Part shown: positions 1 to 64,000 of the stretch, in pieces
Layout: each line of letters opens with the position of its first letter
Position numbering within the stretch: position 1 is the stretch's first letter
Source: a virus
Lineage: Duplodnaviria > Caudoviricetes
IMG/VR virus record: IMGVR_UViG_3300038345_000118
Location: 22,149 to 86,148 of that record
Reading direction: 5' to 3' (one strand)
Length of the DNA stretch: 64,000 nt
Translations under genes and position numbers: made by a program
Notes under the pieces: generated by a model
Told to the model about the DNA's origin: nothing
The model's input: only the letters and a program-made list of their open reading frames with translations
Database searches by the model: none

Positions 1-3000
1 GTACTTGGCAATTTGCTTGGCGCACTGGCTTGCCTTGTTGTTGGGATGGTCGCCATACGCAGGGTCAATCATTCGCATATCAAGCGACATCTTACGGGCC
101 TGATCGGTGGCGTAGAGCATCTTGGCCTTCTTCTGCTTGTCGGTTGGATTCTTAATACCAATCAGGCTGAAATCGCCATCCTTGGCAAACTTCATCAGCA
201 CCTTTATATATTCCTCCTGGTCGGGGGTAGGCTTGATGTTCATCAGCATGGCGTTCTTGGCGGGTCGCTCAATGCCCACATCCTCGGCAGTGCGGAAATC
301 GGTAATCTCATTATAGAACATCGCCAGCTCAGGCACCTTGATAAAGTAACGGAAACGTTCCTTCAGTACTATTGAGTTGGTAATGCTGAACTCAAACTCC
401 TGCGACTTCTTGGTGAAGATAGCGGCCCACGCATCGAAACAGGTGATACGCTGATCTGCCAAAGCATTTGGACGGAGATAGCGGAACAGGCTGTAAAGCT
501 CCGTCAGCGAGTTTGTCACCGTGGTACCACTCAGGAACGTGGCTCCGAGGTCGCGGCCTGTGCGTTTCTGAATCGTGCGGATAGCCATGAGCAGGTTAAA
601 GGCTCGCTTGCTCCCCTCTGTGTTGCCGATGCCGGCCACACGGTCGTGACGGGTGGTAAAGCCGAGGTTCTTGAACTGATGGCTCTCATCGACAAAGATA
701 TGGTCGATACCCATCATGCGGAAGTCCACGATGTCATCCTTCCTATTGCGCATGCTGTTCTGCAGTTCACGTAACTTTGCCTCACGGTTGCGCTTCCTGG
801 TTTCCAGTCCGCGACGCATCTTAGACGAGATGTCGTAGCCATATTCACCTAAGAGGTCAAGTGCATCTTCCAGCTGTTGCAGCTCGTCGCGCAGCAACTC
901 CTCCTGTACCTCGTCACTCTGAGGAATGCGGCCAAACTGGTCGTGCGACATGATGATGCAGTCGTAGTCGTTGTTCTTCGCATTGTTCAGGAACTCAATG
1001 CGGTTGGCTCCGCTGTAGTCGGCGGCTGTAGCAAACAATATCTTTGCATCGGGGTAGGCTGTGCGGTAGGTCTCGGCAATCGCACTGACGTTGGCCTTCA
1101 ATCCGATAATCATCGGCTTGTGGCACATACCCAGTCGCTTCATCTCGTGTGCAGCAATACACATGATGAGCGTCTTGCCACTGCCTACCTCGTGGTCGCA
1201 GATACCGCCGCCGTTCAAGAGCAACATCCAAATGCAGTCCTTCTGTGAGTCGTACAGACGTTCAATGCCGTACTTGGCTTTCAGACCGACCATATCAAGA
1301 CCGGGGAATGTCTGGTGACTGCCGTCGTACTTAGGTTTCACGAAACAGTTGAACCGGCGGTTATAGACATCGGCCAGCTTATCGCGAAACGCCTTGGGCT
1401 GACGCTGCAGCCAGTCCTCATAACCCTGTCGGATTTCCTCAATCTTGGCAGCGGCCAGCTGTGTCTTCTCAGGGTCTTCCACCTTGATTTTGTCATAGTT
1501 GTCGGTATAGACATAGAATCCATCCTTGTCACGCAGATACTTCATCATCTGCGGCGTGGTGTTGTGCAGGGCATGTGTCAGCAGGTCCATGCCGTCAAGC
1601 TGCTTGGTAGCCTCACTGCTCACGCTGTACTGCGACCAGATCTTTTCGTTATGATGGTCGGCACTGACGGCGTACTGGTCAATCTGCGGCTCGTACTTCA
1701 CCGTTACTTTCACCTTGCCGGACCAATAACTGTTGTCCTTATCGTCGGGCATCGAGAAAAACTCCGTGGCAAACTTGCTATACACATCGGCATCCACCCA
1801 GCGCTCACCGAGGTTGAAGTCCAACTGCTCGAAGGGGATAGGCTCTGGCACTGCCTCTCGCAGTGCCTGAAGTGAAGAGTGAAGAGTGAAGAGTGAAGAA
1901 TCTTCACGATTACCATGTATCAGTTCCGGGTACTTCCGTTCAATGGCCTCTATCTTCTCGATGACGTTGCCGCTGATGAACTTCGACTTAATTTCATATT
2001 CGCCTTCCAGGGGGTTATAGAACACCTCGCCTTGTAGCTCGCCAAGCAACTGCTCAGCATCCATGCCGGTCAGCGACTCCATATAACCGATGTGCGGCTC
2101 GCCGTACTCGTTCAGACTGGCGGCCAGGGCTTCCTTTGCGGTGTAGGTCTTATCCTCTTCCTCGGTGGCAAAGGCAATAGGGCGGAGCATGATGTCGGCT
2201 TTCTGCCAACAGCCATCGGTCTTCACCTCAATGCCCAACAGTTCCTTCGCCACGCGCTCCACCGTAGGCTGGTTCTTAGCGTCGTGCAGATAGCCGAACT
2301 CCTTCACAAAGTCATCGTAGAGCTTGTTCAGGTCGCGGCGAAGCTCCGCTTTCTCTATCTGCTCGTTCTGCTCCTGCTCGTACAACTGCGTGTAGCATTC
2401 CTGAATGGCCGTCAGCACCTTCTCCTTCTTGGTCAGGCGCTTCGCCTTGGGTTTGTTGGCGCTTGATGTCGTTGTAACGTTATTACGTGATGACGTTATA
2501 ACGAGGTTTGCCGACAAGTCGGCTGCAAGCACTTTCTGCAAATCTTCAGCAATGCCCTGCACACCGTCCTTATGCAGATAGGTAAACCCGGGCTTGCCGT
2601 AGGCATCGGTGTCAACCTTGCTGCTCGTGGCAATCACATGGTCGGGCTTCATGGTGAAGTACAGGTTGGTGGGGCAGTCGTTGTCGGTATAGGCAGAGAG
2701 CAGCAGCGTCTCGTCGAGCGTCATCTCTCCCCTACCCTCTTCCTTCTGCAGCACTAGCAGGTCAGTACCCACCTCCGTACCGTTGTCCTTGAACAGGTTG
2801 TTTGCCAGACGGTAGGCACCAATCAGGCGGGCACTCTTCAATGCCTCTGCCAGCTGCTCCGTGTCTCGGTTCAGATAATTGCTTGTGATGATGTAAGCCA
2901 GCAGACCGCCGTTACGCAGGCAGTCCAGACCTTTCAGCACATAGTAGCGGTGGATCATCCTTGCAGCATCACGGCGCACCTGATTGTCGCTGTTGCTATA

Positions 3001-3594
3001 CGCAGGGTCGAACACCTGAATGTTACCAAACGGCACATTCGTGGTCACGAGGTCGAACTGTCCCAGGTCCTCGTTGGGGATAGTCTCGAAACCCTTGATG
3101 CGGATGTCAGAATAACGATAATGTCCGTACTTTGCATTCAGGATAACGCCTGTCAATAAATCTTTCTCGTAAGCCACCATGCGATGACAACCTTCACACA
3201 CAGAAGGAGTTTGAAGAAAAACGCCCTTTCCTGCAGCAGGGTCAAGAACATTTGCCGTAGGCATTGCATCCCATAATGTCGTACTTATAGCAGCCACAAA
3301 TTCCCATGGTGTATAGAACGCCGTCAGCGTAGATGCCTTCAATGATTGCATCCATGCCTTAAACTCGCGCTCATCCTTACTGTTGTCACGCAGCAGGTTA
3401 TGAAGGCGCGTCGTATCGCAGAAGCAGTCGAGGTCGCTTGCTGCCCATGCTCCAGTGTCGAGCGGATTGAGCACGAAGCCCAAACCGCCAAAGCCGGTAT
3501 ATTTATTCAGTATGTCGTTGTCGCACTTGTCTGTTGTAAGTGCATGCTCTAATGCCGCGATGTTATCGCGCAGTCTCTGTAATTTCGTTGCCAT
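1..3594 (-). CDS. DarB-like N6-adenine methyltransferase / SNF2 helicase fusion (3' end runs off the window)
   Basis: Manually translated, absent from the ORF track. Starts MATKLQRLRDNIAAL; contains STLTAFYTP, motif I VLDPAAGKG, motif IV DLVTTNVPFG, Walker A DHEVGSGKT, Walker B IFVDESH and FLSGTTVTNS. No stop seen in the segments read. Confidence 0.9.
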   Translation of the reverse strand, partial: MATKLQRLRDNIAALEHALTTDKCDNDILNKYTGFGGLGFVLNPLDTGAWAASDLDCFCDTTRLHNLLRDNSKDEREFKAWMQSLKASTLTAFYTPWEFVAAISTTLWDAMPTANVLDPAAGKGVFLQTPSVCEGCHRMVAYEKDLLTGVILNAKYGHYRYSDIRIKGFETIPNEDLGQFDLVTTNVPFGNIQVFDPAYSNSDNQVRRDAARMIHRYYVLKGLDCLRNGGLLAYIITSNYLNRDTEQLAEALKSARLIGAYRLANNLFKDNGTEVGTDLLVLQKEEGRGEMTLDETLLLSAYTDNDCPTNLYFTMKPDHVIATSSKVDTDAYGKPGFTYLHKDGVQGIAEDLQKVLAADLSANLVITSSRNNVTTTSSANKPKAKRLTKKEKVLTAIQECYTQLYEQEQNEQIEKAELRRDLNKLYDDFVKEFGYLHDAKNQPTVERVAKELLGIEVKTDGCWQKADIMLRPIAFATEEEDKTYTAKEALAASLNEYGEPHIGYMESLTGMDAEQLLGELQGEVFYNPLEGEYEIKSKFISGNVIEKIEAIERKYPELIHGNREDSSLFTLHSSLQALREAVPEPIPFEQLDFNLGERWVDADVYSKFATEFFSMPDDKDNSYWSGKVKVTVKYEPQIDQYAVSADHHNEKIWSQYSVSSEATKQLDGMDLLTHALHNTTPQMMKYLRDKDGFYVYTDNYDKIKVEDPEKTQLAAAKIEEIRQGYEDWLQRQPKAFRDKLADVYNRRFNCFVKPKYDGSHQTFPGLDMVGLKAKYGIERLYDSQKDCIWMLLLNGGGICDHEVGSGKTLIMCIAAHEMKRLGMCHKPMIIGLKANVSAIAETYRTAYPDAKILFATAADYSGANRIEFLNNAKNNDYDCIIMSHDQFGRIPQSDEVQEELLRDELQQLEDALDLLGEYGYDISSKMRRGLETRKRNREAKLRELQNSMRNRKDDIVDFRMMGIDHIFVDESHQFKNLGFTTRHDRVAGIGNTEGSKRAFNLLMAIRTIQKRTGRDLGATFLSGTTVTNSLTELYSLFRYLRPNALADQRITCFDAWAAIFTKKSQEFEFSITNSIVLKERFRYFIKVPELAMFYNEITDFRTAEDVGIERPAKNAMLMNIKPTPDQEEYIKVLMKFAKDGDFSLIGIKNPTDKQKKAKMLYATDQARKMSLDMRMIDPAYGDHPNNKASQCAKQIAKY

Positions 3595-3597
3595 AAC

Positions 3598-3831
3598 TTA
3601 CGCCTCCTTGATTTTGATAAATATATTGTAACGAAGCAGTGCAAACACCACCTCGTAAAGTGTGTCAATAGTTAAGAACTCTGTCCAGAAAGTCGGCCTC
3701 TCTTCCTCGTCCCTTGTAACCACCGCAAACCTGGTTCCGCATCGTGGATCGGCCTGCTCTACATGAGCTTTAGAGTTGAAGTTGTTTTGCAACCAATACT
3801 CTATCGTTTGAATCTTTTCTTTCGTTGCCAT
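3598..3831 (-). CDS. hypothetical protein
   Basis: 77 aa ORF, A-rich start context, tightly packed in the operon. Confidence 0.75.
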   Translation of the reverse strand: MATKEKIQTIEYWLQNNFNSKAHVEQADPRCGTRFAVVTRDEEERPTFWTEFLTIDTLYEVVFALLRYNIFIKIKEA

Positions 3832-3870
3832 AACTTATGTTTTTTGAGTTTATCGTTTTTAATTGTTTAT

Positions 3871-4263
3871 TTATTCACATTCAAAATAGAATATCACGTT
3901 GAGCATGTTGCCCAACTGATAGAACTCTACCACCAGGTCGGGGTTGTCCTCACACTCCCACGCCTTGAACATCTTGCGGTAGTCGGCCAGAACAGCGTCG
4001 CGGGTGTACTTCCAATCCTCTGTGCCGGGAACAGCAATCACGGTAATGGTAACACAGTTGTCGCCATATTTCCACCGTGCATCCACCAGTGCGCTCTCAC
4101 ACTTAATGCCCTGCTCATCTTTCACGGCCTTATAGCCTATCAGGTGACGTGTCCTTGAACCGTCGCGATGGTCGTGAGCCGCATAGAAATCCTCGAACAC
4201 CTCGTCCTCGAACGGGTCTTCCATCAAATTCTTGTTATCAATAGGTGCTGCAATTTTTTTCAT
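3871..4263 (-). CDS. hypothetical acidic protein
   Basis: 130 aa, D/E-rich, co-oriented in the operon. Confidence 0.8.
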   Translation of the reverse strand: MKKIAAPIDNKNLMEDPFEDEVFEDFYAAHDHRDGSRTRHLIGYKAVKDEQGIKCESALVDARWKYGDNCVTITVIAVPGTEDWKYTRDAVLADYRKMFKAWECEDNPDLVVEFYQLGNMLNVIFYFECE

Positions 4264-4268
4264 TGTCG

Positions 4269-4592
4269 TTATCTTTTTAGTTTGTCGTTTTTGAATTTTG
4301 CATAACTCTCATAGTTCCAAACCAGACCTTGGTCGTCGTAGAACCTGATACCTTTGCAGTTATAGTCACACAACCATGCGAAATCATTCATCAGGACCTC
4401 ACTATGATGGCCTGTCCATGAATATTCAAAAGAACCATCGAGGTGATGACGCTGACCTATGGATGAACAGTCGTCAATAGTCGCTGCCTCCTTTTCGGCA
4501 AATTTCTTAGCGTCATTATATTCTTCAAAGTAAGCACGATATTCAGTGCTTTCACCTCTGATTTTCCGTACTGTATAAATCGTCTTAAACAT
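4269..4592 (-). CDS. hypothetical protein (low-GC)
   Basis: 107 aa, AT-richer codons than neighbours. Confidence 0.75.
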   Translation of the reverse strand: MFKTIYTVRKIRGESTEYRAYFEEYNDAKKFAEKEAATIDDCSSIGQRHHLDGSFEYSWTGHHSEVLMNDFAWLCDYNCKGIRFYDDQGLVWNYESYAKFKNDKLKR

Positions 4593-4610
4593 AGCCGTAA
4601 TCTTTTATCT

Positions 4611-5192
4611 TCACGCTGCCATCCTTGCCAGCAGTGCTTGGCGCAACTGCTCAGCAAGCGTAAGAGGTTTTGCCGCAGGCATAGGCTTTACAATAGCCTT
4701 TGTCTTCGTGGCTGCCTTCTTTTTCCGTTCTCCCCTCGGGGAGTTAGAGGGGGTTTTTGCTTTTGTTTTCTTCACCTCGGGCAGCACCGCCCACCGTTCG
4801 CCGCCCTTGGCGCAGAAGCGCACCTTCTGTCTCATGGACGGGCAGTTCAGCTTGCAGAATCCTGAGGTGACGTCAAAGATATTGTCGAGGCGGTAGGAGA
4901 AGCGGAAGTTTCCGAACTCCATGCGTGTCTCCCACGTCTTCTTGCTGAAGCCCAAAAGTCCTCCGTCACCGGCGAACGTCGAGATGAAGACGTCCCAGTG
5001 CTCGCACAGCCCCATGTCCTCGATGATGATGCCCGGTGCGCTTTCGTAGCACTTGTTCCCGTGCAGTCCCTGAAGGACTTCGCTCAGCCTAAACTCACCT
5101 TCGTTTGGGTTTCTGGTGCAGTGCTCCCACACCCATGCGCACTGCCGCAATAGCGACATGGCGATACGCATATTCAATTCCTGTTGTTCCAT
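4611..5192 (-). CDS. hypothetical protein, C-terminal -MAA
   Basis: 193 aa, basic C-terminal tail ending LRQALLARMAA. Confidence 0.8.
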   Translation of the reverse strand: MEQQELNMRIAMSLLRQCAWVWEHCTRNPNEGEFRLSEVLQGLHGNKCYESAPGIIIEDMGLCEHWDVFISTFAGDGGLLGFSKKTWETRMEFGNFRFSYRLDNIFDVTSGFCKLNCPSMRQKVRFCAKGGERWAVLPEVKKTKAKTPSNSPRGERKKKAATKTKAIVKPMPAAKPLTLAEQLRQALLARMAA

Positions 5193-5225
5193 AGTTGTAT
5201 TTCGTTTAATTCGTTAAATTCGTTG

Positions 5226-5267
5226 TTCAAAGAGGGCTGGCCCGTCATCCCGACGGGACAGCCCAAC
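5226..5267 (-). terminator. GC-rich hairpin, probable intrinsic terminator/attenuator
   Basis: Minus strand GGGCTG-TCCCGTC-GGGAT-GACGGG-C-CAGCCC-TCTTT. Confidence 0.5.
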
Positions 5268-5353
5268 ACTCAAAAAATTACAAGTTATGATATATCTTGT
5301 ATTTAGTTCCCGTAGTCGCATCAAAGCATAGGTCAAGCCGCTACGGGATGGGG

Positions 5354-5965
5354 TTACTTCTCAATGTCATACATATCCACGCCCAGCTCGTCGGCCACAG
5401 CCGTGAGCGCCGTGTGGCTCCAGTGGTGTTCGCAGAAAACCTCGCTGCACTTCACAATCACCGCCTCCGTGATATCCTCAATAGAGGCGTAGGCATTCAG
5501 GTTTGCCGGCTCGTCGTACTGCTCGGCCAGCGCAGCGTTTACGCTCAGCAGGTCTTCCGTGCTTGCCATCGTAGCCGCGTCGTCAAGCACATAGCCCAGC
5601 GTCCGGTTCATCCACCTTACGGCGGCTTCCTCGCTGCCGCAATACTCATGCTCGTGCACGAACTTGCCACCATTCATCAACACCGGCGACGACGGAGACG
5701 TATCGACATGCACGATGCAGCGGATAATCCTGTCGCAACGCCGCATCGACTTCACCCGCACATCGGGCCACGCCTCGCTCACCAGCCGGTCCAGTTCCTC
5801 CTCATAGAAGCCGCTGGCATAGTTCTCCGTATCTCCGTCGCTCCAGCTGACGTTAAGCGAATAGCAGTTACCTCCCAACTCACGGCGCACCTCCAACTGT
5901 GCGCCATACTCCTTCAGGTTCTCGTTGGCCTTTTCCAGGGCGGCCTCCCATGATTTCTTTGCCAT
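5354..5965 (-). CDS. hypothetical acidic protein
   Basis: 203 aa ORF in the operon. Confidence 0.8.
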   Translation of the reverse strand: MAKKSWEAALEKANENLKEYGAQLEVRRELGGNCYSLNVSWSDGDTENYASGFYEEELDRLVSEAWPDVRVKSMRRCDRIIRCIVHVDTSPSSPVLMNGGKFVHEHEYCGSEEAAVRWMNRTLGYVLDDAATMASTEDLLSVNAALAEQYDEPANLNAYASIEDITEAVIVKCSEVFCEHHWSHTALTAVADELGVDMYDIEK

Positions 5966-5988
5966 AGTTTTGTTACTCGTTTAATGTA

Positions 5989-6735
5989 TTACCTCTCAAT
6001 CCCATTCTCGTGCAGATACACTTGGCGCATAGCCTCGTGGTAGTCGTCGGCGTTCACGGCGAAGTAACCTTTTGCGTCAATGAAGCGGTCGATGTCGCCG
6101 TCCACGTCCTCGATATTCCCGTTGCAGTGTACGAAGAACAGCGGGCAGTCTGCAAAGCTGTAGATGAGATTGCTCTCGCCCCGGTGGGTGTCACCGTCCA
6201 CACGGCGCAGCCGCACCGTCTCGCTATAGTCGTCGGCATCGTCGCAGTAAGTCTGCACCAGACTGGTCCACACCTTCTCAACCACCTTCACCGCATCCTC
6301 CAGCTTCACGTCATCGTCCTTCACGTCCACGTCCTCTCCATCGTAGAGCACATACACCTCATAGTTCGGCCCTGTCTGATACGCCTCGATATATATCTGT
6401 GCCTTCACGTCCTCCTGCTCCAGGTGCTCGTTGGCCAGTGTGACATACTGCGTCACTTCCTCCCACATCTTGTCGCGCTTCGTGTCAATGCCGAAAGCCG
6501 CCATCATGCGCTGCTGGTTGTCATCCGACAGCGAGTCAATGTCGATGTCGCCCTCAAACTCCTTGCATCCGCAGTGTAGGTATATCTTGTCCTCCTTGTC
6601 GGAGTACCAGATGGTTTCCACGTCCACCGCCGTCGGCCCGATATAGAGCGTCACGTTGTTTCCCTCTGCATAGAAATTATGCTCATGGCTGCTCATATAG
6701 TCCATCGCAGCCTCCTGTATTGATGTCTTTGTCAT
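5989..6735 (-). CDS. hypothetical highly acidic protein
   Basis: 248 aa, very D/E-rich. Confidence 0.8.
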   Translation of the reverse strand: MTKTSIQEAAMDYMSSHEHNFYAEGNNVTLYIGPTAVDVETIWYSDKEDKIYLHCGCKEFEGDIDIDSLSDDNQQRMMAAFGIDTKRDKMWEEVTQYVTLANEHLEQEDVKAQIYIEAYQTGPNYEVYVLYDGEDVDVKDDDVKLEDAVKVVEKVWTSLVQTYCDDADDYSETVRLRRVDGDTHRGESNLIYSFADCPLFFVHCNGNIEDVDGDIDRFIDAKGYFAVNADDYHEAMRQVYLHENGIER

Positions 6736-6753
6736 AGCCGTTACACGTTTAAG

Positions 6754-7239
6754 TTATTCATCCTTCACTTTCTCCACATCCCTACGCAGATGCCAGTAGA
6801 TAGCCTGCGTCAGGTAGTCCAGTTCTGCCAGCGACATTTCAGATGCAGGGCTGTGGTCTGGCTCAGCCTGCTCACTGTCCCAGCAAACACCGGAGTTCAC
6901 AAACTGATAGAACATCAGTGTTTCATAGCCCGTCTCGTCGCGCTCAATATACAGCGACCAGTAGGCATGATAGCCGAACTCGTCGGCCAGTTCGCTACTC
7001 AGCGGATGTACGTCTGCTGTCAGATCATCGCACCATTTCAGCGGCAGTGCCATGTGGCATCCGAAATGGGCAATGTCAAACACCTTCACAATGGTATAGC
7101 CATCGTCCTCCTCAATTCCGTGTTCGTTAAGATAGTAGTCGTTATAGTCCTCTCCGTTCTCCTTGACCAACGTCATCAGCGTGTCAAGCATTTTCTTCTT
7201 GCACGCCTCCCTTATTAGATGAATTTGCTCTGATTTCAT
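6754..7239 (-). CDS. hypothetical acidic protein
   Basis: 161 aa ORF in the operon. Confidence 0.8.
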   Translation of the reverse strand: MKSEQIHLIREACKKKMLDTLMTLVKENGEDYNDYYLNEHGIEEDDGYTIVKVFDIAHFGCHMALPLKWCDDLTADVHPLSSELADEFGYHAYWSLYIERDETGYETLMFYQFVNSGVCWDSEQAEPDHSPASEMSLAELDYLTQAIYWHLRRDVEKVKDE

Positions 7240-7251
7240 AATTGTTACTCG

Positions 7252-7467
7252 TTAAAGATTATACATCGGTATCTCGTCGCTGGCTGTCATACGACCTTCC
7301 ATCAACTGAAAGAAGATAGTCTCATAGCGTTCATGCTCGCTACCCTCCGAGCACTTCATGCCCTCGTAGTAGAACTCCAGCGCCTTGCGCCGCGTCATCT
7401 TCTCCGTTTTGCGGTAGCAGGTCACCGTTACCTTCTCATTCAGTTTTCTTGCACTAAAATCTGCCAT
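7252..7467 (-). CDS. small phage protein (CSEGSEHERY motif)
   Basis: Start re-set to MADFSARK to avoid overlap with the upstream stop; 71 aa. Confidence 0.75.
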   Translation of the reverse strand: MADFSARKLNEKVTVTCYRKTEKMTRRKALEFYYEGMKCSEGSEHERYETIFFQLMEGRMTASDEIPMYNL

Positions 7468-7471
7468 AGTC

Positions 7472-7873
7472 TTAAACCTCAAAGTTAGTTACATTCTTAA
7501 CACTCTCTATGTGTTTCAGCACAGCCGCCTTCACCTTCGGCCATTCATCCATAGCCAGTTTAAATCCATCCACGTTTTCACGTGGGATATACCAATAGGG
7601 GTTGGTCAAGTACGACTGCGTATAGTCTTTATCGTCATCATACAGTTTTCCGTCTTTCACCTTCTTGGTGGTCCCATAGTGGCGAAAGTAGAAACACGGT
7701 TCCTTGCGACACCAGAACTCCAGCCTGTCGCATCGGTGCCCATAGATGAAGCCATAGGCAAACTCATACTCGAAAGGCACGTCACAGTCGGCCTTCTTAA
7801 ACTGCTCACTAATCCAGTTCAGCATCTTGGTCATGTTCTCCAGCAGATGCTTTCTCAATGTCATTTCGTCCAT
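7472..7873 (-). CDS. hypothetical protein
   Basis: 133 aa ORF in the operon. Confidence 0.8.
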   Translation of the reverse strand: MDEMTLRKHLLENMTKMLNWISEQFKKADCDVPFEYEFAYGFIYGHRCDRLEFWCRKEPCFYFRHYGTTKKVKDGKLYDDDKDYTQSYLTNPYWYIPRENVDGFKLAMDEWPKVKAAVLKHIESVKNVTNFEV

Positions 7874-7926
7874 AACTTTCGTTTTTTGAATGATTTTCTA
7901 TTAATTTCCGATAATTTCTTTCCAGT

Positions 7927-8298
7927 TCATGCAGCCATTTCGGCGAGATAGGTTTCAGGATAGGCCCATTCGAGTTTCCAGAAGAAATACTCTATCGGGA
8001 TAACCTCGCCCGTGTCGCAGTCCACTTCCTCGTTTACCAGAGCCTCCAGGTCTTCACGGGTATAAGCGCTTACCTGATCTTGTGGATAGCAACGTTCGCC
8101 ATCAATCATCACCTCTTCGGCCTCACAGAATCCGTTCTCAGGAATGTAGCACACAGCCTTGGGGTCGTTCCTAAAAGCCTTTTCGTCCTTGAACACATAG
8201 CCATAGCCCAGCCCGTCGATGCTGAAATATTCGTTGGTGAAGTAAGCCGCACCGTCCTTGACGATGCGCTTACCTGCCTGCTGATATTCTTTTGCCAT
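7927..8298 (-). CDS. hypothetical protein, C-terminal -MAA
   Basis: 123 aa, ends AYPETYLAEMAA. Confidence 0.8.
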   Translation of the reverse strand: MAKEYQQAGKRIVKDGAAYFTNEYFSIDGLGYGYVFKDEKAFRNDPKAVCYIPENGFCEAEEVMIDGERCYPQDQVSAYTREDLEALVNEEVDCDTGEVIPIEYFFWKLEWAYPETYLAEMAA

Positions 8299-8357
8299 AG
8301 TTATTGCCCGTCATGCCGATAGCGCAGCGTTAAATTCTAAACTCTAAACTCTAAACT

Positions 8358-9770
8358 TCAAGCCGCCTTTGACAAAAGGCGCTTGATGTCCTCTGGGATG
8401 TCCTCACCTGCCATCACCTTCTGCAGCATAGCGGCCACATCCTCCTTGGTATAGCAATCTGTTGCAACGGTGTTCTCACGCTTAGCCTTGCGCTCCTCGG
8501 CCTTAGCCTTATATTCGGCACGCTGTGCCTCACGCTCCTTACGGTGGGCGTCGAGCGTGCCGTTCACGTCCTCGACTGCCTTGCTGATAGCGGCAGCGTC
8601 GCCATTGTTCCATGCCTCGCACAACTGCTTGGCTGCATTCACATAGACAGGACCGAATACGAGCATATAGGTCTTGTTGCCCTTCTTGTCGCGCTCCCAT
8701 GTCTTCGAGCCGTGAAGCTCGGGGCCTGACTGATAGCGGGCATCGTCCTCGGTAAATCCCTTGATACGGGCGCAGGTCTTGCCCTTCTTGTTCGTGTAGG
8801 TCTCATACACGAGTGGAGCGTTAGCGTTAACGTTATCGTTGGCCTTTGCCTTTGGCTTCTCGCTCTTAGTATTCTTGACCTTCGGCTTCTCGCTCTTGGG
8901 CTTCTCGCTCTTGGGCTTCTCGGCCTTGGGCTTCTCGGCCTTAGTAGCGTTAGCGTTATCGTTAACGTTAGCGTTAACGTTATCGTTATCGTTACCCTTC
9001 GGCTTCGGTTTCTCCAGCTGATCACAGATAGCCACATGCTTGCCAGCCCTGATGAGCTTGGGCAGATAGGAGTCGAGAGCATGATGCGGGAATCCGGCCA
9101 TCTGCACGCCGTCGTCACCCTTCGTGAGCGTAATGCCCAGCACCTCGGCTACATCCGCAGCGTCCTGCTCGTAGGTCTCATAGAAGTCTCCGCAGCGGAA
9201 CAACAGGATTCTCTCCGGATGCTTCGCCTTCAGGTCGCGGAACTGCTTCATCATGGGGTTATTCACTTGTGCGTTCTGCACGTTAGCACTCTCGTTGTTG
9301 TTGTTCTTTGTTTCCATAACTTGTTCGTTTGAAGTGTTATTCGTATTATTGTTCTCGGTCATCATGTCGGCCATCTGCTTACGGAACGACTCCGTATAGC
9401 CGTACTTGGCGATATTGGCGATAGCCGCATTCAGTTTCTGCCACTCGCGGTGGTCAAATAGCCATGCGATAGCCTCTTTGGCCATCTCCAGATTGACTTT
9501 GTACTGCTCCAGCTTCTTCACGTTGTTCTTCGTGGCCGTCGGCTCGATGTCCACCCATGTGGTTGATGTCAGCGGGTTATTCGAGAAGTCGAATAAGCAA
9601 CCGTAGCCAATGCCCGACGTCCACCCAGGATGATAGTTAGCACGAAATCCTCTACCCTTCGTGTAATTCACACTCACTCTAAGCGTGTTGAACTCCTGCT
9701 CTCCATTTCCGGCCGTCTTATACGGAGCGATAGCCACATAAAAATCCATGTGTTCGATTGTCTTTGCCAT
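8358..9770 (-). CDS. multidomain protein with a stand-alone MutS domain I
   Basis: Central [30 protein letters not shown]...[28 protein letters not shown] matches MutS N-terminus; no ATPase; ends LSKAA. Confidence 0.85.
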
Positions 9771-9842
9771 AGTTGTATTTTTTTAATGCTTAATTCTTAA
9801 TGCTTAATTAATGCCCTCCCCTCGGGGAGGGATGGGAGGGGG

Positions 9843-10811
9843 TCATGCTGCAATAGCCGTGATGCCGTCGTTCTCTTTTGCCTGACGCTCACCCTGTATG
9901 TAGCGGGCAGCTTTCTCTGCACGGCTGCTGGCCCACACAATCATCTTCGGGTCGTTCTTCAACTGTTTCAGCCAGCCTTGAATATAGGCCACGCTATTCT
10001 TGAAAGCCTTGTCGCAGTCCATACCGCAGACGTTCACTAACATGGCAGCACCCATCTCGGCCACCAGTTCCTCGCGGCTGTACGCCTCGTTGCCGAACAT
10101 AGCTACACCCGTCTGCTCGCTCTTGCGGTTGCATCGGCTCTCGATAAGCGTAGAGTGCGTCAGCTCATGGAAGGCGGTGGAATAGTATTCCTCCACATCC
10201 TGATACTGGCTCATCATCGGTACCACCACCTCGTCGGCAGCAGGCGAGAAATACGCTCGGTTGCTCGGTTTATTGTTGATGAACTTCAAATGCGGTTCAG
10301 CAGCCAGATAGCCTTGTATAGTACGCTCTGCCTTATCCACGGGCTGCAACGTCACCGTGGGCACATCGACTGTCAGCTTAGACGCGATACCCTCGCAGTC
10401 GTCGATGTGGAAGACGTGATAGAACTTCAGGATAGGCGCATAATACTCTTGGAACACCGTCACCGTCATCGTGTCGCCATCCTCCGTTTCCTCCTTCTCT
10501 TTCTTCATCACCGTGCGGGAATAGAAGCACACGATCCCGCTCTGTGCGCCCTTCTTGATAGAGCCGCCCAACGCTTTCACCTGCTTAAACGTCAGATACT
10601 CGCCAGGCTTGCCCAGCAGCATCTGGTTAATAAACGAATAGGGCTTGCGAGTGGTGTACGAGATAGCCCCTTCCTGCGTACCGCTCCACGGGCGACGCCA
10701 CGGGATAAGACCCTTCTCCATTTGTTCGACAATCTTATCCGTTACCATTTGGTAAACGTTAAACACCTTCTTCGTGCCACCCTTGGTGGACTTCGTTTTC
10801 TTTGTTGCCAT
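9843..10811 (-). CDS. ardC: ArdC-family antirestriction / ssDNA-binding protein
   Basis: YQMVTDKI..ME.G.IPWRRPW, KPYSFINQMLL, zincin-like YYSTAFHELTHST, YSREELVAEMGAAML. Confidence 0.9.
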   Translation of the reverse strand: MATKKTKSTKGGTKKVFNVYQMVTDKIVEQMEKGLIPWRRPWSGTQEGAISYTTRKPYSFINQMLLGKPGEYLTFKQVKALGGSIKKGAQSGIVCFYSRTVMKKEKEETEDGDTMTVTVFQEYYAPILKFYHVFHIDDCEGIASKLTVDVPTVTLQPVDKAERTIQGYLAAEPHLKFINNKPSNRAYFSPAADEVVVPMMSQYQDVEEYYSTAFHELTHSTLIESRCNRKSEQTGVAMFGNEAYSREELVAEMGAAMLVNVCGMDCDKAFKNSVAYIQGWLKQLKNDPKMIVWASSRAEKAARYIQGERQAKENDGITAIAA

Positions 10812-10835
10812 AATTGTAAATTTTTTGAGTTAAAC

Positions 10836-11318
10836 TTATGCTGCTTCCAGCTCTACTTCACCCCACCAGCCATCCACGCTGCGCAGATCGCTCTCATAGA
10901 GCACGCTCAGGCAGTTAAAGAACAGCTCTGCCACCGCACGATGAGCGGCCTCGTTTTCTATCTGATAGAGCACGCTCTTAAAGAAACTGAACATTGACAG
11001 GCGGAACTTTTTCTTATCCATCACGTTCTCTACCTTGTGAAAGATAATGCCGTTATCGGAGGCATAGCCCTCACGCTGGATGAGTGCGCCCTTCTTACGA
11101 TAAGATTCAAACACATCGTCGTACTGCTCCGTTTCAGGCATTTCACCGTCACCGTATTGCTCGTTCACGCTCACTACGTTCAGCGCGTAGGCATGTTCAA
11201 ACTCCTTGCGCACATTGTCGATAAACCACTTGTGGCTGTCGCGCTTCGCTTCCTCATAGCCACACATCAGGCCAGCGGCCTTGATGTACTCCACTTTGCT
11301 GATAATAAAACTGCTCAT
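10836..11318 (-). CDS. hypothetical protein, C-terminal -EAA
   Basis: Start re-set to MSSFIISK; 160 aa. Confidence 0.8.
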   Translation of the reverse strand: MSSFIISKVEYIKAAGLMCGYEEAKRDSHKWFIDNVRKEFEHAYALNVVSVNEQYGDGEMPETEQYDDVFESYRKKGALIQREGYASDNGIIFHKVENVMDKKKFRLSMFSFFKSVLYQIENEAAHRAVAELFFNCLSVLYESDLRSVDGWWGEVELEAA

Positions 11319-11331
11319 AGTCGTTTGTCGT

Positions 11332-11661
11332 TTAGATTTCACACATACTGCGCACCATTTCCTTCAGTTCTGCCTCAGTGGTCACGCCACGACGGCGGAA
11401 CTCCTTAGTAAGAGATGCCGTAGTCAGGTACGTCGGCATGGCGTAGTATTCCTCGGGATAGAGCACCTTGATAACCTTGTACTCATCCTCGGCCCAGTCA
11501 TAGTCGCCATTGTCCTCGGCATCCAGCGCGGCGTCCAGCCCCACGTTCAGGCGGTAGCCTCGCTCGCTCATAGTAACCACGCTGGCCTCGCACTTAAAGC
11601 CCAGCTCCTTTGCCGTGTCATTGATGAACTTGGCAAACACTTTCGATACTTTCACTTTCAT
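11332..11661 (-). CDS. hypothetical protein
   Basis: 109 aa ORF in the operon. Confidence 0.8.
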   Translation of the reverse strand: MKVKVSKVFAKFINDTAKELGFKCEASVVTMSERGYRLNVGLDAALDAEDNGDYDWAEDEYKVIKVLYPEEYYAMPTYLTTASLTKEFRRRGVTTEAELKEMVRSMCEI

Positions 11662-11674
11662 GGTTTACAGAGTT

Positions 11675-11923
11675 TTAGTCCTCAAAATAGCCGTCGATAA
11701 TAGCGAACGAAGCCTGTTCGCCCTCGCCAGTAGTCATGCGCACCTCGTACTCGTAGAAACCCTTGTCGCGGTTCATGCGGTCGATACGCTCAGTCACTTT
11801 GCCACCGCAGACGTCACACATACGCTCTACGTCGCTGTTCAGTTCTGCCTTGGCCTTGTCGTAGTTCTTGAAGTAGCGGTCGTGAATCCGACCGCCCACA
11901 TTCTTTCGATAGATTGCAAACAT
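11675..11923 (-). CDS. hypothetical protein
   Basis: 82 aa from ACTATG just after the upstream stop. Confidence 0.75.
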   Translation of the reverse strand: MFAIYRKNVGGRIHDRYFKNYDKAKAELNSDVERMCDVCGGKVTERIDRMNRDKGFYEYEVRMTTGEGEQASFAIIDGYFED

Positions 11924-11925
11924 AG

Positions 11926-12255
11926 TCACGCTGCTTTAGATAGTCCTTGTTCTTCACGTTCATCGTAGGGAATATAGAGCAGGTCGGCCTTGATGAGTGC
12001 GTCGATAGCCACACGGGCACACTTGCAGGCCCATTCGTCACGCGGATCGTACCAGCCCTTGCGCTCATAGGAGGCCAGCACCTTCAGGTACTCAATAGCC
12101 AGTTCTCCACGCTGCCCCACCAGATAGCGGTGGTCGCGAGCCATAGCCCGCGCCACGTCGCGCTTGTGATAGAGGCCGCCATTGATAAAGTTACTCTCTG
12201 TCTTCACGAACTCCTGTTCGTGCTCGTTAAGATTCAGTTCTCCGTCGTACATCAT
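11926..12255 (-). CDS. hypothetical protein, C-terminal -KAA
   Basis: 109 aa, ends QGLSKAA. Confidence 0.8.
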   Translation of the reverse strand: MMYDGELNLNEHEQEFVKTESNFINGGLYHKRDVARAMARDHRYLVGQRGELAIEYLKVLASYERKGWYDPRDEWACKCARVAIDALIKADLLYIPYDEREEQGLSKAA

Positions 12256-12303
12256 AGTCGTAAAGTTTTAAATTCTTCACTCTTCATTCTTCACTCTTCA
12301 CTT

Positions 12304-12480
12304 TCATGCAATAAGTCCGTCAAACGGGTCCCATGTGTATTCGATAGCACACACGTCCATGCCTTCGGCCTGCATGTCGGCCATAGCCTGCTTCTCGGCT
12401 GCGCTGATAGATGAAACACTTGCACCGGTTGCTGCTGCCAGTGCGATAACGATTGCCTTAGATGATTTCTTTGTCTTCAT
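12304..12480 (-). CDS. small hypothetical protein (58 aa, not in ORF track)
   Basis: MKTKKSSKAIVIALAAATG...DPFDGLIA; leader AACTCAAAAAATCACAAAAGTTATG like neighbouring genes. Confidence 0.7.
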   Translation of the reverse strand: MKTKKSSKAIVIALAAATGASVSSISAAEKQAMADMQAEGMDVCAIEYTWDPFDGLIA

Positions 12481-12548
12481 AACTTTTGTGATTTTTTGAG
12501 TTTATACTAATGCTTAATTCTTAATGCCTAATGCTTAATTGCCACTTT

Positions 12549-12761
12549 TTAGGCAGCGGTTTTATAGTCGCCTTTAGAAGATTCTTCACTCTTCACTTTT
12601 AACTCTTCACTTTCTGACTCGTCAGCGTAAGCAAAACAAACCGCAGCGCAACAAATCAGCGCAAGGGAATACAGAATCTGAATAGGGTTCACATCGATGC
12701 CCGTAGCCACGAGCATGCCCAGGGCGAACAGGATGCCGCCAACGATAGATAATTTTTTCAT
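12549..12761 (-). CDS. small two-helix membrane protein, C-terminal -TAA
   Basis: Two hydrophobic segments; tail contains the AGTGAAG repeat translated as EELKVKSEES. Confidence 0.75.
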   Translation of the reverse strand: MKKLSIVGGILFALGMLVATGIDVNPIQILYSLALICCAAVCFAYADESESEELKVKSEESSKGDYKTAA

Positions 12762-12776
12762 TGTTTTGTCCTCCGA

Positions 12777-12956
12777 TTAAAAATCAAATGCTGTTTCGAT
12801 AAATTTCTCTAAGCGGTCTTTCCGCCATTTGCAACCAAGATCACGGGCGAAGGCAAATAGTATGCGCTTCACTTGCGCCTCCGTATAGGTACGAGCGTCC
12901 CGCAGTTCCTGAACTTTAGGACGCATTTGTAGAATCATTGCTTTTGTTTCTGCCAT
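12777..12956 (-). CDS. small hypothetical protein (59 aa, not in ORF track)
   Basis: MAETKAMILQMRPK...FIETAFDF, fills the gap between co-oriented genes. Confidence 0.65.
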   Translation of the reverse strand: MAETKAMILQMRPKVQELRDARTYTEAQVKRILFAFARDLGCKWRKDRLEKFIETAFDF

Positions 12957-12976
12957 AGGAATATGGTTTTATAGAT

Positions 12977-13198
12977 TTAACATGGATAACACCCCATAGC
13001 CAGAGGCCAACCTTCAGGACCATAGCCCCCATAGCAATAGAGCTGTTCCCATACTTCATAGGTACTTTTGTAATAATCACCACCACGCTGCTGCTTAGAA
13101 TAAAGCGTAGGGATAGGCATACCATGTGCCATACAATAGTCGCTCACGGCCTTTGGCTCGCGAACTTCAAAATAGACTTCTGATTTCTTTGTTGTCAT
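12977..13198 (-). CDS. hypothetical protein
   Basis: MTTKKSEVYFEV..., preceded by GGAGGACAAAATTATG. Confidence 0.7.
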   Translation of the reverse strand: MTTKKSEVYFEVREPKAVSDYCMAHGMPIPTLYSKQQRGGDYYKSTYEVWEQLYCYGGYGPEGWPLAMGCYPC

Positions 13199-13227
13199 AA
13201 TTTTGTCCTCCATATTTTAGTGAATAA

Positions 13228-14262
13228 TAGTAGAAGAGGGCGGACTCGAACCGCCTGATGCCCACGTGGGGCGTCCAGCCCTGACTCTCTCGGCTATCGT
13301 ATGCGTGTGCTGCGTCGGCCACGCCTGACACCTGGTGTCCTGCGTTTGGATTCGTTGCCCATAGGCCATATTGTCAGCTCACGCAAATAGCGGGAAAAGT
13401 CGTTTACACTCTCCTCCTCCGTTTTATCTTCAAAATCTCGGATACACTTTACTTTAATCTGTCCCCCTCGTTTGTGTCCGACCCGAAACAGGCCGTTAGA
13501 TAACACGCTCATGCCGCTTGAAAACCGGCTGCACATGAAACGAGTACAGCACACTCACTGGCCACTCGCGCTCTACCCACCCAGGGGGCCTGGCGCTCAT
13601 AGCCCTTCGTGCGAAGGACAAGATATTGAAGTTCGTCGCGGTTTTTTCTTCCTGAGCCCCGCCCCTATGTGTGCATAGGTATTGTCCGCCGCTTGCAAAG
13701 TTTTATGCGGATAGGATAGAACCCCACCCGGCGAGACTCACTTTCGGACCCGGCTGCATCGTCCGCCTCGTGAGCGCCTATAAAAACGCCTTCGACTTCC
13801 TGCTCTCGCCTTCCTTGGATAGTCTTTAATTATAACCCTTCTGCCTTCTCGCCTGGGGCGGTTTTGCTTGAGTTCGTCACCTCCTTGCAACCTACCCCCT
13901 GCGCCCTCCACCGGGAGGGCATAGACAGTTCGTTATCTCGTGCGCCGAAACGCCTACCTAACTATCCGGTCCCAGATCGCTAACTATCCCGGGGCCTTGC
14001 GGCCTGCCTTTAGCTCTCTGCCCCTTTGCATTTAAGAGAGTGGGGGTACACCCGAGGTTTTCCGGCTATCCTTCTGCCTGCCTTTGCTTTTACTCCCTGG
14101 CCTTGGGAGGATCTTTTGCTCCCCCTTGCCCTGAAAACCGGGCTTTATAGTGGAGGATCCGGGGGCCTTGAAAACCGGGCCGATCCGGGCAAAATGTTTT
14201 TTAGTGGGGGCAGGGGGTATCGATCCCCCTTGCGCTCCTTGCGCCCCCTGGCCTTGCGGCCG
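13228..14262 (-). ncRNA. candidate large structured ncRNA ending in a tRNA-like T-arm module
   Basis: ~1 kb without a credible ORF; many hairpins (GGCC-GCAA-GGCC twice, AGGGGG/CCCCCT, GCCCTCC/GGAGGGC, CCTATG/CATAGG); 3' GGCGG-TTCGAGT-CCGCC. Confidence 0.5.
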
Positions 14263-14922
14263 TTATGCTGCAAACAATAGGGCGGCGGCCTCTGCCTCTG
14301 TTATTGTGCCGGCCTCCACTTGTTTTTTAAGATCCTGGGCTTTCTTTGCAAACTCCTTGGCCTTGTCTGCATAGGCCTTGCGCTCCTGACTCTTGGCCTT
14401 GCGCTCTGCCTTGCGCTCTGCCTTGCGCTCTGCCTTCTCTTTTGCCTTGCGCTCCTTGTCTTGCTCCTTGTCGATAGCTGCGGCGTATTTTTCAACAAGC
14501 CCCAGACGGGCGGCGGCAGCATCTATAACGGAGTTATCACTCCAACAACTTGCAAGCGTACCAATATAATATGTACCTGCAAAGTGGATCAAAACGTGAT
14601 CGGCGTCAGGTGTAAAACTTGGATCAAGATAGAAAGCCGTAGTATCAGTTACGGCAACAAGAGACGTAACCGGGCGGCCGTTAAAAGCATATATAGAACT
14701 CCACCAAAAACCGGCGCCGTCAACGAAGGCCGCATTTAAACGGGAATAAAGATCTTTAATGTTTTCGTTACTGTAACCTTCTACGCCCTTGGCCTCCTTG
14801 TCTCTGCCCTGGGCTACCTTATTCAGGTGCCGGAAAATGTAACCGGGGTTACTGTTGATCACCTTGTTTTCATTCTTTGCACCCTTTTTAACCTGGGCAG
14901 TGGTTTTTACTTGCTTATTCAT
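14263..14922 (-). CDS. first gene of the leftward operon; hypothetical with KAER coiled-coil repeats, C-terminal -FAA
   Basis: 219 aa, directly downstream of a TAACTTTG promoter. Confidence 0.85.
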   Translation of the reverse strand: MNKQVKTTAQVKKGAKNENKVINSNPGYIFRHLNKVAQGRDKEAKGVEGYSNENIKDLYSRLNAAFVDGAGFWWSSIYAFNGRPVTSLVAVTDTTAFYLDPSFTPDADHVLIHFAGTYYIGTLASCWSDNSVIDAAAARLGLVEKYAAAIDKEQDKERKAKEKAERKAERKAERKAKSQERKAYADKAKEFAKKAQDLKKQVEAGTITEAEAAALLFAA

Positions 14923-14969
14923 AACTTTAAATTTTTAAGTGTGAAACATATTGTTTATTAATTCTGCTG

Positions 14970-15036
14970 CAAAGTTATATCTTTTTCGTTTTACTCGCAA
15001 GCATTTTCTTAATTATTTTATCTTTTTCGTTTTACT
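14970..15036 (-). promoter_or_regulatory. Bacteroidetes-type promoter of the early operon with two direct operator-like repeats
   Basis: Minus-strand TAACTTTG at 14970-14977, TTGC about 20 nt upstream; ATCTTTTTCGTTTTACT at 14979-14995 and 15020-15036. Confidence 0.7.
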
Positions 15037-15211
15037 TTTTCCGATTTCTTGACAAAATATACAAAAGTATCTTTATTTTGTAATCTCAGAGTTTGCAAAA
15101 TGATACCTTAACCACTATATTCCTACCTGAAAACCGCAAACAAAGGCCAACACTATTTGACTTTAATAATGTACGCGCGAGAACTGGTGTTGCCTGGTGT
15201 TCACGCTCCAT

Positions 15212-15393
15212 CACCACCCACACCACCAGAAGCACACCACCAGAAGCACACCACCACCACACCACCCACACCACACCACCACACCACACCACCACACCAC
15301 ACCACACCACACCACCACACCACCACCCACACCACCACCACACCACACCAAAGCATATTTACAGCCGCCGCCGGACGCCCACACCCACCCCAC
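15212..15393. repeat. C1-3A (CACCAC/CACAC) low-complexity tract
   Basis: Nearly pure C/A run, including a tandem CACCACCAGAAGCA. Confidence 0.95.
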
Positions 15394-15486
15394 CGATACA
15401 ATGTGGCGCGGGGTGATCTCTGCGTAAGAAAAAAAAATGAAAAAAAAGTGGGAGGTTGGAAACGATTATAAAAGGGATGGAGCAAT

Positions 15487-15529
15487 AAACAACTGCGGAC
15501 TTCATCAAAAAAGAAGTCCGCAGTTGTTT
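15487..15529. terminator. perfect 17-bp inverted repeat, probable bidirectional terminator
   Basis: AAACAACTGCGGACTTC / GAAGTCCGCAGTTGTTT with T-rich flanks on both strands. Confidence 0.75.
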
Positions 15530-15705
15530 CCTTTTAATTAACTATAATAAATTAAATAGTGGTATTTATGTTAATCTAAGGTTTTATTTTAACACTCTAT
15601 ACCTTTTATATTTAACAATTCAATTTTAAATATTGAATGATTCTCTTTATTCTATTTTTAGAATAGAAAGTATAAAAAGGAAAAATGTTTTTACATAATT
15701 AATAT

Positions 15706-16230
15706 TTATTGTTCGTCAACTCCATCTTCTGCCACCACCTCATAACTGGAGAGCACCCCGGCGACGGCCAGCAGTTCAGCGTTGATACGGTCAACATCTT
15801 CACGTGTGATGTTACCATAGACGGGTGACTTAATAATAGACAAAGTTGTGCGACATTTGGTAATATTCCATCCCAGCAGTCTATTCAGCAGACCACGCAG
15901 TTTGAAATATTTATTCATTCCATTCTTAATCTGATCCACCACTGTAGGGTCGTAGGTTGTTCCTCGCTGATTAGTAAAAGTCTGATTACTTCCAAATGTC
16001 AGCAGGCATCCGCGTAATTCGTTGGCAACCAGTCCTAAAGTATCATTCAGACGCTGAATGTTCGATGCAGAAAACTTCTGCGGCTTTCCATGACGATTAG
16101 GCGTATGTAGGAAACAAGCACGTACAACACTATCACTTATCCCCATCATACCACCAATCGATGAAATTATGAAATTATGCTCAGTGAGATAGTCGTAAAG
16201 AAAGTCCTGTGACACCTTTATCTTTTCCAT
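15706..16230 (-). CDS. putative HTH transcriptional regulator (repressor candidate)
   Basis: 174 aa; N-terminal IISSIGGMMGISDSVVRACF has an HTH-like pattern; own promoter at 16286. Confidence 0.55.
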   Translation of the reverse strand: MEKIKVSQDFLYDYLTEHNFIISSIGGMMGISDSVVRACFLHTPNRHGKPQKFSASNIQRLNDTLGLVANELRGCLLTFGSNQTFTNQRGTTYDPTVVDQIKNGMNKYFKLRGLLNRLLGWNITKCRTTLSIIKSPVYGNITREDVDRINAELLAVAGVLSSYEVVAEDGVDEQ

Positions 16231-16285
16231 TAGTATATATATTTTTAAATGAGATTGTTGTAGCCTTTATTTATATTTTCGCCTA

Positions 16286-16311
16286 CAAAGTTATATCTTT
16301 TTTATTTTACC
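16286..16311 (-). promoter_or_regulatory. promoter sharing sequence with the early-operon promoter
   Basis: Plus-strand CAAAGTTATATCTTTTT(TA)TTTTAC is near-identical to 14970-14994. Confidence 0.7.
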
Positions 16312-16361
16312 ACAAAATCATTTAAATCTTTTTAAGAAAATAGTTTTTCTTACCTTATTAT

Positions 16362-16399
16362 AAAGAAAACAACCCGTCGGTTTTTAGTCCGACGGGTTG
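16362..16399 (-). terminator. intrinsic terminator downstream of tnpB
   Basis: Minus strand CAACCCGTCGG-ACTAAAAA-CCGACGGGTTG-TTTTCTTT. Confidence 0.8.
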
Positions 16400-16420
16400 G
16401 CTCGTCGCGTAGCAGAGAAC

Positions 16421-17920
16421 TGAGATTACCCCGTGCCTCGGAGGCATGAAGGATTTATGGTTACGAGCGTGTGCCTACCTTCTTCCCGTTATCAATTTCC
16501 CTATACCTTATATTGTTCCTTATCAGGTCGGAACGCATAGGGCTGACTTCGGGCATTGAACCGGTATTGCCTATCCCGGTTAAATTTCTTAGATTGATAG
16601 CAGCATTCAAGTCACGATCAATTACGTTGCCACATTCAGGGCAGCGATAAATTCGCTGATTAAATGTCATGCGTTGTTCGACATGTCCACACTGACAACA
16701 CCGACGAGTGCTTGGAAAATTAATTGGGGCCTTTATAATTTTTCTACCAAGCAGTTCGCCGAGAGTCTCCAGCCGATGACGTATCTCATAGAGTCCTACA
16801 TCCGCAAGGTGGGCATTCAGTTTCTTTTTGCCTTCCTTTCGTTCTACGGATTTTGCCATCTTTTTGATGGATAGCGTCTCAATGGAAATATACTGATAGT
16901 TAGCAAGGATTACCCCACAAAGACGATTACGTAAATCCTCACGCCTATTGCGTATGCGTGTGCGAAGCCTCCATAACTGTTGTTTCAACCGCAAAAAATT
17001 CTTTCCAGGTCTGTTGCCAGATTTCTTCTGCTTCGCACAACTGCAATGATTCATACGCTCCTGCAGTTTGTTCTCATGTATCAGTTGCCGCTCCCAGAAA
17101 CGGAGGTTCTCTATCATCAAGCCATCAGAGGTGACGGCCAGTTCTTTTATCCCGAGGTCTATGCCAATGGCAGCGGTGGGCGACTGGGCATATCGAGGAT
17201 GAACACGTATAAATTCTTCTTCAGTGATCTCAACGAGAAAACAAGCGTAGAAACGCTCGTTCTTTTGACGGATGGTAACGCTGACAGGTCTGCCTTCATA
17301 GCGAAGTGGCCGAGTCATTCGGACACAGCCGAGTTTTGGTAACAACAGGTAAGGCCGTTTATGGCAGGGCTTGCTACTGGGATCGTCTGCATAAGTCGGT
17401 ACAAGAGACCCATCACGGCGCTTGTGCATTTTCATTTTCACGCGGTGGTCGAGAATCTTTGCACCGCCCTCATTATTCGTTGGGAAGTATTCAGTGTAAC
17501 TTCCATGATTGTATGACTTATTCTTGGGTTTTGGAAATCCGCTCACCTCGTCGTTACCACCTTGTTTGATTTTTTCATGGCCTTTAAAGAAATTATCAAA
17601 GGCTCTTTGAAGGTCGTCAAAAGCATAGCAGGTGGCAGCGGACGAGATTCGTTTGAGGAACGGCCATTGTCCTGCTTTCTTCTCTTTATTAAACTGAGTG
17701 CGTATGTCACGGCAGTTTGTCCTCTGTCCGCTATCACGCAGACGTATCCACTCGCACAAGCCGTAGTTGTAGGCCAGCCGATGAGCGCCGAAGCACTGGC
17801 GGAAGTAAGTTTTCTGCTTATTGTTGGGTCGTATCTCTATGGTCTGTCGTACAAACATGCTGTTATGTTCTTTGTCTTTTGAGAAATCAGTCCGCCGGCA
17901 TTGCTACCGGCGGGCTGTCG
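16421..17920 (-). mobile_element. non-autonomous IS200/IS605/IS607-type element (solo tnpB); ends approximate
   Basis: tnpB without tnpA; right-end-like TGCCTCCGAGGCACGGGGTAATCTCA; upstream hairpin CAGCCCGCCGG/CCGGCGGACTG at 17888-17918. Confidence 0.55.
16461..17858 (-). CDS. tnpB: RNA-guided endonuclease TnpB
   Basis: N-terminal EIRPNNKQ..FRQCFGAHRLAYNYGL; RuvC-I IGIDLGIK, RuvC-II ISIETLS, Zn finger CCQCG..CPECG, RuvC-III DRDLNAAINL. Confidence 0.93.
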   Translation of the reverse strand: MFVRQTIEIRPNNKQKTYFRQCFGAHRLAYNYGLCEWIRLRDSGQRTNCRDIRTQFNKEKKAGQWPFLKRISSAATCYAFDDLQRAFDNFFKGHEKIKQGGNDEVSGFPKPKNKSYNHGSYTEYFPTNNEGGAKILDHRVKMKMHKRRDGSLVPTYADDPSSKPCHKRPYLLLPKLGCVRMTRPLRYEGRPVSVTIRQKNERFYACFLVEITEEEFIRVHPRYAQSPTAAIGIDLGIKELAVTSDGLMIENLRFWERQLIHENKLQERMNHCSCAKQKKSGNRPGKNFLRLKQQLWRLRTRIRNRREDLRNRLCGVILANYQYISIETLSIKKMAKSVERKEGKKKLNAHLADVGLYEIRHRLETLGELLGRKIIKAPINFPSTRRCCQCGHVEQRMTFNQRIYRCPECGNVIDRDLNAAINLRNLTGIGNTGSMPEVSPMRSDLIRNNIRYREIDNGKKVGTRS

Positions 17921-17952
17921 GTAAGAGATCTTTAGTTATCTGTCGGTGGAGT

Positions 17953-18411
17953 TTAATCCCATGAGTGTTCTTTAAGGGTTTCGTCGTCGGTGGGACAACA
18001 TCTGATGTCGGGGTCGTTGGTGTAGTCGATGTCGTCGTCCTCGTCGAGTTCCAGTTGGTTAAGTTCCGAGCGGGCGATGTCGAGGATGGTGGACTTGACG
18101 AGGGTTTCACCGTGCTGCATGTAGAGGACGGGGGTGTGGCGGTAGTCGGGCGAGAGCATGTTTTTCAGGGCCCATGTCTCGGCGGCTAAGGTGTAGTCGC
18201 GCTTCAGTTTGGTGAACATCACTTCAGGCATCATCTGCGCCAGTTCGCGTCGCACGGTGTCGATGTGCTTGAAGTCGAAATAGATGACTTGCGCCTGCAC
18301 CTGGCCGCCGTCGCTTGTCACCTCCAGTCCGTAGAGAAACCGCCCGAAGTATTCCTTCAGCATCTTCTTGTAGTCACGGCCAAGTGACTGAGGGGTTTTG
18401 ATTCTTTTCAT
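17953..18411 (-). CDS. hypothetical protein under a structured leader
   Basis: 152 aa, acidic C-terminus. Confidence 0.8.
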   Translation of the reverse strand: MKRIKTPQSLGRDYKKMLKEYFGRFLYGLEVTSDGGQVQAQVIYFDFKHIDTVRRELAQMMPEVMFTKLKRDYTLAAETWALKNMLSPDYRHTPVLYMQHGETLVKSTILDIARSELNQLELDEDDDIDYTNDPDIRCCPTDDETLKEHSWD

Positions 18412-18412
18412 A

Positions 18413-18625
18413 CGCTATGAATTTTGACAAACAAAAACTGCACTACGGGCTGTCAAGGTTCATAGCGGTGAGACCTTTGGGGCTGTTATCCAGTACCCCA
18501 CCCGGTGCAGTCGTATTTTTTGAGGATAATCCTCGTTCATTTTCGGGCACAAAAAATGCCGCTTGTTCGGCGGCTCTTTTTCTTCTTCGTGCCACCGCTA
18601 TGAATTTTTTGACATGGCAAAGATA
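18413..18625 (-). promoter_or_regulatory. promoter plus C4/CI-like antisense-type structured leader
   Basis: TATCTTTG at 18618-18625; two direct copies of TGTCAAAA(AA)TTCATAGCG and one complementary copy CACCGCTATGAACCTTGACA. Confidence 0.55.
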
Positions 18626-18839
18626 GGATGATTTTCTGAAACTTCCAAATTTTTCCGCAACTTTTTTTTGAGCGAAATCAGGTTATAACAAAGTTATAAA
18701 AAAAATTTGATATACCAATTTGGCATATCAAAAATATGTAAATGGATGTTCTATCTGTTTTGAAGTCGCAATTTGCGACTTCAAGTTATTAACTTCCTCA
18801 TTTTCAAAATGATTGAATTTGACATCACAATTTGTGATA

Positions 18840-19142
18840 TCAAAGAGCCGGTCGCATGATGGAGAGTCCAAGCGCGTTGATGATGCTAAGGAAGAAGCCT
18901 GCGGATGGTTCCACTCTTCCTGTCTCGATGCGCGAGATGTAGGACTTCTTGCTGCCTACGCGGTCGGCAAGTTCCTGCTGCGTGATGCCGTCGTGCTTGC
19001 GGGCATCACGAATGATAGTGCCAACATAGTAGGCGTATGCCTCGCGGCGAAAATGGTCGCGCTGCGGAGTGCCAGGCTGACCGACGAGTGAGTTCATCAC
19101 TTCGTCGAAACTGTGTACATCAGGATTGATCTTTGCTTGCAT
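18840..19142 (-). CDS. higA: HigA-like Xre HTH antitoxin
   Basis: IRDARKHDGITQQELADRVGSKKSYISRIETG; downstream of a RelE-like gene. Confidence 0.85.
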   Translation of the reverse strand: MQAKINPDVHSFDEVMNSLVGQPGTPQRDHFRREAYAYYVGTIIRDARKHDGITQQELADRVGSKKSYISRIETGRVEPSAGFFLSIINALGLSIMRPAL

Positions 19143-19455
19143 AGTATTCTTTCTTTAATTTGACTGCTTTATTGATTTCGGATGTGGGTGTCTTCTGTGT
19201 CTTCTTCTGAAATCCGTTGAATAGCATGACGATGTTGTTGCCATCGAAGATGAAGAATGCGCGATAGATGTTACCCATGTGGAAGGCCCTGAGTTCAAAG
19301 ACACCATCTCGTATGTGCTTGACAAACTGCTGGTTCAGGCGCTGCTGTGTCTTCAGCATGTCTAACACATAGAGAACTTTCCTCTGTGCTCCTTTGTCGA
19401 GCGACTGAAAGAAGTCAAGGAAGTAGTGCTTGTAGTACAGTATCTTTCGCTCCAC
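19120..19455 (-). CDS. higB: RelE/HigB-family toxin (Gp49-like)
   Basis: GTG start just after TATCTTTG (19460-19467); GVFELR, YRAFFIF, LFNGFQKKTQKTP. Confidence 0.85.
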   Translation of the reverse strand: MERKILYYKHYFLDFFQSLDKGAQRKVLYVLDMLKTQQRLNQQFVKHIRDGVFELRAFHMGNIYRAFFIFDGNNIVMLFNGFQKKTQKTPTSEINKAVKLKKEYYASKDQS

Positions 19456-19601
19456 GGTGCAAAGATAGCAAATGTTTTCAAATATGAAAACTTTTTGTGG
19501 ATTTTTTTGCAAAATAAAATTCAGCCCGCCGGACACGGGGCTGGGCGGGCTGAACGCAGGCGGTCTGGCTCCCTCCCTTCGGGAGGGGCAGGGGTGGGTT
19601 T

Positions 19602-20039
19602 TTACGGCTCAACGGTGCCGTTCTCTCCATCGTCGGAATCGAAGCCGGCATAGATGTCGGCCTCTTTGAAGGTGGCATCTTCGAACAGCTGACGAGCACG
19701 GAAGCGCTTGCCGAGGAAGAGGTTCATGTGGACACCCTTGATGCAGTTGGCGGTGAAATCGGAGGCCGTATCGCAGCCACGGGTGGAGATGCCAATCTTG
19801 AAAATGCCCAGTTCGTCGAACTCCACGGCCTTGCCCTCCAGGAGCAGCTCGCGCAGACAGACTTCCATCTCTACGAGCACACCACGGATGGTGCCCTCGG
19901 AGAACACACAATGGTGATTGGCCATGTGCGTTATAAATTCCTCAAAGGTGACGCGCTCGTGGGTGGCCCGTCCGTAATACTTCATGTAGCTCATTTCGGC
20001 CTTCTCGTTCTTGTTCTGGTACTTTTTGTAACGGATCAT
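19602..20039 (-). CDS. Bacteroidetes HU-like DNA-binding protein
   Basis: LLLEGKAVEFDELGIFKIGIST, typical HU-HIG pattern. Confidence 0.85.
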   Translation of the reverse strand: MIRYKKYQNKNEKAEMSYMKYYGRATHERVTFEEFITHMANHHCVFSEGTIRGVLVEMEVCLRELLLEGKAVEFDELGIFKIGISTRGCDTASDFTANCIKGVHMNLFLGKRFRARQLFEDATFKEADIYAGFDSDDGENGTVEP

Positions 20040-20196
20040 GGTTCAGAAAAGTTTAGGGTTGTGTGGCACTATTGCCGCCGTAAAGGTAGGCAAAGAGTTT
20101 ATCCTGCAGTCGGTTCGTTTGGGATATGGTCGGTTATCGTCGGTAACAGTCGGCAGAAATCACTCGAATACGCCGGGAAAATATTAACTTTGTGGT

Positions 20197-20415
20197 ATGA
20201 AAGCGTTTCGAGTTAAAGAATACGGGAGGACGGAGTTGGCCCTGCTCTACTGTCCGGACATCACGCCCGATGCCGCGTGGCGGAAGTTGCGGCAGTGGAT
20301 TCACCATTTTCCTGGACTCGAAGAGAGTCTGGCCGAACACGGCTACACCAACCGCTGCCGCTCGTTCACTCCGGCACAGGTTCGCCTGATAGTGGAAGCG
20401 CTTGGAGAACCCTAA
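20197..20415 (+). CDS. DUF4248-like protein
   Basis: YGRTELALLYCPD...RSFTPAQVRLIVEALGEP; promoter TAACTTTG at 20185-20192. Confidence 0.85.
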   Translation: MKAFRVKEYGRTELALLYCPDITPDAAWRKLRQWIHHFPGLEESLAEHGYTNRCRSFTPAQVRLIVEALGEP

Positions 20416-20719
20416 ATCCTTTAACATATTTTTTGTGCTGGTTTTTGGCAAAAATCAATATAATCTTTTTCAAAAACCAATATGATTTTAAAAAGTTAAG
20501 AGTGAAGAGTGAAAGGCTACGGGTAGGCGAGCATCGCTCGGGAATGGAGTGAAGAATTGGCGCTTCGCGCGATTATCAATTAAGAATTAAGAATTAAGCA
20601 TTAAGCATTAAATCGCTTTCCGTATCGCTTAGGGCATTTTGCTCGTTTTTGTGACTATGTTTTAACTTTTTTTATGGGGTTATTTTCAACGGCTCAAATT
20701 CCTCATTTTCTCATTTTCT

Positions 20720-21154
20720 TCATCTCTCATTTTCTTTGGGCACCGCCTCGCGCCAGATGCCTTTCTGGTTGGGCTGGTACTTCAGACCTTTGCGCTTGCG
20801 GATGGGTGGGTCCTTGGGGTTGTGGACGAAGGAGCGGCGGGTGGGGTCGAAACGTTGCTGCTCCACCACCTCGCGGCGCATGTTGCGCGTGGGGGCGAAC
20901 TTCAGGCGCTTGCAGGCGGGCACGGTGCGGATTTCGTCGCGACCTCCGTAGGTGTAGTGATACTTACGTTCGGGGATGTCGATGACGGCGAAGGTGCCGA
21001 ACGACTCGACGGGTACACAGAGTGAACCTTCGGCAAGCTGGAAACGGATCTCGTCGAAGACGGCGGGCAGCACCTGCTCGACGGTGGCCCTGCTGATGCC
21101 GCTGCGCTTCACGACGGCGGCGATGAAATGTTTTTTGTAGTCGTAGGGACGCAT
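20720..21154 (-). CDS. HU/IHF-family DNA-binding protein
   Basis: AVVKRSGISRATVEQVL, VESFGTF, VPACKRLKFAP. Confidence 0.8.
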   Translation of the reverse strand: MRPYDYKKHFIAAVVKRSGISRATVEQVLPAVFDEIRFQLAEGSLCVPVESFGTFAVIDIPERKYHYTYGGRDEIRTVPACKRLKFAPTRNMRREVVEQQRFDPTRRSFVHNPKDPPIRKRKGLKYQPNQKGIWREAVPKENER

Positions 21155-21158
21155 ATTT

Positions 21159-21392
21159 TCAAGTGAAGAGTGAAGAGTGAAGAGTGAAGAATTTGCTGCC
21201 GCACAACGTAACCATTACGAACAGCATGGCAAACAGGATGGCAGCAACGATGTAAAACGCCGTGCGCCATGCGTTGCGTTCACGCTCTATGCCGTAGTTG
21301 TCGATAGAAGTTTGAAGACTTTTGTGCCATACCTTCATGTATTCTTGATCGTCTGGCCTCGGTGCCGGAATGTCTGAGGGTTGAATTTTCAT
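21159..21392 (-). CDS. small membrane protein
   Basis: One TM helix; C-terminus formed by the heptamer repeat (FFTLHSSLFT). Confidence 0.7.
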   Translation of the reverse strand: MKIQPSDIPAPRPDDQEYMKVWHKSLQTSIDNYGIERERNAWRTAFYIVAAILFAMLFVMVTLCGSKFFTLHSSLFT

Positions 21393-21494
21393 ATTTTCTG
21401 TTTCTGTTAAATGAGCATAAGGCTCGGATTATAATTTTGTTGACGATAATTAATGTTAAATGTGGCGGACAAAATGATGCTTTTTGCCCTGAAC

Positions 21495-21803
21495 TCAAAT
21501 TCGCAGGATGAAATCGTTGGCCTGGAGGATGCAGCAATCACGAAGTCGGCGCGTCTGGCCGCTGGCGGTGAACTGCACGAGGCGCGAAGGGTAGGCACCT
21601 GGGCCGTCGTCGGGATAGACGGCGATGGTGACAACCTCTTCGCCACGAATCACGTCGCCATTGCTGGCGGCCACGTACCACACGCGCCAGGGGATGCGTT
21701 CAAGAGCCTCTCCCCCAACTCCTCTCCCAGAGGGAGGGGGGACTTTTACCAGGCGCGAGCGTTCGGCTACTCTACGGAGTTCTGAAAGGGCGAGGGTTTT
21801 CAT
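21495..21803 (-). CDS. hypothetical protein with an in-frame palindromic insert
   Basis: 102 aa; PPPSGRGVGGE is encoded by a CCCTCCC hairpin element. Confidence 0.7.
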   Translation of the reverse strand: MKTLALSELRRVAERSRLVKVPPPSGRGVGGEALERIPWRVWYVAASNGDVIRGEEVVTIAVYPDDGPGAYPSRLVQFTASGQTRRLRDCCILQANDFILRI

Positions 21804-21873
21804 TTTAAGTTAAGAGTGAAGAGTGAAGAGTGAAGTATCCACTCCCTCCCCTCGGGGAGGGTCGGGGTGGGGG

Positions 21874-22017
21874 TCATAAATCCGTTTTCAGAATTGTGTA
21901 ATACAATTCCAGAAGTTCGTCACGGGTGAGAGTAACCTGACGGTGAAACCCTTCGGAGTCCGTTCTGGTCACTATCCACATATCAGACTTCCCATCCTTC
22001 TTCAAATCAACATTCAT
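21874..22017 (-). CDS. small hypothetical protein (47 aa, not in ORF track)
   Basis: MNVDLKKDGKSDMWIV...ILKTDL between co-oriented genes. Confidence 0.55.
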   Translation of the reverse strand: MNVDLKKDGKSDMWIVTRTDSEGFHRQVTLTRDELLELYYTILKTDL

Positions 22018-22047
22018 GTAAGTGAAGAGTGAAGAATTTTTTAAAGG

Positions 22048-22584
22048 TTAAGATTCGGAGCTCTGGAATTTCTTCAGGAGGATCTGCCGTTCTTCCTCAT
22101 CGCGCTTACGCTTGGCCACGGTCTCACGGTCGGGGCCGTATTCACGGATGAATCGCAAGAGGGTTTCGTATTCGTTATGCAGACGGAGGAAGTCGGCATC
22201 GGGTCCGCTCCATGGCTTACGGTCCTCACGGGGACATCCGTCGAGCCATGCAACCAGGCTGATGTTCGGTCGGAGCTGATGAGTGACATGCGGCAGTATG
22301 CGCTCCAGCATTATATCTTCGTGGTTTATGCCGTCGAGCCACCAGTTTACCCATGCCTGTATTTCCTCTCCAACAGCTTCGCGTGATCCGTAGCGGCGGA
22401 CATACTCTGGCAGGCGGTCGATGACCTTCCGCATTTCGTCGAGCGAGAAGAACATCGTGTCTCCGAAGCAGCACAGGAAAGGATCATCAGACACCCAGAA
22501 CTCAGGTTCCATGCCGATGACCTCTCCGAAGAGCCGTGCATATTCCTTCGCCACGGCCCACAGTTGTTCATTGAGTTTTTTCAT
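22048..22584 (-). CDS. hypothetical protein
   Basis: 178 aa ORF. Confidence 0.8.
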   Translation of the reverse strand: MKKLNEQLWAVAKEYARLFGEVIGMEPEFWVSDDPFLCCFGDTMFFSLDEMRKVIDRLPEYVRRYGSREAVGEEIQAWVNWWLDGINHEDIMLERILPHVTHQLRPNISLVAWLDGCPREDRKPWSGPDADFLRLHNEYETLLRFIREYGPDRETVAKRKRDEEERQILLKKFQSSES

Positions 22585-22626
22585 TTCACTTTAATATTAA
22601 TATTATTGCGTTATTGCGTGATAACG

Positions 22627-23034
22627 TTATTTCGATGGAGGTGGCGGCGGGAGTTCGGCAGCCTGTTTCTTGACAAGTTTTTCAATGGCCTTATCGAGAA
22701 CATCCCGGGCAGGCTTTGCCAGTCCGAACACGCCGAAATGGTAGGCCACGCAACTCTCGATGTTTGCACCGCGTGACTGCTGCCAGCCCGGCATCTTGTA
22801 AATGCGGTTACAGCGGGTGAGTAGCCAGAGGTCGTAGAACAGCGTGAGTTTGTAGCCGATGATACAAAAAAGCCAAGGGAAGCGGCACGTCCATACACGC
22901 ACCGGATTTACGATGTGGGTGTAACCCTGTCGGCGAAGCAGCTGCTCGGCAAGACGGAAGCGGGCGATGTACTGTTCTCGCTGCACCGATGACATTGGCC
23001 CGGAGATGTATATAAGGTCTTTGTTTTTCTTCAT
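22627..23034 (-). CDS. DUF4406-like (nucleoside deoxyribosyltransferase-like fold) protein
   Basis: Start re-set to MKKNK; IYISGPMS, IVNP, DLWLLTRCNRIYKMPGWQQSRGANIE. Confidence 0.85.
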   Translation of the reverse strand: MKKNKDLIYISGPMSSVQREQYIARFRLAEQLLRRQGYTHIVNPVRVWTCRFPWLFCIIGYKLTLFYDLWLLTRCNRIYKMPGWQQSRGANIESCVAYHFGVFGLAKPARDVLDKAIEKLVKKQAAELPPPPPSK

Positions 23035-23071
23035 GTTTGCGGTTTTTGTTATCATTTTTGTTTTCCGTGAG

Positions 23072-23698
23072 TTATCTGAAGAGCCTGAGCCACCATGTAC
23101 GTTTCCGGATGATCCATACGCCGGCGGCGAGTGCGAGGGCGACAAGAACCAGATTACCCATCCAGAGGCGCATTTGCTCCCAGGTGGTAAACTGCCGTTC
23201 CACCTCCTTCACCACCGGCACGGGTACCGGCACCTCTTTCTCGCGATACACGATGCTGTCGCGTGTGGTCTCTTTGTGCTGCACGGGTACCGGTACGGGT
23301 GTGTCAAGACTGCGAAGGCTATGAAAGAGCAGGCCACCACGAATGGAGGCCGTGCTCTCGGCAAAGGAGATGCGAAGTGTAGAGGTAGTGTCGGGTGTCG
23401 TTCGCTCTACCACCTGTGCGGGCAGCGTGACATACTGCGTGTCGGGTATGAAGATTGTATTAGTAGTTACCTCGGTGCGGATGCTGTCTCGGATCTCGAC
23501 GACTGGCATGTACTTTGTCTTGCATCCGGAAAGCAGAGCACAAACCATAAATACAATGATGAATCCCAGCAGATACAGTCCGCATCCGTAAACGGTCATT
23601 TTTTCGCGGATTTCCTCACGCTCTTCCGGCGTAAGATCTTTCATGGACGGAAACACATCGTTGTCGAATCCGTAGGGGTTGTTAAATGAGTTGAGCAT
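23072..23698 (-). CDS. lipoprotein with C-terminal TM helix (u-spanin candidate)
   Basis: Lipobox LLSGC after a hydrophobic stretch, beta-rich middle, C-terminal TM plus basic tail. Confidence 0.6.
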   Translation of the reverse strand: MLNSFNNPYGFDNDVFPSMKDLTPEEREEIREKMTVYGCGLYLLGFIIVFMVCALLSGCKTKYMPVVEIRDSIRTEVTTNTIFIPDTQYVTLPAQVVERTTPDTTSTLRISFAESTASIRGGLLFHSLRSLDTPVPVPVQHKETTRDSIVYREKEVPVPVPVVKEVERQFTTWEQMRLWMGNLVLVALALAAGVWIIRKRTWWLRLFR

Positions 23699-23733
23699 GT
23701 TTTTGTTCTCGTTATGACGTTGTTTCGTTATAA

Positions 23734-23768
23734 CGAATTTACAGGTTAACGGATAAAAAATCAAGGGC
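23734..23768 (-). promoter_or_regulatory. phage late-type promoter
   Basis: GCCCTTGA-N19-TAAATTCG upstream of the spanin candidate. Confidence 0.75.
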
Positions 23769-23777
23769 GTATTTTTC

Positions 23778-24098
23778 ACAAAAGCGCCGCCAACCCAAAA
23801 AGCTACAACAGGGTCGGCAGCGCGGAGAATGGAAATTCAGCAAATTGCTTCAAAGAGAAGCAAGACTCAGAGCAAGAAGGCTACCTAAGCTGAAGCAGCC
23901 AACTCTACGAGTATATCCATCCTCACAGGATTCTTTTCACATTATTATCTTTTTATGGCAAAAATTGAAATGCACCTCACGGCGATATTTGGGTCGCGGC
24001 GCAGACGCAGGCATTAGAGGTGGCGTTAGCTGTGCGTTTTAATTAGGCGGGAAAACTGCGCCGCGATGTATCTGAAGACTGTTAGTCTGCTTTATGTT
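23778..24098 (-). ncRNA. candidate ~320-nt small RNA
   Basis: Promoter TACCTTTG (24106-24113) and terminator GCGCTGCCGACCC/GGGTTGGCGGCGC-TTTT; no convincing ORF between. Confidence 0.4.
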
Positions 24099-24744
24099 TG
24101 CGTTGCAAAGGTAAGTAATTTTATCGTAACTACCAAGAAATTAGATAGTTATCTTTTGAAATTTGGTTTTTGAAAAGCCGCATTTGTCCGCTTGTCTGGC
24201 GACTATCAAAACGCCGAATAACTCGTAACTCACTGATTATCAATTATTTATTTTAAAATTTTGCGGTTATTTTTATATTTTTATATTCATAAAGTGATTC
24301 AAAAAAAGGAAAGGATAGTATATATATATTATGTAAGTTATTGTATATCAATCATTTATTTTTATTTATCAATCTCTTATTACTTATAGTGGGTATGAGG
24401 GAGTTTCGCGCATGTATGATGAAATTAGTATTTCAATAAGAGAGTTTATATGTTTTTTTTGTTTTTAAAATACTTTGGGCGAAAAATGGGTGTTTTTAGA
24501 CAAGTGGGTAAAAAATGCATTGTAACTTATTGATATTCAGATAGGTTTCACTTATTTTTGCGTTAGACAAATAAAATGGCGAAAAACGGCACTTTTTGGA
24601 GTGTAACTTATTGATAATCAGTACTTGTCTAAAGTTTGTCCAAAACTTATTTTTTTGAGCCTAAATCAGACAAAAACAAGCGTTTTTGAATAAGTTGGAA
24701 AACTTTTGGAGAAGCAAACGGAAATGATTAACTTTGCCGTCGAG

Positions 24745-25368
24745 ATGGAGAAAAACTACAAGATACCGCCGATAACGTGGCTGAAGATGACGGACTACAT
24801 GCACGGTTGGCTGCAGCATGAGCTGGGCGGCGGTGCGAGAATCAAGGACCAGCGCGTAGTATGCGTGCAGCATCTGCCTGGTGCCAGGGAGGTGTTGCGC
24901 ATGGAAACGGTGGAGGATATGATGGAGAAGCGTCCTGCCGGCAATGCCATGAGCGGCACGCGGAAGAACTGTCTATGTGCCGGGATGGAACTGGACCCCG
25001 GTGTAATCGAGCGCGAGTACGGCATGACAAAAGAGCTGCTGAAGTTATACGTTCCCATCGAGTGTCCGAAGATGTGCCTGACGAAGAACGGCGTACTGCG
25101 TCCGTGGACGCTCAACGTATGCTTTGACAAGGAGCAGGCCACGGCTCTGCAGAAGTTGCTCAGACGTGAGTTTTGGAAGGCTGTGGAGAAATATAACGCG
25201 GAGTATGCCAGAAAGATGGGCGGGAAGAAATATCCTGCAATCGACATGATTGAGAATTTCTGCATGGATACCGAAACGCCGGACATGTACACAGAGGCCA
25301 TCAGGCGGGAATGGCAGCGGAGATGTAAGAGAAAACCCACCCCTACCCCTCCCGAAGGGAGGGAATGA
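24745..25368 (+). CDS. hypothetical protein (stand-alone; late activator candidate)
   Basis: Start re-set to MEKNYK just after TAACTTTG (24729-24736); basic helical C-terminus IRREWQRRCKR. Confidence 0.75.
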   Translation: MEKNYKIPPITWLKMTDYMHGWLQHELGGGARIKDQRVVCVQHLPGAREVLRMETVEDMMEKRPAGNAMSGTRKNCLCAGMELDPGVIEREYGMTKELLKLYVPIECPKMCLTKNGVLRPWTLNVCFDKEQATALQKLLRREFWKAVEKYNAEYARKMGGKKYPAIDMIENFCMDTETPDMYTEAIRREWQRRCKRKPTPTPPEGRE

Positions 25369-25375
25369 TTAGGCA

Positions 25376-26215
25376 TTATTTCCTCATGTCTTTGCCTTTA
25401 AATTCAATGGCGCGGACGATGGAGCGCAGGCGGCTAATGACCTCGTTGCCGTAGCGTTCCTGTATAGATAGCGGGTAACGCGGGTCATTGACGGGTGTGG
25501 TGGAGAGATTAGTGGTGATGATGAGCAGGTTTCCGTTCTGTTCCGCAGCGTCGCACAACTGGTAGAACGAGTCGTCTGGATTTCCGTAGTACTTTGCAGG
25601 TTCGCGTCCGAGACCGTCGATGATGACGATGCGCTCTTTCAGCAGGTCGTTGACCTTTGCTCTCATCTCAGTGGCCTTAACCGCAGGCACTTTTCGTCCG
25701 AGAATAACCGGCAGTATCTTCTCGCAGATAACTGTCTTTCCAAGTCCGCTAATGCCAACGCAGAGCAGCCCCCTACCCCGGTTGTCGGTCAGCCATTCTG
25801 CCACCTCGTCGTAAGCTGGAATCCACTGTACTTTGTCGCCCAGGAAATGTTGAAGTCCTTTCTTCAACCGCTCATGCGCGTTTGGTATAATTATATGCGG
25901 CCGTTGCAGATATGGGCCAGACGTTTCGTTTTGCAGAAAGTCAACGGGTGCTGACGCTTTGCTCTCCGCAATGCGATAGTTGAGTCTGACACCGGGTTTG
26001 AAACTGGAGTCAAGAGCCCATTTCATCATGGGCACGTGAATCTCCTCGATGTATTCAAAGACATAGCGGCTGGGCAGGCACAACACTACCGCGTTCTGCT
26101 CTTCGTCGTAGCGCTCGCAAATGATATCCTTGAACCATACATCAAAGACGTGCTGGCTCACCTTCAGCCGGATGAGTTGCTGGCATTGGTTCCAGAGTTG
26201 CTGCATATTTTCCAT
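25376..26215 (-). CDS. DnaA domain I fused to a DnaC/IstB-like ATPase
   Basis: LWNQCQQLIRLKVSQHVFDVWFKD (DnaA_N); Walker A GISGLGKT; IIIDGLGREP; LLIITTNL. Confidence 0.8.
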   Translation of the reverse strand: MENMQQLWNQCQQLIRLKVSQHVFDVWFKDIICERYDEEQNAVVLCLPSRYVFEYIEEIHVPMMKWALDSSFKPGVRLNYRIAESKASAPVDFLQNETSGPYLQRPHIIIPNAHERLKKGLQHFLGDKVQWIPAYDEVAEWLTDNRGRGLLCVGISGLGKTVICEKILPVILGRKVPAVKATEMRAKVNDLLKERIVIIDGLGREPAKYYGNPDDSFYQLCDAAEQNGNLLIITTNLSTTPVNDPRYPLSIQERYGNEVISRLRSIVRAIEFKGKDMRK

Positions 26216-26220
26216 GATGA

Positions 26221-27246
26221 CTATTTCTTATCGTTTCCAAAGAGTTCCATTCCGCTGTCTGTCGGCTGCTGCACTACGGGTTCAGGCTCTACGGATAGCG
26301 TTTTATAAGTTGTCTTGTTTTGCCGGTTCCGTTGTTCTATTGCCTTCTGAGTTTCAAGAAGGCCCTGCTTGATGTTACGCCCAAGATCGGTGAGGTGTAT
26401 ATGAAAGGCTATAGACTCCGGCGTGCCGCGTTTCTTTCCCGGCGGGTATATAAACTCGTATTCGAATGTACAGTCGATGCGGTCGGCGGCTTCGAGGATT
26501 TCCCGTCGAGCCGGTTCCAGCACACGCTTCTTGAAGTCGTTGATGTCACGGTATTTGTCAACGGTAGCCTTCTTAGTCTCCTTGTCGTAAGTCGTCAGGA
26601 GTATCTTCCGTAATTTCTCGTAGCTGATGACCCATGTGCCGAGTTGCTTGTTAGCGTTGATGAGCAGGTAAATACGTCCGGCATAGTTGCTGGAGAAGAG
26701 GAAGATAGCATCTTTCAGGTAGCGATGGTAAGGCGTAATGCGGAATAGGTCCTTGGCCGTCGTCTCCGTCATGTGCAAATAGATATTCTGGCGACGCTTT
26801 CCCGGCACGTCCTTGTCTATATCGACGACTGGAAACGCCACGGTGTATCTCATTTTCCCCTCCACCTCCTTTTCATAGACGATGGACTGCATGGACTTAG
26901 CCGCCGTATCCACGTCGTTGTAGTGCTGCGGTTCTATGCCAAGCTCAGAATAAGCCACCTTGAAGGTAAGATAGCGTGAGCGGTCATCGGGCGAGATAGG
27001 CTTGTAGTCTTCGCTGTCAAAAAGGTCTCCGATAAGTCCCTCCTTTGACTTTCTTTCGAGCGCCTTCTTGATTTTACCCTGCAGCTTCTCCATGATGGTA
27101 GTCTGGATGCGTGTCTGCATCATCGACATTTCACCGTTTAGATAAGTGAATGTGATGGGCTGCGTGATCATCTTTCGCTGTTCAGCGGGAACGCTGCTGA
27201 TAATTTCCTGCTTCAGCTGTTCAGCCTTACGTGACTTTCTTGCCAT
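26221..27246 (-). CDS. Rep_3-family plasmid replication initiator
   Basis: Start re-set to MARKS; MITQPITFT, FSSNYAGRIYLLI, KYRDINDFKKRVLEPA; upstream iterons. Confidence 0.85.
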   Translation of the reverse strand: MARKSRKAEQLKQEIISSVPAEQRKMITQPITFTYLNGEMSMMQTRIQTTIMEKLQGKIKKALERKSKEGLIGDLFDSEDYKPISPDDRSRYLTFKVAYSELGIEPQHYNDVDTAAKSMQSIVYEKEVEGKMRYTVAFPVVDIDKDVPGKRRQNIYLHMTETTAKDLFRITPYHRYLKDAIFLFSSNYAGRIYLLINANKQLGTWVISYEKLRKILLTTYDKETKKATVDKYRDINDFKKRVLEPARREILEAADRIDCTFEYEFIYPPGKKRGTPESIAFHIHLTDLGRNIKQGLLETQKAIEQRNRQNKTTYKTLSVEPEPVVQQPTDSGMELFGNDKK

Positions 27247-27312
27247 AATGTGTATCTTTAAAATATTACCATTGACATGGGACCGTTGTAGCCAAATCCC
27301 TGCATTCGGTGG

Positions 27313-27882
27313 CAAAGTTACAAATTTGTCCGAGAAGTTCCAAGCGTTTTCCCCTTTATTTTCTGATGTTTAGAAAACCTTTAACTTTTGTTAGTATTTT
27401 AAAAATCGGTAAAAGTTACGGAAATGTCCGAGTTTGACGGCGTGCGGCGGTTAAGAAAGTTACGGAAATGTCCGAGAACAGTTCCGCTTTTGTCTGAAAA
27501 ATAATAAAACATGTTCCGTTTTTGTCCGGAATCATTTCCGAAACCGTCTGAAAAGAGTTACGGTTTTGTCGGAAACATCTTCCGTAACTGTCTGAAAACA
27601 CTTCCGTTTTTGTCCGCAACAAGTTCCGTTTTTGTCCGTGAATATTTTGTATCTTGCTATTAATAAGCAAGTTAGGCGTACCTAATATATACTATTCTTT
27701 ATTATACTAATATGCAGATCATTCAAATAACCCGTTTTTATATTTCCTTTTTTATTCTTTAGAATTATGCAGAAAGTACTCTCTGACAGTAAGTTACTGA
27801 TAATCAGCACGGTTTTTCAATAACACATAAAATGTATTTTCGGACAAAAACGTAACTTTAAAATTCGGACAGATTTGTAACT
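27313..27882. repeat. iteron array / plasmid-type replication origin
   Basis: 18-bp units (e.g. AGTTCCGTTTTTGTCCG) at 27316, 27414, 27458, 27480, 27512, 27534, 27556, 27578, 27600, 27622; six consecutive at exact 22-bp spacing; inverted copies at 27840 and 27865; first copy overlaps the rep -7 box (27313-27320). Confidence 0.9.
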
Positions 27883-27934
27883 CGCGGGTAATATATGCGC
27901 ACGTCATGCATGCGTATTAATTATGTAAATACTA

Positions 27935-27962
27935 AAAAAGCCCACCAGTAAAAGGTGGGCTT
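27935..27962 (-). terminator. intrinsic terminator
   Basis: Minus strand AAGCCCACC-TTTTACT-GGTGGGCTTTTTT. Confidence 0.75.
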
Positions 27963-27979
27963 GAAAGTGTGGATGCTGG

Positions 27980-28396
27980 TCAATAGACTCTGGTGAATGT
28001 TACTTCGTAACTTAATGGTTTAGTTTTGTTTTTGATGATGAGCTTGTCGCCCGAAATTCTATATTCCCAGGAGAATGGGCCTTCTTCCAAATCATCATAG
28101 TCGCTTTGTATAATCACATATTCACCAATTATCTTTCCGTTTTTTGCTTCGTATTTAAATTCTGCCCAGATACCTAAGTTGCATTCGTAATAGCCCGTTC
28201 CGGTTTTAAGGAAGGTCAATTTCTCCACCATTTTGTTTTCTGTATCTTCGTACCTCCAGGTGCCAACAATGCTGTTAGCTGGTTCCTCTTTGTCATCGTC
28301 GTTGCTACCGCTGCAGGCATTGAAGCAGATGGATGTGAGGAAAGCAAGTGCCAGGACTGCCAGGCGGCTTGCAAAAGTGAATGTCTTTGATTTCAT
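27980..28396 (-). CDS. lipoprotein (lipocalin-like)
   Basis: Signal peptide FNAC, then SIVGTWRY and FLKTGTG. Confidence 0.8.
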   Translation of the reverse strand: MKSKTFTFASRLAVLALAFLTSICFNACSGSNDDDKEEPANSIVGTWRYEDTENKMVEKLTFLKTGTGYYECNLGIWAEFKYEAKNGKIIGEYVIIQSDYDDLEEGPFSWEYRISGDKLIIKNKTKPLSYEVTFTRVY

Positions 28397-28461
28397 GTTT
28401 TTGCTCTATTGAATTATTGTAATATTGTATTATTGTTATTGTGCAATATTGCATTATCACA

Positions 28462-28833
28462 TTATTGCGCTACAGTCTTACGGCCTTTCCATCCGTATTC
28501 ATTAGGAAGAGACAGGGCTTCGTTACGTTGTTCGGTTGTAATTACCCCCTGTTGTTCGAGTCCAATAAGGATGGTCTCGAAGAAGAACCGCTTTGCGGTT
28601 AGATCTTTGTCCTCTGCAAATCTCGTGGCAAGTCGGTGGATGGACTTTGGGAGGAAGCATAGTGCCCCGACGGGTTTTTCGGCTGCGAGTCCGGTAGGTT
28701 CTTCGACTTCGGATGAAGAGTTGCTATCCCCCACCCTGCTTTCAATGGCACGTTTGCGGCGCAGGATTTCTTCTGGTGTCTCGTTAAGGATCTGCGCCGG
28801 CTTTTCTGATTTCTTTTTGCTTAGTGCTGACAT
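28462..28833 (-). CDS. small ParA-partner protein (ParG/RHH-like candidate)
   Basis: 123 aa directly downstream of parA, flanked by TATTG repeats. Confidence 0.6.
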   Translation of the reverse strand: MSALSKKKSEKPAQILNETPEEILRRKRAIESRVGDSNSSSEVEEPTGLAAEKPVGALCFLPKSIHRLATRFAEDKDLTAKRFFFETILIGLEQQGVITTEQRNEALSLPNEYGWKGRKTVAQ

Positions 28834-28844
28834 AGTTGTATGGT

Positions 28845-29000
28845 TTTATTGAATTATTGTTATATTGCTATATTGCTTTATCGAATTATTGCAATAACGT
28901 TATATTGTAATATTGTTGTATCGTGATATCGTTATAACGTAATAATGTAATATCGAAATATTGTAATATAGTTATACTGCAATATTGTATTATTGCAATA
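28845..29000. repeat. AT-rich TATTG(C/T)/GCAATA repeats (centromere-like); similar blocks at 28405-28470 and 29925-29990
   Basis: Dense iterated TATTGY; ATTGCAATATTGCAGTA occurs twice upstream of parA. Confidence 0.7.
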
Positions 29001-29826
29001 ATGTTTTAGTGCGCTTAATGATTTCATTGGCGAGAAGTGTGAACTCTTCGCGTGGTATGTCGGCGCGTGGGGTGGAGTAGACGCTTGTGAACTCGCGCTG
29101 GCTTTTGCTGACGGCTTCGCGTTCTGAGATGCTGACAGGCAGTATTTCCTTGCCGTAACGTGATTTGAGTTGTTCTTCTGCCTCGCGCTGTCCTTTGATA
29201 TATGCCTTACGCCGGGTTATCAGGAATCCGAGGTTAGTCAGTTCATCGTTTTCACTCTCGCGTATTTCCTGGATGTATGCCAGGTAGTTCTGCAGTCCGT
29301 TGAGTGCGAATCCTTCGAGGTTGATGGGAATCAGCACGGCATTGACGGCGATCAGGATGTTGTCGATAAGGACTTGCGGTCCGACGGGCGAGTCAATCAG
29401 GATGAAGTCGAAATCCGTCATCCAGTCGGTGATGCCTTCGCCGGTATGATCATCCGGTGCTTTCTGCAAGGCCCGGGTTAGTTTCATGGCCGGGTTGCGC
29501 ATGGTGGGAAGCTGCTGGTCCACCTTGTTCATAATCGAGGTGGACGGGCAGTAGTAGAGTCCCGACTCGCTCCGGTAGACGGGGATGGGTGCATCCTCAC
29601 ACAGTACGTGGTAGATGGTGGGGTAGTGCTGCAGTTCGAGGTCTGGGTTCCAGTCGGTACAGCTGGAGAGGTTAGCTTGCCGGTCCATGTCGATGACCAT
29701 GACGCGGTAGCCTTGCAAGTGCAGGGCCATTGCCAGATTGAGTGTGGTCGTGGTTTTACCCACGCCACCTTTGTAGTTGCCGATGCCGATGACGGCACGC
29801 AGCTGTGTCTTGCGTTTTTTTACCAT
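28990..29826 (-). CDS. parA: ParA partition ATPase
   Basis: Start re-set to MVKKRK; NYKGGVGKTTT, VIDMDRQAN, FILIDSP, LIPINLEGF; promoter TATCTTTG at 29902-29909. Confidence 0.92.
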   Translation of the reverse strand: MVKKRKTQLRAVIGIGNYKGGVGKTTTTLNLAMALHLQGYRVMVIDMDRQANLSSCTDWNPDLELQHYPTIYHVLCEDAPIPVYRSESGLYYCPSTSIMNKVDQQLPTMRNPAMKLTRALQKAPDDHTGEGITDWMTDFDFILIDSPVGPQVLIDNILIAVNAVLIPINLEGFALNGLQNYLAYIQEIRESENDELTNLGFLITRRKAYIKGQREAEEQLKSRYGKEILPVSISEREAVSKSQREFTSVYSTPRADIPREEFTLLANEIIKRTKTLLQ

Positions 29827-30025
29827 AATGTTGTAGCTTTTATTTGAAATTGTATTTGCTCCTATATCAGGATGTTGTAGCGAATCCTTGGAGGAACGGT
29901 GCAAAGATAGGTAAAAGTTTTCAAACTATTGCAATATTGCAGTATAAAAAATGTGAATTATTGCAATATTGCAGTAAAATCGTATTGCGAATGGTCTTAT
30001 CGGGGAGTACCCTGCATGAAAGTTT

Positions 30026-30060
30026 GCCCTTGATTCGGTGTTCAACATTCATTATCTTGC
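30026..30060 (+). promoter_or_regulatory. phage late-type promoter
   Basis: GCCCTTGA-N19-TATCTTGC. Confidence 0.7.
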
Positions 30061-30114
30061 GGTAAAGAAAACAACAAAGATGGGCTGCAACACAGTTGCT
30101 GCTTACGTAAAACT

Positions 30115-30966
30115 ATGACAGGGGAATTGCAGGAGAAAGTGAACCGTTCTGTCCGGCTGATACAGGCGGCCGGTGCTGACGGAAGCGTCGTTGAGGTATC
30201 ATACTCAGGCGGGAAGGACTCTGACGTTATCTTGGAACTGACACGCATGGCCGGAATCAAATTCCGTGCTATCTACAAGAATACGTCAATAGATCCTCCG
30301 GGAACCATCAGGCATGCCCTGGAACAAGGGGCTGAGGTAATGAGACCCGAAAAGACTTTCTTTCAGTTGTTAGAGGAAAACGGCATGCCTAACCGTTGGC
30401 AGCGCCACTGTTGCCGATATCTGAAAGAGTACAAGGTGCTTGAACGCAACATACAGGGAATCCGGAAGTGTGAGAGTACTAAAAGGGAGCAAGGCTACAA
30501 CGAACCGACGGAGTGTCGCGTCTACGGAAAGGGTCGCAAGAAGCAGACTGCCGAGGCATTCTATCCCATTCTTGACTGGACGGATGATGATGTCGTTGAA
30601 TTTATCACGGAGCGCGGCATCAAGGTGCATCCGCTCTATTACCGTGAGGACGGCACCATCGACGCAAGTAGAAGGCTGGGGTGTATGTGTTGTCCGCTTG
30701 CCTACTACAAGAAGCGTATTGACTATTTCAAGCGATATCCCGGCATGGTGCGTGCCTATTGCCGTTCGGCACAGAAATACCGGGACGCACACCCCGACGT
30801 AGAGACCGTGAAGAAATACGGCGATGTCTATGAATGGTTTACCCGTGAAGTGTTCTTTGAGAAGCAAAACGAATGGGAAAACCATAAGACGGTAACGCAA
30901 TTTACCCCCCCCCATTACAAACAGTTTCTTGAACGGTTTTTCGGCATTGAGCTGACTTTTAAATAA
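30115..30966 (+). CDS. PAPS reductase-family protein
   Basis: SYSGGKDS, NTSID, CCRYLKE, GIRKCES, RLGCMCCP. Confidence 0.9.
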   Translation: MTGELQEKVNRSVRLIQAAGADGSVVEVSYSGGKDSDVILELTRMAGIKFRAIYKNTSIDPPGTIRHALEQGAEVMRPEKTFFQLLEENGMPNRWQRHCCRYLKEYKVLERNIQGIRKCESTKREQGYNEPTECRVYGKGRKKQTAEAFYPILDWTDDDVVEFITERGIKVHPLYYREDGTIDASRRLGCMCCPLAYYKKRIDYFKRYPGMVRAYCRSAQKYRDAHPDVETVKKYGDVYEWFTREVFFEKQNEWENHKTVTQFTPPHYKQFLERFFGIELTFK

Positions 30967-31019
30967 TTATTAAATAACGGCTGCGGCGAAACCGCAGCTT
31001 ACGAGAAAAATTAAGAATT

Positions 31020-31406
31020 ATGGAAAACGAACAGAGAAAGAATTACAGCATTAAGATTGACTGCCTGAAACTGAAGGGTGCTTTTATGAAGAACCTGACG
31101 GGGAAGACGGCCACCAAGCGATGTCTGATTATCCCGGTGGACGACAACGAGTGTATGTACCTTGGCGAGAAGGGCTGCTATCTGAACATCGTCGGTTACG
31201 AGTTGCAGAACTCACAGTACGGCGACACCCACCTGCTGAAAGGAGATTTGCCGAAAGAAGTGCGTGAGCGCATGACCGAAGAGGAGCGTAACGCCATACC
31301 CATTCTCGGGAACATGCGGCCCATCAAACCGCAGCAGATGCAGGTGACGGGCAGTGTGTCGATGGATGCACCGGACGGACAACAGCAGGATGATCTTCCA
31401 TTCTGA
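31020..31406 (+). CDS. SSB-like protein
   Basis: 128 aa, beta-rich, acidic tail QQDDLPF. Confidence 0.6.
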   Translation: MENEQRKNYSIKIDCLKLKGAFMKNLTGKTATKRCLIIPVDDNECMYLGEKGCYLNIVGYELQNSQYGDTHLLKGDLPKEVRERMTEEERNAIPILGNMRPIKPQQMQVTGSVSMDAPDGQQQDDLPF

Positions 31407-31414
31407 CAATGGCT

Positions 31415-31449
31415 GCCCTTGATTTTGCGATACAGGAAAGGTACATTGC
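31415..31449 (+). promoter_or_regulatory. phage late-type promoter
   Basis: GCCCTTGA-N19-TACATTGC. Confidence 0.75.
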
Positions 31450-31503
31450 TGGTGAATAGATTAAAAACATCTGCTATGACATAGCAGCATACAAGACAGA
31501 ATT

Positions 31504-32691
31504 ATGGTACGGAAAATACAGAGTGACGAATATCTGAAACGTTACGATAAAATGACCTTGGCAGAACGCCAGGCATACAAGGACAGGGTAGGGCAGTGGC
31601 TGCGCTCTGGGGGACGATTGCTGTCCGTTAGGGCTGCCGACTTTGACGCCCGCCTGCAAAACGTACTGATGGTCAGCATCAGTTGGAATGACGCAGAGTG
31701 CCAGGCATTCGAGGCGGGAGCACATCTTTTGAGTGCGCTGGTGAACAGTGCAGACACATGGCTTCCCGATTTGCTATATATTAAGGCAGCAAAGAGGGCT
31801 ATCAACAATATGATAAGAGCACTCTCTTCCATCTCCTTCATTGACACGAAGGGAGCAGGTGCGCCTGTGAATCAGAAACCGAAGGAGGAGCCTTCGGGAA
31901 AAACCCGAAAAGAAGCGGAGGCCGTCGGAGGAGGTTATATACCCACCGGAAAACCGGCGGGCACGGTGGCTGACACGAAAGCGGGCACGGTAGCTGACAC
32001 GAAAGCGGGCACGGTGGCTGTAACGTCGGCGGGCAAGAAGCCTGTAGAAAAACCAACGGTCACGGTGACTGCCGTGCCGCCACGGCCTAAGCATATCGAC
32101 CAGTATGTGCATCTTCTTCCGGTGAAGACACAGGAGCGTGCGGCGAAGGTGAAAGACCTGTTGCGCGAACTTGATTATGCCAGAGAGAAGGCACGGCTGC
32201 TGATGGATTCCCCACAGGCCAGTCCTGACGATCGTGCGGCCTGGGCCAAGAAGGCTACTTCCTGCGACAATGCCGTGAGAAGCATCTACAAGGAACTGGA
32301 TGCAGAGTGGGATAAGCTGGTGAAGAGCGGCCGTATAGAGGTTGATGTGTTTGGCAATGCGAGAGTGGTTGCCGACGGAGAACCGTCGGGCACGGTGGCG
32401 GAGCAGGAGAAGCCGGAGCTGACCTCTGAGCAGAAGCACCGGAGGCGGGAGCTACGGAAGTGGCTTATTGACACACGGCGCGGTTCGGAGGGTAAGGCCC
32501 GTGAAAAGCGCATCGAGCAGTGGAAGGTGAACATCCGTGAGTACCTGACGCTGGAGCCTCTCGAAACGGCATTGAAGGATGAGAAGCTCGTTGTGGCTGC
32601 AGAACATTTCGGAGTTGATATTAAGGCTGCGGCAGAATCGCAGCATACTAAAAAAGCGACATCCGAGAGGAAACCAACCAAACAACAATAA
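31504..32691 (+). CDS. hypothetical protein with AGTVADTK repeats
   Basis: 395 aa; 24-bp tandem repeat near 31957-32020. Confidence 0.85.
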   Translation: MVRKIQSDEYLKRYDKMTLAERQAYKDRVGQWLRSGGRLLSVRAADFDARLQNVLMVSISWNDAECQAFEAGAHLLSALVNSADTWLPDLLYIKAAKRAINNMIRALSSISFIDTKGAGAPVNQKPKEEPSGKTRKEAEAVGGGYIPTGKPAGTVADTKAGTVADTKAGTVAVTSAGKKPVEKPTVTVTAVPPRPKHIDQYVHLLPVKTQERAAKVKDLLRELDYAREKARLLMDSPQASPDDRAAWAKKATSCDNAVRSIYKELDAEWDKLVKSGRIEVDVFGNARVVADGEPSGTVAEQEKPELTSEQKHRRRELRKWLIDTRRGSEGKAREKRIEQWKVNIREYLTLEPLETALKDEKLVVAAEHFGVDIKAAAESQHTKKATSERKPTKQQ

Positions 32692-32709
32692 ACCAACACA
32701 AAAACGACT

Positions 32710-33255
32710 ATGACTTTTCATTCGATAGTGAGGCAGTGGTGCCAGACGTACAAGCCGATGCTGGATAACCCGGAGAATGGGAACCGGCGGTTTTACCTGA
32801 CGGACTCTACCGCTGGTGTGGTGGAGATGGCGAAGGGTATCAGTAATAAGTTTTCTCCATTCGTGATGATGGAGAGCAACGTGGAGGGCGGAGGTCCGAT
32901 AGCGAGGCCCTCCAGGAACTACCCTATATACTTTTTCGTCAGGGCTCGTGACATGGCCGACGGCGATGCCGCTGCCGAGGCGAAGGAAGAGGCGTGGTAC
33001 CACGCACAGCAATACCTGACGTGGATCAAGGACAAGCACGACAGGGAAATTGCCGAGAATATCGACGGCGACTATGCGCGTATAGACCTGGACAACGCCC
33101 TGCTTGACATTACAACCGTAGGTCCTCTGGAGAACGGATGGTACGGAGTGCTCATACAGTTTGAGCGCGAGGAGCCGCTGAATTTGTGCGTGGATGAGGA
33201 GATGTATATAGCCCCACCCCTGCCCCTCCCCGAAGAAGAGGGGAGTAGTTTCTAA
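32710..33255 (+). CDS. hypothetical protein
   Basis: 181 aa co-oriented ORF. Confidence 0.8.
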   Translation: MTFHSIVRQWCQTYKPMLDNPENGNRRFYLTDSTAGVVEMAKGISNKFSPFVMMESNVEGGGPIARPSRNYPIYFFVRARDMADGDAAAEAKEEAWYHAQQYLTWIKDKHDREIAENIDGDYARIDLDNALLDITTVGPLENGWYGVLIQFEREEPLNLCVDEEMYIAPPLPLPEEEGSSF

Positions 33256-33273
33256 CAAAACAAAACGCAGACG

Positions 33274-33627
33274 ATGGGAAAAGGGAGAGATGAAGGGAAC
33301 GAGATTCACGTTACCGACATTAATGCGCTGAAGGACAACACGCAGGCTGCGGTGGAAGGATTCGCCGAACGGTGGATTTCCATGCCGTCGTTCACTGAAG
33401 ATTGTGAGGTGATGGATGTAAGGCAGTTGCGTGATGCGATGGGAATACGGGCGACGATTGAAGCCGGAGACCCGTGGCCCGCTGCCGAGAAATTGTTGTT
33501 GAACCTTGGATTCCGCTGGCATTGGTTAGGCAATTCACGGGTGATGTTCCTACGGGAACGCGACGATTACACGGGTACGAGTGCCGGCGGTGGTGACGGA
33601 TGGGATGACGGAGAGGAGGTAGATTAG
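33274..33627 (+). CDS. hypothetical protein
   Basis: 117 aa co-oriented ORF. Confidence 0.75.
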   Translation: MGKGRDEGNEIHVTDINALKDNTQAAVEGFAERWISMPSFTEDCEVMDVRQLRDAMGIRATIEAGDPWPAAEKLLLNLGFRWHWLGNSRVMFLRERDDYTGTSAGGGDGWDDGEEVD

Positions 33628-33715
33628 AGTGAAGAGTGAAGAGTGAAGAATTGGGCTGCGACCGAGTCGCAGCATACAATTAAGCATTGTAAGATATAAA
33701 CTTTTTAAATAACAA

Positions 33716-34384
33716 ATGACAATGAAAAAGAATTTTTTTGAACAACTGTTGGGCGTGCTGCTGTTGGTAGCGACAGCCCTGATGATTAACAGCTGCAAGG
33801 GTTGTAAACAAAGTGAAGAGCAAAAAGTGAAGAGTGAAGAAGCTGCTACCGCAGCTGTTTACCACGACTATGACGGGGTAGTGCAGGACTTCACAACAGG
33901 CGTGAGCCAGATTCAGGCTTTGCACCGTCAGACCGTTTTCCATCTTGCCGGAGGCGTTAACTACGAGTGGCGCAACTCGCGTGTCATCCTGAACGACACC
34001 ATTACGGCAGAGAATATCGACAACCTGCATGTGACGGACGTCAACGACGTGTTCTGCTACTGGAATGAGCGCGGTCCGTGGGTGCAGTATGTCAACTCCA
34101 ATATTAAGAATGGTCTGCAGATTCCCTGGCCTATTAATGACGTATGGATTGAGGACAGAGACCTGAGTAACCTGCCGATTGAACTGAGTGCCGAGGATGC
34201 GCTGCTACGTCTGAAGGAATGGAACGGTGTTATCCCCTCTGCGAATTTCCTTACGCTGCGACTGCCTGTCGGTCCGAAGGATTGTAATGCGCAATGGGTT
34301 ATCGGCAATGTCTATAATACGATATTCATTGACGCGGTGACAGGAGATATAACGGATAGCAACCCTGCGTTCCCGCGAAAGTAA
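33716..34384 (+). CDS. lipoprotein
   Basis: Signal peptide with INSC lipobox. Confidence 0.8.
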   Translation: MTMKKNFFEQLLGVLLLVATALMINSCKGCKQSEEQKVKSEEAATAAVYHDYDGVVQDFTTGVSQIQALHRQTVFHLAGGVNYEWRNSRVILNDTITAENIDNLHVTDVNDVFCYWNERGPWVQYVNSNIKNGLQIPWPINDVWIEDRDLSNLPIELSAEDALLRLKEWNGVIPSANFLTLRLPVGPKDCNAQWVIGNVYNTIFIDAVTGDITDSNPAFPRK

Positions 34385-34585
34385 CGGGGATGGGCTTCGT
34401 AGGCCCGAAGGGTCTATATCCCATCCCCAGAAACGGCGCGACGGTCTCTAAAACCGTGACGGCCATATTTTAGTAATCATCATCAGCCATGCCGCCTTGC
34501 TTTCCTCGGTGTGGCTGCTGATAGAGCTGCAACACAGTTGCAGCATACGGAAAAGGGATAGACAAAAAAAACGCGATAATGAATT

Positions 34586-35365
34586 ATGGCAACGATTAAA
34601 ATCGGGAGTAGGGGAGAGGCTGTCAAACAGATTCAGCGGTCGCTGGGTCTGAACCCTGTCGATGGTGTCTTTGGCGAGAAGACAGCTGCTGCCGTTCGGG
34701 TTTTCCAGCAGGCGGCAGGACTTGTTGCTGACGGCATCGTAGGCCCTGCCACATTAGCGAAGCTGAAGGAGTGTTCGCTTGACATCGTTTCCGGGTATAT
34801 CTACAAGCACATCACCCGTTGCTCCAGCAGGCCCCTGAAGTATATTGCCATCCACTACACGGCTGGCGGTAACAGTCGGAGGGGTGCAGCCATGGCGAAC
34901 CGCAATGCGTTTCTTAGTCGTAACGCCTCTGCCGACTTTGTGGTGGATGACGAGCAGATCGTGCAGGTCAATCCTGACATCAGGAACTACTACTGTTGGG
35001 CTGTCGGTGACAAGAAGAATACGAGTAGCGGTGGCGGCAGTCTCTACGGCATTGCAACAAACAAGAATACGATCAGCATTGAAATCTGTTCTAATCTTCG
35101 CACTGGCACCACTGCTGCCATTCCCAACCACGAAGGATGGTCGTTTACGGACAAAGCACTTGATCGCGCACTCAGGCTTGTTCGCTATCTGATGCGCGTG
35201 TATGGCATTCCCAAGAGCAACGTTATCCGGCACTATGATGTGAGCGGTAAGCTTTGCCCCGGCATTATCGGGTGGAATAGCGCCTATCTCTATACGACTG
35301 CCGGAAAAGCGACTTCCGTCAAGAACAGCAGCGAGAAATGGCTGGCGTTCAAGGGGAGGATTTAG
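34586..35365 (+). CDS. endolysin: PG-binding domain plus N-acetylmuramoyl-L-alanine amidase
   Basis: VDGVFGEKT..VADGIVGPAT; IAIHYTA, ISIEIC, VIRHYDVSGKLCP. Confidence 0.92.
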   Translation: MATIKIGSRGEAVKQIQRSLGLNPVDGVFGEKTAAAVRVFQQAAGLVADGIVGPATLAKLKECSLDIVSGYIYKHITRCSSRPLKYIAIHYTAGGNSRRGAAMANRNAFLSRNASADFVVDDEQIVQVNPDIRNYYCWAVGDKKNTSSGGGSLYGIATNKNTISIEICSNLRTGTTAAIPNHEGWSFTDKALDRALRLVRYLMRVYGIPKSNVIRHYDVSGKLCPGIIGWNSAYLYTTAGKATSVKNSSEKWLAFKGRI

Positions 35366-35426
35366 AGTGAAGAAATGCTGCGACGAAATCGCAGCCTACA
35401 ATTAAGCATTAAGCATTAAAAAGGCT

Positions 35427-36107
35427 ATGGCACAACCGAGTGTATTACCAGATGGATTGATGAGTGGGTCGCTGATTCACTTTGAGAAAGGCGTTCCCAT
35501 TGACGACCTCGACCTGAAGCCTGTTCATCGGGAGCGTCTGGCACGTGTAGCGCACGTCTATTGGATATGGGTCAAGAATCCCTTTCTTGATGCCTTTGGT
35601 ATGTTCAAGCAACTGGCCAAGGGAAAATATTCTGACAAGTCGAGTGAGTGGCGGGCAGCCCAGCGCGATAAGCTGCTGTTCGATTTTGTGGTGGAAAATG
35701 TCTCTGCCCCGAGTCGAAAAGAGAGCGAGGCGAAGGTGCGCGTGACTGCCGACCGTCTGATGCAGATGGGTGCTCAGACCGACAACGGTCGCGACATGGA
35801 AGCCGGTGCCAAGCTGCTGATGAAGCTCGACCGTCTGGACCAGCCCGAAGATCAGAATGCCGACCTTAGCAAGGTGGCATTCCTGCCAAGCGTGGTTGTT
35901 ACCGACATCCGCGAGGTGGATGACACGAAGGAGAACTACGATGATGCCGAGACGAAGCGTATCATGGCGAAATACGGCGGCTATGTTGACGAGAAGCGCA
36001 AGCTGGTTGAAGACAAGGTAGCGGTGATGGAGGCACGTAATACCGGAAAACAAAGTTGCGATGAAATCGCAACATACGGAGAAGAAGAGACTGGCGAGGA
36101 AGGATGA
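35427..36107 (+). CDS. putative terminase small subunit
   Basis: Helical 226 aa protein overlapping the terL start (ATGA); position-based call. Confidence 0.55.
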   Translation: MAQPSVLPDGLMSGSLIHFEKGVPIDDLDLKPVHRERLARVAHVYWIWVKNPFLDAFGMFKQLAKGKYSDKSSEWRAAQRDKLLFDFVVENVSAPSRKESEAKVRVTADRLMQMGAQTDNGRDMEAGAKLLMKLDRLDQPEDQNADLSKVAFLPSVVVTDIREVDDTKENYDDAETKRIMAKYGGYVDEKRKLVEDKVAVMEARNTGKQSCDEIATYGEEETGEEG

Positions 36108-38017
36108 GCAGGATAGGAACAAACCCCAATGTGAGCAGCGACCAGCTGGAGGCGAAGATGCTGCCGAACATAGAGGATGTGAAGCCCGAAGAGGGTGGGG
36201 CAGTGGACCTCTTAGGCGACGGTGTGCATAAGATATATCTGCATCGTGGCCAGCTCGACATCTACAACTTTGGTTCCAGGAGTACGAAGGTGAGGGCAGC
36301 CCGCGGTTTTGGCAAGACCTCGTATATCGGTCTGCACATGGTGAAGTGCGTGCTCGGACTGAGACGTCAGATGGGCGGTTTCGTCGGAGCCAGTGCAAAG
36401 CAGCTCTACACCCGCACGATGCCTAACGCCCTGAAGGTGGTCAGTTCGCTGGGTTTCGAGAAATTCTTCTTTCTTGGTCAGGCACCTGCCAAGCTACGTT
36501 GGGAGATGCCGTTGGCCCGTCCGCGTCAATGGGAGAACTGCGTTCATTTCCAGAACGGTTTCGTTTGGCAGATGCTCTCCATGGCCGTGAAGGGAAGTGC
36601 CAACGGTTTGAACCTTGCCGCTCTTATCGGTGACGAGACCAAATATCTTCCGTGGTCGCGTGTCAAGGAGGAAGTGCTGCCAACGCTCCGTGGCGACTTT
36701 ATGCCTGTGTCGGCACGAAAGACCGAGCAGAAACGTTGGGGATATGGCACTGACCCGAAGGTGAATCCCTATTGGCTGAGTCAGCTTTGGGTTTCCGATG
36801 CCGGTCTGACCCAAAGAGAATGCGTATGGGAGAAGGAAGAGCAGTATGAGACCAAGGACATCAACGCGCAGATTGCGGAGATGCTGGCCGAACTGAAATA
36901 CCTTGAAAAGGCCAACCCACGGATGGCCTTGGAGCTGGCTCAAAACGAAATGTTCCTGAAGAAGCTCCACCTGTTGCGGTCACAGTCGGAAACCTTCTGG
37001 AATTTCTCTTCCATCGAGAATGCCGCCATGTTAGGCGGCGAGGCATGGATCCGTCAGATGAAGCGCGAGCTGCCCGACCTGATGTTCCGCATCCAGATAC
37101 TCGGTCAGAAGAAAGGCGCGGCGAAGGACGGCTATTACGCCAACTGGGACATAGACATTCACGGCTACACCTGCGACGACATCACCACCTACGACCTGAT
37201 CGCCGACAAGTTCACGGTCAAGCAGAAAGGCAAGGCACTGGACGTGCAGAACTGGCCGACGGCCTACGAGACGGAGACCATCGATCTCGACCAGGCACAG
37301 CGTGCCGGTGAGAGTTGCGTTCTTGACACCGACCTGGACTACAACCAGCCGTTGTGTATTGCCATCGACTGCAATGCCAACCTGAACTGCGCGGTGATAG
37401 GACAGACGCGGATGTTCGAGGGACGTGAAAGCCTGCTTGTCTTGAAGTCGATGTTCGTGATGAACGAGCGCAAGCTGCGCAGTCTCTGTGCCGATGTGAC
37501 CAATTACTATCGCACCTTCCTCCGTCGGAACGGAGAGATCCTGTTTTTCTACACCCCCACCATCAAGCAGGGAGGCAGTACCGCCTACGCTGTGGAGGGA
37601 GCCGAGGATTTCCGTTTTGACCGTGTGGTGGTTAACGAGCTGCAGTCGTTGGGTTGGAAGGTGACGGACATTGAGATACCCGTCATCCGCGACAAGTATC
37701 AAGTCATCAACGACATCCTTTCTGGCAGGACTGGCCCGTTCCTGCGCGTCAACAGCGAGGCAGGCCGTAACGACTATCTGATTACCGCTATTGAGAATGC
37801 CGGACTGATACCCGGCACGTTCAAGAAGGACAAGAGCAAAGAGAAGTTGAAGAGCACCAGCGAGGAATCGTTGGGTGGCGATCCCCGTACCCGGACGGAC
37901 ATTACCGATGCACTTGACGATCTGGTACTGGGCGTAAAGTTCAGGAACGTGGCGAAGCAGAAGGTGGGCGGGCAGTTGCGCGGGCGGTTCAGGAACCTGG
38001 TGATGCCGAGAGGGTGA
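36104..38017 (+). CDS. terL: terminase large subunit
   Basis: AARGFGKT, LIGDE, nuclease IAIDCN and DITDALD. Confidence 0.85.
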   Translation: MSRIGTNPNVSSDQLEAKMLPNIEDVKPEEGGAVDLLGDGVHKIYLHRGQLDIYNFGSRSTKVRAARGFGKTSYIGLHMVKCVLGLRRQMGGFVGASAKQLYTRTMPNALKVVSSLGFEKFFFLGQAPAKLRWEMPLARPRQWENCVHFQNGFVWQMLSMAVKGSANGLNLAALIGDETKYLPWSRVKEEVLPTLRGDFMPVSARKTEQKRWGYGTDPKVNPYWLSQLWVSDAGLTQRECVWEKEEQYETKDINAQIAEMLAELKYLEKANPRMALELAQNEMFLKKLHLLRSQSETFWNFSSIENAAMLGGEAWIRQMKRELPDLMFRIQILGQKKGAAKDGYYANWDIDIHGYTCDDITTYDLIADKFTVKQKGKALDVQNWPTAYETETIDLDQAQRAGESCVLDTDLDYNQPLCIAIDCNANLNCAVIGQTRMFEGRESLLVLKSMFVMNERKLRSLCADVTNYYRTFLRRNGEILFFYTPTIKQGGSTAYAVEGAEDFRFDRVVVNELQSLGWKVTDIEIPVIRDKYQVINDILSGRTGPFLRVNSEAGRNDYLITAIENAGLIPGTFKKDKSKEKLKSTSEESLGGDPRTRTDITDALDDLVLGVKFRNVAKQKVGGQLRGRFRNLVMPRG

Positions 38018-38086
38018 TTTGGCTGCTGCTGAGCAGCAGCATACGGGAAAGAATTTTTAAATTCATTCAATAAGATTCAAAACACT

Positions 38087-38590
38087 ATGGAAGAGCAGAC
38101 AAAGAAAGTCGAATACCTGTTTGATGTGGGCGACATTGTGAAGATGAAAAAAGGAGAATCCTTTTTCATTGGAAACAAGGAATACCATGAGCACCTTAAA
38201 GTGGTATTTCGGTTCTTTGACGGAGAATTTCCATCTTATGTAATCGAAACAGAAGATGGAGTCGGAACGCCTTTAAGAGAATATGACCTTGACTTGGAAG
38301 AGAAATGCTGCGCACCTGTATGTGAGCAAGAAGAGCAGGCGCCTATCGACGGAAGAGACAAGAAACTCTATCTTGTCAGGAACGGGCTTGGGAATTTCCA
38401 TGTCATTGCCCATTCTTTTGACGAAGCGGCTGATGTTCTTGAAGGACGGCTCAACCAAGCGACCTACGGTTTTACCAGTAAGAGACAAGTGAAGAGTATC
38501 GACATTGTTGCGACACAGCATTTCTTTAACGGCAAGCAATGGTTCTGTGGTGAAGAAGGGCATCTGATTATTGACGGTGACAAGCCATGA
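38087..38590 (+). CDS. hypothetical protein
   Basis: 167 aa, lower GC, inserted between terL and the MTase. Confidence 0.75.
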   Translation: MEEQTKKVEYLFDVGDIVKMKKGESFFIGNKEYHEHLKVVFRFFDGEFPSYVIETEDGVGTPLREYDLDLEEKCCAPVCEQEEQAPIDGRDKKLYLVRNGLGNFHVIAHSFDEAADVLEGRLNQATYGFTSKRQVKSIDIVATQHFFNGKQWFCGEEGHLIIDGDKP

Positions 38591-39306
38591 TTGAACTTGA
38601 CACAATCTATAACGAAGACTGCCTGGAGGGGATGCGTCGCATCCCTGACGGGAGTGTGGACCTGATAGTCTGCGACCCGCCGTATGTAATCGGGAACCAG
38701 GGCGGCGGCTTCTGGAGCAAGAACCCGGAGGCATCGCATTATAACGCCCGTGGCACGCGCAAGGGTATGGAAAGGCTTAGTAACATCAAAGACGGTTTCG
38801 ACACAGCCATTCTTGACGAGATGTGCCGCGTGATGAAGCGGGTGAACATTTACGTGTGGTGCTCACAGAAGCAGATACGGCCCTACCTCGAATACTTCGT
38901 TGACGGGAAAGGCTGCAACTGGAACCTGCTCTGCTGGCACAAGACGAATCCGATTCCTGCCTGCGGGAACAAATACCTGAATGATACGGAATACATTCTG
39001 TTCTTCCGCGAGAAGGGTGTGCGGGTAGAGGGACGTTACGACACCAAGCGCACGTTTTACACGTCGCTGCGAAACCAGCAGGAGAACATCGAATACGGTC
39101 ATCCTACTGTGAAGCCGTGTCAGATTATCCAAAACCTTATCGTGAACAGCAGCCCAGTGGGGGGGGTAATTTTAGACCCGTTCATAGGCAGTGGAACGAC
39201 CGCTATTGCCGCTATGCGCGAAGGGCGGCATTACATCGGGTTTGAGATTAACGAGCAGTATTACGAGACAGCAGTAAGGAGGATTGAAACGGAAAAAGCA
39301 AATTAA
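38587..39306 (+). CDS. beta-class N4/N6 DNA methyltransferase (orphan)
   Basis: DLIVCDPPY, HPTVKP, LDPFIGSGTT. Confidence 0.93.
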   Translation: MIELDTIYNEDCLEGMRRIPDGSVDLIVCDPPYVIGNQGGGFWSKNPEASHYNARGTRKGMERLSNIKDGFDTAILDEMCRVMKRVNIYVWCSQKQIRPYLEYFVDGKGCNWNLLCWHKTNPIPACGNKYLNDTEYILFFREKGVRVEGRYDTKRTFYTSLRNQQENIEYGHPTVKPCQIIQNLIVNSSPVGGVILDPFIGSGTTAIAAMREGRHYIGFEINEQYYETAVRRIETEKAN

Positions 39307-39345
39307 ATTTTGAAATTGCAAAACATTTTTGGAAGAAATTGCAAT

Positions 39346-39380
39346 GCCCTTGATTTCTGGATGTAAGATAGATATATTGG
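39346..39380 (+). promoter_or_regulatory. phage late-type promoter
   Basis: GCCCTTGA-N19-TATATTGG upstream of the portal candidate. Confidence 0.75.
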
Positions 39381-39404
39381 CGAGTAGAAACAAATGCGAA
39401 AGAT

Positions 39405-41291
39405 ATGAGAAAGAAAAATAAAACTCCACTCGTACACAAGGTTAGTAGTAGGCAGGAGTTTGAACGGCTGAACAAGGAGCTCAACGCCAGACGCTACATT
39501 GCCATCGATCTGCTGAAGAAAGGACGCACCAAAAGCTTCTCGTTAGGTGACAAAGACCCGTCGGATGGCGAAGCCAAGGACACGGCAACGTGCATGGGTA
39601 ATGGCAGCTGGAGTACCGGCCCGCTGGTGCAGGTAGCCTGGCAATTTGACAGTCGCGACGAGAACGCCGTGACTGCTGTGTACGACAAGGACGGAAAGAC
39701 GCCTCTCGGTCTTGGCTACATCAAATGGGGTCCCGGTAACAGCATTCCCTCCGTGATACCTCCTTTGGCGCAGTCGTCGCCATACACTGCCGCTCCGCTA
39801 CGCTATATCGCAGACACTATCTGCGGTCTCGGACCGGCACTGATGTACCGTTTCCCCGACGGCACGCTGTGCGACATGAAGGACGCCGGCTACAAGATAC
39901 TGCAACAGCTGGAGAAGAAACAGAAAGAGCAGGAGAAGGAAGGAGTTGTCAGCCTTGTTGACGATCTTGACACGACCGCAGACGCAACACGCCGACATTT
40001 CATCGGCGACTATGTGATGACAGACGGCGGCATTATGACGATCCAGGAAGCCAATACGCTTAGACTGGAGCCACGTGGCATATCTACCATGCCTCGCAAT
40101 CTCGGTCCCGACTACTGGAACCGGCTCTATGCCGAATGGGAGCGCATCTGGCGTGGTTACGACGAGACCGACGAGCTGGAAATCAAGAGACACGTGATAG
40201 GAGCCAAGGACTTTATCGACCAGAACAACCTGAACCTGCACCTCTCGCAGTGTATGCAGGATCATGTATTCCTTGACATTTTCTATCCGACGGTTGGCTT
40301 TTCGGACAAAGGCTTACGCCGTTCATGGGCACCCCTTATCGACAAGGTTGACATGATACCCGCCCACAGCATCCGCCTGGAGAAACGCAATGAATACAAC
40401 CACATCAACCATTGCTACGTGTCAGACCAATTCCGCACGCTTGGCATCGGCACTGTGCGCACGGTCAGACCCGAAGAGACGCGGATCAAGATGTTTCCCG
40501 CCTGTATGCCGCAGCACCTTCTCAGCGACCTGCGCTACATCGTCAGCAGTAACCAGAAGTCGCGCATCAACGCCCGTCCGATGTGGGTCGTGTGCCCTAC
40601 CTTCTACCCGTCTCTCAACAAGCCCTACTATCCGCAACCCGCATGGTGGAGTATCTTTACCAGTAAGGCTTTTGACTTCTCGGCCACCATTCTCTACGAC
40701 AAGTATAAAGCACGTGAGAACAACACCACCTGGGGACGTATCCTTTACATCTCTCTTGACTACCTCGACCAGGTGTTTGCCGATGAAGGTTATCAGGGCA
40801 ACAAGGAGAAGCAGCAGGAGTTTATCGGAGCGCTGGAAGACTCCATGGAACAGTTCTTGCAGCAGCGCGACAACCATGGCAAGACCATGCGCCAATGGAT
40901 GTGGATCGGACAAGACGGAAAGGAACACCACAACGTAGAGATTGTGGATATCAAGGAAGCCTCCAACGATGCCGTCAAGGCCGGCAAGGAAGAGTTGGAA
41001 CTTTCGACCTCGCCCATCTTCCTTGCTTTGCAGGTAGATCCCCGTCTTGTAGGTGTGCCGATGGTAGCGGCCTCGAACGGTGGTACGGCGCTGAGAGAAA
41101 TGCAGTTGCTGAAGCAGCAGCAGCTTAACGTCCACCAGCGACTTTACCTCCAGTTCCTCAATGCGGTACTGAACTTCAACCAATGGGATGCCGACGGACG
41201 CGTAGCCTTCTACATCAAGCAGCAGACTTTCACCACGCTTGACAACAACAAGACTGGGGTTATTGAGACGATTTCAGGGGAAGGGACGTAG
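39405..41291 (+). CDS. putative portal protein
   Basis: 628 aa after terL; YYPQPAWWS and DPRLVG...NGGTALRE resemble Bacteroidetes phage portals. Confidence 0.65.
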   Translation: MRKKNKTPLVHKVSSRQEFERLNKELNARRYIAIDLLKKGRTKSFSLGDKDPSDGEAKDTATCMGNGSWSTGPLVQVAWQFDSRDENAVTAVYDKDGKTPLGLGYIKWGPGNSIPSVIPPLAQSSPYTAAPLRYIADTICGLGPALMYRFPDGTLCDMKDAGYKILQQLEKKQKEQEKEGVVSLVDDLDTTADATRRHFIGDYVMTDGGIMTIQEANTLRLEPRGISTMPRNLGPDYWNRLYAEWERIWRGYDETDELEIKRHVIGAKDFIDQNNLNLHLSQCMQDHVFLDIFYPTVGFSDKGLRRSWAPLIDKVDMIPAHSIRLEKRNEYNHINHCYVSDQFRTLGIGTVRTVRPEETRIKMFPACMPQHLLSDLRYIVSSNQKSRINARPMWVVCPTFYPSLNKPYYPQPAWWSIFTSKAFDFSATILYDKYKARENNTTWGRILYISLDYLDQVFADEGYQGNKEKQQEFIGALEDSMEQFLQQRDNHGKTMRQWMWIGQDGKEHHNVEIVDIKEASNDAVKAGKEELELSTSPIFLALQVDPRLVGVPMVAASNGGTALREMQLLKQQQLNVHQRLYLQFLNAVLNFNQWDADGRVAFYIKQQTFTTLDNNKTGVIETISGEGT

Positions 41292-41379
41292 TAGAGCCGT
41301 TGGCGCAAAGTTTAGCATTGAGAGATATTAGCGAATAACAAAGTGTCGTTTAATATAGTAATTGTGTGATTAACGCTGA

Positions 41380-41413
41380 GCACGGGTGGCTGTGAAGCCG
41401 TCCGTGTTTTTTT
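41380..41413 (+). terminator. intrinsic terminator
   Basis: GCACGGGTGGCT-GTGA-AGCCGTCCGTGT-TTTTTT. Confidence 0.75.
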
Positions 41414-41427
41414 ATCAAAGCCTGTCT

Positions 41428-41462
41428 GCCCTTGACCAGCGGAGTTTCTGCAATTAAATTGC
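41428..41462 (+). promoter_or_regulatory. phage late-type promoter
   Basis: GCCCTTGA-N19-TAAATTGC. Confidence 0.75.
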
Positions 41463-41495
41463 AGGTATAAATGAGGGGACAAAAATATTAGGAAA

Positions 41496-41927
41496 ATGGA
41501 CTGCTTTATGATACCACGCCGGAAGGCGATTCACGAGCCTAAACCGCTACGCATAGATGGCACCACCACGTCGATGACTGCAGAACCGGACGATGCTGAA
41601 CTGGCGGCGATGGCTTTGCTCGCTTCGCTTGCAGGTAGCAGATTGGCTGCAGCGGAACCGCAGCCTGCGGAGAAGGGGACGGCGGCGTATTTTCATGCGC
41701 TTTCGGAGCGGGTACGTGAAGGACGGGCAGCAGAGGTGAGGATGGCGAGTCGGTATGTGGCCTATTGTGAGCAGGAACTGACGAATCATTCACAATTAAC
41801 CGAGCTGGAGCGCGGTCTATACCGGCATCTCGACATCATCGACCGGGAGGGGGGAGAACTGAAACGGCGGTGGCAGCACTGCCTGGCAGAGGTGATTGTC
41901 CGCCTTAATGGCGGAAGTGAAGAGTGA
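41496..41927 (+). CDS. hypothetical protein
   Basis: 143 aa. Confidence 0.7.
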   Translation: MDCFMIPRRKAIHEPKPLRIDGTTTSMTAEPDDAELAAMALLASLAGSRLAAAEPQPAEKGTAAYFHALSERVREGRAAEVRMASRYVAYCEQELTNHSQLTELERGLYRHLDIIDREGGELKRRWQHCLAEVIVRLNGGSEE

Positions 41928-41979
41928 AGAATTTGCCGCGACGGAATCGCGGCTTACGGAGAAAGAATAAAGAACATCT

Positions 41980-42525
41980 ATGGCTTCATATAAATTCACG
42001 CCCGAGAATATTCCACCAGAGCAACTGCTGACGCAGTTCTCCTGGAATGACCCGATGGTTGCAGGATATGTCAACAACTTCTTTGTACTGTTGACAAAAG
42101 ACGCCATGAAAAACATGGACCGTTTGGGGATTAAAAACCATACGGGTATGTTGCGTCGGGCAATTTACTGGAAGATATGGGGAGCGGCCAACGGCGACGT
42201 GAAGATGTTCACGCTGATGTACCAACGCTATGCCAAGTTTGTAGAATTGGCTTTGGGTAAGAATCACGAACTTGTTCAGATAGCCGCTATCGGAGGTCCG
42301 AAATGGAGGCCGATACCCCGTCCCGACAACAAGCCTCGTAAGGCCAAGCCGTTTATCACCTCCGAAATGCGTATGCAGGTACGTAAGTTTGAGAACATGC
42401 TTGTGTCACAGTTTGCCTTCCGTGGAACAGCCTACATCCTCTGGGGGCTGCAAGACAAGGAAGCAGAAGCGACGCGCGAGTTAAGACGCCTGCAAAAGCA
42501 CTACATCCGATTTGAACGAAGATAA
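41980..42525 (+). CDS. hypothetical protein (neck/tail-completion candidate)
   Basis: 181 aa, basic, immediately upstream of the tape measure gene. Confidence 0.7.
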   Translation: MASYKFTPENIPPEQLLTQFSWNDPMVAGYVNNFFVLLTKDAMKNMDRLGIKNHTGMLRRAIYWKIWGAANGDVKMFTLMYQRYAKFVELALGKNHELVQIAAIGGPKWRPIPRPDNKPRKAKPFITSEMRMQVRKFENMLVSQFAFRGTAYILWGLQDKEAEATRELRRLQKHYIRFERR

Positions 42526-42543
42526 CACAAAAACAACATATAT

Positions 42544-45500
42544 ATGGCACGTAATAACGTACAGACAACTGTTACCGTCGGCATGGACGTGCAGCTTGCC
42601 AAGCGCAACGCCAATGCTTTGAAAGAGGTCATCATCGAGCTCAAAAACCAGTTAAAGGAACAGCGGGCACTTATGGACAATTCCGCCTCTGCCGAAGGTT
42701 ACAAGAAAGCAGCCGAAGCGGTTGACAACCTGATCCTGAAGATCAAGACGCTGGAGAAGGTGCAGCGTTCGGCCACGCCTGCCACCGCCTACGAGGCGTT
42801 CATCAGTGGTGACGTGATGAACAGCAACAAGCTCCGTCAGGCACAGCGCGGTGCCAAGAACCGTCTGAACACCGTCCCCAGCGGCGCAAGTGACCAGACG
42901 GCACGCACGCTTATCAATGACATCAACCGCGCACAAGTTCAGCTCAACCGTTTGCAGGCAGGTTTTCAGAAACCGTTGCAGTCTGTCAAGAAGGAACTTC
43001 GTGACCTGAGCGGCAACGAGCTCCAGCGTTTGCTTCAACTTCTGAAACAAGAACAGACGCTTGTGCAGGGTAACGACAAGGCGTGGTCTGCATACGCAGC
43101 CGCAATCGGCAAGGTCGAAGAGCGCATGCGTGAGTATGATACGTTGGCTCGTCAGCAGATGGGTGCATCCACGCTCTCACGTTCGCAAAGTGGAGGTTTT
43201 GCCCAGGCCAACGAGCGCGATATCCAGCGTGCCATTGACAAGCTGCGGGAATACCGTGCCGTTATTAATGATCCCAATGGCACAGGTAAAGCTACATGGG
43301 AAGCAACGACACGTGAGATACTGAAATTACAATCCACTCTTGACGGACTAAAGCAGAAGGCGGCAGAAGCCAGCGGGCAGGCGATGTCTCTTGATCGCGC
43401 TCTTGGTATAGGGCTACGTGCAAGAGTAGGTACATATACAGGTACTATACAAGAACTTACTCTTGTAAAGCAGACGCTTGAAAGCAATCTACAGACTGCC
43501 AGAAGGAACAGTGTTGAATATGATAAAATTAAGCGTGCGCTTAATGCTGTAGAATTAGAACTTAAAAAAACCGGTGAGCTTTCAAAAGAAGTCCAGGCCG
43601 TCCTTAATTCCCCAAAAGGAAAGTCGTTTAACGAGCTGAAGCAGGCGGTGGAGCAGGGTAGGGCTGCTTTGCAGAATATGCGCACAGACACCGACAAGGG
43701 GAAGAAGGCTTTTGACGAGCTGGCTAAGAAGGTGAAGGAAGCCGAGTTCCAGATGAAGGAACTGGGCGGTGCATCGAAAGGTACCGCCAGCGCGTTTGAC
43801 AAGGCATGGTCGCGACTGAAGACCTACATTGGTCTGTATATGGGTGCTGCGGTGGCTATCCAAAAGATTACGGCGACGATGGGCGACCTGATGGAACTGT
43901 CAGACAAGATGGGTGAGGTTCGTAAGACTACGGGCTTTACTGCCGATGAGGTGGGGCGACTAAGTAATGAGCTGAAAAAGATGGACACCCGTACCACGTT
44001 GACCGGTCTTATGGATTTGAGCGTGGCCGCCGGTCAGCTTGGCTTGAAGACCGAGGAGGACGTGCTGGGCTTTACGGAGGCTGCCAACAAACTGATGGTG
44101 GCATTGCCTGAAATGGGTAAGGAGGGTGCCACGGAGATGCTGAAGGTGGCTTTGGCTACTGGCGAGATAGACAAGATACGCAGGCAGATGGAGCAGGGGC
44201 TGATTGACGGTTCTTCGGCTACGGCTGTTGCCATGGAGAAGGTTGGCTCAACGATTGACCGTCTGCGTGCCACGAGTGCTGCTACGGCTCCTGCCATCAC
44301 TGACTTTGTGAAGCGAGTAGGTGCCGTGGGTGCTCAGAGTGGTATCAGCATTGACCAGGTAGCCGCCCTTGGTTCCACCGTCGATGCCTTGGGTATGAGA
44401 GTGGAAATGTCGGCCACGGCCTTGTCGCGTATGATGCCTGCTATCAGAAACAACGCCTTTGACATTGCAAAGATACTCGGTATTACACCAGATACTATCC
44501 GAGAACTTTACGACACGGGGCAGGGTATGGAGGTAATCCTAATGATCTTGCAGCGCATGAAGGACAGCAACATGGATGCCGACAGCATCGAGCAGATGCT
44601 GGGTATGGGCGGCATGAAAGAGATTATGAAGGAGCTCAACCAGCAAGGTGCCCGTGCCGGTATTGTGTTCGGCGGCTTGTCACAGAACGTGGATGAGCTA
44701 CGCCGCCAGTTGGGTGTAGCCAAACAAGCGTATGAGGAGAATATTGCCATTCAACAGGAGTATGACAAGATGAATGAGACCACTGCTGCGAAGTGGGAAC
44801 GGTTGAAAAACCAGATAGAAGAGTTCTTTGTTGGCGACCAATCACAACAGTGGTTAGGCAAGATCATTGACGGTCTGCGCTTATTCGTGGATGTCCTCAC
44901 GGGCAACCTGCGTCCGGCACTGGGATGGATTACCGTCTTGCTACAAACGTTTCTCGTTTACTGGGCCGCGCTGAAGGTCGGCCTTGGTGAGGCAATTTTT
45001 TTGAAGGCTGCCGGCGGACTAAAAGCGATGGGAAGTGGGTTAACAAACCTGATATCGAATACGCAACAATACATCATGTATAGCAAGGCCCTTCGTAATG
45101 CCAAGTTGGCAGAGGCGGCTGCCTCGACAGCGGCAGAGAAAGCAATAGCGGCACAAAGTGTTGCGACCATCAAAGCAAAGATGGCGCAAGAGGGTCTGAA
45201 CAAAGCGATGATTGCGAATATTTGGATGGCTGTTGCTGCCGCTTTTGTTGCTCTTGGAGTTGCACTATATAGATATATAGACTCTATGAGAGAGGCCGGT
45301 CGGGAAGCTGCGAAGTTCCAGGCCGAGTTGGATAAGGAGCAACGCAAGGTGAACGAACTGACCAATTCCATCGGCGAAGCAAGGGTCAAGATAGAAGATG
45401 CCAACAAGGAAGTGGCAAAGGCACGCGCGGAACTTGATGCTGCCAAGAAAGCCAATGACGGCACGACCGAGGCCGTGAACCGGTTGACAAAGGCAGAATC

Positions 45501-48500
45501 CGAATTGTTGGTAAAGGAAGAAGCGAAGAAGAATGCGATGGCCGCCCATAAGCAACTGATTACGGAGTTCAATAATCAGTATAGCAAGTATCTCGGTTTC
45601 ATGCTTTCAGAGGTTTCGTCGAATCTTGAACTGGCCCGTGCCCGCGACTTGGTAAACAGCAAACTGCGCGAGACGCTTACGCTGAAGCGTCAGGAGGCAG
45701 CCATCGAGCGTATAGAGAAAGAGAAGGGCGGTGACAGAGACGAAGAATACGCAAATTTGTATGATTTTGTTGGCAGGAAAGCAGGCTCTGACGATCCGTC
45801 AAAAAGATCCAGGGTGATGAATAGCATTACAAGATTGGCACAGAACGCCAAGGACGAGAACGCTTTTAGGTCTGGGGCGATTAAAATTTTCAAAAACAAT
45901 AAGATAGGTAATTACGATGCTTTGCTCAGACAAGCCGTTGACTATTATGAGGAAGTATATGATATCCGTCAGGCTATAGACCGCGTAGTCGAACAGTTTA
46001 AGGGAGAACAGCAAGGCAACCGCGCGACATCGCAAGGCGATTTAATACGTCAGGTCAACGCCAGTTTCTCCAACTATAATAGCCTTCTCAGGAGATACAG
46101 GGGTTCCAAAGGTGATGACAGGGCGAGGAATGCTGCTGCCGTATTGCAGCAGATGGACACATTGGCCGAACAAAGAGCCAATGCCAGCAGTTATTACGAC
46201 ATGAATGATCCCAGAGAAGCCGCGATGTACCGCAAGCAGTTCGGGGCACTCAACGCATGGAAAGGTTATGACCGCAATACACTGTTAAAGGAGGCAGGCC
46301 GTTACTATACACCTCGTAAGAAGATGCAGCCCGGCGGTGGCAGCGGCAGTGGTGGCAGTTTCACCACGAGCGACAGATATACCAGCGGATATTCCGGCAA
46401 CAGTATCTGGGGCAACGAAGTGGATGCTGCGAGCACCGACTACAGCACCTGGGACGTGAACGAGCTGGTGGCCCGCCGTAATCAGATGAATAAATTCAAG
46501 AACGTACTGAAGCCTGGCATTGACGTGCGAAAGGTGCTTGCAGAGGACCGGGCACTGATGAAGGCCATCGACGAAGGAAAGGTAGGAGAAGACTGGCAGA
46601 GTGTTTTAAACTGGTACAATGCCGAGCGCAAGAAGATTCAGGAAGAGCTGAAGAGCGAACGCTTTTCCACCAACGAAGGAAACTGGCGCGATGAAAAGAC
46701 AAAGAAAGGCAGAAGGAGAGTAAATCCGCTTATTGAGTCAGACTACGCCCTGGCAGAACTGGACCGCTACTATTCCCGCCGTAAGGAAGCGTTGGAGAAA
46801 GCACGCTCAGAGGAGAACATCAGCGAGGAACTGTATAACCGTCAGGCGGAGATGCTGGAGCAGGAGCACCTGGAACGGCGCTCGAAACTGCGCGGTACTT
46901 TTACCGGCGAGGTAAGCAAGGAAGAAACTGCTGCATTCCGCAAATGGTGGGCTGACCTGGAGAAGATGGACGAGCTCGATCATGTGCCTTGGGCCACCGT
47001 TGAAAGCGAGTGGTCGAAGGCTCTTGCTGCACAGATTGGTCGCAACAACCTGAAGATGCAGCAGGACATGACACAGGTGGAGAGCATCACGATGAAGCAT
47101 GTGAACCAGATTGCGCAGATCATTGCCAAGGAACGTCCGTATGACGGTATCACGGAGAACCTGCAAGCCAACCTCACAAAGATGGACATCCTGTTTGCCG
47201 ACCTGGGTACGGTTACGAAGAAACAGTTGGAAGACGGTTCGCTGACCAAAGAGCTGAGCCGCCGTATGTCGTTCCTACTGGACGAGACCGAACGTGCCTA
47301 CTCGCTGACTGCCGAGCAGTTGATGAGCGACATGGGCGCAAAGGGCTTCAAGGCATGGGCTGACGCTATTGCCAATGCCAAGAATGCCGATGAACTGAAG
47401 CGTCAGCTGTTGGCCCAGTTGCAAAAGGCATACGATGCCGTTCAGGACGCCATCAAGAAAGAGTCAAGCCTAATTAAGAAGCAGGCCGAAATACAATGGA
47501 ACGACACCATCTTGCCTGGCGGTATCAGTCAGAGGAATGCCTATGAAGCCGCACTGAGTACACTCGGTTTGCAGAAAGACCAGGTAGACAGGGCGAACTC
47601 ACTTATAGGAGTCGGACCTGCGAGCGAGCGTGTGGCCGACAAACTGGCGATTAAGCAGATGCAGGTACGTCTTGCCATGCAAGAGCAGTATTACGCACTG
47701 ATTCGCAAGATTGGGAACGAACGTATCAAACAGTTGGAAGAGGCAGGAAAACTGGAAGATGCAGAGCATTTGCGTAAGAGCCTTAATCTAACCCTTAGTG
47801 AGGAACAGAAGAAGCTCGACGAGCAGCGCGTGGCCATTCAGAATCAGTTGGAAGAAAGTCAGGAAAGACTTTACAAGCGGTTGAGGGAATGGGGAGAACT
47901 GATTGCGGGTTCTGTGCAAAGTGTCTTCGAGGCATCGCATGCCGGTGACAAGGAATATTACAACGAGCGGGCGAAGATGGCTTTGACGGGCAAGGGCGGT
48001 CCTGGTGCCGGCACCTACGTGGTGATTGACAATGCCGGGACAAGTGGTGCGACTGCGCACTACGAACACCTGAACGAGCGTCAGGCGTTAGAACGCCATT
48101 ACGAGATAGAGCGTCAGAACGCAATGGCCGAGGCATGGAAGAAGGTGATGGACGACATCAACATGAAGATGAGCGAGACTATTACCGACCAGATTAACGC
48201 CATGCTGCAGAATGCCTCTATTGATGCGAATACCGATGCCACGAATGCGGACACACAGGCTATCGGCACGCTGACCGAGACGCTTGCCAACGGCCTGACC
48301 GTGAATACCATTTCAGGCGGAGAGCTACCCGTGATAGATGAGAGCAACCCCGACACATGGGGGCGTGCTGCAAGGAAGCGTGCCGGACTGCCCGTTGACG
48401 AGAATCCGCATGATCATACCATTTCGGAAGGAGCACAAGGCATGGAGAATGCCGGGCTTGCCGATGCTTTCCTTTCGCAGGAAGTGATGGACATGAGTAC

Positions 48501-49518
48501 CGCAGCCACGGAGCTTATGATTGAAAACTCCAACAAGCGGACGCAAGTACAGGTTGAGAACGACAAGAAGACGGTTAAGAGTTCTCAGAGCATGTTTGCC
48601 AAGATGACCCAGGCGGCCAACCTGTACGGTATTGCTTATCAGGCAATGTCGAACGACAATTTGAGCACGACGCAGAAATTTGAGATGATTGGCGTGCAAG
48701 CAGCCGGTCAGGCAGCTATTGCAGCACTGACGGCTAACTGGTCGGAAAAGACCGGAGAAACAGTAGGCACATTGCCTGCTATTTTGGCAAAATGCCTTAA
48801 CATCAACCCGATTGCAGGTGCCGCCATCTTTGCCGCTTTGACTGCCGTTATCGGCGGTCTAATGGGAATGGCAGCATCGAAGATTGCGAAGTCGAAGAGC
48901 GAGATTGCGCAGGCTACGGGCGTGAGCGGTGCAAGTGCCGGTAAACTGACCACAGGTATGCTGACATACGCAGAGGGTAACGTTAACGAGTTTACCGACC
49001 CGTCCACCTTGCGGGAAGGCAGGATGTACAACGTGGATTCAGCCGACGGGCGCACATACCGGGCCCGTTATATGGGCCGCAATCCGAAGACGCATATCAC
49101 CAACGGTCCGGAGTTCCACCTGAGCGGCGAGCGTGGCAAGGAGATGATTATCGACGCAGGCACCACCCGTCAAATCACCATGAACGACACGGAGATCTGG
49201 CGGGCCATACAGACGCTTTCTTCCGGAAGGAGGATGAGCACACAGAGAAGACACCGGAAAGGTGTGACCTCTTTTGCAGAAGGTAATGTAGATGACTTTA
49301 TGGATGGCGTTGATGAAATCGACATGGAAGAAACGAGCATGAATATAGACGCCATGCGCACATCCCTCGACCGGAACAGTGCCGTGCAGGAGGCTTTGCT
49401 GGAAAGGCTGAACGAGCCTATCATCGCCAGGAATATCTGGACGGGTCCGGAAGGCATTCCCAACATGTATAACAAGATGCAGAAGGAGGCCGAGCGCCAC
49501 GGCGAGAAATACGTATAG
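42544..49518 (+). CDS. tail tape measure protein (TP901-like core)
   Basis: 2324 aa, helical and Ala-rich; MELSDKMGEVRKTTGFTADEV..LMDLSVAAGQLG. Confidence 0.92.
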   Translation: MARNNVQTTVTVGMDVQLAKRNANALKEVIIELKNQLKEQRALMDNSASAEGYKKAAEAVDNLILKIKTLEKVQRSATPATAYEAFISGDVMNSNKLRQAQRGAKNRLNTVPSGASDQTARTLINDINRAQVQLNRLQAGFQKPLQSVKKELRDLSGNELQRLLQLLKQEQTLVQGNDKAWSAYAAAIGKVEERMREYDTLARQQMGASTLSRSQSGGFAQANERDIQRAIDKLREYRAVINDPNGTGKATWEATTREILKLQSTLDGLKQKAAEASGQAMSLDRALGIGLRARVGTYTGTIQELTLVKQTLESNLQTARRNSVEYDKIKRALNAVELELKKTGELSKEVQAVLNSPKGKSFNELKQAVEQGRAALQNMRTDTDKGKKAFDELAKKVKEAEFQMKELGGASKGTASAFDKAWSRLKTYIGLYMGAAVAIQKITATMGDLMELSDKMGEVRKTTGFTADEVGRLSNELKKMDTRTTLTGLMDLSVAAGQLGLKTEEDVLGFTEAANKLMVALPEMGKEGATEMLKVALATGEIDKIRRQMEQGLIDGSSATAVAMEKVGSTIDRLRATSAATAPAITDFVKRVGAVGAQSGISIDQVAALGSTVDALGMRVEMSATALSRMMPAIRNNAFDIAKILGITPDTIRELYDTGQGMEVILMILQRMKDSNMDADSIEQMLGMGGMKEIMKELNQQGARAGIVFGGLSQNVDELRRQLGVAKQAYEENIAIQQEYDKMNETTAAKWERLKNQIEEFFVGDQSQQWLGKIIDGLRLFVDVLTGNLRPALGWITVLLQTFLVYWAALKVGLGEAIFLKAAGGLKAMGSGLTNLISNTQQYIMYSKALRNAKLAEAAASTAAEKAIAAQSVATIKAKMAQEGLNKAMIANIWMAVAAAFVALGVALYRYIDSMREAGREAAKFQAELDKEQRKVNELTNSIGEARVKIEDANKEVAKARAELDAAKKANDGTTEAVNRLTKAESELLVKEEAKKNAMAAHKQLITEFNNQYSKYLGFMLSEVSSNLELARARDLVNSKLRETLTLKRQEAAIERIEKEKGGDRDEEYANLYDFVGRKAGSDDPSKRSRVMNSITRLAQNAKDENAFRSGAIKIFKNNKIGNYDALLRQAVDYYEEVYDIRQAIDRVVEQFKGEQQGNRATSQGDLIRQVNASFSNYNSLLRRYRGSKGDDRARNAAAVLQQMDTLAEQRANASSYYDMNDPREAAMYRKQFGALNAWKGYDRNTLLKEAGRYYTPRKKMQPGGGSGSGGSFTTSDRYTSGYSGNSIWGNEVDAASTDYSTWDVNELVARRNQMNKFKNVLKPGIDVRKVLAEDRALMKAIDEGKVGEDWQSVLNWYNAERKKIQEELKSERFSTNEGNWRDEKTKKGRRRVNPLIESDYALAELDRYYSRRKEALEKARSEENISEELYNRQAEMLEQEHLERRSKLRGTFTGEVSKEETAAFRKWWADLEKMDELDHVPWATVESEWSKALAAQIGRNNLKMQQDMTQVESITMKHVNQIAQIIAKERPYDGITENLQANLTKMDILFADLGTVTKKQLEDGSLTKELSRRMSFLLDETERAYSLTAEQLMSDMGAKGFKAWADAIANAKNADELKRQLLAQLQKAYDAVQDAIKKESSLIKKQAEIQWNDTILPGGISQRNAYEAALSTLGLQKDQVDRANSLIGVGPASERVADKLAIKQMQVRLAMQEQYYALIRKIGNERIKQLEEAGKLEDAEHLRKSLNLTLSEEQKKLDEQRVAIQNQLEESQERLYKRLREWGELIAGSVQSVFEASHAGDKEYYNERAKMALTGKGGPGAGTYVVIDNAGTSGATAHYEHLNERQALERHYEIERQNAMAEAWKKVMDDINMKMSETITDQINAMLQNASIDANTDATNADTQAIGTLTETLANGLTVNTISGGELPVIDESNPDTWGRAARKRAGLPVDENPHDHTISEGAQGMENAGLADAFLSQEVMDMSTAATELMIENSNKRTQVQVENDKKTVKSSQSMFAKMTQAANLYGIAYQAMSNDNLSTTQKFEMIGVQAAGQAAIAALTANWSEKTGETVGTLPAILAKCLNINPIAGAAIFAALTAVIGGLMGMAASKIAKSKSEIAQATGVSGASAGKLTTGMLTYAEGNVNEFTDPSTLREGRMYNVDSADGRTYRARYMGRNPKTHITNGPEFHLSGERGKEMIIDAGTTRQITMNDTEIWRAIQTLSSGRRMSTQRRHRKGVTSFAEGNVDDFMDGVDEIDMEETSMNIDAMRTSLDRNSAVQEALLERLNEPIIARNIWTGPEGIPNMYNKMQKEAERHGEKYV

Positions 49519-49572
49519 AATTTATCAGGGTCGCTTCGCCCAGCGTAGCGGCACAAACCACACAAGTATAAT

Positions 49573-52023
49573 ATGCAAAATATAGATTTAGTAATCCCGA
49601 TGGTGTTTCCGGAGGATAAGGAATGGCAGCAGACTTATGCCCGCTTCCGCAGTGGCGATGCGAGCAGGAACGTCCGCTTCCGGTCGTGGGGGACGGAGGA
49701 GTTGCTGGTAAAATGCTGCCTGAAGTATATGCCGTGGTTGAGACGCATTCACCTGCTGCTGGCTTCGCCTTCGCAGGTGAGGGGGTGGATGAAGAATATG
49801 GTTGCGACTGAGTCGCAACATACGGAAAAGCCGGGCGTTCACCTGGTGTTTCATCGGGAGTTTATTCCAGAGGAGTATCTGCCTTGTTTTTCGTCGCCTT
49901 GCATTGAGATGTTCCTGCATAGGATACCGGGGCTCTCGGAGCATTTCATCTATGCGAATGACGATATGTTTCCGCTTTCGCGGTTAGATGAGAGCGATTT
50001 CTTTAGGGTTCCGACTGGTTTTAATGACGGGATTACGGGATTACGGGATAACGATGTTGTTATGCCTTGTCAGTACATTACGGAGATTCCTTATCCGTCG
50101 GTGGCAAATGATTTTCACCGGGCATGTTTGAATGGGCTGAACATGGTGGCAGCTCCTTTCGGGAAGCATTTTACCAAAACTTATCTGAAGAACGGTCACA
50201 GTTTTGCCCCATACCTGAAGAGCGTATGCGAAGAGGTATGGCGGCGGCACGGCGAGCAGATTCTGCAGCATCTCTCTCCGCTGAAGCGCAAGTCAGACAG
50301 TTACAACCAGTATCTCTATGCCTATTATCAGCATCTTTCAGGACTGGAGATTTCACATGCGCCGAGAGAGCAGTATGTAGGACGGAGCACGCCTACCAGT
50401 CGCATTGCTGCTATTATCCGAGACCCGGATGCAGGAATCGTGTGCCTGAATGACAACGACGATATTAAGGACTGGGAGAAGCGGGCTGATGTGGTGAGAC
50501 GGGAGATAGCCGCAAAACTTCGGGGAGACGCTAACGATAACGCTAACCCTAACGATAACGCTAACCCTAACGATAACGATGACGATAACGATGAAGGGGT
50601 TCGTGTGCTGATCATTCACTATAACACACCGGAACTCACGGCAGCGGCTATTCGCTCACTGTGGAAGCATACGCCAGAGGCAAGGGTGACGATATTCGAC
50701 AACAGCGACAAGCGGCCATTCTGCTGCGATGAAATCGCAGCCTACGGGGAAGTGGAGGTTATTGACAATACGAAGGGACAGGTGGTAAACTGGGAGGAAT
50801 GGCTGGAAACATTTCCGGAGAAGGTGCCTACTCCTGAAAACAACTGGGGGTCTGCAAAGCACTGCTATTCGGTGGAGGTATGCCTTGACTTGTTTCCTGA
50901 AGGCTTTATCCTGATGGACAGCGATGTGCTGATTAAGCAGGATGTGAAGGGACTCGTTGACACGACTGTCCCTTGGAAGGGAGGCATCCAGGTGAACACC
51001 CGCCGGTTCGGACTGGTCATTCCTCGCGTCATACCTTACCTGTGCTGGATTAACACGCCCATTTTGCAAAAGCATGGCATCCGCTATTTTAACGGTGAAA
51101 AAATGTGGAACCTCACAGCCAAGTCGCCCAACAACCACTACGACACGGGAGCGTGGCTGCTGGAGGCTTGCAATCAATCCGGGCTGAATGGCCGCCGTGT
51201 AGAGATACGCGACTACATGGTACATTACGCCCACGGCTCATGGCGCGGACATAAAGAGCCCGGCAAGTGGCTGAATGAGTACAAAAGCCTCTGGTGGACA
51301 TGTCCCGACACGAAGATATACATCTGCACACATACGGACTTTAATGCGGTAGTGAAGAATCCCGTCTACGAGGTGGTAGATGCACGAGAATACGACGGAG
51401 ACCGTTGCAGCAACGGGTTGCCGGGTTCGTTTTATTCCGAATTGATTCTCTATAAACATATTGCCGAACGAGAATACCTTCCTGAGTATGTGGGCTGCTG
51501 CGGTTACAGAAAGTACTACTCCTTTATGGACGACGTGCCTGACATTCCGGAAATCTTCAAGAACTATGATGCCATTGCCGCCACACCTGTCAGGATAAGG
51601 CCAGACGTGAGAAGTCAGTATGCCCGCTGTCACAACGTGAAAGACATAGACATTGTGAGCGACATTATCAGGAAGGACTACCCTGACCTGTGGCCAACTT
51701 ACGAAAAGTCGTTGCGTCTGCCAGCATTGTACGCCTGCAATATGTTTATATTGCGTCGCGAAGATTTCCGATGGATTGTCAAGACGGTGTTTGACATCCT
51801 CGACAAATATCTGGAAACTGTAGGACTTGACATTGCCGGTCGTGTTAGCGGCCACCCGGAAGATTACCACATCGGCATGAACAAAGTAAGTACGGTGCAT
51901 TACCAGAGCCGAATCGGAGGATTCCTTGGCGAGCGGATTGTCAATGCACTTTTGCGACAGCGATTCAAGAACATCAAACACTACGACAAAGTTATCACCC
52001 AGAAGGCGGTGGTCTGCCCTTGA
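49573..52023 (+). CDS. Stealth phosphotransferase + GT-A glycosyltransferase + DUF4422 fusion
   Basis: Stealth CR2 LPCFSSPCIEMFLHRIPGLSEHFIYANDDMF; GT-A HYNTPEL, IFDNSD, LMDSD; DUF4422 YSEL, GCCGYRKY, CNMFI, GFLGER. Confidence 0.88.
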   Translation: MQNIDLVIPMVFPEDKEWQQTYARFRSGDASRNVRFRSWGTEELLVKCCLKYMPWLRRIHLLLASPSQVRGWMKNMVATESQHTEKPGVHLVFHREFIPEEYLPCFSSPCIEMFLHRIPGLSEHFIYANDDMFPLSRLDESDFFRVPTGFNDGITGLRDNDVVMPCQYITEIPYPSVANDFHRACLNGLNMVAAPFGKHFTKTYLKNGHSFAPYLKSVCEEVWRRHGEQILQHLSPLKRKSDSYNQYLYAYYQHLSGLEISHAPREQYVGRSTPTSRIAAIIRDPDAGIVCLNDNDDIKDWEKRADVVRREIAAKLRGDANDNANPNDNANPNDNDDDNDEGVRVLIIHYNTPELTAAAIRSLWKHTPEARVTIFDNSDKRPFCCDEIAAYGEVEVIDNTKGQVVNWEEWLETFPEKVPTPENNWGSAKHCYSVEVCLDLFPEGFILMDSDVLIKQDVKGLVDTTVPWKGGIQVNTRRFGLVIPRVIPYLCWINTPILQKHGIRYFNGEKMWNLTAKSPNNHYDTGAWLLEACNQSGLNGRRVEIRDYMVHYAHGSWRGHKEPGKWLNEYKSLWWTCPDTKIYICTHTDFNAVVKNPVYEVVDAREYDGDRCSNGLPGSFYSELILYKHIAEREYLPEYVGCCGYRKYYSFMDDVPDIPEIFKNYDAIAATPVRIRPDVRSQYARCHNVKDIDIVSDIIRKDYPDLWPTYEKSLRLPALYACNMFILRREDFRWIVKTVFDILDKYLETVGLDIAGRVSGHPEDYHIGMNKVSTVHYQSRIGGFLGERIVNALLRQRFKNIKHYDKVITQKAVVCP

Positions 52024-52050
52024 TAGTCGAGCCGTTTTTCCGTAATTTCG
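52016..52050 (+). promoter_or_regulatory. phage late-type promoter
   Basis: GCCCTTGA-N19-TAATTTCG; the TGA doubles as the upstream stop codon. Confidence 0.75.
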
Positions 52051-52083
52051 TCATAAAGTAATAACGATATAACGCCAAATAAT

Positions 52084-53379
52084 ATGCTTATCACAACACA
52101 AAACGAAATCATATCGCTGATGCCGACGGCACGGTGGGACCGGCCGCAGCAGCTCTTCGGCTATCTGGAAGAAGAAGAGCAGGTGGCACTTGAACCGCTG
52201 TTAGGCAACAGCCTGTATCAGTTCCTTCTTACTGAGTATGACCGTCTGCGTAAGAAATACACCGACATCACGGCAACGACTGTGCGCCCCACGGCAAAGG
52301 CCAAACAGGATGCACGGCTGGCCTATGCCGACGTGACGGAACGCCTGGAGCAGATACAGCAGGGCAACTACCGCGAAACATACACCACGGTTGACGATGG
52401 CGAGCATGACGTGTCCGAGACAGACCTTGCCACCATCCGGCTGATCCGCATTTGCCAGCAGATTGAGTTCTACAAGATGCTGTCCCATAAAGCTGGGTTG
52501 CTGACGGTATCGTTCAATGAGGGTGGCGGCATGAACATGGTGAGTGCCGACGGCTACGAGCCTGCCGACGAGAAGCGCATGGAGCGTGTGGTGAAGGATG
52601 CCTGGATGAGTGCCGGCAGGGCCGTTGACTCACTGCTGCTGTTTCTGGAGGCTGACGCTAAGGATGGAAAGCTGTTTACGGACAAGTGGAACGAAGCCGA
52701 TGCTTTCTACCTGCACAAGGATTTACTTTTTCAGACGGCACGGGTGCTGAATGAATACCTCGACATCAAGGGGGAAAGGATGGCGTATGTGCAGCTGTTG
52801 AGGGATATCCGATTCTGCCAGAACACCTATCTGAAGCCGAGGATTGGCAGGAAGCTGCTTGCCGAAATAATTCGCTACGCCAATCTCGGGATAACGGGAT
52901 CTCAGGATAACGGTATAGCGAGTTCCAGCAGCGATTCAGACAGCAGCGACTCCGATGCTGACGCAACGGACACGGTGGTTTATGAGGAACTGCTTGGGAT
53001 GCTGCGCACGGCGCTGGCTTTGTATGTAGAAGGGCGACGGACGACCATCACACAGACCACCCTGCTCTCCGGATCTGGGACATACGCAACAGCCAGTTCT
53101 CAGAAAGATGTGAAACTGGCACGGCGCGACAGTATGACCGACGCGCAGCAGGCAATGGCCATGGCATGCGAATACATCGAGGAAAACCTCGATGCACTGG
53201 GACAGGCAGCCATAGACACTCCTATATATAACGCGGTGCGTGCGCGTGAGGCACAGGAGGAACGCGACAAGGCTTGCACCTGTGCGGCTGCCATGCGTCG
53301 GCAGCGGGAAATCTGTAAGCAGACCAGTAAGAAGATGTTCACAGGATTTCCGGCCACGCATCGGACGCCGGAACGATAA
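52084..53379 (+). CDS. phage structural protein candidate (DUF6712-like)
   Basis: 431 aa in the head module; family call by resemblance only. Confidence 0.55.
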   Translation: MLITTQNEIISLMPTARWDRPQQLFGYLEEEEQVALEPLLGNSLYQFLLTEYDRLRKKYTDITATTVRPTAKAKQDARLAYADVTERLEQIQQGNYRETYTTVDDGEHDVSETDLATIRLIRICQQIEFYKMLSHKAGLLTVSFNEGGGMNMVSADGYEPADEKRMERVVKDAWMSAGRAVDSLLLFLEADAKDGKLFTDKWNEADAFYLHKDLLFQTARVLNEYLDIKGERMAYVQLLRDIRFCQNTYLKPRIGRKLLAEIIRYANLGITGSQDNGIASSSSDSDSSDSDADATDTVVYEELLGMLRTALALYVEGRRTTITQTTLLSGSGTYATASSQKDVKLARRDSMTDAQQAMAMACEYIEENLDALGQAAIDTPIYNAVRAREAQEERDKACTCAAAMRRQREICKQTSKKMFTGFPATHRTPER

Positions 53380-53451
53380 CGATAACGTTAACCCTAACGA
53401 TAACGTTAACGGTAACGCTAACCCTAACGATTGAATTAAGCATTAAACTTT

Positions 53452-53486
53452 GCCCTTGACTCATAGATGACGATTTGGTAAATTTG
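53452..53486 (+). promoter_or_regulatory. phage late-type promoter
   Basis: GCCCTTGA-N19-TAAATTTG. Confidence 0.8.
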
Positions 53487-53527
53487 CAATAAACAACGGG
53501 TTAATACCCACAAACACAAGAACTAAT

Positions 53528-55387
53528 ATGTTAAGAGCCTATTTTGAACAGACCTTCTATGACATGCCCGTAGAGACTGCGCAGAAATACGCAGAAGGCA
53601 TCCGCGTGGCCATCATCGCCGGGAAAGACTTTGACGGCGAGAAAAAGGAAGGGTTTTTCCTGTCCAAGAAACGGGGTTTCGAGGACAAGCTATACGTTGG
53701 CAACATCCATCGTATCGAGAACCATCTGTACTGGAGAGACGAGGAACTGGCCGATGACGATCAGATTGTGAACGTGGTGATGCTTGACGGCCCCGTGACG
53801 CGCGACGGTGACGGGTGTTCGTATGGCTCCAAGGATCACCGTGACCAGATTATGTATGCCAACACCATTCCGCAGGTGGTAGGCCATATCTTCATCATTA
53901 ACACCCCCGGCGGTGCTGCCAGTGCGCGTATTGACTACGAGCAGGCCATTGCCGACTGCCGCGAGAAAGGCAAGCCTACGGTGGCGTGGGTGGACGGTCT
54001 GTGCTGCTCTGCCGGTCAGTTGGTTGCATCGCTGTGCGACCGCACAGTTGTGATGAACGGCCGAAACACGATGGGCTGTATCGGTACGATGTGTGCTTTC
54101 TGGGGCGTTCCAAACGGAACGATTGACAAGGACGGATACCGCTACATTGAACTGGTGAGCGTGACATCGCCTGACAAGAATGCTGAACACCGTGAGGCCG
54201 TTGACGGCAAGACGGAGAAGCTGCAGGCTGAGCTTGATAAGCTGGGCGAGGAGTTCCGTGAGACCGTCAGGCAGAACCGTCCGTTGGTGAAGGAAGAGCA
54301 CCTGACCGGTAAGACTTTCGAAGCACAAGACGTGATGGGTGCTCTGGTTGACGAGATTGGCGACTACAACCGTGCCATCGAGTGCGTGTTTGAGCTGGCA
54401 GATGAGAAGATGCCTGCAGCACGCTTCGCCACAAGCGAACCCGACGGAGAGACGCCGGCCACGGAGGAACCGGAAGAGCAGAAGGAAATGTCCAATCTGA
54501 ACGATCAGCAAAAAGCCGCCGTTGCCGCTAATGCCGGAGCCACGATGATAATTGACGACGGACATGTAAAGGAATCAGTTGACACCATGTTCGGACCAGT
54601 AGAAAAAGAAGTTGCAACCCCTAAAAACGATAGCACTATGACAGACGAAGAGAAGAAGGCCGCCGAAGCTGAAGCAGCCAAAGCCGCCGAACAGGAAGAA
54701 GCTGCTGCGACAGAATCGCAGCATACGGAACAGGAAGCCGAAGTGCCCTCCACCGAGGAAACGACGGCGACCGAGGAAGCGCCTGCTGCAGAGGAAGCGC
54801 CTGCCGCAGAGGAGGAGCCTTCCGGAGAAGCCCCCTCTAACTCCCCCGAAGGAGGAGAACAGGAGCAGCCCGCAACAGAGGAGCAGCCTGCCGGAGAAGC
54901 GGCTGGCACAGAAGCGCCCTCTGAGGAAACCATTGCCGAAGCGCAGGCTGAGATTGACCGAATCACCGAGTCTCTGCATACCGCCGAGGCATTGGTGGAA
55001 GAGAAGGACAAGACGATTGCTGCCTTGCAGGGCGACATGGAAGTCCTGAAGAAGGAAGCCGGCGAGAAGGATGCCACTATTGCCACGCTGGAAGGCATTG
55101 CCGAAGAGCGCGACCTGAAGGCCAAAGACCTGACGCTCGCTTTCCAGAACCTCGAAGAAAAGGACAAGACTATTGCCGAACTGAAGGCCGCTAACGAGAA
55201 GCTGGCGAAGCAGGTGGATGATCTGAAAGCCGAAGTGAAGGAACTCAGTGAGAAGCCTACGCCGATGGTGACAGCTGAGAGCGGTGTACCTTCCGCCAAC
55301 GGAACGGGTGCCGAGCCCAAGCCTGAAAAGCAGCAGCGCATCAAGCCCGGAATGAGCTACGAGGAGATTCGGGAGGCTTTGAAATAG
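53528..55387 (+). CDS. S49 prohead protease with acidic/coiled-coil scaffold C-terminus
   Basis: LDGPVTR, INTPGG, LCCSAG, SPDKN; E/A-rich coiled-coil tail. Confidence 0.9.
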   Translation: MLRAYFEQTFYDMPVETAQKYAEGIRVAIIAGKDFDGEKKEGFFLSKKRGFEDKLYVGNIHRIENHLYWRDEELADDDQIVNVVMLDGPVTRDGDGCSYGSKDHRDQIMYANTIPQVVGHIFIINTPGGAASARIDYEQAIADCREKGKPTVAWVDGLCCSAGQLVASLCDRTVVMNGRNTMGCIGTMCAFWGVPNGTIDKDGYRYIELVSVTSPDKNAEHREAVDGKTEKLQAELDKLGEEFRETVRQNRPLVKEEHLTGKTFEAQDVMGALVDEIGDYNRAIECVFELADEKMPAARFATSEPDGETPATEEPEEQKEMSNLNDQQKAAVAANAGATMIIDDGHVKESVDTMFGPVEKEVATPKNDSTMTDEEKKAAEAEAAKAAEQEEAAATESQHTEQEAEVPSTEETTATEEAPAAEEAPAAEEEPSGEAPSNSPEGGEQEQPATEEQPAGEAAGTEAPSEETIAEAQAEIDRITESLHTAEALVEEKDKTIAALQGDMEVLKKEAGEKDATIATLEGIAEERDLKAKDLTLAFQNLEEKDKTIAELKAANEKLAKQVDDLKAEVKELSEKPTPMVTAESGVPSANGTGAEPKPEKQQRIKPGMSYEEIREALK

Positions 55388-55389
55388 TT

Positions 55390-55424
55390 GCCCTTGACTT
55401 TCATAACGCTTTTATGTAATTTCG
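55390..55424 (+). promoter_or_regulatory. phage late-type promoter
   Basis: GCCCTTGA-N19-TAATTTCG upstream of the capsid gene. Confidence 0.8.
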
Positions 55425-55473
55425 CAGTAACCAACACGAACACAAAATATTCACCTCAAAACACAAAACTATT

Positions 55474-56754
55474 ATGGCTTACGCATTAAGTATTGCACAG
55501 ATTCAGACCGTCAAAGAGACGATCCATCCCGAGCTGGTAGCCAAGGCTTATCTGCTCACTGACTCGATGTTTGAGGACCTGGGCATGAAGGTTACAACCG
55601 ATGTCGAGAATATCGACACCTGTTACATCTTCTCCCGTCAGGGCCTTCAGGCACGCCCCTATGTGGTCGGCAACGTGAAGAGCTCTCAGCTCGGAAAGTT
55701 TGTTGACAATCCCGCCAAGGTAGAGTCCATCTATCTTCACACCTCTGACTCTATTGAGCGCTACAAGGAGAAAGGCCCGTTCCAGGAGACCAATGTCGCC
55801 GAGAGCGCCGAGCACACCACCTTCCTGCTGAAGGAACTCTCCGGTCGTTTTGCCGAGGATGTACGTGCCAACGTCTTCTTCGGAAACAAGGCCAACCGCT
55901 CACTGCCTGAGACTGCCGAGAACCAGGCCAAGCTGGGTCTCTCGCTCTTCGACGGTTTCTACACCATCATCGCCAAGCGCCGCACCGACGGCTCTATCAG
56001 CGTGGCCAACGGCAACCTGATTGAGACTGGCGACATCGCAGGCAAGACCGCCAAGCAGGTCTATGAGATTCTTACCGCCTTCTACGGTGGCCTGAGTGCC
56101 GCTATGAAGAAGCCCGAGCAGAAGGTGTACATCTACGCCAGCGACGAGTTCTGCCGCAAGGCTGTGAAGGGTTACATGGAGACCTACCCACAGATTGCCC
56201 CCACCGTGCTTCAGGCAGGTTGGAAGTTTGTGGAGATGCCCAACGTCACCCTCGCCACCTCTTCTGCCATGGGTACCGGCGGTCAGCTGATCGCCACCGT
56301 CGAGGGCAACCTGGAGTTTGTTTGCGGCAACCGCGAGAACGACGCTCTCATCAGCATCGGCCAGGTGAACACCGACCTCCGCGTGTTCGACTACCAGGCC
56401 AACGGCCGTGCCTGCGTCCGCATCCGTGACTTCGCTCCTGAAGTGTTCGCCACCAACGACGCCGTGAACACCTACACCACGCTGCCTGGCGACTACATCG
56501 CCGACATCTTCACTGTATCAAGCAGTGACGAGAACGAGGGTACCGTGGCCATCAGCAGCGGTCAGAAGGATCTCTATGCTGAGGGTGATGTCATCACTGT
56601 GGCTGCCACGCCGAAGAGCGGCTTCGTATTCACAGGGTGGAGCGATGGTTCCATTGCCAATCCCTACAACTACACCTTTACTGGTGGTGTTGAGAATCTC
56701 GTTGCCATGTTCGAGGAAGAGGATGCTTCCAGCGGCGATTCTTCCAGCGACTAA
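55474..56754 (+). CDS. major capsid protein with C-terminal InlB-B-repeat-like domain
   Basis: Follows the protease, strongly biased codons, LSLFDGFYTII; tail GDVITVAATPKSGFVFTGWSDG..NPYNYT. Confidence 0.8.
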   Translation: MAYALSIAQIQTVKETIHPELVAKAYLLTDSMFEDLGMKVTTDVENIDTCYIFSRQGLQARPYVVGNVKSSQLGKFVDNPAKVESIYLHTSDSIERYKEKGPFQETNVAESAEHTTFLLKELSGRFAEDVRANVFFGNKANRSLPETAENQAKLGLSLFDGFYTIIAKRRTDGSISVANGNLIETGDIAGKTAKQVYEILTAFYGGLSAAMKKPEQKVYIYASDEFCRKAVKGYMETYPQIAPTVLQAGWKFVEMPNVTLATSSAMGTGGQLIATVEGNLEFVCGNRENDALISIGQVNTDLRVFDYQANGRACVRIRDFAPEVFATNDAVNTYTTLPGDYIADIFTVSSSDENEGTVAISSGQKDLYAEGDVITVAATPKSGFVFTGWSDGSIANPYNYTFTGGVENLVAMFEEEDASSGDSSSD

Positions 56755-56855
56755 ACTATCACCATCGGAGGTGAGCGGCGGCCGGACATTTGCTGCCTGA
56801 CCGCCGCCCTCTGACTTACGTTTCACGAATACCAACACAAAAACAAAATTAGATT

Positions 56856-57458
56856 ATGGCTTGCAACTTAAAAAACGTACTCTCCAGCGGCAGCGACTGT
56901 AAGGAGAACCCCTCCGGACTGAGCAACCACGTATTCGTTGTGCCCCTGGATGCGGATCACATTCACAGCATTGCCGTGAACGATGCCAAGAACCAGTATG
57001 TCATTTCTCCTGCCGGTGCTTCGTCAGGCGAGCCTGCAGCCCTCAAAGGCTTCCGTATCGACTTCAAGAGTCAGACGGGTCAGGTGACTTCTGAGGACAA
57101 CGGCCAGGGCAAGGGCTGGACCCACACGGGTACAGGACGTGTGGAGCTGAACGAGGATGACATGGCTCTCGTCAGCCGCACGCTGCACAACTCCGACAAG
57201 AACCTGTTCTTCTTCCCGACCGGAAAGGTGACAGAGGATGGTACGGAGTACAAGGTCATCGGCAACCAGTTTGGCGAGGCCGAGTGGGGTGTAGCAGCCG
57301 ACAGCGGCACTGCACGTGGCGACGACCACGGACAGACCTTCACTGTCACCTGCGGTTATCAGGTTTATCCTGTAATGAAGTGGTACGGCACCATCCAGCA
57401 GGATGAAGACCAGACCTTCACCGACGAGACAGGCGACGAGGTTATCATCACTGATTAA
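56856..57458 (+). CDS. putative major tail protein
   Basis: 200 aa, beta/Gly-rich, highly biased codons, follows the capsid gene. Confidence 0.6.
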   Translation: MACNLKNVLSSGSDCKENPSGLSNHVFVVPLDADHIHSIAVNDAKNQYVISPAGASSGEPAALKGFRIDFKSQTGQVTSEDNGQGKGWTHTGTGRVELNEDDMALVSRTLHNSDKNLFFFPTGKVTEDGTEYKVIGNQFGEAEWGVAADSGTARGDDHGQTFTVTCGYQVYPVMKWYGTIQQDEDQTFTDETGDEVIITD

Positions 57459-57571
57459 TTCCCCTTCCTACATACGACGAGGCCCAGGCTCAATAAGTCT
57501 GGGCTTTGTTGTAATCAATTCAGGCTGCCGTGACACAGCAGCATACACAGCAAATTTAACGACGAAAGACT

Positions 57572-58087
57572 ATGCTACAGATAGAACCTTGCTGCACGCA
57601 GAAACACCTGCTTGCACTGAGAAGCAAACTCGGAGAGAACGGAACAGCCTTTTGGCACGGTTATGGCGACTTGTCACTGGCGGAGCTACTGCCGCACATA
57701 CTGACGCGCTACAGTGAGACGGAAATGCTGCTGGCAGTTCCAGCCCTTCCCGACGCCGCCGCCGAAACAGTAAAGAACATCATGCAGAAACAGTGGATGC
57801 GTATGGACGGCAAAGGCAAGCTCAATGTCGTCAAGCATCTCACACTTGTCGCCGACCTACGGAAAAAGAAATCCCCTGCGGCAAACGGCTGGCTCACGGA
57901 GAATCCTTTTGGTGATCGGCTGACGATCCGCAACGTGCAGCAGGGTGATACGGCCATCCTGTTGCCGGACATTGCTTTCTTCGGCAATATCAACCTTACC
58001 TACGGCAATCACTTTACAGCAATGGCCACAAAGCACAAGAAACTTATTGACGAGATGAGGAAGAACTTTTTAATGCTTAATTCATAA
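57572..58087 (+). CDS. hypothetical protein
   Basis: 171 aa. Confidence 0.75.
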   Translation: MLQIEPCCTQKHLLALRSKLGENGTAFWHGYGDLSLAELLPHILTRYSETEMLLAVPALPDAAAETVKNIMQKQWMRMDGKGKLNVVKHLTLVADLRKKKSPAANGWLTENPFGDRLTIRNVQQGDTAILLPDIAFFGNINLTYGNHFTAMATKHKKLIDEMRKNFLMLNS

Positions 58088-58097
58088 TGCATAATGC

Positions 58098-58589
58098 TCA
58101 GCTTATAAGCTGTATGCCCATCAGGCATTGGATGCGGAACGTGACATTCGTCTTTGCGCCGTCGCGCTCTACGTTGCAGAGATAGGTGTCCCTTGTTGCA
58201 GACACGAAGCCGCGTGAAAGGTCGCGGAAGGTGAGCAGGAGGTGTCGCGGTGTACGTTCCAGCCTGAGCAGGTAGTCCCACGTCTCACTATCCCTGTCAT
58301 CGACGCGGCACGTCACGTTGACGGTATGCATTCGTCCTGCCACGCTGTCAGACTCATCATCCTTGGCTTTTCCTGTCGTGTGGATGATAGGTATCAGCAT
58401 TCCGCCTGACGATGCCGGCTGAAGTCCTATGGTAATTGCACCGGTCATTGACGGGTCAAATTCTGTTCCGTCGATAACCGGCGTCAGTTGATTAGATACT
58501 GATGGCGGTGAGCTTGCAGGTATGTTTTCAATGGGTATGGCTGTAATGGCCATCACGTCGTCGAGGTCAAATTCCTTACAGTTGTTCAT
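58098..58589 (-). CDS. hypothetical protein (possible structural)
   Basis: 163 aa, driven by a late-type promoter. Confidence 0.75.
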   Translation of the reverse strand: MNNCKEFDLDDVMAITAIPIENIPASSPPSVSNQLTPVIDGTEFDPSMTGAITIGLQPASSGGMLIPIIHTTGKAKDDESDSVAGRMHTVNVTCRVDDRDSETWDYLLRLERTPRHLLLTFRDLSRGFVSATRDTYLCNVERDGAKTNVTFRIQCLMGIQLIS

Positions 58590-58615
58590 GTTGTTATTTC
58601 GTTATATTGTTAATA

Positions 58616-58650
58616 CTAAATTACGGGATAACGGAACAGAAATCAAGGGC
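58616..58650 (-). promoter_or_regulatory. phage late-type promoter
   Basis: GCCCTTGA-N19-TAATTTAG. Confidence 0.75.
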
Positions 58651-58720
58651 AAAGGAAACGCGGATGCGTCGGCTTTTAGCTTTTGCATCCGCGAACCATC
58701 CACGGCGAAATGTAGGTGGT

Positions 58721-58990
58721 TTATTTTCTGAACAGTTTTCTGGCGATCCATATCAGGCTGTCCGTGAGTATATTTGCTGCCACGTCGGAACCGAAGTCCA
58801 CATACCAGTTCTGGCTGCGCTCAATACGTTCGAGCTGCGTCTGCTGCCGGGCCAGTGCCGCCTTTATCTCTTCGGCACTTGCATTCTGCATGGTGAGCTG
58901 AACGAACAGACGTTTCTCCTCGTCGGACATCTTATTGTAGATCTCCTCCAAGAGTTTTCTTCTGGCAAAGGCTTTGAGCGCAGAATCCAT
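58721..58990 (-). CDS. hypothetical protein
   Basis: 89 aa, last gene of the Cys-rich cassette operon. Confidence 0.75.
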   Translation of the reverse strand: MDSALKAFARRKLLEEIYNKMSDEEKRLFVQLTMQNASAEEIKAALARQQTQLERIERSQNWYVDFGSDVAANILTDSLIWIARKLFRK

Positions 58991-59027
58991 TTCTCCGACT
59001 GCTGTAACACTGCCGTTTGTTTGACGT

Positions 59028-59537
59028 TTACAGTCCGAAGTACGAGCGGATGTTATAAACGCCGTCCTTATCCTTCAGGGCGTCGATGGCAAGTCCGTAT
59101 ATGCCCGGCACGATTTCTTCTGCAGGAATGCTTTCAAGCGGTTTCTTCAGGAAGCGCTCGGCGATGGTTGCGGCATGGTCGGAATACTGTTTGTTCATCT
59201 CCGTCCAAAGTGCGCATGAGTTGTAGCACGGGGCTTCCTCGGTAGGAATGCCGAGGTCGGCCATTGCTTTGTTCCACACGTCGCGTTTCCACGGTGCTGC
59301 CGGGTTCATCTTGGCCACGATGGCTTCGGCCTCTTTGGGCGTGAGATACTGGTTCCAGCGTATAGCCTCCAGCTTCTGTATCATTTCCTGGGCTTCTGCC
59401 GGCATTTTCTCTAACATGGCTTCCATCATCTCAGTCATTACCTTGCCGAAGGCTTTCATGTTCTTCGGGTCACGGCTCTGGGCCATGTAGTCGTAGAGCA
59501 TGTAGTATTGCTCTTTCAGTTCTTGTGGAGTGTTCAT
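59028..59537 (-). CDS. hypothetical helical protein
   Basis: 169 aa, Met-rich. Confidence 0.8.
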   Translation of the reverse strand: MNTPQELKEQYYMLYDYMAQSRDPKNMKAFGKVMTEMMEAMLEKMPAEAQEMIQKLEAIRWNQYLTPKEAEAIVAKMNPAAPWKRDVWNKAMADLGIPTEEAPCYNSCALWTEMNKQYSDHAATIAERFLKKPLESIPAEEIVPGIYGLAIDALKDKDGVYNIRSYFGL

Positions 59538-59568
59538 AATCTTACTTTTTTTGGTTCTTACTTTTTAA

Positions 59569-59769
59569 TTAGCACCATGGACAGCGGGCTGTCGGGATGC
59601 GGGGCGTATATTGAACGGGTGCGCGACGGACGGAAACTGGAGAAGATCGCTGCTTCGGTTTCTGAACAGGAACTGACGTTTCTGGCACCGTGGTTTCCTG
59701 TGTCACAGCAACAGACTCAACGGGAGCGTCCTTCGTCTTCTTTGCGGTCGTTGTTTTCGATTTTGCCAT
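59569..59769 (-). CDS. small basic protein ending RCPWC
   Basis: 66 aa from MAKSKTT; start chosen by context. Confidence 0.55.
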   Translation of the reverse strand: MAKSKTTTAKKTKDAPVESVAVTQETTVPETSVPVQKPKQRSSPVSVRRAPVQYTPRIPTARCPWC

Positions 59770-60052
59770 ATATTCTGTTGTATAATGTGTCAATAGCATA
59801 CATGAATAATTCAAGCCAAAGGGCGATGTATGAACAGAGGAGGGATATTGCAAGCAGCGTAAGTGAAGAGTGAAGAGTGAAGAGTGAAGAATCCGCCATT
59901 CCACACACTAACACGCTCCAGAAAGTGAAGCATTTAGGACAGTTAATGACAGGCAATTCTCGCCCTGTTCTTTCCTCAATCGCCTTAATCAGTCCGAGGT
60001 GATTGACCGTCGTGCAGATGAACACGATTGCTGCAATATCCCTCCAGTCCAT
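59717..60052 (-). CDS. membrane protein with CPKC motif
   Basis: 2-3 hydrophobic segments; in-frame heptamer insert DSSLFTLHSSL. Confidence 0.75.
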   Translation of the reverse strand: MDWRDIAAIVFICTTVNHLGLIKAIEERTGRELPVINCPKCFTFWSVLVCGMADSSLFTLHSSLTLLAISLLCSYIALWLELFMYAIDTLYNRIYGKIENNDRKEDEGRSR

Positions 60053-60064
60053 AGTCAGTCGGTT

Positions 60065-60526
60065 TTACGCGCCGGTGGCGACGGTGAAAGCGAACTCCAC
60101 TTCAGCAACGTTGGTGGACGGACAGCCGCAGGATGTTCCCACTGGCGATGCGCTCACACCGAGAGCGGTTACGGTAGGCACGTCGGCTGAAGGGCATGGG
60201 ATGCACTTGGTCACGATGACCTTCTCCGTCTGCAGGCAGTTGTTCGGGCATCCGTTGCCGCAGCGATAGACCTGCTGGTAGGTGAGGTCGCAGATGCAGC
60301 GGATGTCGCAGCAGTACTCTCCGCTGTCGCCGACGGGGCGGGGTGTGCCGATCACCTGAATGTCGAAGTTACTTGCCAACGGGAATCCGTCGGCGTTGAC
60401 ACACATCTGGCGGTTGCCGCAGGTGTAGTGCGTGCAGTCCAGAAGATAACTGGTAGAGGCATCTGTGCCTCCGGGGTACGGGGTCAGACTGTTGAAATAA
60501 GTCTTACCATTTTGATTACAAGCCAT
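60065..60526 (-). CDS. Cys-rich hypothetical protein
   Basis: 153 aa with many Cys (CCDIRCIC, CGNGCPNNC, CIPCP, CGCP). Confidence 0.8.
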   Translation of the reverse strand: MACNQNGKTYFNSLTPYPGGTDASTSYLLDCTHYTCGNRQMCVNADGFPLASNFDIQVIGTPRPVGDSGEYCCDIRCICDLTYQQVYRCGNGCPNNCLQTEKVIVTKCIPCPSADVPTVTALGVSASPVGTSCGCPSTNVAEVEFAFTVATGA

Positions 60527-60629
60527 AGTTTAAAATTGTTTTGTGGGTTTATTTCTGTGAGGACCTATTCTCTGCACCGTCCTCCTCTTGTGCTTTTCAT
60601 TTCTTTTTCGCTGTGACTCAGCGAAACAC

Positions 60630-60905
60630 TTAACCGTTTTCGATGAAGGGGATGGATAGCTGTGTGTCATTTTCCCTTGGCTGCAGCTGCATCTGTATGT
60701 CTGCAATGGATTTTTCCACAGCGGCGATTTGCTGGCGTGCTTCCATCTGTGCGCGTGAGAGGTCAAAGAGCATACGGGTGCAACAGAAGATTTGCTGTGA
60801 GATACCGCACCGGTTGCAGTCTTGCGGGCATGGGCGTGGTTTTGGCTGTTCAGCGACGGCTGGGCCTTCGCCTGCTGGTAGCTGGTTTTGTTTTGTTTCT
60901 GCCAT
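60630..60905 (-). CDS. small Cys-motif/coiled-coil protein
   Basis: CPQDCNRC..QQIFCC. Confidence 0.75.
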   Translation of the reverse strand: MAETKQNQLPAGEGPAVAEQPKPRPCPQDCNRCGISQQIFCCTRMLFDLSRAQMEARQQIAAVEKSIADIQMQLQPRENDTQLSIPFIENG

Positions 60906-60942
60906 GATGGTTTTGTTTTAGGGCTGCTGTGATGCAGCATAT

Positions 60943-61149
60943 TCAACTTTTTCTGAAATGATTGATGATCTGCTGTTTAACGAAAGCGTTTCTTTGCCAT
61001 CGGGCTATACCGTCGGCTATCTTATTGCCTGTAACGGCGATGCCTTGTTGTCCCATCTGGTCCACAAAGCCTCCGAGTGCATGACGAGCAGCATCTGCCT
61101 CTTGCTCGTTCTCGGCGTAGATGTTTATGGTAATTGGGAATACTTGCAT
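60943..61149 (-). CDS. small hypothetical protein
   Basis: 68 aa. Confidence 0.75.
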   Translation of the reverse strand: MQVFPITINIYAENEQEADAARHALGGFVDQMGQQGIAVTGNKIADGIARWQRNAFVKQQIINHFRKS

Positions 61150-61235
61150 TTTAAGTTAAGAGTTTAGAATTTAGAATTTAGAGTTGTCGCGCTTTGCGCG
61201 ATTATGAATTAAGCATTATGCATTATAAATTTGCA

Positions 61236-61610
61236 TTACTCATTGATGGGCGGGAGGGGTGTTGTAGCGGCGGCGGAACCGTCGCCTACGGGTAATTCTG
61301 GTAGCTGTCCTCGCTTGGCGATGACTGTGCGGATGAAGTCGTAGCCCTGAACGAGAGTTGACTGGTTTTCTTTGAGCCAGCCCATTATTCCGTTGGCCAT
61401 GTCCTTGGTGTTGTCAACCCACGTCTGCGGTGCCGGGTCGTAGTCGGGCAAGTCCGGCATGTCTTTGGCGAAGAAGTCGTAGAGTTTGTTAGCTTCTTCG
61501 ATGTCGGCCTTGCAGATAATCAGGCACTGCATTTTGAGTGTGGCCTTGGATGTAGGGCGGAGTGCTTGAATCATTTCCAGTTGTCTTTTTTTATTTTTGA
61601 ACCATTTCAT
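61236..61610 (-). CDS. hypothetical protein
   Basis: 124 aa. Confidence 0.8.
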   Translation of the reverse strand: MKWFKNKKRQLEMIQALRPTSKATLKMQCLIICKADIEEANKLYDFFAKDMPDLPDYDPAPQTWVDNTKDMANGIMGWLKENQSTLVQGYDFIRTVIAKRGQLPELPVGDGSAAATTPLPPINE

Positions 61611-61672
61611 TGCCGTGAGTGGTTAGATGAAAGGTAGGCGACGGCAAAGCCGCCGCCTACCGAGAAAGCCGT

Positions 61673-62236
61673 TTAGCCATTGCAACCGCAACCGCCGGGG
61701 CATCCACAAGGCTGTGGTGCCGAGTAGATTTGTACGGGCGTTGCGTTCAGGCTGGAGCGGCCTGTGACAGCATCGGCGAACGTCTGCTGCATCACCTGCT
61801 GTGTAGCCTGTGAAGCGGCAAGTTCTGCTGCCTGCTGGGCGGTAAGAGTTCCCTGCTGAGCAGACGACACAGTGTCGTTGACTGTCTGGGTGATGGAGTA
61901 GTCGCCCTGGATGCGCTCATTACGCTCTGCTGCCAGTGTTCCGGCAAGCGTCTGCACGAGGTCGCGCAGTCCGTCGTTCTTGGCGACGGCCACCTCCTTA
62001 GCAGTGTTGGCAGCCTCCTTTGCCTCGTTGCCCTTGGCGTTAGCGTACATGCCTCCGAAGATCCATGCGCTGACACCGGCGACTGCGCCTACCACGCCGA
62101 CGGTGAGTCCTGCGATAGCCACGCCTGAAGGTTTCTTACTCTGCTTGTAACCGACCATGTACTGCTCGTAGGGTGTCATGCCACCCTCGTTGCCCATTGA
62201 CTTCAAAGCCATAAGGTCTTGCATTTCTAATGCCAT
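61673..62236 (-). CDS. Gly/Ala TM helix + coiled coil + Cys-rich tail protein
   Basis: Start re-set to MALEMQ; GVAIAGLTVGVVGAVAG; ends PQPCGCPGGCGCNG; promoter TAACTTTG at 62294-62301. Confidence 0.85.
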   Translation of the reverse strand: MALEMQDLMALKSMGNEGGMTPYEQYMVGYKQSKKPSGVAIAGLTVGVVGAVAGVSAWIFGGMYANAKGNEAKEAANTAKEVAVAKNDGLRDLVQTLAGTLAAERNERIQGDYSITQTVNDTVSSAQQGTLTAQQAAELAASQATQQVMQQTFADAVTGRSSLNATPVQIYSAPQPCGCPGGCGCNG

Positions 62237-62388
62237 AGTTGTTTGGTTTTTGTGTTTGTGAATAAATAGAGTTGCATTGTCAAAAGGACAAGGCAAAGTT
62301 ATCTATCTGTTGCGATAAAATCGCAACCTACCGTTAAAATGGCATGAAGGGATGCGTTCAGCGTTGAAGCGGATTTTTCAAATGGCTG

Positions 62389-62616
62389 TCATACTGTCTT
62401 TTCCATGTGGTTAATGATGTTGTACACCTGCCGGTCTGTAATTCCGTAGCGTTGTGCCAGTGTCAGGAATATTCCTTTGCGGTTAGGCATTGTTTGGGAC
62501 ATTTCCAGGTAGTCACGGTACAGATCACAATACTTGTAATCATCGAGACGGACACCTGCCTGCTTCAGCTTTTGAAACAGTTCCTTGTTAAATTCAATTA
62601 ATTCTGCAAGTTTCAT
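62389..62616 (-). CDS. small HTH transcriptional regulator
   Basis: Start re-set to MKLAEL; LAQRYGITDRQVYNII is HTH-like. Confidence 0.75.
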   Translation of the reverse strand: MKLAELIEFNKELFQKLKQAGVRLDDYKYCDLYRDYLEMSQTMPNRKGIFLTLAQRYGITDRQVYNIINHMEKTV

Positions 62617-62649
62617 ACGCAAATTTTGTAAAAAGTTACTATTTTTGCA

Positions 62650-62790
62650 ATCTCTTACCTTCACGTATCATAAAAATCCACCATTGGAGAAAGAAGAGGA
62701 CATACAGTCCCCGGCCTTTCCTCCGGTGGTGGATTTACGTGCAAAAAGAAGGTAAGAGAGCTTTGCGTACAGGTCGGGGACTTTTCTTTT
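62650..62790 (+). ncRNA. candidate pseudoknotted small RNA
   Basis: TATTTTTG at 62640-62647; helices 62651-62/62748-59, 62674-83/62727-36; loop 62706-15 pairs with 62773-82; U-tract follows. Confidence 0.6.
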
Positions 62791-62879
62791 TCCTGCCCCG
62801 GTGAGGAACTTATGAACTCCGTTCTGGAGTGAGATCTACACTATCTGCCTGCAAGATAGTGTATGCGGGGGTAAGCGTC

Positions 62880-62912
62880 AAGGGCTGAAGCAGATGCTCC
62901 AGCCCTTTTTGT
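62880..62912 (+). terminator. intrinsic terminator
   Basis: AAGGGCTG-AAGCAGATGCTC-CAGCCCTTTTT. Confidence 0.7.
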
Positions 62913-62951
62913 TTTTATCCATCATAAAAAATACGCTACCTTTGCCGAAAA

Positions 62952-63923
62952 ATGGATATTCAGAACATCATCAACGGCATCGCGGAGCAGCTGCAAGGCA
63001 CGAACGCACTCATTCAAATTCAAGTGGAGGACCAGTATTATATCCGGATTATTGGTGACAGCACGCGACTGTCAAAGTCTGTACGTGCTTCTACGGTTCC
63101 TGACACACGGCCATTCCTCTCCTGGATGAAAGAGCAGATCGAGCAGGCTCCCGTCTGCGAGAACACCAAGATCAGCCACAGGAACGCGCACATGCGGCTC
63201 ACTGCCTTCCGTCCTGATGTCACGTTCGCCGACTTAAACCACAGGTTCCTGATGGACTATGAGACGCACCTTCGTGAACATGGGTACTCCGTCAACACCA
63301 TCGCCAAACAGATGCGTATCCTCAGACGCTACCTGAATCTGGCTCTCGACATGGACATCATCACGTCCAATCCTTTCCGCAAGTACCGCATCCATACACA
63401 GCCGGTTCACAAAGAAACGCTCACTGAAAAAGAACTGAAGAAGATAGAAGAAAACCTTCCGTCGCTCCCTGCCAGGGAGCAGGAGGTGGCCAAGGCGTTT
63501 CTTTTCGCCACCTATACCGGCTTGCGTTTCTCGGATCTGCAGCAAATCACGCCCGGTCACTTCAAGCGCATCAACCGACGGCAATGGCTCATCCTCCAGA
63601 TGCGGAAGACACACTCCGAGGTCCGCATCCCCGTTTCCACGATCTTCCAAGGGAAGTCCCTCACGTTCTCCCCACCATTCCGGCTACATACCAATGCTCA
63701 GTCCAACCGGACGCTCGCCCATGCGCTTGTCCGCTCCGGCATCAGGAAGCACATCACCTGGCACTGTGCCCGGCACACCTGTGCGACGCTACTCCTTGCC
63801 CGTGGTGTTCCACTTCCTGTTATACAGAGCATCTTAGGTCACGCCTCCATCACCACCACCCAAGGCTACTCCAGCATCACTGACAGCACCATCGAGCACC
63901 ACATCCGCCGTGCGTTCAGATGA
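62952..63923 (+). CDS. tyrosine recombinase (integrase/resolvase)
   Basis: SAM-like domain; catalytic TGLRFSD, HCARHT, LGH, TQGY; promoter TACCTTTG immediately upstream. Confidence 0.92.
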   Translation: MDIQNIINGIAEQLQGTNALIQIQVEDQYYIRIIGDSTRLSKSVRASTVPDTRPFLSWMKEQIEQAPVCENTKISHRNAHMRLTAFRPDVTFADLNHRFLMDYETHLREHGYSVNTIAKQMRILRRYLNLALDMDIITSNPFRKYRIHTQPVHKETLTEKELKKIEENLPSLPAREQEVAKAFLFATYTGLRFSDLQQITPGHFKRINRRQWLILQMRKTHSEVRIPVSTIFQGKSLTFSPPFRLHTNAQSNRTLAHALVRSGIRKHITWHCARHTCATLLLARGVPLPVIQSILGHASITTTQGYSSITDSTIEHHIRRAFR

Positions 63924-64000
63924 TTTTGTCCTGGCCGGACAAATTGCGGATGTGCAGGATGAGGTGGATGAAAATGCAGAAAAAACAAAGGTTTATTCGA

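Follow-up and report, generated by a model that had tools for sequence, protein, structure and literature searches.

Terminal Ala-Ala tails as candidate ssrA-like degrons in the establishment module of a putative Bacteroidales phage-plasmid

The host protease ClpXP gives temperate phages and phage-plasmids a means of timing or remodelling proteins that they encode, guided by terminal signals. ClpX recognises the C-termini of the MuA transposase and the Mu repressor, and ClpXP turns over P1 Phd and lambda O. The Dar proteins of P1 are produced late and packaged into the capsid. Natural ssrA-like degrons of ClpX, grouped as C-motif 1, have been described along with the tmRNA tag (Flynn et al., 2001, 2003, as cited in PMC7652416). 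In an unbiased E. coli screen, only ssrA-like tags ending in Ala-Ala acted as potent C-terminal degrons. The terminal dipeptide was necessary but not sufficient, 39% of Ala-Ala-ending 5-mers being weak, and Gly, Ser, His or Pro at position -3 weakened the tag (PMC10862746). Furthermore, anti-defence islands have been described in the leading regions of conjugative plasmids, where transient action is achieved transcriptionally and neither ClpX nor proteolysis is mentioned (PMC11541004). A literature search yielded neither measurements of how specific ClpX is in Bacteroidota nor any paper describing Ala-Ala tails on a phage module of the kind presented here.

Herein, a window of 64,000 nucleotides was analysed within an 86-kb viral record (CheckV completeness estimate 72%). 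Judged from its genes, the source is probably a P1-like phage-plasmid of rumen or gut Bacteroidales, since it encodes a Rep_3-type initiator, a DnaA_N/STAND protein and a giant DarB-like methyltransferase-helicase. Megablast against phage and plasmid collections returned nothing useful as a close relative, and a scan of viral contigs with the MutS domain I (MutS-I) protein found none. The minus-strand gene train under study is preceded by Bacteroides-type boxes that probably form its own promoter (Table 1). A hairpin terminator and a G-rich repeat lie upstream of the region holding these boxes. A late-type promoter motif, GCCCTTGAY, is present in ten copies preceding virion genes, none of them in the train, and this absence, together with the boxes, suggests early transcription of the train.

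The recognised anti-restriction genes, encoding the ArdC-like protein and the N6-methyltransferase-helicase, lie near the promoter-proximal end, and relatives of the module carry ArdA, PcfJ, PcfK, LPD11 and LPD29. The labels "early" and "anti-defence" given to the tailed proteins in the original prediction are only partly supported: an anti-defence annotation is confined to these two proteins, and six others match no family in Pfam, PHROGs, NCBIfam or the ESM Atlas. As in the leading-region islands, a promoter-proximal block of small genes includes ArdC and has a presumed role on entry, although the present block belongs to a phage-plasmid with a tail. The Dar system of P1 offers a second likeness, with a giant methyltransferase-helicase standing beside other anti-restriction functions in a P1-like phage-plasmid; unlike Dar, however, the present train lacks the late-promoter motif.

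The pattern of Ala-Ala endings is genuine and larger than first described. All eight genes originally listed are minus-strand open reading frames with the endings given in Table 1, and their positions and varied Ala codons agree with the first description, although a codon-usage-based call (103 genes in the whole genome) places 22 rather than 21 genes inside positions 3598-14922, 8 of them with the ending. The accompanying claim that no other gene of the window ends in this way holds for complete genes, but the giant gene crossing the left edge also ends in Ala-Ala, its C-terminus (KVAA) lying 1292 bases left of the window. Across the whole genome, 10 of 103 genes carry the ending, all in one 20-kb part of the train (10/29 in genome positions 17202-37070 vs 0/74 elsewhere; Fisher p = 8.5e-7). 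Against the internal Ala-Ala dipeptide frequency of the train (1.1%), the binomial p is 4e-13, and the excess is exactly terminal: as the offset from the C-terminus rises from 0 to 11, the counts are 10,0,0,0,0,1,1,0,0,0,0,0. No such tail occurs on the proteins for replication, partition or the virion that this genome encodes.

Table 1. Promoter region and selected genes of the train, with encoded C-terminal ends (window positions unless marked).
Position	Strand	Feature	C-terminal end	Remarks
14923..15090	(-)	Probable own promoter of the train		TAnnTTTG-type boxes TAACTTTG, TACTTTTG
14263..14922	(-)	First gene of train, 219 aa	LFAA (GCA GCA TAA)	No family in Pfam, PHROGs, NCBIfam
12549..12761	(-)	70-aa protein	KTAA	Two hydrophobic segments, acidic tail
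12304..12480	(-)	58-aa protein	GLIA	
11926..12255	(-)	109-aa protein	SKAA	Homologues end SNAA, LMAA, PKAT
10836..11342	(-)	168-aa protein	LEAA	Core end GWWGEVEL, then tail EAA
9843..10811	(-)	ArdC-like protein (ArdcN + zincin metallopeptidase), 322 aa	AIAA	Pfam and PHROG anti-restriction family
8358..9770	(-)	470-aa protein, stand-alone MutS domain I (Pfam)	SKAA	
7927..8298	(-)	123-aa protein, no assigned function	EMAA	
4611..5192	(-)	193-aa protein	ARMAA	Lys/Ala/Pro-rich linker, then tail
3598..3831	(-)	77-aa protein	KEA	Single Ala, excluded from Ala-Ala count
1..3594	(-)	N-terminal 1198 aa of 1628-aa N6-methyltransferase + SNF2-type helicase (DarB-like)		
genome 17202-17639		145-aa protein, same train, outside window	PAA	

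The count of terminal dipeptides that had been proposed for related phages was carried out on related modules, where 40 of 157 genes end in Ala-Ala. Two modules rich in the ending, G001:C31 and L089, lie demonstrably in relatives of the phage lineage; elements of other kinds yielded no such module, and a Bacteroides thetaiotaomicron contig with PcfJ has no Ala-Ala ending in 40 kb, its PcfJ ending in LTA. In several families, the dipeptide is retained on tails that are otherwise variable. In the 168-aa family, the core has a fixed end, beyond which the tail measures anything from 0 to 12 residues; 72 of 120 homologues end in Ala-Ala on tails 2 to 12 residues long, whereas about 18 of the 120 have no tail at all. 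The ArdC-like homologues from the modules carry the ending in 8/8 cases on unalignable tails, compared with 10/150 representatives of the wider family. In the MutS-I family it is found in 105/120 homologues, the remainder ending in TA, VA, AV, EA, MA or IA. All five homologues of the 193-aa protein share it, three homologues of the 70-aa protein, probably a small membrane protein, have unalignable tails ending in KKAA, KDAA and EDAA, and homologues of the methyltransferase-helicase end in KEAA, NEAA and QQAA.

These observations are best explained by genetically encoded ssrA-like degrons, which would give establishment/anti-defence proteins a short life, a reading that we hold to be, on balance, probable. 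The tails would then be portable C-terminal degrons of the C-motif 1 kind. The promoter-proximal part of the train would be expressed on cell entry or on derepression of the phage-plasmid, the pore of host ClpX would engage the exposed Ala-Ala-COOH tails, and ClpXP would unfold and degrade the tailed proteins, so that they vanish quickly once transcription of the train ends. The set cleared in this way would comprise the ArdC-like, MutS-I and giant methyltransferase-helicase proteins, the small membrane protein and several proteins without an assigned function. If ClpXP reads the endings as a destruction signal, the phage therefore probably encodes short protein lifetimes; we infer ClpXP as the reader, a shortened half-life as the effect of the tails, and a self-limiting establishment/anti-defence pulse as the benefit.

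The host side is consistent with this proposal. In four Bacteroidales genomes representing candidate hosts, one of which (G001) contains a relative of the phage, clpP adjoins clpX, and the pore-1 GYVG, pore-2 ITRDVSGEGVQQ and RKH loops of ClpX have the same sequence as in a solved ClpX. The 86-kb phage record itself gave no match to the ClpX zinc finger or to ClpP. The tmRNA tags of the candidate hosts end in YALAA or FALAA, and the phage tails likewise present a free Ala-Ala-COO- terminus, which in the ArdC-like protein is predicted to be floppy and exposed (AlphaFold pLDDT 88 overall, last core helix stopping at 305, residues 314-322 below 50). Unlike the tmRNA tag, the tails are not added by trans-translation: their Ala codons are part of the gene sequence and immediately precede a normal stop, on full-length proteins that make up about one third of a single gene module. 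No upstream element of the SspB type was seen in them. In comparison with Mu, P1 and lambda, where single proteins carry individual, mostly non-Ala-Ala signals, one dipeptide is here common to many unrelated proteins, for which ClpXP-dependent timing is proposed. Among 47 distinct tails, position -3 holds Lys in 17, Met in 9, Leu and Pro in 1 each, and Gly, Ser or His in none, so that the upstream residues are compatible with recognition under the E. coli rule, on the assumption that this rule transfers to Bacteroidota. Features that stand against the degron reading include the insufficiency of a terminal Ala-Ala by itself in E. coli; the lack of the ending on the PcfJ contig; the preference for Lys or Met at -3, as opposed to the Leu of the host tag; the tail of the MutS-I protein, which is predicted with moderate confidence to be a short helix rather than coil (three folded domains, terminal helix 460-469, mean pLDDT 69 over the last ten residues); and the 1628-aa multidomain enzyme, a demanding substrate. 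The single Leu at -3 might suggest avoidance of the exact ssrA ending LAA, a candidate that was rejected, ELAA being the commonest ending in the 168-aa family.

Whether the peptide matters at all was considered from the side of the nucleotides. A translation-termination or nucleotide-level effect of a GCR GCR TRA context, or chance, with a peptide devoid of function, would find some support in the excess of GCA/GCG among terminal Ala codons (79% vs 40% internally; chi-square p = 2e-13) and of TGA stops (45% after Ala-Ala vs 26% after other endings; p = 0.03). However, the last two codons of genes with other endings, in phage and host alike, are equally biased towards A-ending, C-poor third positions, so the bias is a general gene-end effect and a specific nucleotide motif was rejected. 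In addition, genes with the ending use each of the four Ala codons and each of the three stops, near-variants of the dipeptide are amino-acid neighbours (VA, TA, AV), and chance is excluded at p ~1e-12. The original prediction had argued from varied codons for selection on the protein, and this argument gains from the related modules, in which the dipeptide is written with 11 codon pairs and survives on hypervariable tails; selection at the protein level is thus supported in silico. Host genes, proposed earlier as a control, give the same indication: at 79 Bacteroidales chromosomal loci, returned by scanning genome contigs with the MutS-I protein (which mostly matched the host mutS gene, the two sharing about 70% identity in domain I), the ending is found in 0/972 genes where 5.5 would be expected (Poisson P = 0.004). 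The evidence that host chromosomal genes avoid the ending is modest, and neighbouring offsets are low too. The nucleotide or chance reading is largely refuted already and is regarded as extremely improbable. Stop-codon recoding or readthrough was likewise rejected, the frames past the TGA stops closing within a few codons or entering a hairpin.

If the peptide is what counts, it could also mark the proteins for recognition by something other than ClpXP, such as a phage-encoded partner, the capsid (for co-injection) or another protease of the FtsH type. This is unlikely but deserves weight, given the P1-like character of the genome, the choice of residue at -3, the amphipathic helix conserved before Ala-Ala in the MutS-I family, and the placement of the tail-rich modules only in relatives of the lineage, which may therefore point to a lineage-specific reader. 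Tails of unrelated residues and varied length (2 to 12 residues) are nevertheless more in keeping with terminus reading by a pore than with a docking surface, the membrane protein is tailed too, and no candidate reader gene was found. Capsid packaging in particular is disfavoured by the absence of late-promoter motifs from the train; moreover, packaging of DarB in P1 relies on an N-terminal signal. A dual use is conceivable, in which a phage-specified reader packages the tailed anti-restriction proteins in the manner of Dar and host ClpXP erases the cytoplasmic copies, so that the resident plasmid-prophage never disarms its own host; this combination appears distinctly less likely, and a less exotic version would do without packaging, the tails acting as a tunable proteolytic timer across the module, through which host immunity returns once the element is established. 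The suggestion, also made originally, that the tails are decoys occupying host ClpXP, thereby shielding another phage protein or silencing protease-dependent defences such as toxin-antitoxin systems, is very doubtful and gained no specific support. One train does yield many tailed proteins together, and ssrA-like tags bind ClpX tightly; yet ten different folded proteins, among them enzymes with conserved catalytic domains, would be unneeded for saturation, no abundant small protein consisting of little but a tail is present, and family-specific retention of tails on functional proteins better suits regulation of those proteins.

Should the degron reading hold, this phage-plasmid lineage would time its counter-defence at the protein level, with the quality-control protease of the host as its clock, which would explain how a resident element can disable host defences at entry without permanently disarming the host. 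A terminal Ala-Ala on a hypervariable tail would then provide a sequence marker for transient establishment/anti-defence proteins among small phage genes without an assigned function, as well as a natural set of graded degron tags for Bacteroidota.

Among the near-variants of the ending, VA, AV and TA resemble known weaker variants of the ssrA tag, and the family of the 58-aa protein always ends in a hydrophobic residue followed by Ala (PFDG + LIA, FVA or MYA), possibly a weaker variant of the Ala-Ala signal.

Gene calling used a model of codon usage derived from the genome's own long ORFs, and 10 of the 103 encoded proteins end in Ala-Ala. All ten are confined to one segment of a minus-strand gene train (see the table), where they account for 10 of 29 genes, while the remaining 74 genes have none (Fisher 8.5e-7). 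With the train's internal Ala-Ala frequency as baseline, a binomial test gives p = 4e-13, and an offset count over train proteins restricts the excess to the final two residues. The original prediction listed eight such genes and stated that no others in the window shared the ending; a sequence check found all eight as described and none outside the segment, but two further train genes do end this way, a 1628-aa N6-methyltransferase/SNF2-helicase and, downstream of it, a 145-aa protein. The train's distal genes, for a primase-like protein, a helicase, a C5-methylase and an exonuclease, lack the ending.

Coordinates of features (window positions unless the genome or a comparison locus, L, is named)
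Feature	Position	Remark
Long minus-strand gene train	in phage genome	
Ala-Ala segment of train	genome 17202-37070; window -4946 to 14922	
Methyltransferase-helicase	start at 3594	
MutS-domain-I protein	8358-9770	
PFDG-type small proteins	12304-12480; L001:6368-6571; L005:83-253; L087:1153-1362; L086:5676-5855	
G-rich repeat	15190-15400	minus strand
Hairpin terminator	~15490-15540	
TnpB	16461-17858	
RVT_1 reverse transcriptases	L001:11557-13176; L005:6247-7896; L086:12786-14402; L089:13211-14830; L034:14018-15634	
DnaJ (J-domain) + LPD29 protein	L087:8522-9940	
Virion module		includes 2324-aa tape measure, S49 prohead protease
Rep_3-type initiator and DnaA_N/STAND protein	in phage genome	

The MutS-domain-I protein has many homologues: 105 of the best 120, which reach down to 35% identity, have an Ala-Ala end, and the remainder finish in TA, VA, AV, EA, MA or IA. 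Contigs encoding such homologues were fetched and carry the same kind of module, with ArdC-like, MutS-domain-I, LPD11 or LPD29, ArdA, PcfJ and PcfK proteins, together with a reverse transcriptase and the giant methyltransferase-helicase. Terminal dipeptides, whose count in related phages had been proposed as a check, are Ala-Ala in 40 of 157 genes of seven non-redundant modules, with an excess at offset 0 only. The ending is found in 3/3 members of the small membrane protein family, 5/5 of the 193-aa family and 3/3 of the giant enzyme family, likewise in the copy from the Bacteroidales genome G001; families without it keep other endings across homologues. Module homologues of the ArdC-like protein have unalignable tails, yet 8/8 end in Ala-Ala; just 10 of 150 representatives of the wider ArdC family do, which argues that this tail is a module-specific addition beyond the last conserved helix. 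The 168-aa family provides the clearest case: a fixed core ends in GWWGEVEL, after which about 18 of 120 homologues have no tail and the others carry 2 to 12 unrelated residues, with 72 of 120 ending in Ala-Ala and most others in VA, TA, EA or AV. This pattern argues that function resides in the terminal dipeptide, the tail being freely gained and lost. Together with the use of 11 codon pairs and of each of the three stop codons across the seven modules, it upholds the earlier claim of selection on the protein.

The AlphaFold model of the ArdC-like protein, built with a 67-sequence alignment, is confident (pLDDT 88, pTM 0.86); its last helix stops at residue 305, and pLDDT falls below 50 for residues 314-322. 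The MutS-domain-I model comprises three folded domains with disordered linkers and a C-terminal short helix (460-469) of moderate confidence. In three tailed proteins, Lys/Ala/Glu/Pro-rich low-complexity linkers precede the tail.

Searching genome contigs with the MutS-domain-I protein returned mostly the hosts' own mutS (domain I ~70% identical to the phage copy), and 79 chromosomal 20-kb Bacteroidales loci from this search served as host background. Equal enrichment in host genes, named beforehand as a contrary outcome, was not seen: 0 of 972 genes end in Ala-Ala versus 5.5 expected from internal dipeptide frequency (Poisson P = 0.004). The single locus that contains a true module, L034, has the ending in 6 of 30 genes. 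Terminal Ala codons are skewed to GCA and GCG; a DNA motif behind them was rejected because all other phage and host genes show the third-position bias in their final two codons, and a non-peptide effect is very improbable. Across phage and host genes, this third position strongly prefers A and avoids C. Stop codon TGA follows 45% of Ala-Ala endings and 26% of others (Fisher p = 0.03) in the related modules L001, L002, L005, L034, L086, L087 and L089.

In four Bacteroidales genomes checked for a reader of the tail, G001 among them, tmRNA tags are GENNYALAA, GETNYALAA and GNNNFALAA, and clpP adjoins clpX; neither ClpX nor ClpP had a match in the phage record (86,148 bases). The alignment of G001 ClpX to solved ClpX structures has E = 1e-141, and the pore-1 (GYVG), pore-2 (ITRDVSGEGVQQ) and RKH loops agree in it; these loops hold the six residues reported to contact the ssrA Ala-Ala-COO- (PMC7652416). 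In an unbiased E. coli screen, the sole potent short C-terminal degrons were ssrA-like tags ending in Ala-Ala, the dipeptide by itself was insufficient, and a Gly, Ser, His or Pro immediately before the dipeptide made the tag weaker (PMC10862746). Among 47 distinct tails of the present set, position -3 is Lys in 17 and Met in 9; Gly, Ser and His do not occur there. The most economical reading, and on balance a probable one, is that hard-wired ssrA-like degrons give a subset of establishment proteins short lives. Where a tailed protein has a recognisable function, it is anti-restriction (ArdC-like), DNA methylation/helicase (DarB-like) or a captured mismatch-recognition domain. A different reader of the tail, Dar-like capsid packaging included, is unlikely, and tails acting as decoys that saturate ClpXP are more doubtful still. 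If degrons do limit these lifetimes, an element persisting as a plasmid-prophage would counter defences and modify DNA only during the entry phase. Natural ClpX substrates with Ala-Ala ends and individual phage proteins under ClpXP control are already known; a literature search found no published description of module-wide use on phage or plasmid establishment proteins.

The train's timing and role were also considered. The motif GCCCTTGAY occurs in ten copies upstream of virion and lysis genes (23760 to 62885) and has no copy in the train, whose own TAnnTTTG-type boxes lie just upstream of 14922, past a terminator. Six tailed proteins gave no match in function searches (Pfam, PHROGs, NCBIfam, ESM Atlas), and the label 'early anti-defence' is reasonable but unproven. 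Between the hairpin terminator and the putative train promoter region sits an extended, imperfect repeat rich in G, made of GGTGGTGT-like units.

The window covers the record's right-hand 64 kb. Its genes have A-rich leaders and no ribosome-binding sites before their starts, resembling Bacteroidota. A relative on G001 contig C31, with the same train and structural genes 55-75% identical, points to gut/rumen Bacteroidales as hosts; this 110-kb contig from a water-buffalo rumen Bacteroidaceae metagenome-assembled genome (L101, L034, L102, L103) gives a candidate host clade. Residues ~170-257 of the MutS-domain-I protein are ~65-75% identical to chromosomal MutS domain I of many Bacteroidales; the stand-alone domain looks like a captured host domain and perhaps competes with host mismatch repair. 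The ~540-aa reverse transcriptases lie inside the same module in relatives and have no counterpart in the window; the L034 copy ends in TKAA, and the J-domain protein of one relative's module in RQAA. Furthermore, the PFDG-type proteins (~55-70 aa) always end in PFDG, two hydrophobic residues and Ala (LIA, FVA, MYA, FIA), another conserved signature at the C-terminus, and one that recalls the LVA tag variant.

What the first reader, a model, noticed from the sequence alone, without database searches (positions are those of the whole stretch)
13228..14262. ~1 kb highly structured non-coding region inside the early operon: candidate giant phage ncRNA
Seen on the minus strand: GGCC-GCAA-GGCC hairpins (14250-14261, ~13993-14004), AGGGGG/CCCCCT, GCCCTCC-CGGT-GGAGGGC, CCTATG-CACA-CATAGG, CCTTCG/CGAAGG, CTCAC...GAAA-GTGAG. 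A GCCGGTTTTCA/CCCGGTTTTCA motif occurs three times and GGATAGTTAG twice. There is no ORF with phage-like codon use in an otherwise gap-free operon. Established: large ornate RNAs (ROOL, GOLLD) occur in phages, often near tRNAs. I cannot match this one to a known family by eye.
Basis: partly seen in the sequence, partly recalled or inferred. Interest (0 to 1): 0.75.

Follow-up and report, generated by a model that had tools for sequence, protein, structure and literature searches.

The report
Giant RNA capped by tRNA mimics
A gene-free stretch of about 1,000 bases in a Bacteroidales-type phage-plasmid encodes a conserved, intricately folded RNA that begins and ends with tRNA look-alikes, matches no catalogued RNA family, and always follows the same unknown protein at the head of the operon that carries the element's anti-restriction genes.

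Summary
Window 14248-13231 (minus strand, 1,018 nt) is a member of a new family of 0.6-1.1 kb RNAs. I found about 12 distinct relatives in metagenome contigs, in five sequence types. In every contig that holds enough sequence, the RNA lies directly downstream of one conserved orphan protein of about 200-235 aa. The RNA is better conserved than that gene (80-82% against 62-68% nucleotide identity). It shows no codon periodicity. Of 191 predicted pairs, 61 carry compensatory changes, against 33 in shuffles and 7-12 in slid controls. Rfam 15 gives no family hit. New here: every type starts with a tRNA-like minihelix and ends with a tRNA-like element whose acceptor stem covaries between types. In two types this element is a 72-nt cloverleaf without an anticodon. 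My best reading is that the two tRNA mimics are RNase P/RNase Z cutting signals. They would release a stable ornate core RNA from the early anti-restriction transcript. That core probably works together with the upstream protein. Processing, expression and function are all untested. The scan had noted this same stretch once before, on the same genome. Notes on other genomes describe other tRNA-shaped phage RNAs; I did not compare them with this one.

The parts
13231..14248 (-). Whole RNA (1,018 nt) as inferred, from the first base of the 5' tRNA-like minihelix to the discriminator base of the 3' tRNA-like element
   Evidence: Conserved block in alignments A1/A2. nhmmer gives full-length hits in L010-L019 and L027. 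61 of 191 pairs are compensatory. The ends are inferred from sequence, not mapped.
14205..14248 (-). TLS1, the 5' tRNA-like minihelix: 7-bp acceptor stem (GGGGGCG/UGCCCCC), 12-nt linker, 5-bp stem with 7-nt loop (GGGGG AUCGAUA CCCCC), unpaired A, then CUA
   Evidence: Folds this way as the MFE structure, z -2.4. Pairs 1-72 (G-C/A-U) and 6-67 (C-G/U-A/G-C) covary. It is the only such element in 64 kb, against 0.23 expected. Present in all five types.
14114..14194 (-). 5' junction domain: outer helix P2 enclosing two hairpins (HL1 loop at 14177-14169, HL2 loop at 14140-14132) that carry the conserved CGGUUUUCA(A) loops
   Evidence: P2 is rewritten in six forms (UUUUG/CAAAA, CCCUA/UAGGG, UCCUA/UAGGA, CUCAU/AUGAG, UUCUG/CAGAA, UAUUUGC/GCAAAUA). 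Model R1 finds type C at 40 bits, E 1e-9. 16 of 33 pairs are compensatory, against 8.0 in shuffles.
13416..14204 (-). Core RNA between the two tRNA-like elements, the piece predicted to be released by processing
   Evidence: Inferred from the positions of TLS1 and TLS2. It contains invariant blocks such as the hairpin GCCCUCC-CGGU-GGAGGGC (13920-13903) and the long-range helix GGAUAGU/ACUAUCC (about 13969-13961 with 13823-13813), which covaries.
13519..13527 (-). Loop of HL3, the third hairpin with the CGGUUUUCA loop
   Evidence: The stem around it covaries (columns 929-935 with 954-960: 5 of 7 pairs compensatory). The motif is shared by types A-D.
13231..13415 (-). TLS2, the 3' tRNA-like element: acceptor 5' strand AGGAGAG (13415-13409), an insert of about 153 nt, T arm GGCGG UUCGAGU CCGCC (13255-13239), acceptor 3' strand CUCUUCU (13238-13232), unpaired A (13231), then CUA
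   Evidence: The acceptor covaries between types: A AGGAGAG/CUCUUCU, C AGGAGUG/CACUUCU, D CGGAGUG/CGCUCUG. The T stem covaries. In types C and D the element is a 72-nt cloverleaf as MFE structure (z -3.2, -2.4). There is a weak global hit to the tmRNA model on L036 (14.6 bits).
14250..14261 (-). Spacer hairpin GGCC-GCAA-GGCC between the stop codon of the upstream gene and TLS1
   Evidence: Seen in the window. The aligned relatives lack it, so it is probably not part of the conserved RNA.
14263..14922 (-). Partner gene: an orphan 219-aa protein always found directly upstream of the RNA
   Evidence: Its homologues, close and distant, are all followed by a gene-free gap of 0.6-1.1 kb. No Pfam or PHROG family. 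The AF2 model shows a small alpha/beta domain plus one 75-residue helix in the ERK-rich part.
14970..14977 (-). Candidate Bacteroides-type -7 promoter box TAACTTTG, about 45 nt upstream of the partner gene's ATG
   Evidence: Read from the sequence. The same 18-mer GAAAAAGATATAACTTTG recurs at 16303-16286. A consensus match only. No minus-strand terminator lies between here and the genes after the RNA.
12977..13198 (-). First gene after the RNA (73 aa from the ATG at 13198), starting 32 nt after TLS2
   Evidence: ORF list and alignment of the start region. This gene differs among related loci, unlike the upstream partner.

Best explanation
This is a new family of large structured non-coding RNAs (0.6-1.1 kb) carried by mobile elements of Bacteroidales-type hosts. 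It is transcribed as the second unit of the element's early anti-restriction operon, straight after a conserved orphan protein. SHOWN: the stretch is non-coding, more conserved than its neighbour gene, and full of covarying helices. It begins with a tRNA-like minihelix (7-bp acceptor plus T arm). It ends with a tRNA-like element (acceptor plus T arm), which in two types is a complete 72-nt cloverleaf with a tetraloop in place of the anticodon loop. Neither element is followed by an encoded CCA, as is also true of a real tRNA on a related contig. No terminator separates the RNA from the flanking genes. INFERRED: the two tRNA mimics are processing signals. RNase P would cut 5' of each (before 14248 and before 13415), and RNase Z or trimming would cut after each unpaired A (14205, 13231). 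These cuts would separate the upstream and downstream mRNAs and release a core RNA of about 790 nt plus two small tRNA-like RNAs. This is the logic of mitochondrial 'tRNA punctuation' and of MALAT1/mascRNA. MORE SPECULATIVE: the released ornate core acts soon after entry of the element, probably as a ribonucleoprotein with the upstream protein, in establishment or counter-defence.
For: Non-coding and selected: RNA identity is 80-82% against 62-68% for the adjacent gene. Variable columns by codon phase are 92/103/98 in the RNA against 101/77/167 in the gene. No ORF is conserved, and indels break all frames. Structure: 61 of 191 RNAalifold pairs are compensatory, against 33 +/- 3.4 in shuffles (0 of 500) and 7-12 in slid controls. 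In the hand-drawn 5' domain, 16 of 33 pairs are compensatory against 8.0 +/- 1.5. tRNA-like ends: the 7/5 geometry is found in every type, and acceptor and T stems covary within and between types. Cloverleaf MFE structures appear in types C and D. tmRNA models give weak hits on both ends. Co-transcription: no minus-strand terminator lies around the RNA, and a promoter-like box lies upstream of the partner gene. Link to the protein: all 14 contigs with enough sequence show the gap after the gene, down to homologues of 31-38% identity. Precedent: bacterial RNase P processes tmRNA, OLE RNA and phage regulatory RNAs, and RNase P with RNase Z cuts MALAT1 at a tRNA-like structure (PMC4919922, section 5.4). 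Context: ArdC, MutS-I, ArdA and a methylase/SNF2 giant lie downstream in the same operon.
Against: Single-sequence folding energy is unremarkable, and the antisense alignment folds almost as well. The RNAalifold structure was derived from the same sequences it was scored on, and only five or six independent lineages exist. In type B the acceptor stem of TLS2 could not be resolved (no 7-bp partner). The T loop of TLS1 (AUCGAUA/AUCGUUA) departs from the UUCRA consensus. 1 kb of conserved structure is far more than a processing signal needs, so processing explains the ends, not the core. The role of the protein partner rests on gene order only.
Confidence: 0.6

Rival explanations
1. The tRNA-like parts are the business end. 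The RNA would be a tRNA mimic or decoy used in counter-defence, for example a bait or sponge for host enzymes that bind or cut tRNAs. Alternatively it could be an alanine-accepting tRNA-like RNA, since types A and C have a G3-U70 pair. On this view the large core is only a scaffold. This overlaps with the best explanation and does not exclude processing.
For: It sits in an operon with ArdC, ArdA, MutS-I and methylase/helicase genes. G3-U70 is present in the acceptor of TLS2 in types A and C. The TLS2 cloverleaf keeps a GG-containing D-like loop and a T loop, that is, an elbow, but no anticodon. Related ArdC-operon phages carry real tRNAs (Gln, Phe) at a similar place.
Against: In type D position 3-70 is G-C and the G-U pair moves to 2-71. 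No anticodon loop exists to bait anticodon nucleases. Nothing links it to any particular defence system. The most conserved parts are in the core, not in the tRNA-like elements.
Confidence: 0.15
2. A self-assembling RNA-only particle like ROOL or GOLLD. The core would multimerise through loop-loop and A-minor contacts into a cage or scaffold, with no need for the upstream protein.
For: Its size, many GNRA loops, mobile-element location and tRNA association match what is described for ROOL and GOLLD (10.1101/2024.12.08.627333). Three to four hairpins carry an identical loop. Purine tracts complementary to that loop (GAAAACC, AAAACCG) occur in types A, B and C, with a variant in D.
Against: No similarity to the ROOL or GOLLD models, even at E up to 10 in the region. 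The loop/tract complementarity does not covary and is lost at one site in the L012 group. The strict linkage to a protein gene differs from ROOL, for which the cited paper reports no protein partner.
Confidence: 0.1
3. A purely cis-acting device of the operon mRNA: a processing and stability module, or a regulator of downstream translation, with no trans-acting RNA product.
For: It is embedded between cistrons without its own promoter or terminator. TLS2 ends 32 nt before the next start codon.
Against: The downstream gene differs among loci while the RNA and the upstream gene stay together. 0.6-1.1 kb of covarying multi-domain structure is far beyond known leaders.
Confidence: 0.08
4. A DNA-level element: a single-strand promoter or initiation site of a conjugative leading region, an origin, or an attachment site containing tRNA gene fragments.
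For: The context is like a leading region (ArdA/ArdC; PcfJ/PcfK in L036). Integrative elements often carry tRNA 3' fragments.
Against: No long hairpin exists, since inverted repeats are at most 14 nt. Both strands of each acceptor stem are present and covary, which an att fragment would not need. T loops, GNRA loops and invariant G-U pairs sit on the transcribed strand. The window's element is a tailed virus with a Rep3 initiator elsewhere.
Confidence: 0.04
5. A hidden protein-coding gene (recoded, frameshifted or short ORFs).
For: Gene callers placed a 127-aa ORF inside the type B RNA.
Against: That ORF starts inside an invariant RNA hairpin, is closed in type A and is shortened in L018. There is no codon periodicity, and frames are broken by 1-nt indels.
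Confidence: 0.02

Closest known systems
ROOL and GOLLD (large ornate RNAs of phages and prophages)
   Same: Size of about 0.6-1 kb; multi-domain covarying structure rich in GNRA loops; carried by mobile elements; associated with tRNAs; function unknown.
   Different: No match to their Rfam models. Bacteroidales-type rather than Lactobacillales, rumen or marine contexts. Sits inside a protein-coding operon. Has built-in tRNA mimics at both ends rather than neighbouring tRNA genes. Always paired with one protein gene.
MALAT1/mascRNA and MEN-beta, and mitochondrial tRNA punctuation
   Same: A long RNA whose end is defined by a tRNA-like cloverleaf with a shortened anticodon arm, cut by RNase P and RNase Z (PMC4919922).
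   Different: Those are eukaryotic or organellar. Here there are two mimics, one at each end, in a bacterial mobile element, and cleavage is only predicted.
tmRNA tRNA-like domain
   Same: Acceptor stem with G3-U70 (types A, C) plus T arm, with the rest of the tRNA body replaced. The weak Rfam hits are to tmRNA models.
   Different: Scores are far below gathering (11-19 against 47-84 bits). ARAGORN finds none. There is no tag reading frame, and in types C and D there is no insert at all.
P1/P7 C4 and P4 CI immunity RNAs and other phage RNAs matured by RNase P
   Same: Phage non-coding RNAs cut out of longer transcripts at tRNA-like features (own knowledge; phage regulatory RNAs are listed as RNase P substrates in PMC4919922). 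This same virus has a c4-2 RNA at 18434-18512.
   Different: Those are RNAs of about 77 nt with antisense function. This one is ten times larger, with no evident target.
Phage tRNA islands with co-transcribed stable RNAs (T4 species 1 and 2)
   Same: tRNA-shaped and non-tRNA stable RNAs made from one transcript by tRNA-processing enzymes (own knowledge). Related ArdC-operon phages have real tRNAs in the equivalent operon.
   Different: No functional tRNA is present here, and the non-tRNA part dominates.

Membership tests
tRNA (RF00005) | 7-bp acceptor stem stacked on a 5-bp T stem with a 7-nt T loop | tested here: met
   Both TLS1 and TLS2 have it, with covariation. The TLS1 loop sequence deviates from UUCRA.
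tRNA (RF00005) | Anticodon arm with a 7-nt loop; detection by tRNA finders | tested here: not met
   ARAGORN finds none in the window or in 8 related loci, apart from a real tRNA-Met elsewhere in L036. There is no RF00005 hit on the elements. The second hairpin of TLS2 has a 4-nt loop.
tmRNA (RF00023, RF01850, RF01851, RF04321) | Score at or above the Rfam gathering threshold | tested here: not met
   Best scores are 18.9, 14.8, 14.6 and 11.2 bits against thresholds of 47-84.
tmRNA (RF00023, RF01850, RF01851, RF04321) | Tag reading frame with resume codon between the acceptor strand and the T arm | tested here: not met
   In type A, 1-nt indels between relatives break every frame in the insert. 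Types C and D have only 40 nt there, forming two hairpins.
tmRNA (RF00023, RF01850, RF01851, RF04321) | G3-U70 alanine identity pair | tested here: inconclusive
   Present in types A and C, G-C in type D, unresolved in type B. Charging cannot be tested here.
ROOL, GOLLD, OLE, HEARO, raiA, group I/II introns, RNase P RNA (Rfam 15) | Match to the family covariance model | tested here: not met
   No hit at gathering score in the window. None at E up to 10 in 12900-14600, and none at E up to 1 in five related loci.
Large ornate bacterial/phage ncRNA (operational class) | Over 400 nt, non-coding, conserved, with many covarying helices and junctions | tested here: met
Large ornate bacterial/phage ncRNA (operational class) | Made as a discrete, stable RNA | not testable with these tools
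RNase P / RNase Z substrate (tRNA-like processing signal) | Cleavage at the 5' end of the acceptor stem and after the discriminator base | not testable with these tools
   Only the substrate geometry is shown.
Single-strand promoter / ssi element of conjugative leading regions | One long imperfect hairpin that rebuilds a promoter in single-stranded DNA | tested here: not met
   The longest inverted repeats are 11-14 nt and scattered. The structure is many short helices and junctions.

The most novel reading that the evidence does not exclude
The RNA and its partner protein form a dedicated ribonucleoprotein that mobile elements of Bacteroidales make first on entering a cell. The RNA would be released by the host's own tRNA-processing enzymes. 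It would then disarm or distract a host defence, or hijack a tRNA-handling enzyme (RNase P/Z, the CCA-adding enzyme or AlaRS), through its tRNA mimics. That would make it a large RNA-based counter-defence machine, a kind not yet described.
Probability: 0.15. Interest if true: 0.9.

Novelty: new variant of a known kind. Interest (0 to 1): 0.72.

Why it matters
Only a handful of bacterial or phage RNA classes approach 1 kb of conserved structure, and none of the phage ones has a known function. This family adds three handles the others lack. It has a fixed protein partner, so a pull-down is possible. It sits at a fixed place at the head of an operon that carries anti-restriction genes, which suggests a time and a purpose. 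It has built-in tRNA mimics at both ends, giving exact, testable cleavage sites. If processing is confirmed, it would be a bacterial example of a long non-coding RNA released from a polycistronic transcript by flanking tRNA mimics.

Tried and rejected
Rfam at gathering and at permissive E-values gave only sub-threshold tmRNA-like fragments and noise. ARAGORN found nothing.

BLAST of the RNA against cultured phages and plasmids gave no match. tblastn of the partner protein against the same collections also gave none.

IMG/VR scans with flanking proteins found no other member. Two window-specific patterns and two family-wide patterns also found none. The six hits are collagen-like Gly-X-Y coding repeats. 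The genome-contig hits to the 19-mer (L028-L034) are not family members by nhmmer.

For the partner protein, Foldseek against PDB and BFVD gave nothing at E <= 0.001. VIA-align matched only the long helix. The ESM Atlas gave no usable hit.

Reading TLS2 as a mini-tmRNA was rejected because there is no conserved frame. Thermodynamic z-scores and the sense/antisense comparison did not discriminate. The complementarity between the U-loops and purine tracts stays an untested lead. The acceptor stem of TLS2 in type B was not resolved. The 127-aa ORF called in type B was rejected as spurious.

Full report
WHAT IS THERE. The window is part of an 86-kb IMG/VR virus record. On the minus strand, an ORF of 219 aa (14922-14263) is followed by about 1,050 nt without any credible ORF, up to the next gene (ATG 13198). 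The stretch is richer in G+C (0.56-0.58) than its surroundings and purine-rich on the minus strand. Rfam 15 reports nothing here at gathering score; its only window hit is a c4-2 RNA at 18434-18512. At permissive thresholds only sub-threshold pieces of tmRNA models match, at 14229-14111 and 13255-13203. ARAGORN finds no tRNA or tmRNA.

RELATIVES. The RNA has no match in cultured phages or plasmids, and IMG/VR holds no other member. The upstream protein, however, has 14 close homologues in metagenome assemblies. Every contig long enough (L010-L019) shows a gene-free gap of 1.05-1.15 kb directly after it. One JGI contig (L027) was found through an invariant 22-mer. A profile search confirms full-length homology of these gaps. 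They fall into type A (window, L020, L010, L027, L012, L013, L019; 77-92% identical) and type B (L015, L017, L018). Type B is about 58% identical to type A, but shares the first 250 or so columns, a central core and a third hairpin. L010 and L018 have partner genes 87% identical but RNAs of different type, so RNA modules are exchanged.

A profile search of 1.8 billion representative proteins found only 12 relatives of the partner protein. Their contigs again show a gap after the gene: 0.6 kb of RNA in L036/L037 (type C), 0.8 kb in L039-L041 (type D), 766 nt in a contig without DNA, and a truncated start in L035 (type E). The covariance model of the 5' domain (R1) finds type C at 40 bits (E about 1e-9). 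Types C and D share the 3' element and several motifs with types A and B.

NON-CODING AND UNDER SELECTION. Between the window and other type A members, the RNA is 80-82% identical while the adjacent gene is 62-68% identical at the nucleotide level. Variable columns are spread evenly over the three phases in the RNA (92/103/98). In the gene they concentrate in the third position (101/77/167). No ORF is shared, and single-base indels break all frames. A 127-aa ORF called inside type B starts in an invariant RNA hairpin and is not conserved.

STRUCTURE. RNAalifold on nine sequences predicts 191 pairs, of which 61 keep pairing through changes on both sides. Shuffling the 3' partners gives 33 +/- 3.4 (0 of 500 reach 61). 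Sliding the partners by 1-3 columns gives 7-12, and the share of paired cells drops from 96.9% to 40-46%. Because that structure was derived from the same sequences, I also drew the 5' domain by hand and realigned with a covariance model. That gave 16 of 33 pairs compensatory against 8.0 +/- 1.5 in shuffles and 4-8 slid. The clearest helix, P2, is rewritten six times. Single-sequence energies are not unusual, and the antisense alignment folds nearly as well. The strand assignment therefore rests on the T loops, the GNRA loops (GCAA, GAAA), the invariant G-U pairs and the direction of the operon.

THE tRNA-LIKE ENDS. The RNA starts 14 nt after the stop codon with a minihelix (14248-14205). It has a 7-bp acceptor stem, a 12-nt linker, a 5-bp stem with a 7-nt loop and an unpaired A. 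It is the MFE fold, it covaries at pairs 1-72 and 6-67, and it is the only such element in 64 kb (0.23 expected). All five types have one; by eye, types D and E carry one extra small hairpin.

The RNA ends with a T arm (13255-13239), a 7-nt strand and an unpaired A (13231). The partner strand lies 153 nt upstream in type A (AGGAGAG, 13415-13409) and 40 nt upstream in types C and D. The stem covaries between types: AGGAGAG/CUCUUCU, AGGAGUG/CACUUCU and CGGAGUG/CGCUCUG. In types C and D the element is a 72-nt four-way cloverleaf as MFE structure (z -3.2 and -2.4). It has a 6-bp arm with a GG-containing loop AUCACGGACA, a 5-6-bp arm closed by a tetraloop, and a T arm. The tmRNA model aligns to it end to end, but at only 14.6 bits. 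Types A and C have G3-U70. There is no anticodon loop and no tag frame, so this is neither a tRNA nor a tmRNA. Both elements are followed by CAA, CUA or CAG rather than CCA, and a real tRNA-Met on L036 also lacks an encoded CCA. In type B the closing stem was not resolved.

CONTEXT. A Bacteroides-type -7 box (TAACTTTG, 14977-14970) precedes the partner gene. No minus-strand terminator lies between it and the genes after the RNA. Downstream in the same direction come small ORFs, an ArdC-like anti-restriction protein, a MutS-I protein and a methylase/SNF2 giant. Relatives carry ArdA and MutS-I or PcfJ/PcfK. The window also has a tape-measure protein and a Rep3 initiator whose plasmid homologues are all from Bacteroidales. 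This suggests a Bacteroidales phage-plasmid. The partner protein has no family and no fold match. Its model is a small alpha/beta domain followed by a 75-residue single helix in an ERK-rich segment.

HOW IT MOST LIKELY WORKS. It is shown that this is a conserved, structured, non-coding unit with tRNA-shaped ends, with no terminator-like site between it and the flanking genes. I infer that the two mimics recruit RNase P and RNase Z, so that the operon transcript is cut into mRNAs, two small tRNA-like RNAs and a core of about 790 nt. Bacterial RNase P is known to mature tmRNA, OLE RNA and phage regulatory RNAs. The combination of RNase P and RNase Z at a tRNA-like cloverleaf is how MALAT1 and mascRNA are made (PMC4919922). 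The function of the core is open. The strict gene order argues for action with the upstream protein, and the operon argues for a role at entry or in counter-defence.

The rivals are these: the tRNA mimics act as decoys or as alanine acceptors; the RNA is a self-assembling particle like ROOL or GOLLD; it is a purely cis-acting mRNA device; it is a DNA-level element; or it is a hidden gene. They are weighed in their own sections, and the last two are poorly supported.

NOVELTY. No catalogued family matches, and full-text searches found no description. The kind, a large ornate RNA of mobile elements, is known. New here are the architecture (tRNA mimics at both ends), the position inside an operon that carries anti-restriction genes, and the fixed protein partner. 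The scan had flagged this same stretch once before on the same genome. Notes on other genomes describe other tRNA-shaped phage RNA modules; I did not compare those with this family.

Noticed in passing
window 15211-15351, and the starts of L010-L019: A tract of about 140 nt of TG/TGG units (minus strand) lies about 290-430 nt upstream of the partner gene. Seven independent metagenome contigs of relatives all begin 235-266 nt upstream of that gene. Assemblies therefore break at about the same place, which suggests a repeat tract or a physical genome end.
   Followed up: partly
window 14987-14970 and 16303-16286 (minus strand): The same 18-mer GAAAAAGATATAACTTTG, containing a Bacteroides-type -7 box, lies upstream of two minus-strand genes (the 219-aa partner gene and the 174-aa ORF 16230-15706). 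It looks like a repeated early promoter.
   Followed up: partly
L004:838-909 and L008:527-600: Related ArdC-operon viruses from IMG/VR lack this RNA. They carry single real tRNA genes (Gln-UUG, and Phe with the unusual anticodon AAA) on the operon strand, each followed by ACAA like the tRNA mimics here.
   Followed up: partly
L010 versus L018: The partner genes are 87% identical (89% at protein level), but the RNAs are of different types (A against B, 58%). The 5' 250 columns, a central core and the third hairpin are shared, and the rest is swapped, so the RNA evolves by module exchange.
   Followed up: partly
window 15128-15136 (minus strand): A fourth copy of CGGTTTTCA lies outside the RNA, upstream of the promoter-like box. 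It was not found in the equivalent region of relatives.
   Followed up: partly
window 14263-14922 and homologues (alignment A3): The partner protein has an ERKA-repeat segment modelled as one 75-residue helix, possibly a single alpha-helix spacer. It ends in -AA or -VA in all relatives, in line with earlier notes that proteins of this operon tend to end in Ala-Ala.
   Followed up: partly
L036:3-77 and L036:7418-8687: The type C contig has a tRNA-Met about 4 kb upstream of the partner gene and PcfK/PcfJ-like genes downstream. This looks more like an integrated conjugative element than a phage.
   Followed up: no
window 18434-18512 (minus strand): Rfam c4-2 RNA at 45.7 bits (gathering score 41), the only catalogued RNA in the window. 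It fits a P1-like antisense immunity module.
   Followed up: no
window 14188-14176, 13640-13628 and HL loops: Purine tracts GGAAAACC and GAAAAAACCG are complementary to the conserved GGUUUUC/CGGUUUU hairpin loops. Similar tracts exist in types B, C and D, but without covariation. They could mark a tertiary or intermolecular loop contact.
   Followed up: partly

Follow-up and report, generated by a model that had tools for sequence, protein, structure and literature searches.

A tailed phage of rumen Bacteroidales with a plasmid-type maintenance module and a candidate tail-fibre invertase

The DNA analysed here (the window, 64,000 nucleotides, positions 22,149 to 86,148 of IMG/VR virus record IMGVR_UViG_3300038345_000118) was best explained as a whole by a plasmid phage of rumen Bacteroidales that also carries a tail-fibre invertase, and this explanation is likely to be correct. 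Judged from the sequence, life as a plasmid prophage was well supported and quite likely, and the lysogenic form would most likely be a low-copy circular plasmid. The lineage is new; the kind is already known, as phage-plasmids have been described as a class with Escherichia phage P1 as the prototype (Pfeifer et al. 2021 NAR, as cited in 10.1101/2023.11.10.566511). The features of the window are listed in Table 1.

Table 1. Features of the window, with positions, strands and the evidence for each assignment
Feature	Position	Strand	Evidence
DarB-like methylase-helicase, C-terminal 1198 of 1628 aa	1..3594	-	Pfam Eco57I, SNF2-rel_dom, Helicase_C
c4-type antisense module	17953..18614	-	Rfam RF02944 and complementarity
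HigA-type HTH antitoxin	18840..19142	-	Pfam HTH_3 1.1e-14
HigB-type toxin	19120..19536	-	Pfam Gp49 7.5e-24
Probable helicase loader, DnaA_N domain and DnaC/IstB-like AAA+	25376..26215	-	Pfam DnaA_N 2.2e-9
Rep_3/winged-helix replication initiator	26221..27315	-	Pfam Rep3_C 1.3e-7, above cut-off
Origin region	27314..27882	-	direct iterons, AT-rich stretch, two inverted iterons
Centromere-like arrays (three), 8-bp unit TATTGnnA	28407..29973	.	repeat counts
ParA partner, 123 aa, basic N-terminus	28462..28833	-	minus-strand frame open in relatives
ParA-type partition ATPase, 304 aa	28990..29904	-	Pfam AAA_31 1.7e-34, CbiA 1.7e-21
Endolysin	34586..35365	+	PG_binding_1 and Amidase_2
Large terminase	36104..38017	+	motifs and model C-terminal domain
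Tape measure protein, 2324 aa	42544..49518	+	Pfam PhageMin_Tail 7.3e-10
Prohead protease/scaffold	53528..55387	+	Peptidase_S49
Probable major capsid protein	55474..56754	+	C-terminal Flg_new_2 domain
Tyrosine recombinase, 323 aa	62952..63923	+	Pfam SAM_5 7.7e-20, Phage_integrase 2.1e-20
Recombination core and start of fibre-tip frame	63924..64000	+	sequence read directly

Relatives, virion genes and the absence of an integrase

The record comprises 86,148 bp, and the window represents about three quarters of this truncated contig, which stems from a tailed phage of about 115-135 kb infecting rumen Bacteroidales. Six syntenic relatives were found: five IMG/VR records of 132.6, 126.1, 125.9, 96.5 and 50.8 kb and, from a Bacteroidaceae MAG of buffalo rumen, a contig of 113.6 kb. 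The five long relatives (96-133 kb) had their gene order in common with the record. Three of the five IMG/VR relatives were rated 100% complete by CheckV, and no host genes were recognisable in the sampled extra DNA of the relatives' contigs. A check of circularity had been proposed in an earlier note on this DNA. The record itself is without end repeats, while relative G005, one of the six and the one from IMG/VR so assembled, showed an exact 127-bp overlap of its ends and was thus assembled as a circle. A terminally redundant virion genome gives the same picture, so that this circle is no proof of a plasmid state.

The earlier note had described a full virion module. Virion genes were present, but the set was incomplete, as a conserved structural block including proteins of 2600 and 1046 aa occurred in 5/5 long relatives and is missing from the contig. 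As the contig is truncated, an integrase in this genome could still sit in the missing 30-45 kb. The Walker A (GRGTGKT) and Walker B/E (GDE) motifs of the terminase were invariant in seven homologues, and the C-terminal domain of its structure model matched 13 terminase nuclease domains (Z 8.7-11.8), the model as a whole being poor (pLDDT 48). The 2324-aa ORF within 18413-63923 was recognised as the tape measure protein. The probable capsid assignment is a lead given by an Atlas score of 0.89 to Phi29_MCP clusters, the structure model of the candidate being unusable (pLDDT 45).

Neither PF00589 nor PF00239 (tyrosine and serine recombinase) matched in any of the five IMG/VR relatives, and the control genomes did match. 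In all six relatives a ParA homologue occupied the same position, and five of the six gave a Rep-like match there; the Rep is related to those of Bacteroidales plasmids. The absence of an integrase or resolvase-type recombinase from the five IMG/VR relatives, combined with ParA in 6/6, supports the plasmid prophage that the earlier note had suggested.

Many temperate Bacteroidales phages integrate. In an ordinary integrative prophage, the recombinase would be the integrase, the contig end would lie at or near attP, and Rep and Par would serve only lytic or transient replication. The distance of the recombinase gene from the contig end is indeed 77 bp, the gene encodes a full catalytic set, and part of the genome is not covered by the contig. 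Integration is nevertheless quite unlikely, as the five IMG/VR relatives have no integrase and yet keep ParA, most of them with Rep and iterons, and as a partition system with three centromere arrays would be useless in an integrated or purely lytic life.

Replication and partition

The Rep_3 initiator with iterons and the ParA with a small partner and centromere-like repeats, both named in the earlier note, were recovered by family matches and repeat counts. The initiator also matched a PHROG family annotated as 'replication initiation protein'. Over 68-85% of its length it was homologous, at 26-31% identity, to Reps annotated on plasmids of Bacteroides, Phocaeicola and Prevotella, among them pBF9343 (B. 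fragilis NCTC 9343, NC_006873), and 38 of 41 records were from Bacteroidales. Iteron plasmids of the pBF9343 kind differ from this element in being 35-45 kb long, mostly typed as conjugative and free of virion genes, and a search of the PLSDB plasmids gave no capsid homologue. About ten direct iterons with a spacing of 22 bp (consensus GGACAAAAACGGAAC) occupy 27314-27644, one of them overlapping the start of rep. They are followed by an AT-rich stretch at about 27660-27835 and, beyond it, by the two inverted iterons (27837-27882). Seven iteron matches were observed where 1.8 were expected, and 0/100 shuffles reached seven. The initiator would bind these iterons next to the AT-rich stretch and start replication there, and the DnaC-like loader would be supplied by the gene directly downstream of rep. 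This loader matched NCBIfam DnaC-like ATP-binding families below their cut-offs and had homologues of 38-52% identity in four relatives. For the gene at 24706-25368 the real coding strand was found to be the plus strand.

ParA matched NCBIfam ParA_partition (1.2e-26, below cut-off) and has no long N-terminal HTH extension. For its 123-aa partner the minus strand was taken as coding, because this frame, unlike the plus-strand frame, is kept open at 75% identity in C8 (120 aa) and at 70% in G005 (129 aa). The partner gave no family match and contains no recognisable DNA-binding family; an Atlas score of 0.92 to McdB-type ParA partners is a lead only. The 8-bp unit occurred 29 times against 4.3 expected, in arrays after the partner gene (28407-28468), between the two genes (28847-29004) and upstream of parA (29927-29973). 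ParA and its partner would segregate the plasmid copies, with the partner binding the three arrays that flank both genes.

Type Ib partition is exemplified by pB171 par2 and TP228 ParF/ParG: a small Walker-type ParA acts with a small partner whose N-terminal tail is basic, and short direct repeats form centromere arrays upstream as well as downstream of the operon. The layout found here looks like this type rather than the type Ia of P1, sharing the small ParA, the small partner with a basic N-terminus and the short-repeat arrays. It differs in that the partner, whose ribbon-helix-helix fold is putative, has no detectable homology, and in that the largest array separates parA from the partner gene.

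The module was not uniform among the relatives. Rep was 69-84% identical in G005, C8 and G006 and only 28-31% identical in G004 and G002, and ParA was 92% identical in C8, 85% in G005 and 34-37% in the remaining relatives, with 35-37% in G004 and G002. Iterons were observed in four relatives: C8 and G005 have matching arrays upstream of rep, and in G004 and G002 different arrays of 21-23 bp adjoin the divergent reps. Centromere-like arrays were observed in three, with TATTGnnA in C8 and G005, placed as in the window, and a different 8-bp unit next to parA in G004. In the two divergent relatives tested, other versions of the iterons and centromere repeats have taken their place. The Rep/iteron/Par module has thus diversified while its position was kept, which suggests incompatibility-type selection.

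Accessory genes and comparison with P1 and crAssphage

The HigBA pair of the earlier note was confirmed by Gp49 and HTH_3 matches. HigB also matched a NCBIfam RelE/ParE-family toxin (1.9e-10, below cut-off), and its gene precedes that of HigA. The pair would add post-segregational killing in this particular genome. The proposed C4-like antisense leader was likewise borne out. A c4-2 RNA (18434-18512, minus strand) matched Rfam RF02944 over its full length with 45.7 bits, above the gathering score of 41, and its fold had a z-score of -3.0. The loop CCGCUAUGAACCUUGACA is located at 18451-18468, and two targets read directly from the sequence are complementary to the RNA. The order is target 1 (18595-18614), a terminator-like hairpin, the c4-2 RNA, target 2 (18413-18429) and a 152-aa ORF (17953-18411), the last base of target 2 lying 1 nt before the ATG. 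The ORF had no Pfam, PHROG or NCBIfam match. In this genome the RNA would mask the translation start of the 152-aa gene, by the same logic as in the immI region of P1. As the HigB toxin was not found in any of the six relatives and no c4 match was obtained in G005 or C8, both modules appear, from this comparison, to be accessory to the lineage and not part of core maintenance.

The DarB-like enzyme was present with its expected domains, but it lies outside 18413-63923, where the earlier note had placed it, and its gene runs past the left edge of the window. It was 24-30% identical to phage 'DarB-like antirestriction' proteins over 85-94% of the length, and its N-terminal methylase part matched P7 darB (9e-9). 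Together with ArdC it may protect incoming DNA.

The description of the toolkit as P1-like held as a functional analogy. As in P1, a virion module, an iteron initiator, ParA, a toxin-antitoxin pair, a c4-type RNA, a DarB-like protein and a putative invertible tail-fibre segment occur on one replicon, the P1 counterparts being RepA/incC-incA, ParAB/parS, Phd-Doc, c4/icd-ant, DarB and Cin/C-segment. Apart from the DarB methylase part no similarity to P1 was found, virion proteins included. P1 has a type Ia ParA/ParB/parS system in contrast to the type Ib-like one here, Phd-Doc in place of HigBA and a serine recombinase (Cin) in place of a tyrosine recombinase. An equivalent of Cre/lox was not found in this element, and the host phylum, here Bacteroidota, also differs.

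A virulent or pseudolysogenic phage with plasmid genes borrowed, for example, for a carrier state, and with no stable plasmid prophage stage, was judged unlikely. In its favour, a C1-like master repressor was not identified, family matches were lacking for most virion and regulatory proteins, and all records came from metagenomes. A precedent for Bacteroidales phages with unusual persistence is crAssphage (Carjivirus communis), which has been proposed to persist without integration as a linear phage-plasmid of Phocaeicola (PMC10983915; Schmidtke et al. 2025, as cited in PMC12823448). It differs in being reported as a linear element of another phage order, while the element described here has a classical circular-plasmid toolkit; iterons do not occur in the text of PMC10983915, in which ParA comes up only in the description of P1. 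Iterons, ParA with its arrays, toxin-antitoxin genes and a c4-type RNA are devices of stable inheritance and immunity, which argues against a virulent phage, as does the diversified module at its kept position. The binning of one relative with a Bacteroidaceae MAG is consistent with residence in cells.

The tyrosine recombinase and its core site

The tyrosine recombinase with a short, atypical N-terminus was found as described: a SAM_5 domain precedes the catalytic domain, an arm-binding domain is missing, and the translation shows the catalytic residues R, HxxR, H and Y. Its 741 homologues were, among the matches listed, mostly 320-335 aa long. Directly 3' of the stop codon lies the 21-bp core TTTTGTCCTGGCCGGACAAAT (63924-63944), a palindromic Xer/lox-like site (TTTGTCC-TGGCC-GGACAAA) that encodes FVLAGQI. 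A promoterless fibre-like frame (FVLAGQIADVQDEVDE...) opens exactly at this core and runs past the contig end. Only a single core site and the 19 opening codons of one silent tip fall within the window.

The same 21-mer follows the recombinase stop codon at four homologous loci (L048, L049, L050 and L052). In the three that extend far enough (L048, L049 and L052), it recurs inverted within the 5' part of a tail-fibre-like gene, and a simulated inversion in L052 gave an in-frame fusion of 753 aa. DNA homology to the closest homologues begins at the start codon and stops about 49 bp past the stop codon. Two 99%-identical contigs with a homologue of 45% identity differed by two exact inversions, starting 6 bp past its stop codon. 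From these loci, the recombinase looks like a tail-fibre DNA invertase rather than an integrase or a dimer resolver. It would act outside plasmid maintenance, next to its core at the border of an invertible segment, and exchange the C-terminal tip of a tail-fibre gene for alternative ones. This gene would lie in the portion of the genome that is missing from the contig; neither the expressed fibre gene nor a second core site of this genome was seen.

The same evidence bears further on integration. The recombinase lacks an arm-binding domain and, like its whole family, is XerD-sized, its close homologues lie in other phages amid late genes and not at phage-host junctions, and the inverted duplication of the site within a fibre gene points to inversion, not integration.

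Plasmid prophages need multimer resolution, as provided by Cre/lox in P1, and the earlier note had considered the recombinase as a dimer resolver. A plasmid prophage with a Cre-like resolvase acting at a lox-like site would fit the short Xer/Cre-sized enzyme without an arm domain and the palindromic core, but it is highly improbable. Gene and site were missing from 6/6 relatives, including complete ones with the same replicon, and are therefore not a core maintenance function. In addition, 3/3 homologous loci of sufficient extent have two inverted sites placed in frame in fibre genes with silent alternative tips, the frame in the window opens exactly at the core, and the natural inversions adjoin a member of the recombinase family. 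The proposal of dimer resolution was therefore not supported.

The putative invertase resembles the Rin shufflon of Bifidobacterium prophages (Mavrich et al. 2018, PMC6109161), where the tyrosine recombinase is also Xer-sized, lacks an arm domain and is encoded at the edge of invertible DNA. Short crossover sites are likewise in frame there in a receptor-binding or tail-fibre gene, at the point where its constant N-terminal part meets the alternative C-terminal parts. The two differ in the recombinase family, with a SAM_5 N-domain typical of Bacteroidota here, and in the site, an 11-bp rix as opposed to the 21-bp palindromic core. To P1 Cin, Mu Gin, p15B Min and R64 Rci the likeness is functional. 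In three contigs, this one included, the sequence ends 14-77 bp past the recombinase gene; the co-occurrence of both orientations in the sample is the probable reason why the present contig stops at this point.

Source record and relatives

The source record was a single contig of 86,148 bp, of which the window formed the final 64,000 bases. Circularity of this contig, which the earlier note had proposed to check, was not borne out: neither direct nor inverted terminal repeats were present in the record. At the DNA level the window gave no match in the phage collection and only a trivial match to ParA in the plasmid collection. With Rep and the capsid candidate as queries, seven related contigs were found, and six of these were taken whole and compared ORF by ORF. 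One of the six (C8, 113.6 kb) was a contig in a Bacteroidaceae MAG from water-buffalo rumen, and the others were IMG/VR records of 132.6, 126.1, 125.9, 96.5 and 50.8 kb. A close homologue of the capsid candidate occurred in one of 401 sampled Bacteroidales genomes, which was the already known MAG; none was found in PLSDB.

The gene order of all six relatives was collinear with that of the record. Between the homologues of 62389-62664 and of the record's first gene, the five long relatives contained 30-45 kb of extra DNA encoding proteins conserved among them (2600, 1046, 353 and 491 aa, and others), and the record had none of these. As this conserved block was missing, the genome in the record was truncated, and the virion module described as full in the earlier note was incomplete. 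No recognisable host genes were found among the ten largest ORFs of the extra DNA of C8. An unusually long Rfam tRNA match of 107 nt was located in the part of C8 missing from the record; within the window no tRNA genes were found.

Three relatives were rated 100% complete by CheckV. The IMG/VR relative G005 had an exact 127-bp end overlap and was classed by IMG/VR under direct terminal repeats, which indicates a circular assembly; the same result is expected from a virion genome with terminal redundancy. In C8 neither terminal repeats nor inverted ends were found.

Coordinates of the features described in the text (window positions unless a locus is named)
Feature	Position	Strand	Evidence or remark
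DarB-like protein, 1628 aa	1-3594, continues left	-	Eco57I-type methylase, SNF2, Helicase_C
Minus-strand gene train	3598-14922 (and L001/L002)	-	
MutS_I-domain protein	8358-9770	-	
ArdC	9843-10811	-	
Solo TnpB	16461-17858	-	OrfB_IS605, Cas12f1-like TNB
Putative c4 target TGTCAAAATTCATAGCG	18413-18429		TGTCAA..TTCATAGCG; ends 1 nt before ATG of 152-aa ORF
c4-2 RNA (RF02944, clan CL00128)	18434-18512	-	45.7 bits vs gathering 41, model 1-79 of 79
Putative c4 target TGTCAAAAAATTCATAGCGG	18595-18614		TGTCAA...TTCATAGCGG
HigA-type antitoxin	18840-19142	-	HTH_3 1.1e-14; downstream of toxin gene, 23-nt overlap
HigB-type toxin	19120-19536	-	Gp49 7.5e-24
HU-type proteins	19602-20039, 20720-21154	-	one with HU-HIG domain
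Rep initiator	26221-27315	-	Pfam Rep3_C (WH2 of iteron-binding initiators), above cut-off
Small ParA partner, 123 aa	28462-28833	-	frame open in relatives, 70-75% identity
ParA	28990-29904	-	AAA_31 1.7e-34
816-aa protein	49573-52023	+	Stealth_CR2, DUF4422
Recombinase, 323 aa	62952-63923	+	77 bp before contig end
AGTGAAG arrays	1871-1899, 12275-12302(-), 12584-12597(-), 20494-20514, 21162-21190, 21808-21835, 22021-22034, 33628-33648, 33826-33839, 41916-41929, 59862-59889		
Divergent repeats beside divergent Rep/ParA, G004	L028:2035-2147, 5293-5476		same genomic position
Divergent repeats beside divergent Rep/ParA, G002	L033:7023-7344		same genomic position
Long tRNA match in C8	L010:10785-10891	-	107 nt
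Invertible segment, 38.9-kb phage	L048:9480-13019		
Compared segments with inversions	L053:9011-11585, L054:9011-11585		

Replication and partition modules

Besides its Pfam match, Rep matched a PHROG annotated 'replication initiation protein'. A tblastn search of PLSDB linked it to the annotated initiators of 41 plasmids (identity 26-31%, covering 68-85% of its length), 38 of them from Bacteroidales; these included pBF9343 (B. fragilis NCTC 9343) and plasmids of Prevotella, Segatella and Phocaeicola. About 10 direct iterons resembling GGACAAAAACGGAAC were located upstream of rep, mostly 22 or 44 bp from start to start, with one overlapping the rep start; beyond them followed an AT-rich stretch and then two inverted copies. 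With up to 3 mismatches the unit was matched 7 times in the window (6 at the rep origin) against 1.8 expected, and a count of 7 was reached in none of 100 shuffles. The 279-aa protein encoded directly downstream of rep combined a DnaA_N domain with a DnaC/IstB-like AAA+ part.

At the locus of the small ParA partner two frames overlapped, and only the minus-strand frame stayed open in the relatives. Three arrays of the 8-bp unit TATTGnnA, with about 8, 20 and 6 copies, flanked parA and the partner gene. The two-unit pattern was matched 29 times in comparison with 4.3 expected matches, and 27 of these were in the three arrays. Both the Rep_3-type initiator with iterons and the ParA protein with a small partner and centromere-like repeats, as claimed in the earlier note, were thereby recovered. 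The partition layout was like that of type Ib, whereas P1 partition is of type Ia. Another minus-strand ORF, at 24795-25376, was rejected as a Par or Rep partner because the relatives keep only the plus-strand frame open there.

All six relatives had a ParA homologue in the corresponding place, and five of them a Rep-like match. In C8 and G005 the Rep, ParA and partner proteins as well as the iterons and TATTG arrays closely resembled those of the window. In the IMG/VR relatives G004 and G002, Rep was 28-31% and ParA 35-37% identical, and each had its own iterons of 21-23 bp; G004 also carried a different 8-bp centromere-like array, CTTATCTG, in 13 copies. Judged by the sequences, these differences look like a diversification of incompatibility determinants. 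No match to a tyrosine-recombinase or serine-resolvase family was obtained in any of the five IMG/VR relatives; in the controls for these searches, 14 of 14 (tyrosine) and 12 of 14 (serine) genomes matched. A protein search of the MAG with the recombinase from the window gave weak matches only, on other contigs.

Tailed-phage virion genes and plasmid-type replication and partition genes were found together on one replicon, the gene content of a phage-plasmid. Maintenance outside the chromosome as a plasmid prophage is probable and, on indirect grounds, well supported. Given the lack of an integrase in the IMG/VR relatives, the near-constant iteron replicon and partition locus and the incompatibility-like diversification, a plasmid-prophage lineage would be the simplest reading. 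We consider it rather probable that these genomes represent a previously undescribed lineage of phage-plasmids in rumen Bacteroidales, circular and about 115-135 kb in size, which would be the first group of the classical kind (P1-style, circular, iteron-driven) in Bacteroidota. Its Rep, iteron and ParA-centromere modules would be fixed in place with their specificities exchanged, as if by incompatibility between co-resident relatives, and the c4 region, HigBA, TnpB and the fibre shufflon would be swappable accessories.

The novelty is that of a new lineage of an already known type. Phage-plasmids are well known from Proteobacteria, Firmicutes and Actinobacteria. In the literature searched, whose incomplete coverage makes this weak evidence of novelty, only the linear, atypical crAssphage was discussed as a phage-plasmid of Bacteroidota, and according to one paper the P1 subgroup has not been found in this phylum. 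If the reading is true, the phage-plasmid lifestyle with classical iterons and ParA would extend to a dominant phylum of gut and rumen, and genetic tools for Prevotella and Bacteroides could draw on its naturally occurring replicon and partition cassette. Surveys of prophage activity or integration based on host flanks would overlook such elements.

The recombinase and fibre-tip cassettes

The recombinase comprised a SAM_5 core-binding and a catalytic domain, with R, HxxR, H and Y all present, and no arm-binding domain was found in it. The short N-terminus to which the earlier note had pointed is a family trait: the family gave 741 matches, and the members listed were mostly of 320-335 aa. The same note had taken the enzyme for a possible Cre-like resolvase of dimers. 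None of the six relatives had the gene, and this speaks against a core role in maintenance like that of Cre; the enzyme is also linked to inverted sites that are in frame within fibre genes. No equivalent of Cre/lox was found, and this recombinase was the only one.

The closest homologues (87-94% identity) were encoded by other, smaller phages, between lysis and tail-fibre-like genes. The DNA similarity between the window and these loci started at the start codon and stopped about 49 bp after the stop codon. Directly after the stop the window contained TTTTGTCCTGGCCGGACAAAT, which consists of two 7-bp inverted arms and a short spacer. The same 21-mer followed the recombinase stop in four of the homologous loci (L048, L049, L050 and L052), and in L048, L049 and L052 it occurred again, inverted, 3.5-4.1 kb away. 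A minus-strand gene with GDSL-lipase or DUF4886 domains contained this inverted copy in its 5' part. In L052 a promoterless 601-aa frame opened inside the first arm of the core, and when the segment was inverted in silico, this frame continued the first 148 residues of the 872-aa gene in the same reading frame; the resulting product had 753 aa and a different C-terminal part. Inverted in-frame site pairs with alternative C-terminal cassettes in the fibre gene were seen in L048, L049 and L052. The window itself contained one core site and the start of one fibre-tip cassette, as the core opened a frame (FVLAGQIADVQDEVDE...) that left the contig 57 bases later, where the contig ended.

In the 38.9-kb phage of L048, whose recombinase was 91% identical, each invertible half consisted of a fibre tip and a small downstream gene (354+138 aa facing 521+177 aa). 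These pairs recall the S-U and S'-U' pairs of phage Mu. Two contigs from different samples (L053 and L054), 99.3-99.8% identical, differed by the exact inversion of two stretches (1604 and 945 bp). These inversions began 6 bp beyond the stop codon of a gene for a 334-aa recombinase, 45% identical to that of the window, and were located among LRR_5 gene fragments. The difference between the two is a natural shufflon polymorphism.

Three contigs, including that of the window, ended 14-77 bp after the recombinase gene. With both orientations in a sample an assembler would end contigs just there, and the invertible switch probably caused the break. The best reading, by analogy with these loci, is that the recombinase would act as a switch of the tail-fibre tip, and so of host range, of the Rin-shufflon kind. 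Mavrich et al. (2018, PMC6109161) reported Rin as the first tyrosine invertase encoded by a phage. Functionally the enzyme would correspond to Cin of P1 and not to Cre, although it is a tyrosine enzyme, unlike the invertase of P1. A tyrosine recombinase that stands alone at the end of a contig is not automatically an integrase or Cre.

Comparison with P1, accessory genes and virion genes

The parallel with P1 was functional and surprisingly complete, covering replicon, partition, addiction, antisense immunity, DarB and fibre inversion. Homology to the P1 group was limited to the methylase part of the DarB-like protein, which matched P7 darB; the phage collection gave no DNA match, and for the virion proteins neither PHROG nor Pfam gave a match to known groups. 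The parallel does not amount to membership in the P1 group (Punavirus / P1 phage-plasmids).

A DarB-like enzyme was present as announced in the earlier note, at the left edge of the window and outside the region where it had been placed. It combined an N-terminal N6-adenine methylase and an SF2 helicase in one large protein, and phage proteins annotated 'DarB-like antirestriction' matched it at 24-30% identity along 85-94% of its length, so that it can be called DarB-like with a putative role in antirestriction. A 2324-aa ORF within that region, considered for this enzyme, was rejected, as it encodes the tape measure protein. The minus-strand gene train that includes the DarB-like gene, ArdC and the MutS_I-domain protein also encoded a 1002-aa helicase containing PMBR repeats, a C5 methylase and a 1159-aa protein with a DnaG-type zinc ribbon. 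The train is similar to the anti-defence 'leading regions' that conjugative plasmids carry.

The C4-like antisense leader of the earlier note corresponded to a predicted c4-2 RNA above the Rfam gathering score, which folded better than 200 of 200 shuffles. Its second loop, CCGCUAUGAACCUUGACA, showed two-block complementarity to the first putative target, TGTCAAAAAATTCATAGCGG, and was also complementary to TGTCAAAATTCATAGCG. P1 c4 is said to have been described by Citron and Schuster in 1990 with the targets a1/b1 and a2/b2; RNA and two targets here have this layout, and regulation would be putative. No family match was found for the 152-aa ORF, and 'antirepressor' is thus a guess as its label. 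The HigBA pair was likewise recognised, as a predicted HigB toxin gene of the RelE superfamily upstream of and overlapping its antitoxin gene; the toxin-antitoxin family of P1 is a different one.

The relatives had no close counterparts of HigB, the c4 RNA with the 152-aa ORF, TnpB, ArdC or the recombinase. For ArdC and TnpB there were only matches of 24-26%, at other positions, and the c4 RNA was not found in the two relatives searched. In this genome they are swappable additions and not lineage-wide maintenance functions. The tnpB gene was located directly downstream of the 152-aa ORF, and no tnpA was found in the window.

In the large terminase (637 aa) the Walker A and B motifs were invariant. 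Its structure model, from a seven-sequence alignment, had an overall pLDDT of 48 and was confident only in the C-terminal nuclease domain, which matched 13 large-terminase nuclease domains (Z 8.7-11.8). For the capsid candidate an Atlas match to phi29-type capsid clusters provides a lead; its model, also from seven sequences, had a pLDDT of 45. Sequence and profile searches of the PDB with the capsid, terminase and 628-aa proteins gave no match, nor did PHROGs and Pfam for most virion proteins and the genes at 58-62.7 kb. Further virion and lysis genes were those of an S49 prohead protease, the tape measure protein and an amidase endolysin. The glycosyltransferase-like 816-aa protein was encoded between the tape measure gene and the head genes and had homologues 57-62% identical in C8, G005 and the IMG/VR relative G006.

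Of the two HU-type DNA-binding proteins, that at 20720-21154 was conserved in all six relatives. The heptamer AGTGAAG occurred in tandem (2-4 copies) at 11 sites of the window, mostly at gene ends or between genes, and its 14-mer was matched 23 times as compared with 0.04 expected. Further arrays consisted of TAATGCT, AATTAAG and TTAATGC. The heptamer arrays may be regulator-binding or RNA signals.

Follow-up and report, generated by a model that had tools for sequence, protein, structure and literature searches.

The question raised by this locus is what reads the short word, GCCCTTGA, that recurs upstream of virion and lysis genes: the host's own sigma factor, a factor supplied by the phage, or the two together. 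The element is a temperate Prevotellaceae phage or phage-plasmid of rumen Prevotella-type, ~120 kb in size, and the window (the whole stretch of DNA analysed here, 64,000 nucleotides) contains ten copies of the word against 2.38 expected, with none of 100 shuffles reaching ten or more. A TAnnTT box follows at exactly 19 nt in all ten copies, where 0.01 would be expected, and all ten are intergenic and co-oriented with an ATG downstream; both the spacing and the position ahead of gene starts had been described in an earlier note on this DNA, and both hold. That note listed nine copies, with correct coordinates and -7 boxes but a count that was too low, the tenth being 62885 on the minus strand (motif 62851-62885). 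Its statement that early genes carry canonical TAnnTTTG boxes holds in this phage, and the remaining 22 kb of the contig, outside the window, have no copy of the motif.

The genes that follow these sites are largely those expected of a late programme. On the minus strand, the promoter at 23734-23768 (box TAAATTCG) carries CGCCC instead of TGCCC (C at -1 of the motif), has a predicted start at ~23729 and heads a unimolecular-spanin-like lysis gene of 208 aa (23072-23698, minus strand), whose directly read translation has an N-terminal TM segment with a lipobox (LSGC) and a C-terminal TM segment, features that fit the label ‘spanin’ given to it previously. Homologues of this gene occur in relatives G1, G2, G6, G9 and G24; the motif precedes the G6 copy, and a variant, GCCCTTGC, precedes that of G2. 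On the plus strand, the site at 30026-30060 (box TATCTTGC) is divergent from a canonical parA promoter and lies upstream of a PAPS-reductase-like gene (30115-30966, plus strand), while that at 31415-31449 (box TACATTGC) heads an operon spanning 31504-39306, which includes an endolysin (34586-35365) and a DNA methyltransferase (38587-39306), both on the plus strand. The next, at 39346-39380 (plus strand, box TATATTGG), heads a 628-aa core gene (39405-41291) with motif-bearing orthologues in G1, G2, G9, G24 and G6. A terminator-like hairpin followed by a run of seven Ts (41381-41413, plus strand; read by eye from the sequence) sits directly before the promoter at 41428-41462 (plus strand, box TAAATTGC), for which there are orthologous sites in relatives, and which heads the plus-strand tail operon (41496-41927, 41980-42525, the identified tape measure gene at 42544-49518, and 49573-52023).

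The head genes are served by three further plus-strand sites: 52016-52050 (box TAATTTCG) ahead of a portal-like gene (52084-53379), 53452-53486 (box TAAATTTG) ahead of an S49 head-maturation protease (53528-55387), and 55390-55424 (again box TAATTTCG) ahead of a capsid-like gene (55474-56754) and those that follow it. Here the protease named in the earlier note is confirmed; for its portal and capsid, gene position is the only basis. Two minus-strand sites complete the set, of which 58616-58650 (box TAATTTAG) heads a beta-rich core gene of 163 aa (58098-58589, minus strand; orthologue with motif in G1 and G21), and the tenth copy, at 62851-62885 (box TATCTTGC), heads a structured leader of ~230 nt, including a hairpin with 11 compensatory pairs, and then a small gene encoding a Mor-like helix-turn-helix (HTH) protein (75 aa; 62389-62616, minus strand). 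This promoter-leader-gene arrangement is repeated in G1, G9 and G21. In every genome the motif heads the same set, namely the portal-like, protease, capsid-like, first tail, 605-628-aa core and spanin-like genes, along with two divergent genes each longer than 1000 aa; in the window, three copies out of ten head genes that are not obviously concerned with virion or lysis (the PAPS-reductase-like and Mor-like genes and that for the 163-aa protein). Taken as a statement about gene content, which is all that ‘late’ denotes here, the sequence supports one conserved regulon of predicted late (virion and lysis) units.

The class is family-wide. Related phage records of 95-145 kb number 26: the first two found have 7 and 8 copies and the 24 others 5-11 each (2 in one 20%-complete fragment), with a reversed control motif giving zero matches in all 26. 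Of 26 related loci, 23 have a GCCCTTGA box upstream of the portal-like orthologue, the exact N19 pattern having left three of the 23 (L051, L067 and L070) unscored, and the portal-like protein itself is 58-81% identical among relatives that keep the motif. In five host metagenome-assembled genomes (MAGs), 8-10 of the 11-14 motif matches per MAG fall on a single phage contig; 400 other sampled Bacteroidales genomes have 0-6 scattered matches each, and no cluster. Host chromosomes carry the extended word plus box no more often than background. Among 93 occurrences of the word in 964 kb, with boxes sought at 14-24 nt, 73 qualify, with the box at N19 in 71, at N18 in one and at N20 in one; the other ~20 lie mostly within ORFs, at about background (the reversed 8-mer gives 14). 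In eight full family genomes an ORF of at least 60 aa begins 40-170 nt downstream of 64 of 71 sites (43% for random positions), with a predicted 5'UTR of 22 nt (median). A logo of the 71 unique sites in these eight genomes reads T(-1), GCCCTTGA, Y, a spacer with zero information, and then (T/g)A(t/a)(a/c)TT(g)(c/g), the -7 box being TAnnTT in 65 and GAnnTT in 6. The conserved block is 10-11 bp and asymmetric, with no second half-site conserved. Our search of the literature found no description of this promoter class.

How much of this signal needs an additional reader? Numbered from the likely start, a conserved A seven nt past the -7 box (logo position +39; 60 of 71 sites), the invariant TTGAY occupies -35 to -31, and (T/g)AnnTT occupies -12 to -7 after a spacer of 17 bp. 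These are the features of a sigma-70-family (group 1) frame: a TTGACA-like -35, a spacer of 17 +/- 1 bp, a -10 of the form TAnnnT and a start ~7 nt downstream. Canonical promoters of the same phages, those of early and maintenance genes, have the form TTG-N20-TAnnTTTG, and the late-class TTG stands in an identical register, 20 nt before the box (the modal distance, and inside the 19-21 nt expected of Bacteroidota sigma-A promoters); host sigma-A, for its part, carries TRERVRQI, the -35-reading helix of group-1 sigmas. A phage factor is therefore needed at most for TGCCC, and not for the whole word. The ‘fixed geometry’ of the earlier note is real, but it is that of the standard frame. What is private to the class is TGCCC (-40 to -36), an obligatory A at -32, a weakened -7 box and rigid spacing, and nothing else. 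An A directly follows TTG in 47 of 47 motif-class sites compared with 2 of 53 other TTG-N20-TAnnTT sites, and the TG ending of the -7 box is found in 9 of 47 compared with 25 of 53, the late-class box being TAnnTTGC rather than TAnnTTTG and, at times, GATATT. The Bacteroidota sigma-ABfr consensus, -33 TTTG / -7 TAnnTTTG (as quoted in Ryan et al. 2020, PMC7366714), is matched in the TTG placed 20 nt before TA, in the retained TAnnTT and in short A-rich leaders without a Shine-Dalgarno site (~22 nt in the late class). It differs in that the present sites have an invariant TGCCC before TTG, A(C/T) after it where canonical promoters have G or C, and a -7 box mostly without the TG ending; and host chromosomes do not use the class.

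The reading that we prefer, and to which we would give about an even chance, is that the ten sites are sigma-A promoters of the host RNA polymerase which depend on a phage factor. TGCCC is kept by every relative and is absent from host chromosomes, and therefore a phage protein probably switches these genes on. Their activity, its late timing and the need for such a protein are what we infer from the sequence. In outline, the late units (lysis, head, tail and a few small genes) would be headed by promoters for host RNA polymerase and sigma-A that are poor for sigma-A alone, owing to the weakened -7 box; a phage protein, itself made from a host-type promoter, would read TGCCC beside sigma region 4 and, once bound, recruit or stabilise the holoenzyme. 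Such a protein may be an activator of class-II or sigma-appropriation-like type and, given the asymmetry of the word, would act as a monomer.

The same sites could also be read the other way round. TTGAC and TAnnTT might be all that sigma-A requires, the host having the recognition helix by which other bacteria read TTGACA, and TGCCC..A would then be the asymmetric operator of a repressor that silences virion and lysis genes in the plasmid or lysogenic state, much as the C1 repressor of P1 is monomeric and has many scattered asymmetric operators. We regard this as rather unlikely, though still a serious rival. In its favour, the canonical helix of host sigma-A means that TTGAC should be a good -35, and one able to offset the weaker -7 box; the phage has P1-like traits (a c4-2 RNA, ParA and Rep were all identified); and, like many operators, the asymmetric word overlaps the -35. 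It sits poorly, however, with a -7 box that is systematically sub-consensus, an odd property for intrinsically strong promoters, with a conserved block of just 10-11 bp flanked by unconserved spacer and downstream sequence, and with the invariance of the word in 26 relatives despite protein divergence to ~60% identity. Diversification is the rule for immunity repressors and their operators, and in these phages the repressor-like protein of 174 aa is only 39-59% identical between genomes. A word that stays invariant across a diverged family is typical of conserved late activators or sigma factors, as in the T4 and Mu paradigms, and we count this in favour of our preferred reading.

A phage-encoded sigma, too divergent for Pfam models, might replace sigma-A and read both TGCCCTTGAY and TAnnTT, and the rigid bipartite signal, with its exact spacing and asymmetric 10-11-bp word, is what one two-domain sigma would produce; the preference for GC over TG at -6/-5 would fit a different region 1.2 or region 2. 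This we consider decidedly unlikely. Core TTGA and TAnnTT are what host sigma-A should read, both universal orphan proteins described below are unlike sigma factors, and in G0 (the present phage) and five complete relatives Sigma70_r2 (PF04542) has no match at E <= 1, with PF08281 and PF04545 (r4_2 and r4) giving sub-cut-off matches only, on ordinary HTH_3 proteins. The earlier note's view that no sigma-like gene is recognisable can thus be extended, by Pfam searches, from the window to five complete relatives. MotA and AsiA (PF09114, PF09010) likewise have no match at E <= 1 in G0 and the same five, a search that covers sequence homologues only, and a look at the large proteins revealed no RNA polymerase. 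Very improbable, in our judgement, is activation by the Mor-like protein, which would act through TGCCCTTGA and stimulate its own promoter in the manner of Mor and C of Mu. Its C-terminal HTH has a weak match to Pfam Mor (E = 0.006; phrog_17790) and a conserved ...RYGI(T/S)DRQVYNI... helix, and its gene is motif-headed in G0, G1, G9 and G21; but lying behind the motif makes it a target rather than the first switch. Of the 16 records that are at least 90% complete, 12 have the gene; it is missing from the complete genomes G006, G015 and G025, which nonetheless have 10, 5 and 6 motif copies, and the sites that Mor and C occupy as dimers are dyad-symmetric, whereas the word here is asymmetric. 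The protein thus belongs to the regulon without serving as its universal reader, which makes the candidacy proposed for it in the earlier note a weak one.

The analysis linked no DNA-binding or polymerase-binding protein to the motif, and p214 and p129 are the only (near-)universal orphans found, both of them candidate factors. The gene for p214 (24745-25368, plus strand; product 207 aa), also put forward previously, has a host-type promoter (TTG at 24706-24708, TAACTTTG at 24729-24736, ending 8 nt before the ATG) and occurs in all 16 records that are at least 90% complete. None of its 445 homologues has a name or Pfam family; the AF2 model (pLDDT 93) has an alpha/beta domain plus three helices, Foldseek gave no match to it, and C-terminal residues 140-200 of the predicted structure are weakly winged-helix-like (Z 4-5.9). 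Universality speaks for p214, but a related 130-kb phage contig with no GCCCTTGA promoter at the head genes (20 kb seen) encodes a distant homologue; in L151, a distant p214-bearing contig, GTGTCCTTGC-N18-TATATT is found at the junction that holds GCCCTTGA in this phage, a single case. As a core gene adjoining replication genes, p214 could instead have a role in replication. The small basic protein p129, encoded outside the window, is predicted to have a beta-hairpin and long helices, with no informative fold. We speculate, as an unlikely but more specific form of our preferred reading, that a universal orphan, with p214 the likeliest in view of its fold, predicted with confidence and unmatched in the PDB, and its winged-helix-like C-terminus, is a new type of sigma-region-4 partner that docks beside sigma-A on a consensus -35, reads TGCCC and runs the late genes of rumen Prevotellaceae phage-plasmids; some ten deliberately weakened promoters would then make up a strict late regulon.

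Dependence on a phage factor, as we prefer to read the sites, invites comparison with phage systems of known mechanism. The middle promoters of T4 (a MotA box plus a sigma-70 -10, with AsiA) likewise join a phage-specific, asymmetric word in the -35 region to a host sigma -10 and serve one temporal class of genes, in our case a predicted one. In T4, however, the MotA box replaces the -35, whereas here the -35 core TTGA is retained and invariant and the private part lies upstream of it; the spacing is rigid here but flexible in T4, where 11-13 bp are tolerated; and the five complete genomes here have no MotA/AsiA homologue. P1 (Lpa) and Mu (C, with Mor at the middle promoter) are also temperate; each has a private element common to the upstream regions of its late operons, which a small activator of the phage recognises in concert with host holoenzyme, and a Mor-like gene is found here too. 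Their elements are dyad-symmetric, at ~-22 in P1 and -30 to -55 in Mu, and belong to promoters without a -35, in contrast to the present word, which is asymmetric and lies directly against a consensus -35, and the Mor-like gene does not occur throughout the family. Should the orphan reading prove true, these phages would possess, in the Bacteroidota, an equivalent of T4 MotA/AsiA or P1 Lpa that has no sequence relationship to them and a different site architecture.

The upstream word GCCCTTGA stands ten times in the 64-kb window, where 2.38 copies are expected and no shuffle gave ten, and in every case a TAnnTT box comes exactly 19 nt further on (0.01 expected). The copies are without exception intergenic and aimed at a nearby ATG, the intervening leaders being short, A-rich and without a Shine-Dalgarno site; the remaining 22 kb of the contig, outside the window, hold no copy. 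An earlier note had claimed nine copies: all nine stand, but its count had overlooked a tenth, at 62885 on the minus strand. The first two related phage genomes carry 7 and 8 exact copies of the motif, and 24 more relatives, reached through the Mor-like protein and the portal-like protein (58-81% identity), bear it without exception, with 5-11 copies each save for a fragment only 20% complete, which has 2; in none of the 26 relatives did the reversed control give a hit. An alignment-based search for remoter relatives, again via the portal-like protein, returned only the same 26 loci. Since conservation is confined to the two boxes and their flanks vary, chance or a mobile repeat can be ruled out as the source of the copies. 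In five host MAGs (2.3-3.5 Mb) a single phage contig holds 8-10 of the 11-14 matches, with the rest at control level, and 400 other sampled Bacteroidales genomes give 0-6 scattered matches per genome and no clusters; the motif is thus private to the phage, and the refutation envisaged in the note, that it might be equally common in host DNA, fails.

The window forms the final 64 kb of an 86-kb IMG/VR viral contig with a completeness rating of 72%, and the relatives are separate 92-126-kb contigs within rumen Prevotellaceae and Bacteroidales MAGs; the element is consistent with a temperate phage or phage-plasmid some 120 kb long. It encodes a 2324-aa tape-measure protein along with ParA-like, Rep-like and DnaC-like proteins, and also identified were genes for an S49 head protease, a PAPS-reductase-like protein, an ArdC-type anti-restriction protein, an endolysin, a DNA methyltransferase, HU-like proteins, large methylase/helicase proteins and a HigBA-type toxin-antitoxin pair, together with a c4-2 antisense RNA. 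The HigB-like (Gp49/DUF891) toxin gene overlaps the HTH_3 antitoxin gene (18840-19359(-)), and the c4-2 RNA (18434-18512(-)) adjoins this pair. When 14 kb of the late region was searched against the INPHARED phages at the nucleotide level, nothing matched.

From a logo of 71 unique sites, taken from eight fully fetched genomes, we assign TAnnTT to positions -12 to -7, TTGAYn to -35 to -30 (leaving a 17-bp spacer) and TGCCC to -40 to -36. The base directly before GCCCTTGA is T in 66 of the 71 sites and that directly after it C or T in 69; the spacer is without information content, and the downstream box reads T (65) or G (6), A, T/A, A/C, T, T, then G, then C preferred, with an A seven nt past the box in 60 sites and further A after it. 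Spacing between word and box is rigid: among 93 GCCCTTGA words in 964 kb, the box stands at N19 in 71, at N18 in one and at N20 in one, the boxless words falling mostly within ORFs at about background level. One-mismatch variants of the word are nearly lacking. At 64 of the 71 sites an ORF of at least 60 aa begins 40-170 nt downstream, as compared with 43% of random positions, and the predicted leader has a median length of 22 nt. There is good support for the motif sites being sigma-A-type promoters at the head of late units, which we consider very probable. GATATT replaces TAnnTT, with N19 kept, in 6 of the 71 sites, and many more relatives show the same change, for example ahead of the portal-like gene at loci L048, L052, L053, L057, L064 and L071; such loss of the T at -12 is unusual among promoters of the Bacteroidota phylum.

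Part of this signal belongs to the host frame. In the canonical promoters of these phages, (c/t)TTG-N20-TAnCTTTG, the TTG keeps the register of the TTG in GCCCTTGA, and the region-4.2 helix of a host-MAG sigma-A (LTRERVRQI) aligns with the TRERIRQI helix of S. aureus SigA, a solved group-1 sigma; in other bacteria a helix of this type reads TTGACA. Given the shared register and a sigma-A with the usual helix, TTGA(C/T) is explicable without a phage protein. TGCCC, an absolute A at -32 and the altered -7 ending are unaccounted for by host machinery: the A is present at 47 of 47 motif sites versus 2 of 53 other TTG-N20-TAnnTT sites, and the -7 ending is TG at 9 of 47 versus 25 of 53. One host MAG (G027) has two primary-sigma-like genes, L122:1261-2121(-) and L123:1246-2133(-), whose products (286 and 295 aa) are 76% identical; these are either true paralogues or the result of a MAG mixing two strains.

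From genome to genome the same orthologues follow the motif, namely the portal-like gene, the protease, the capsid-like gene, a core gene of 605-628 aa, the first tail-operon gene, the gene for a 160-aa core protein and the Mor-like gene and, in relatives, two divergent genes of >1000 aa, both missing from our incomplete contig. The gene behind the copy at 23768(-) (23072-23698(-)) encodes a lipobox and a C-terminal TM segment, like unimolecular spanins; its homologue is motif-driven in relative G6 and has the variant GCCCTTGC in relative G2. Canonical promoters serve plasmid-maintenance, replication and early genes; that of parA, for instance, points away from the motif copy at 30026. Gene function thus divides the two promoter classes, and this partition, read from sequence, is the main argument that they would be differently regulated. 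The earlier note is borne out in placing the copies upstream of gene starts, mostly of morphogenesis and lysis genes, the same gene set being motif-headed in relatives, and also in assigning canonical boxes to early genes.

In the relatives, pairs of late-class promoters are often arranged back to back with 4-42 bp between their upstream words, and drive the two divergent >1000-aa genes: G1 38632(-)/38674(+), G2 9785(-)/9795(+), G21 9751(-)/9755(+), G15 51973(-)/51979(+), G6 79497(-)/79518(+) and G9 852(-)/869(+). At locus L051 the paired words form the near-palindrome TCAAGGGCAGTGCCCTTGC; binding of both words by a single dimer is argued against by the varying distance between them. The ~230-nt leader from the tenth promoter to the Mor-like gene (62617-62846(-)) contains a conserved ~120-nt hairpin, which, when compared with L036:3872-4062, L088:17877-18171 and L044:2700-3000 (four sequences in all), has an invariant 14-bp outer stem and 11 inner pairs that change on both sides; it may act as an attenuator or be a small RNA in its own right.

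As to what reads TGCCC, our best reading is that a phage-encoded positive factor would do so, favoured by a private word kept unchanged in a family where protein identity is down to about 60%, by the systematically weakened -7 box and by the strict split between gene classes; for the combined explanation, sigma-A promoters together with such a factor, we judge the chances to be roughly even. The main rival is negative control, whereby a strong consensus -35 would be overlapped by an asymmetric operator, by analogy with P1 C1; immunity operators normally diversify, however, and this word does not. Less likely again is a cryptic phage sigma factor: across our contig and five complete relatives, sigma-70 region 2 is not encoded and region 4 gave nothing significant, in keeping with the earlier note, which had recognised no sigma-like gene. 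The weak region-4 matches proved to be the HigA-type antitoxin (18840-19142) and another HTH_3 protein. Searches for MotA and AsiA in the contig and the five relatives gave no match, and no RNA polymerase was found among the large proteins.

Returning to a phage-encoded positive factor, the Mor-like protein (62389-62616(-), 75 aa), whose gene the note lists among its candidates, has a plausible HTH but is rejected as universal reader, being absent from three complete genomes with 5-10 motif copies; its own gene lies behind the motif, and the site is asymmetric, which are further points against it. A 163-aa protein (58098-58589) is an unlikely regulator: it is a beta-rich core protein and itself in the regulon. 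The orphan p214 (24745-25368(+)) is present in 16 of 16 near-complete records, behind a host-type promoter whose box TAACTTTG (24729-24736) ends 8 nt upstream of the ATG, so that its mRNA would be leaderless or nearly so. It has 445 homologues, all unnamed, no Pfam or PHROG family and, in the ESM Atlas, unnamed viral clusters only; its predicted fold is confident (pLDDT 93), yet Foldseek found no match in the PDB at E <= 0.001, and a wide VIA search matched the C-terminal three helices only, at Z 4-5.9, within that tool's stated noise range. In the model, only the last ~60 residues resemble winged-helix DNA-binding domains, and they do so weakly. Between the promoter of the spanin-like gene and p214 runs a ~950-bp AT-rich, gene-free stretch (23780-24744) in which TGTAACTTATTGATA occurs twice at a distance of 81 bp (24521 and 24602); the stretch may serve as a second origin or as an operator field. 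Outside the window (contig 4628-4987(-), L009:4628-4987:-) is the gene for p129, a small, very basic orphan of 119-170 aa that always comes just before a universal orphan of ~1100 aa. All 8 fetched genomes have p129, as do 15 of 16 near-complete relatives; it conserves ...SCLTGKVVWIYRG...EFYNHI..ERRRR and has no Pfam family or informative fold match. The universality of p214 and p129 is only permissive evidence for a reader role, since any core gene is expected to be universal in a family. Most contigs with distant p214 homologues are too short for covariation, and the motif is missing from the two that could be used, a pair that neither favours p214 nor demonstrates covariation. A 15-kb metagenome contig with such a homologue has GTGTCCTTGC-N18-TATATT (L151:10850-10957) at its parA-divergent junction, the place taken in this phage by GCCCTTGA-N19-TATCTT; in a 130-kb phage contig with such a homologue, the 20 kb seen hold no GCCCTTGA promoter at the head genes.

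To our knowledge, very little is known of gene timing in Bacteroidota phages; a literature search combining GCCCTTGA, Bacteroides and promoter returned unrelated papers only, and in the searchable literature we found no paper on this signal or on any Bacteroidota-phage late-promoter signal. The signal can be used at once to annotate transcription units in a widespread group, the rumen Prevotellaceae phage-plasmids, and suggests that an undiscovered transcription factor acts on the unusual Bacteroidota sigma-A. It also offers compact, probably switchable promoter parts for engineering Prevotella and Bacteroides, where, as far as we know, strong regulated promoters are scarce; should the promoters work without a phage protein, a consensus TTGAC -35 could substitute for the phylum-specific -7 TG, which would be useful too. 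The closest parallels are T4 middle promoters and the late promoters of Mu and P1, which likewise join a private upstream word to the -10 element of the host sigma. This phage has no homologue of the known factors, and its promoter class differs in keeping a consensus -35, in having an asymmetric 5-bp word immediately before that -35 and in the rigidity of its spacing.
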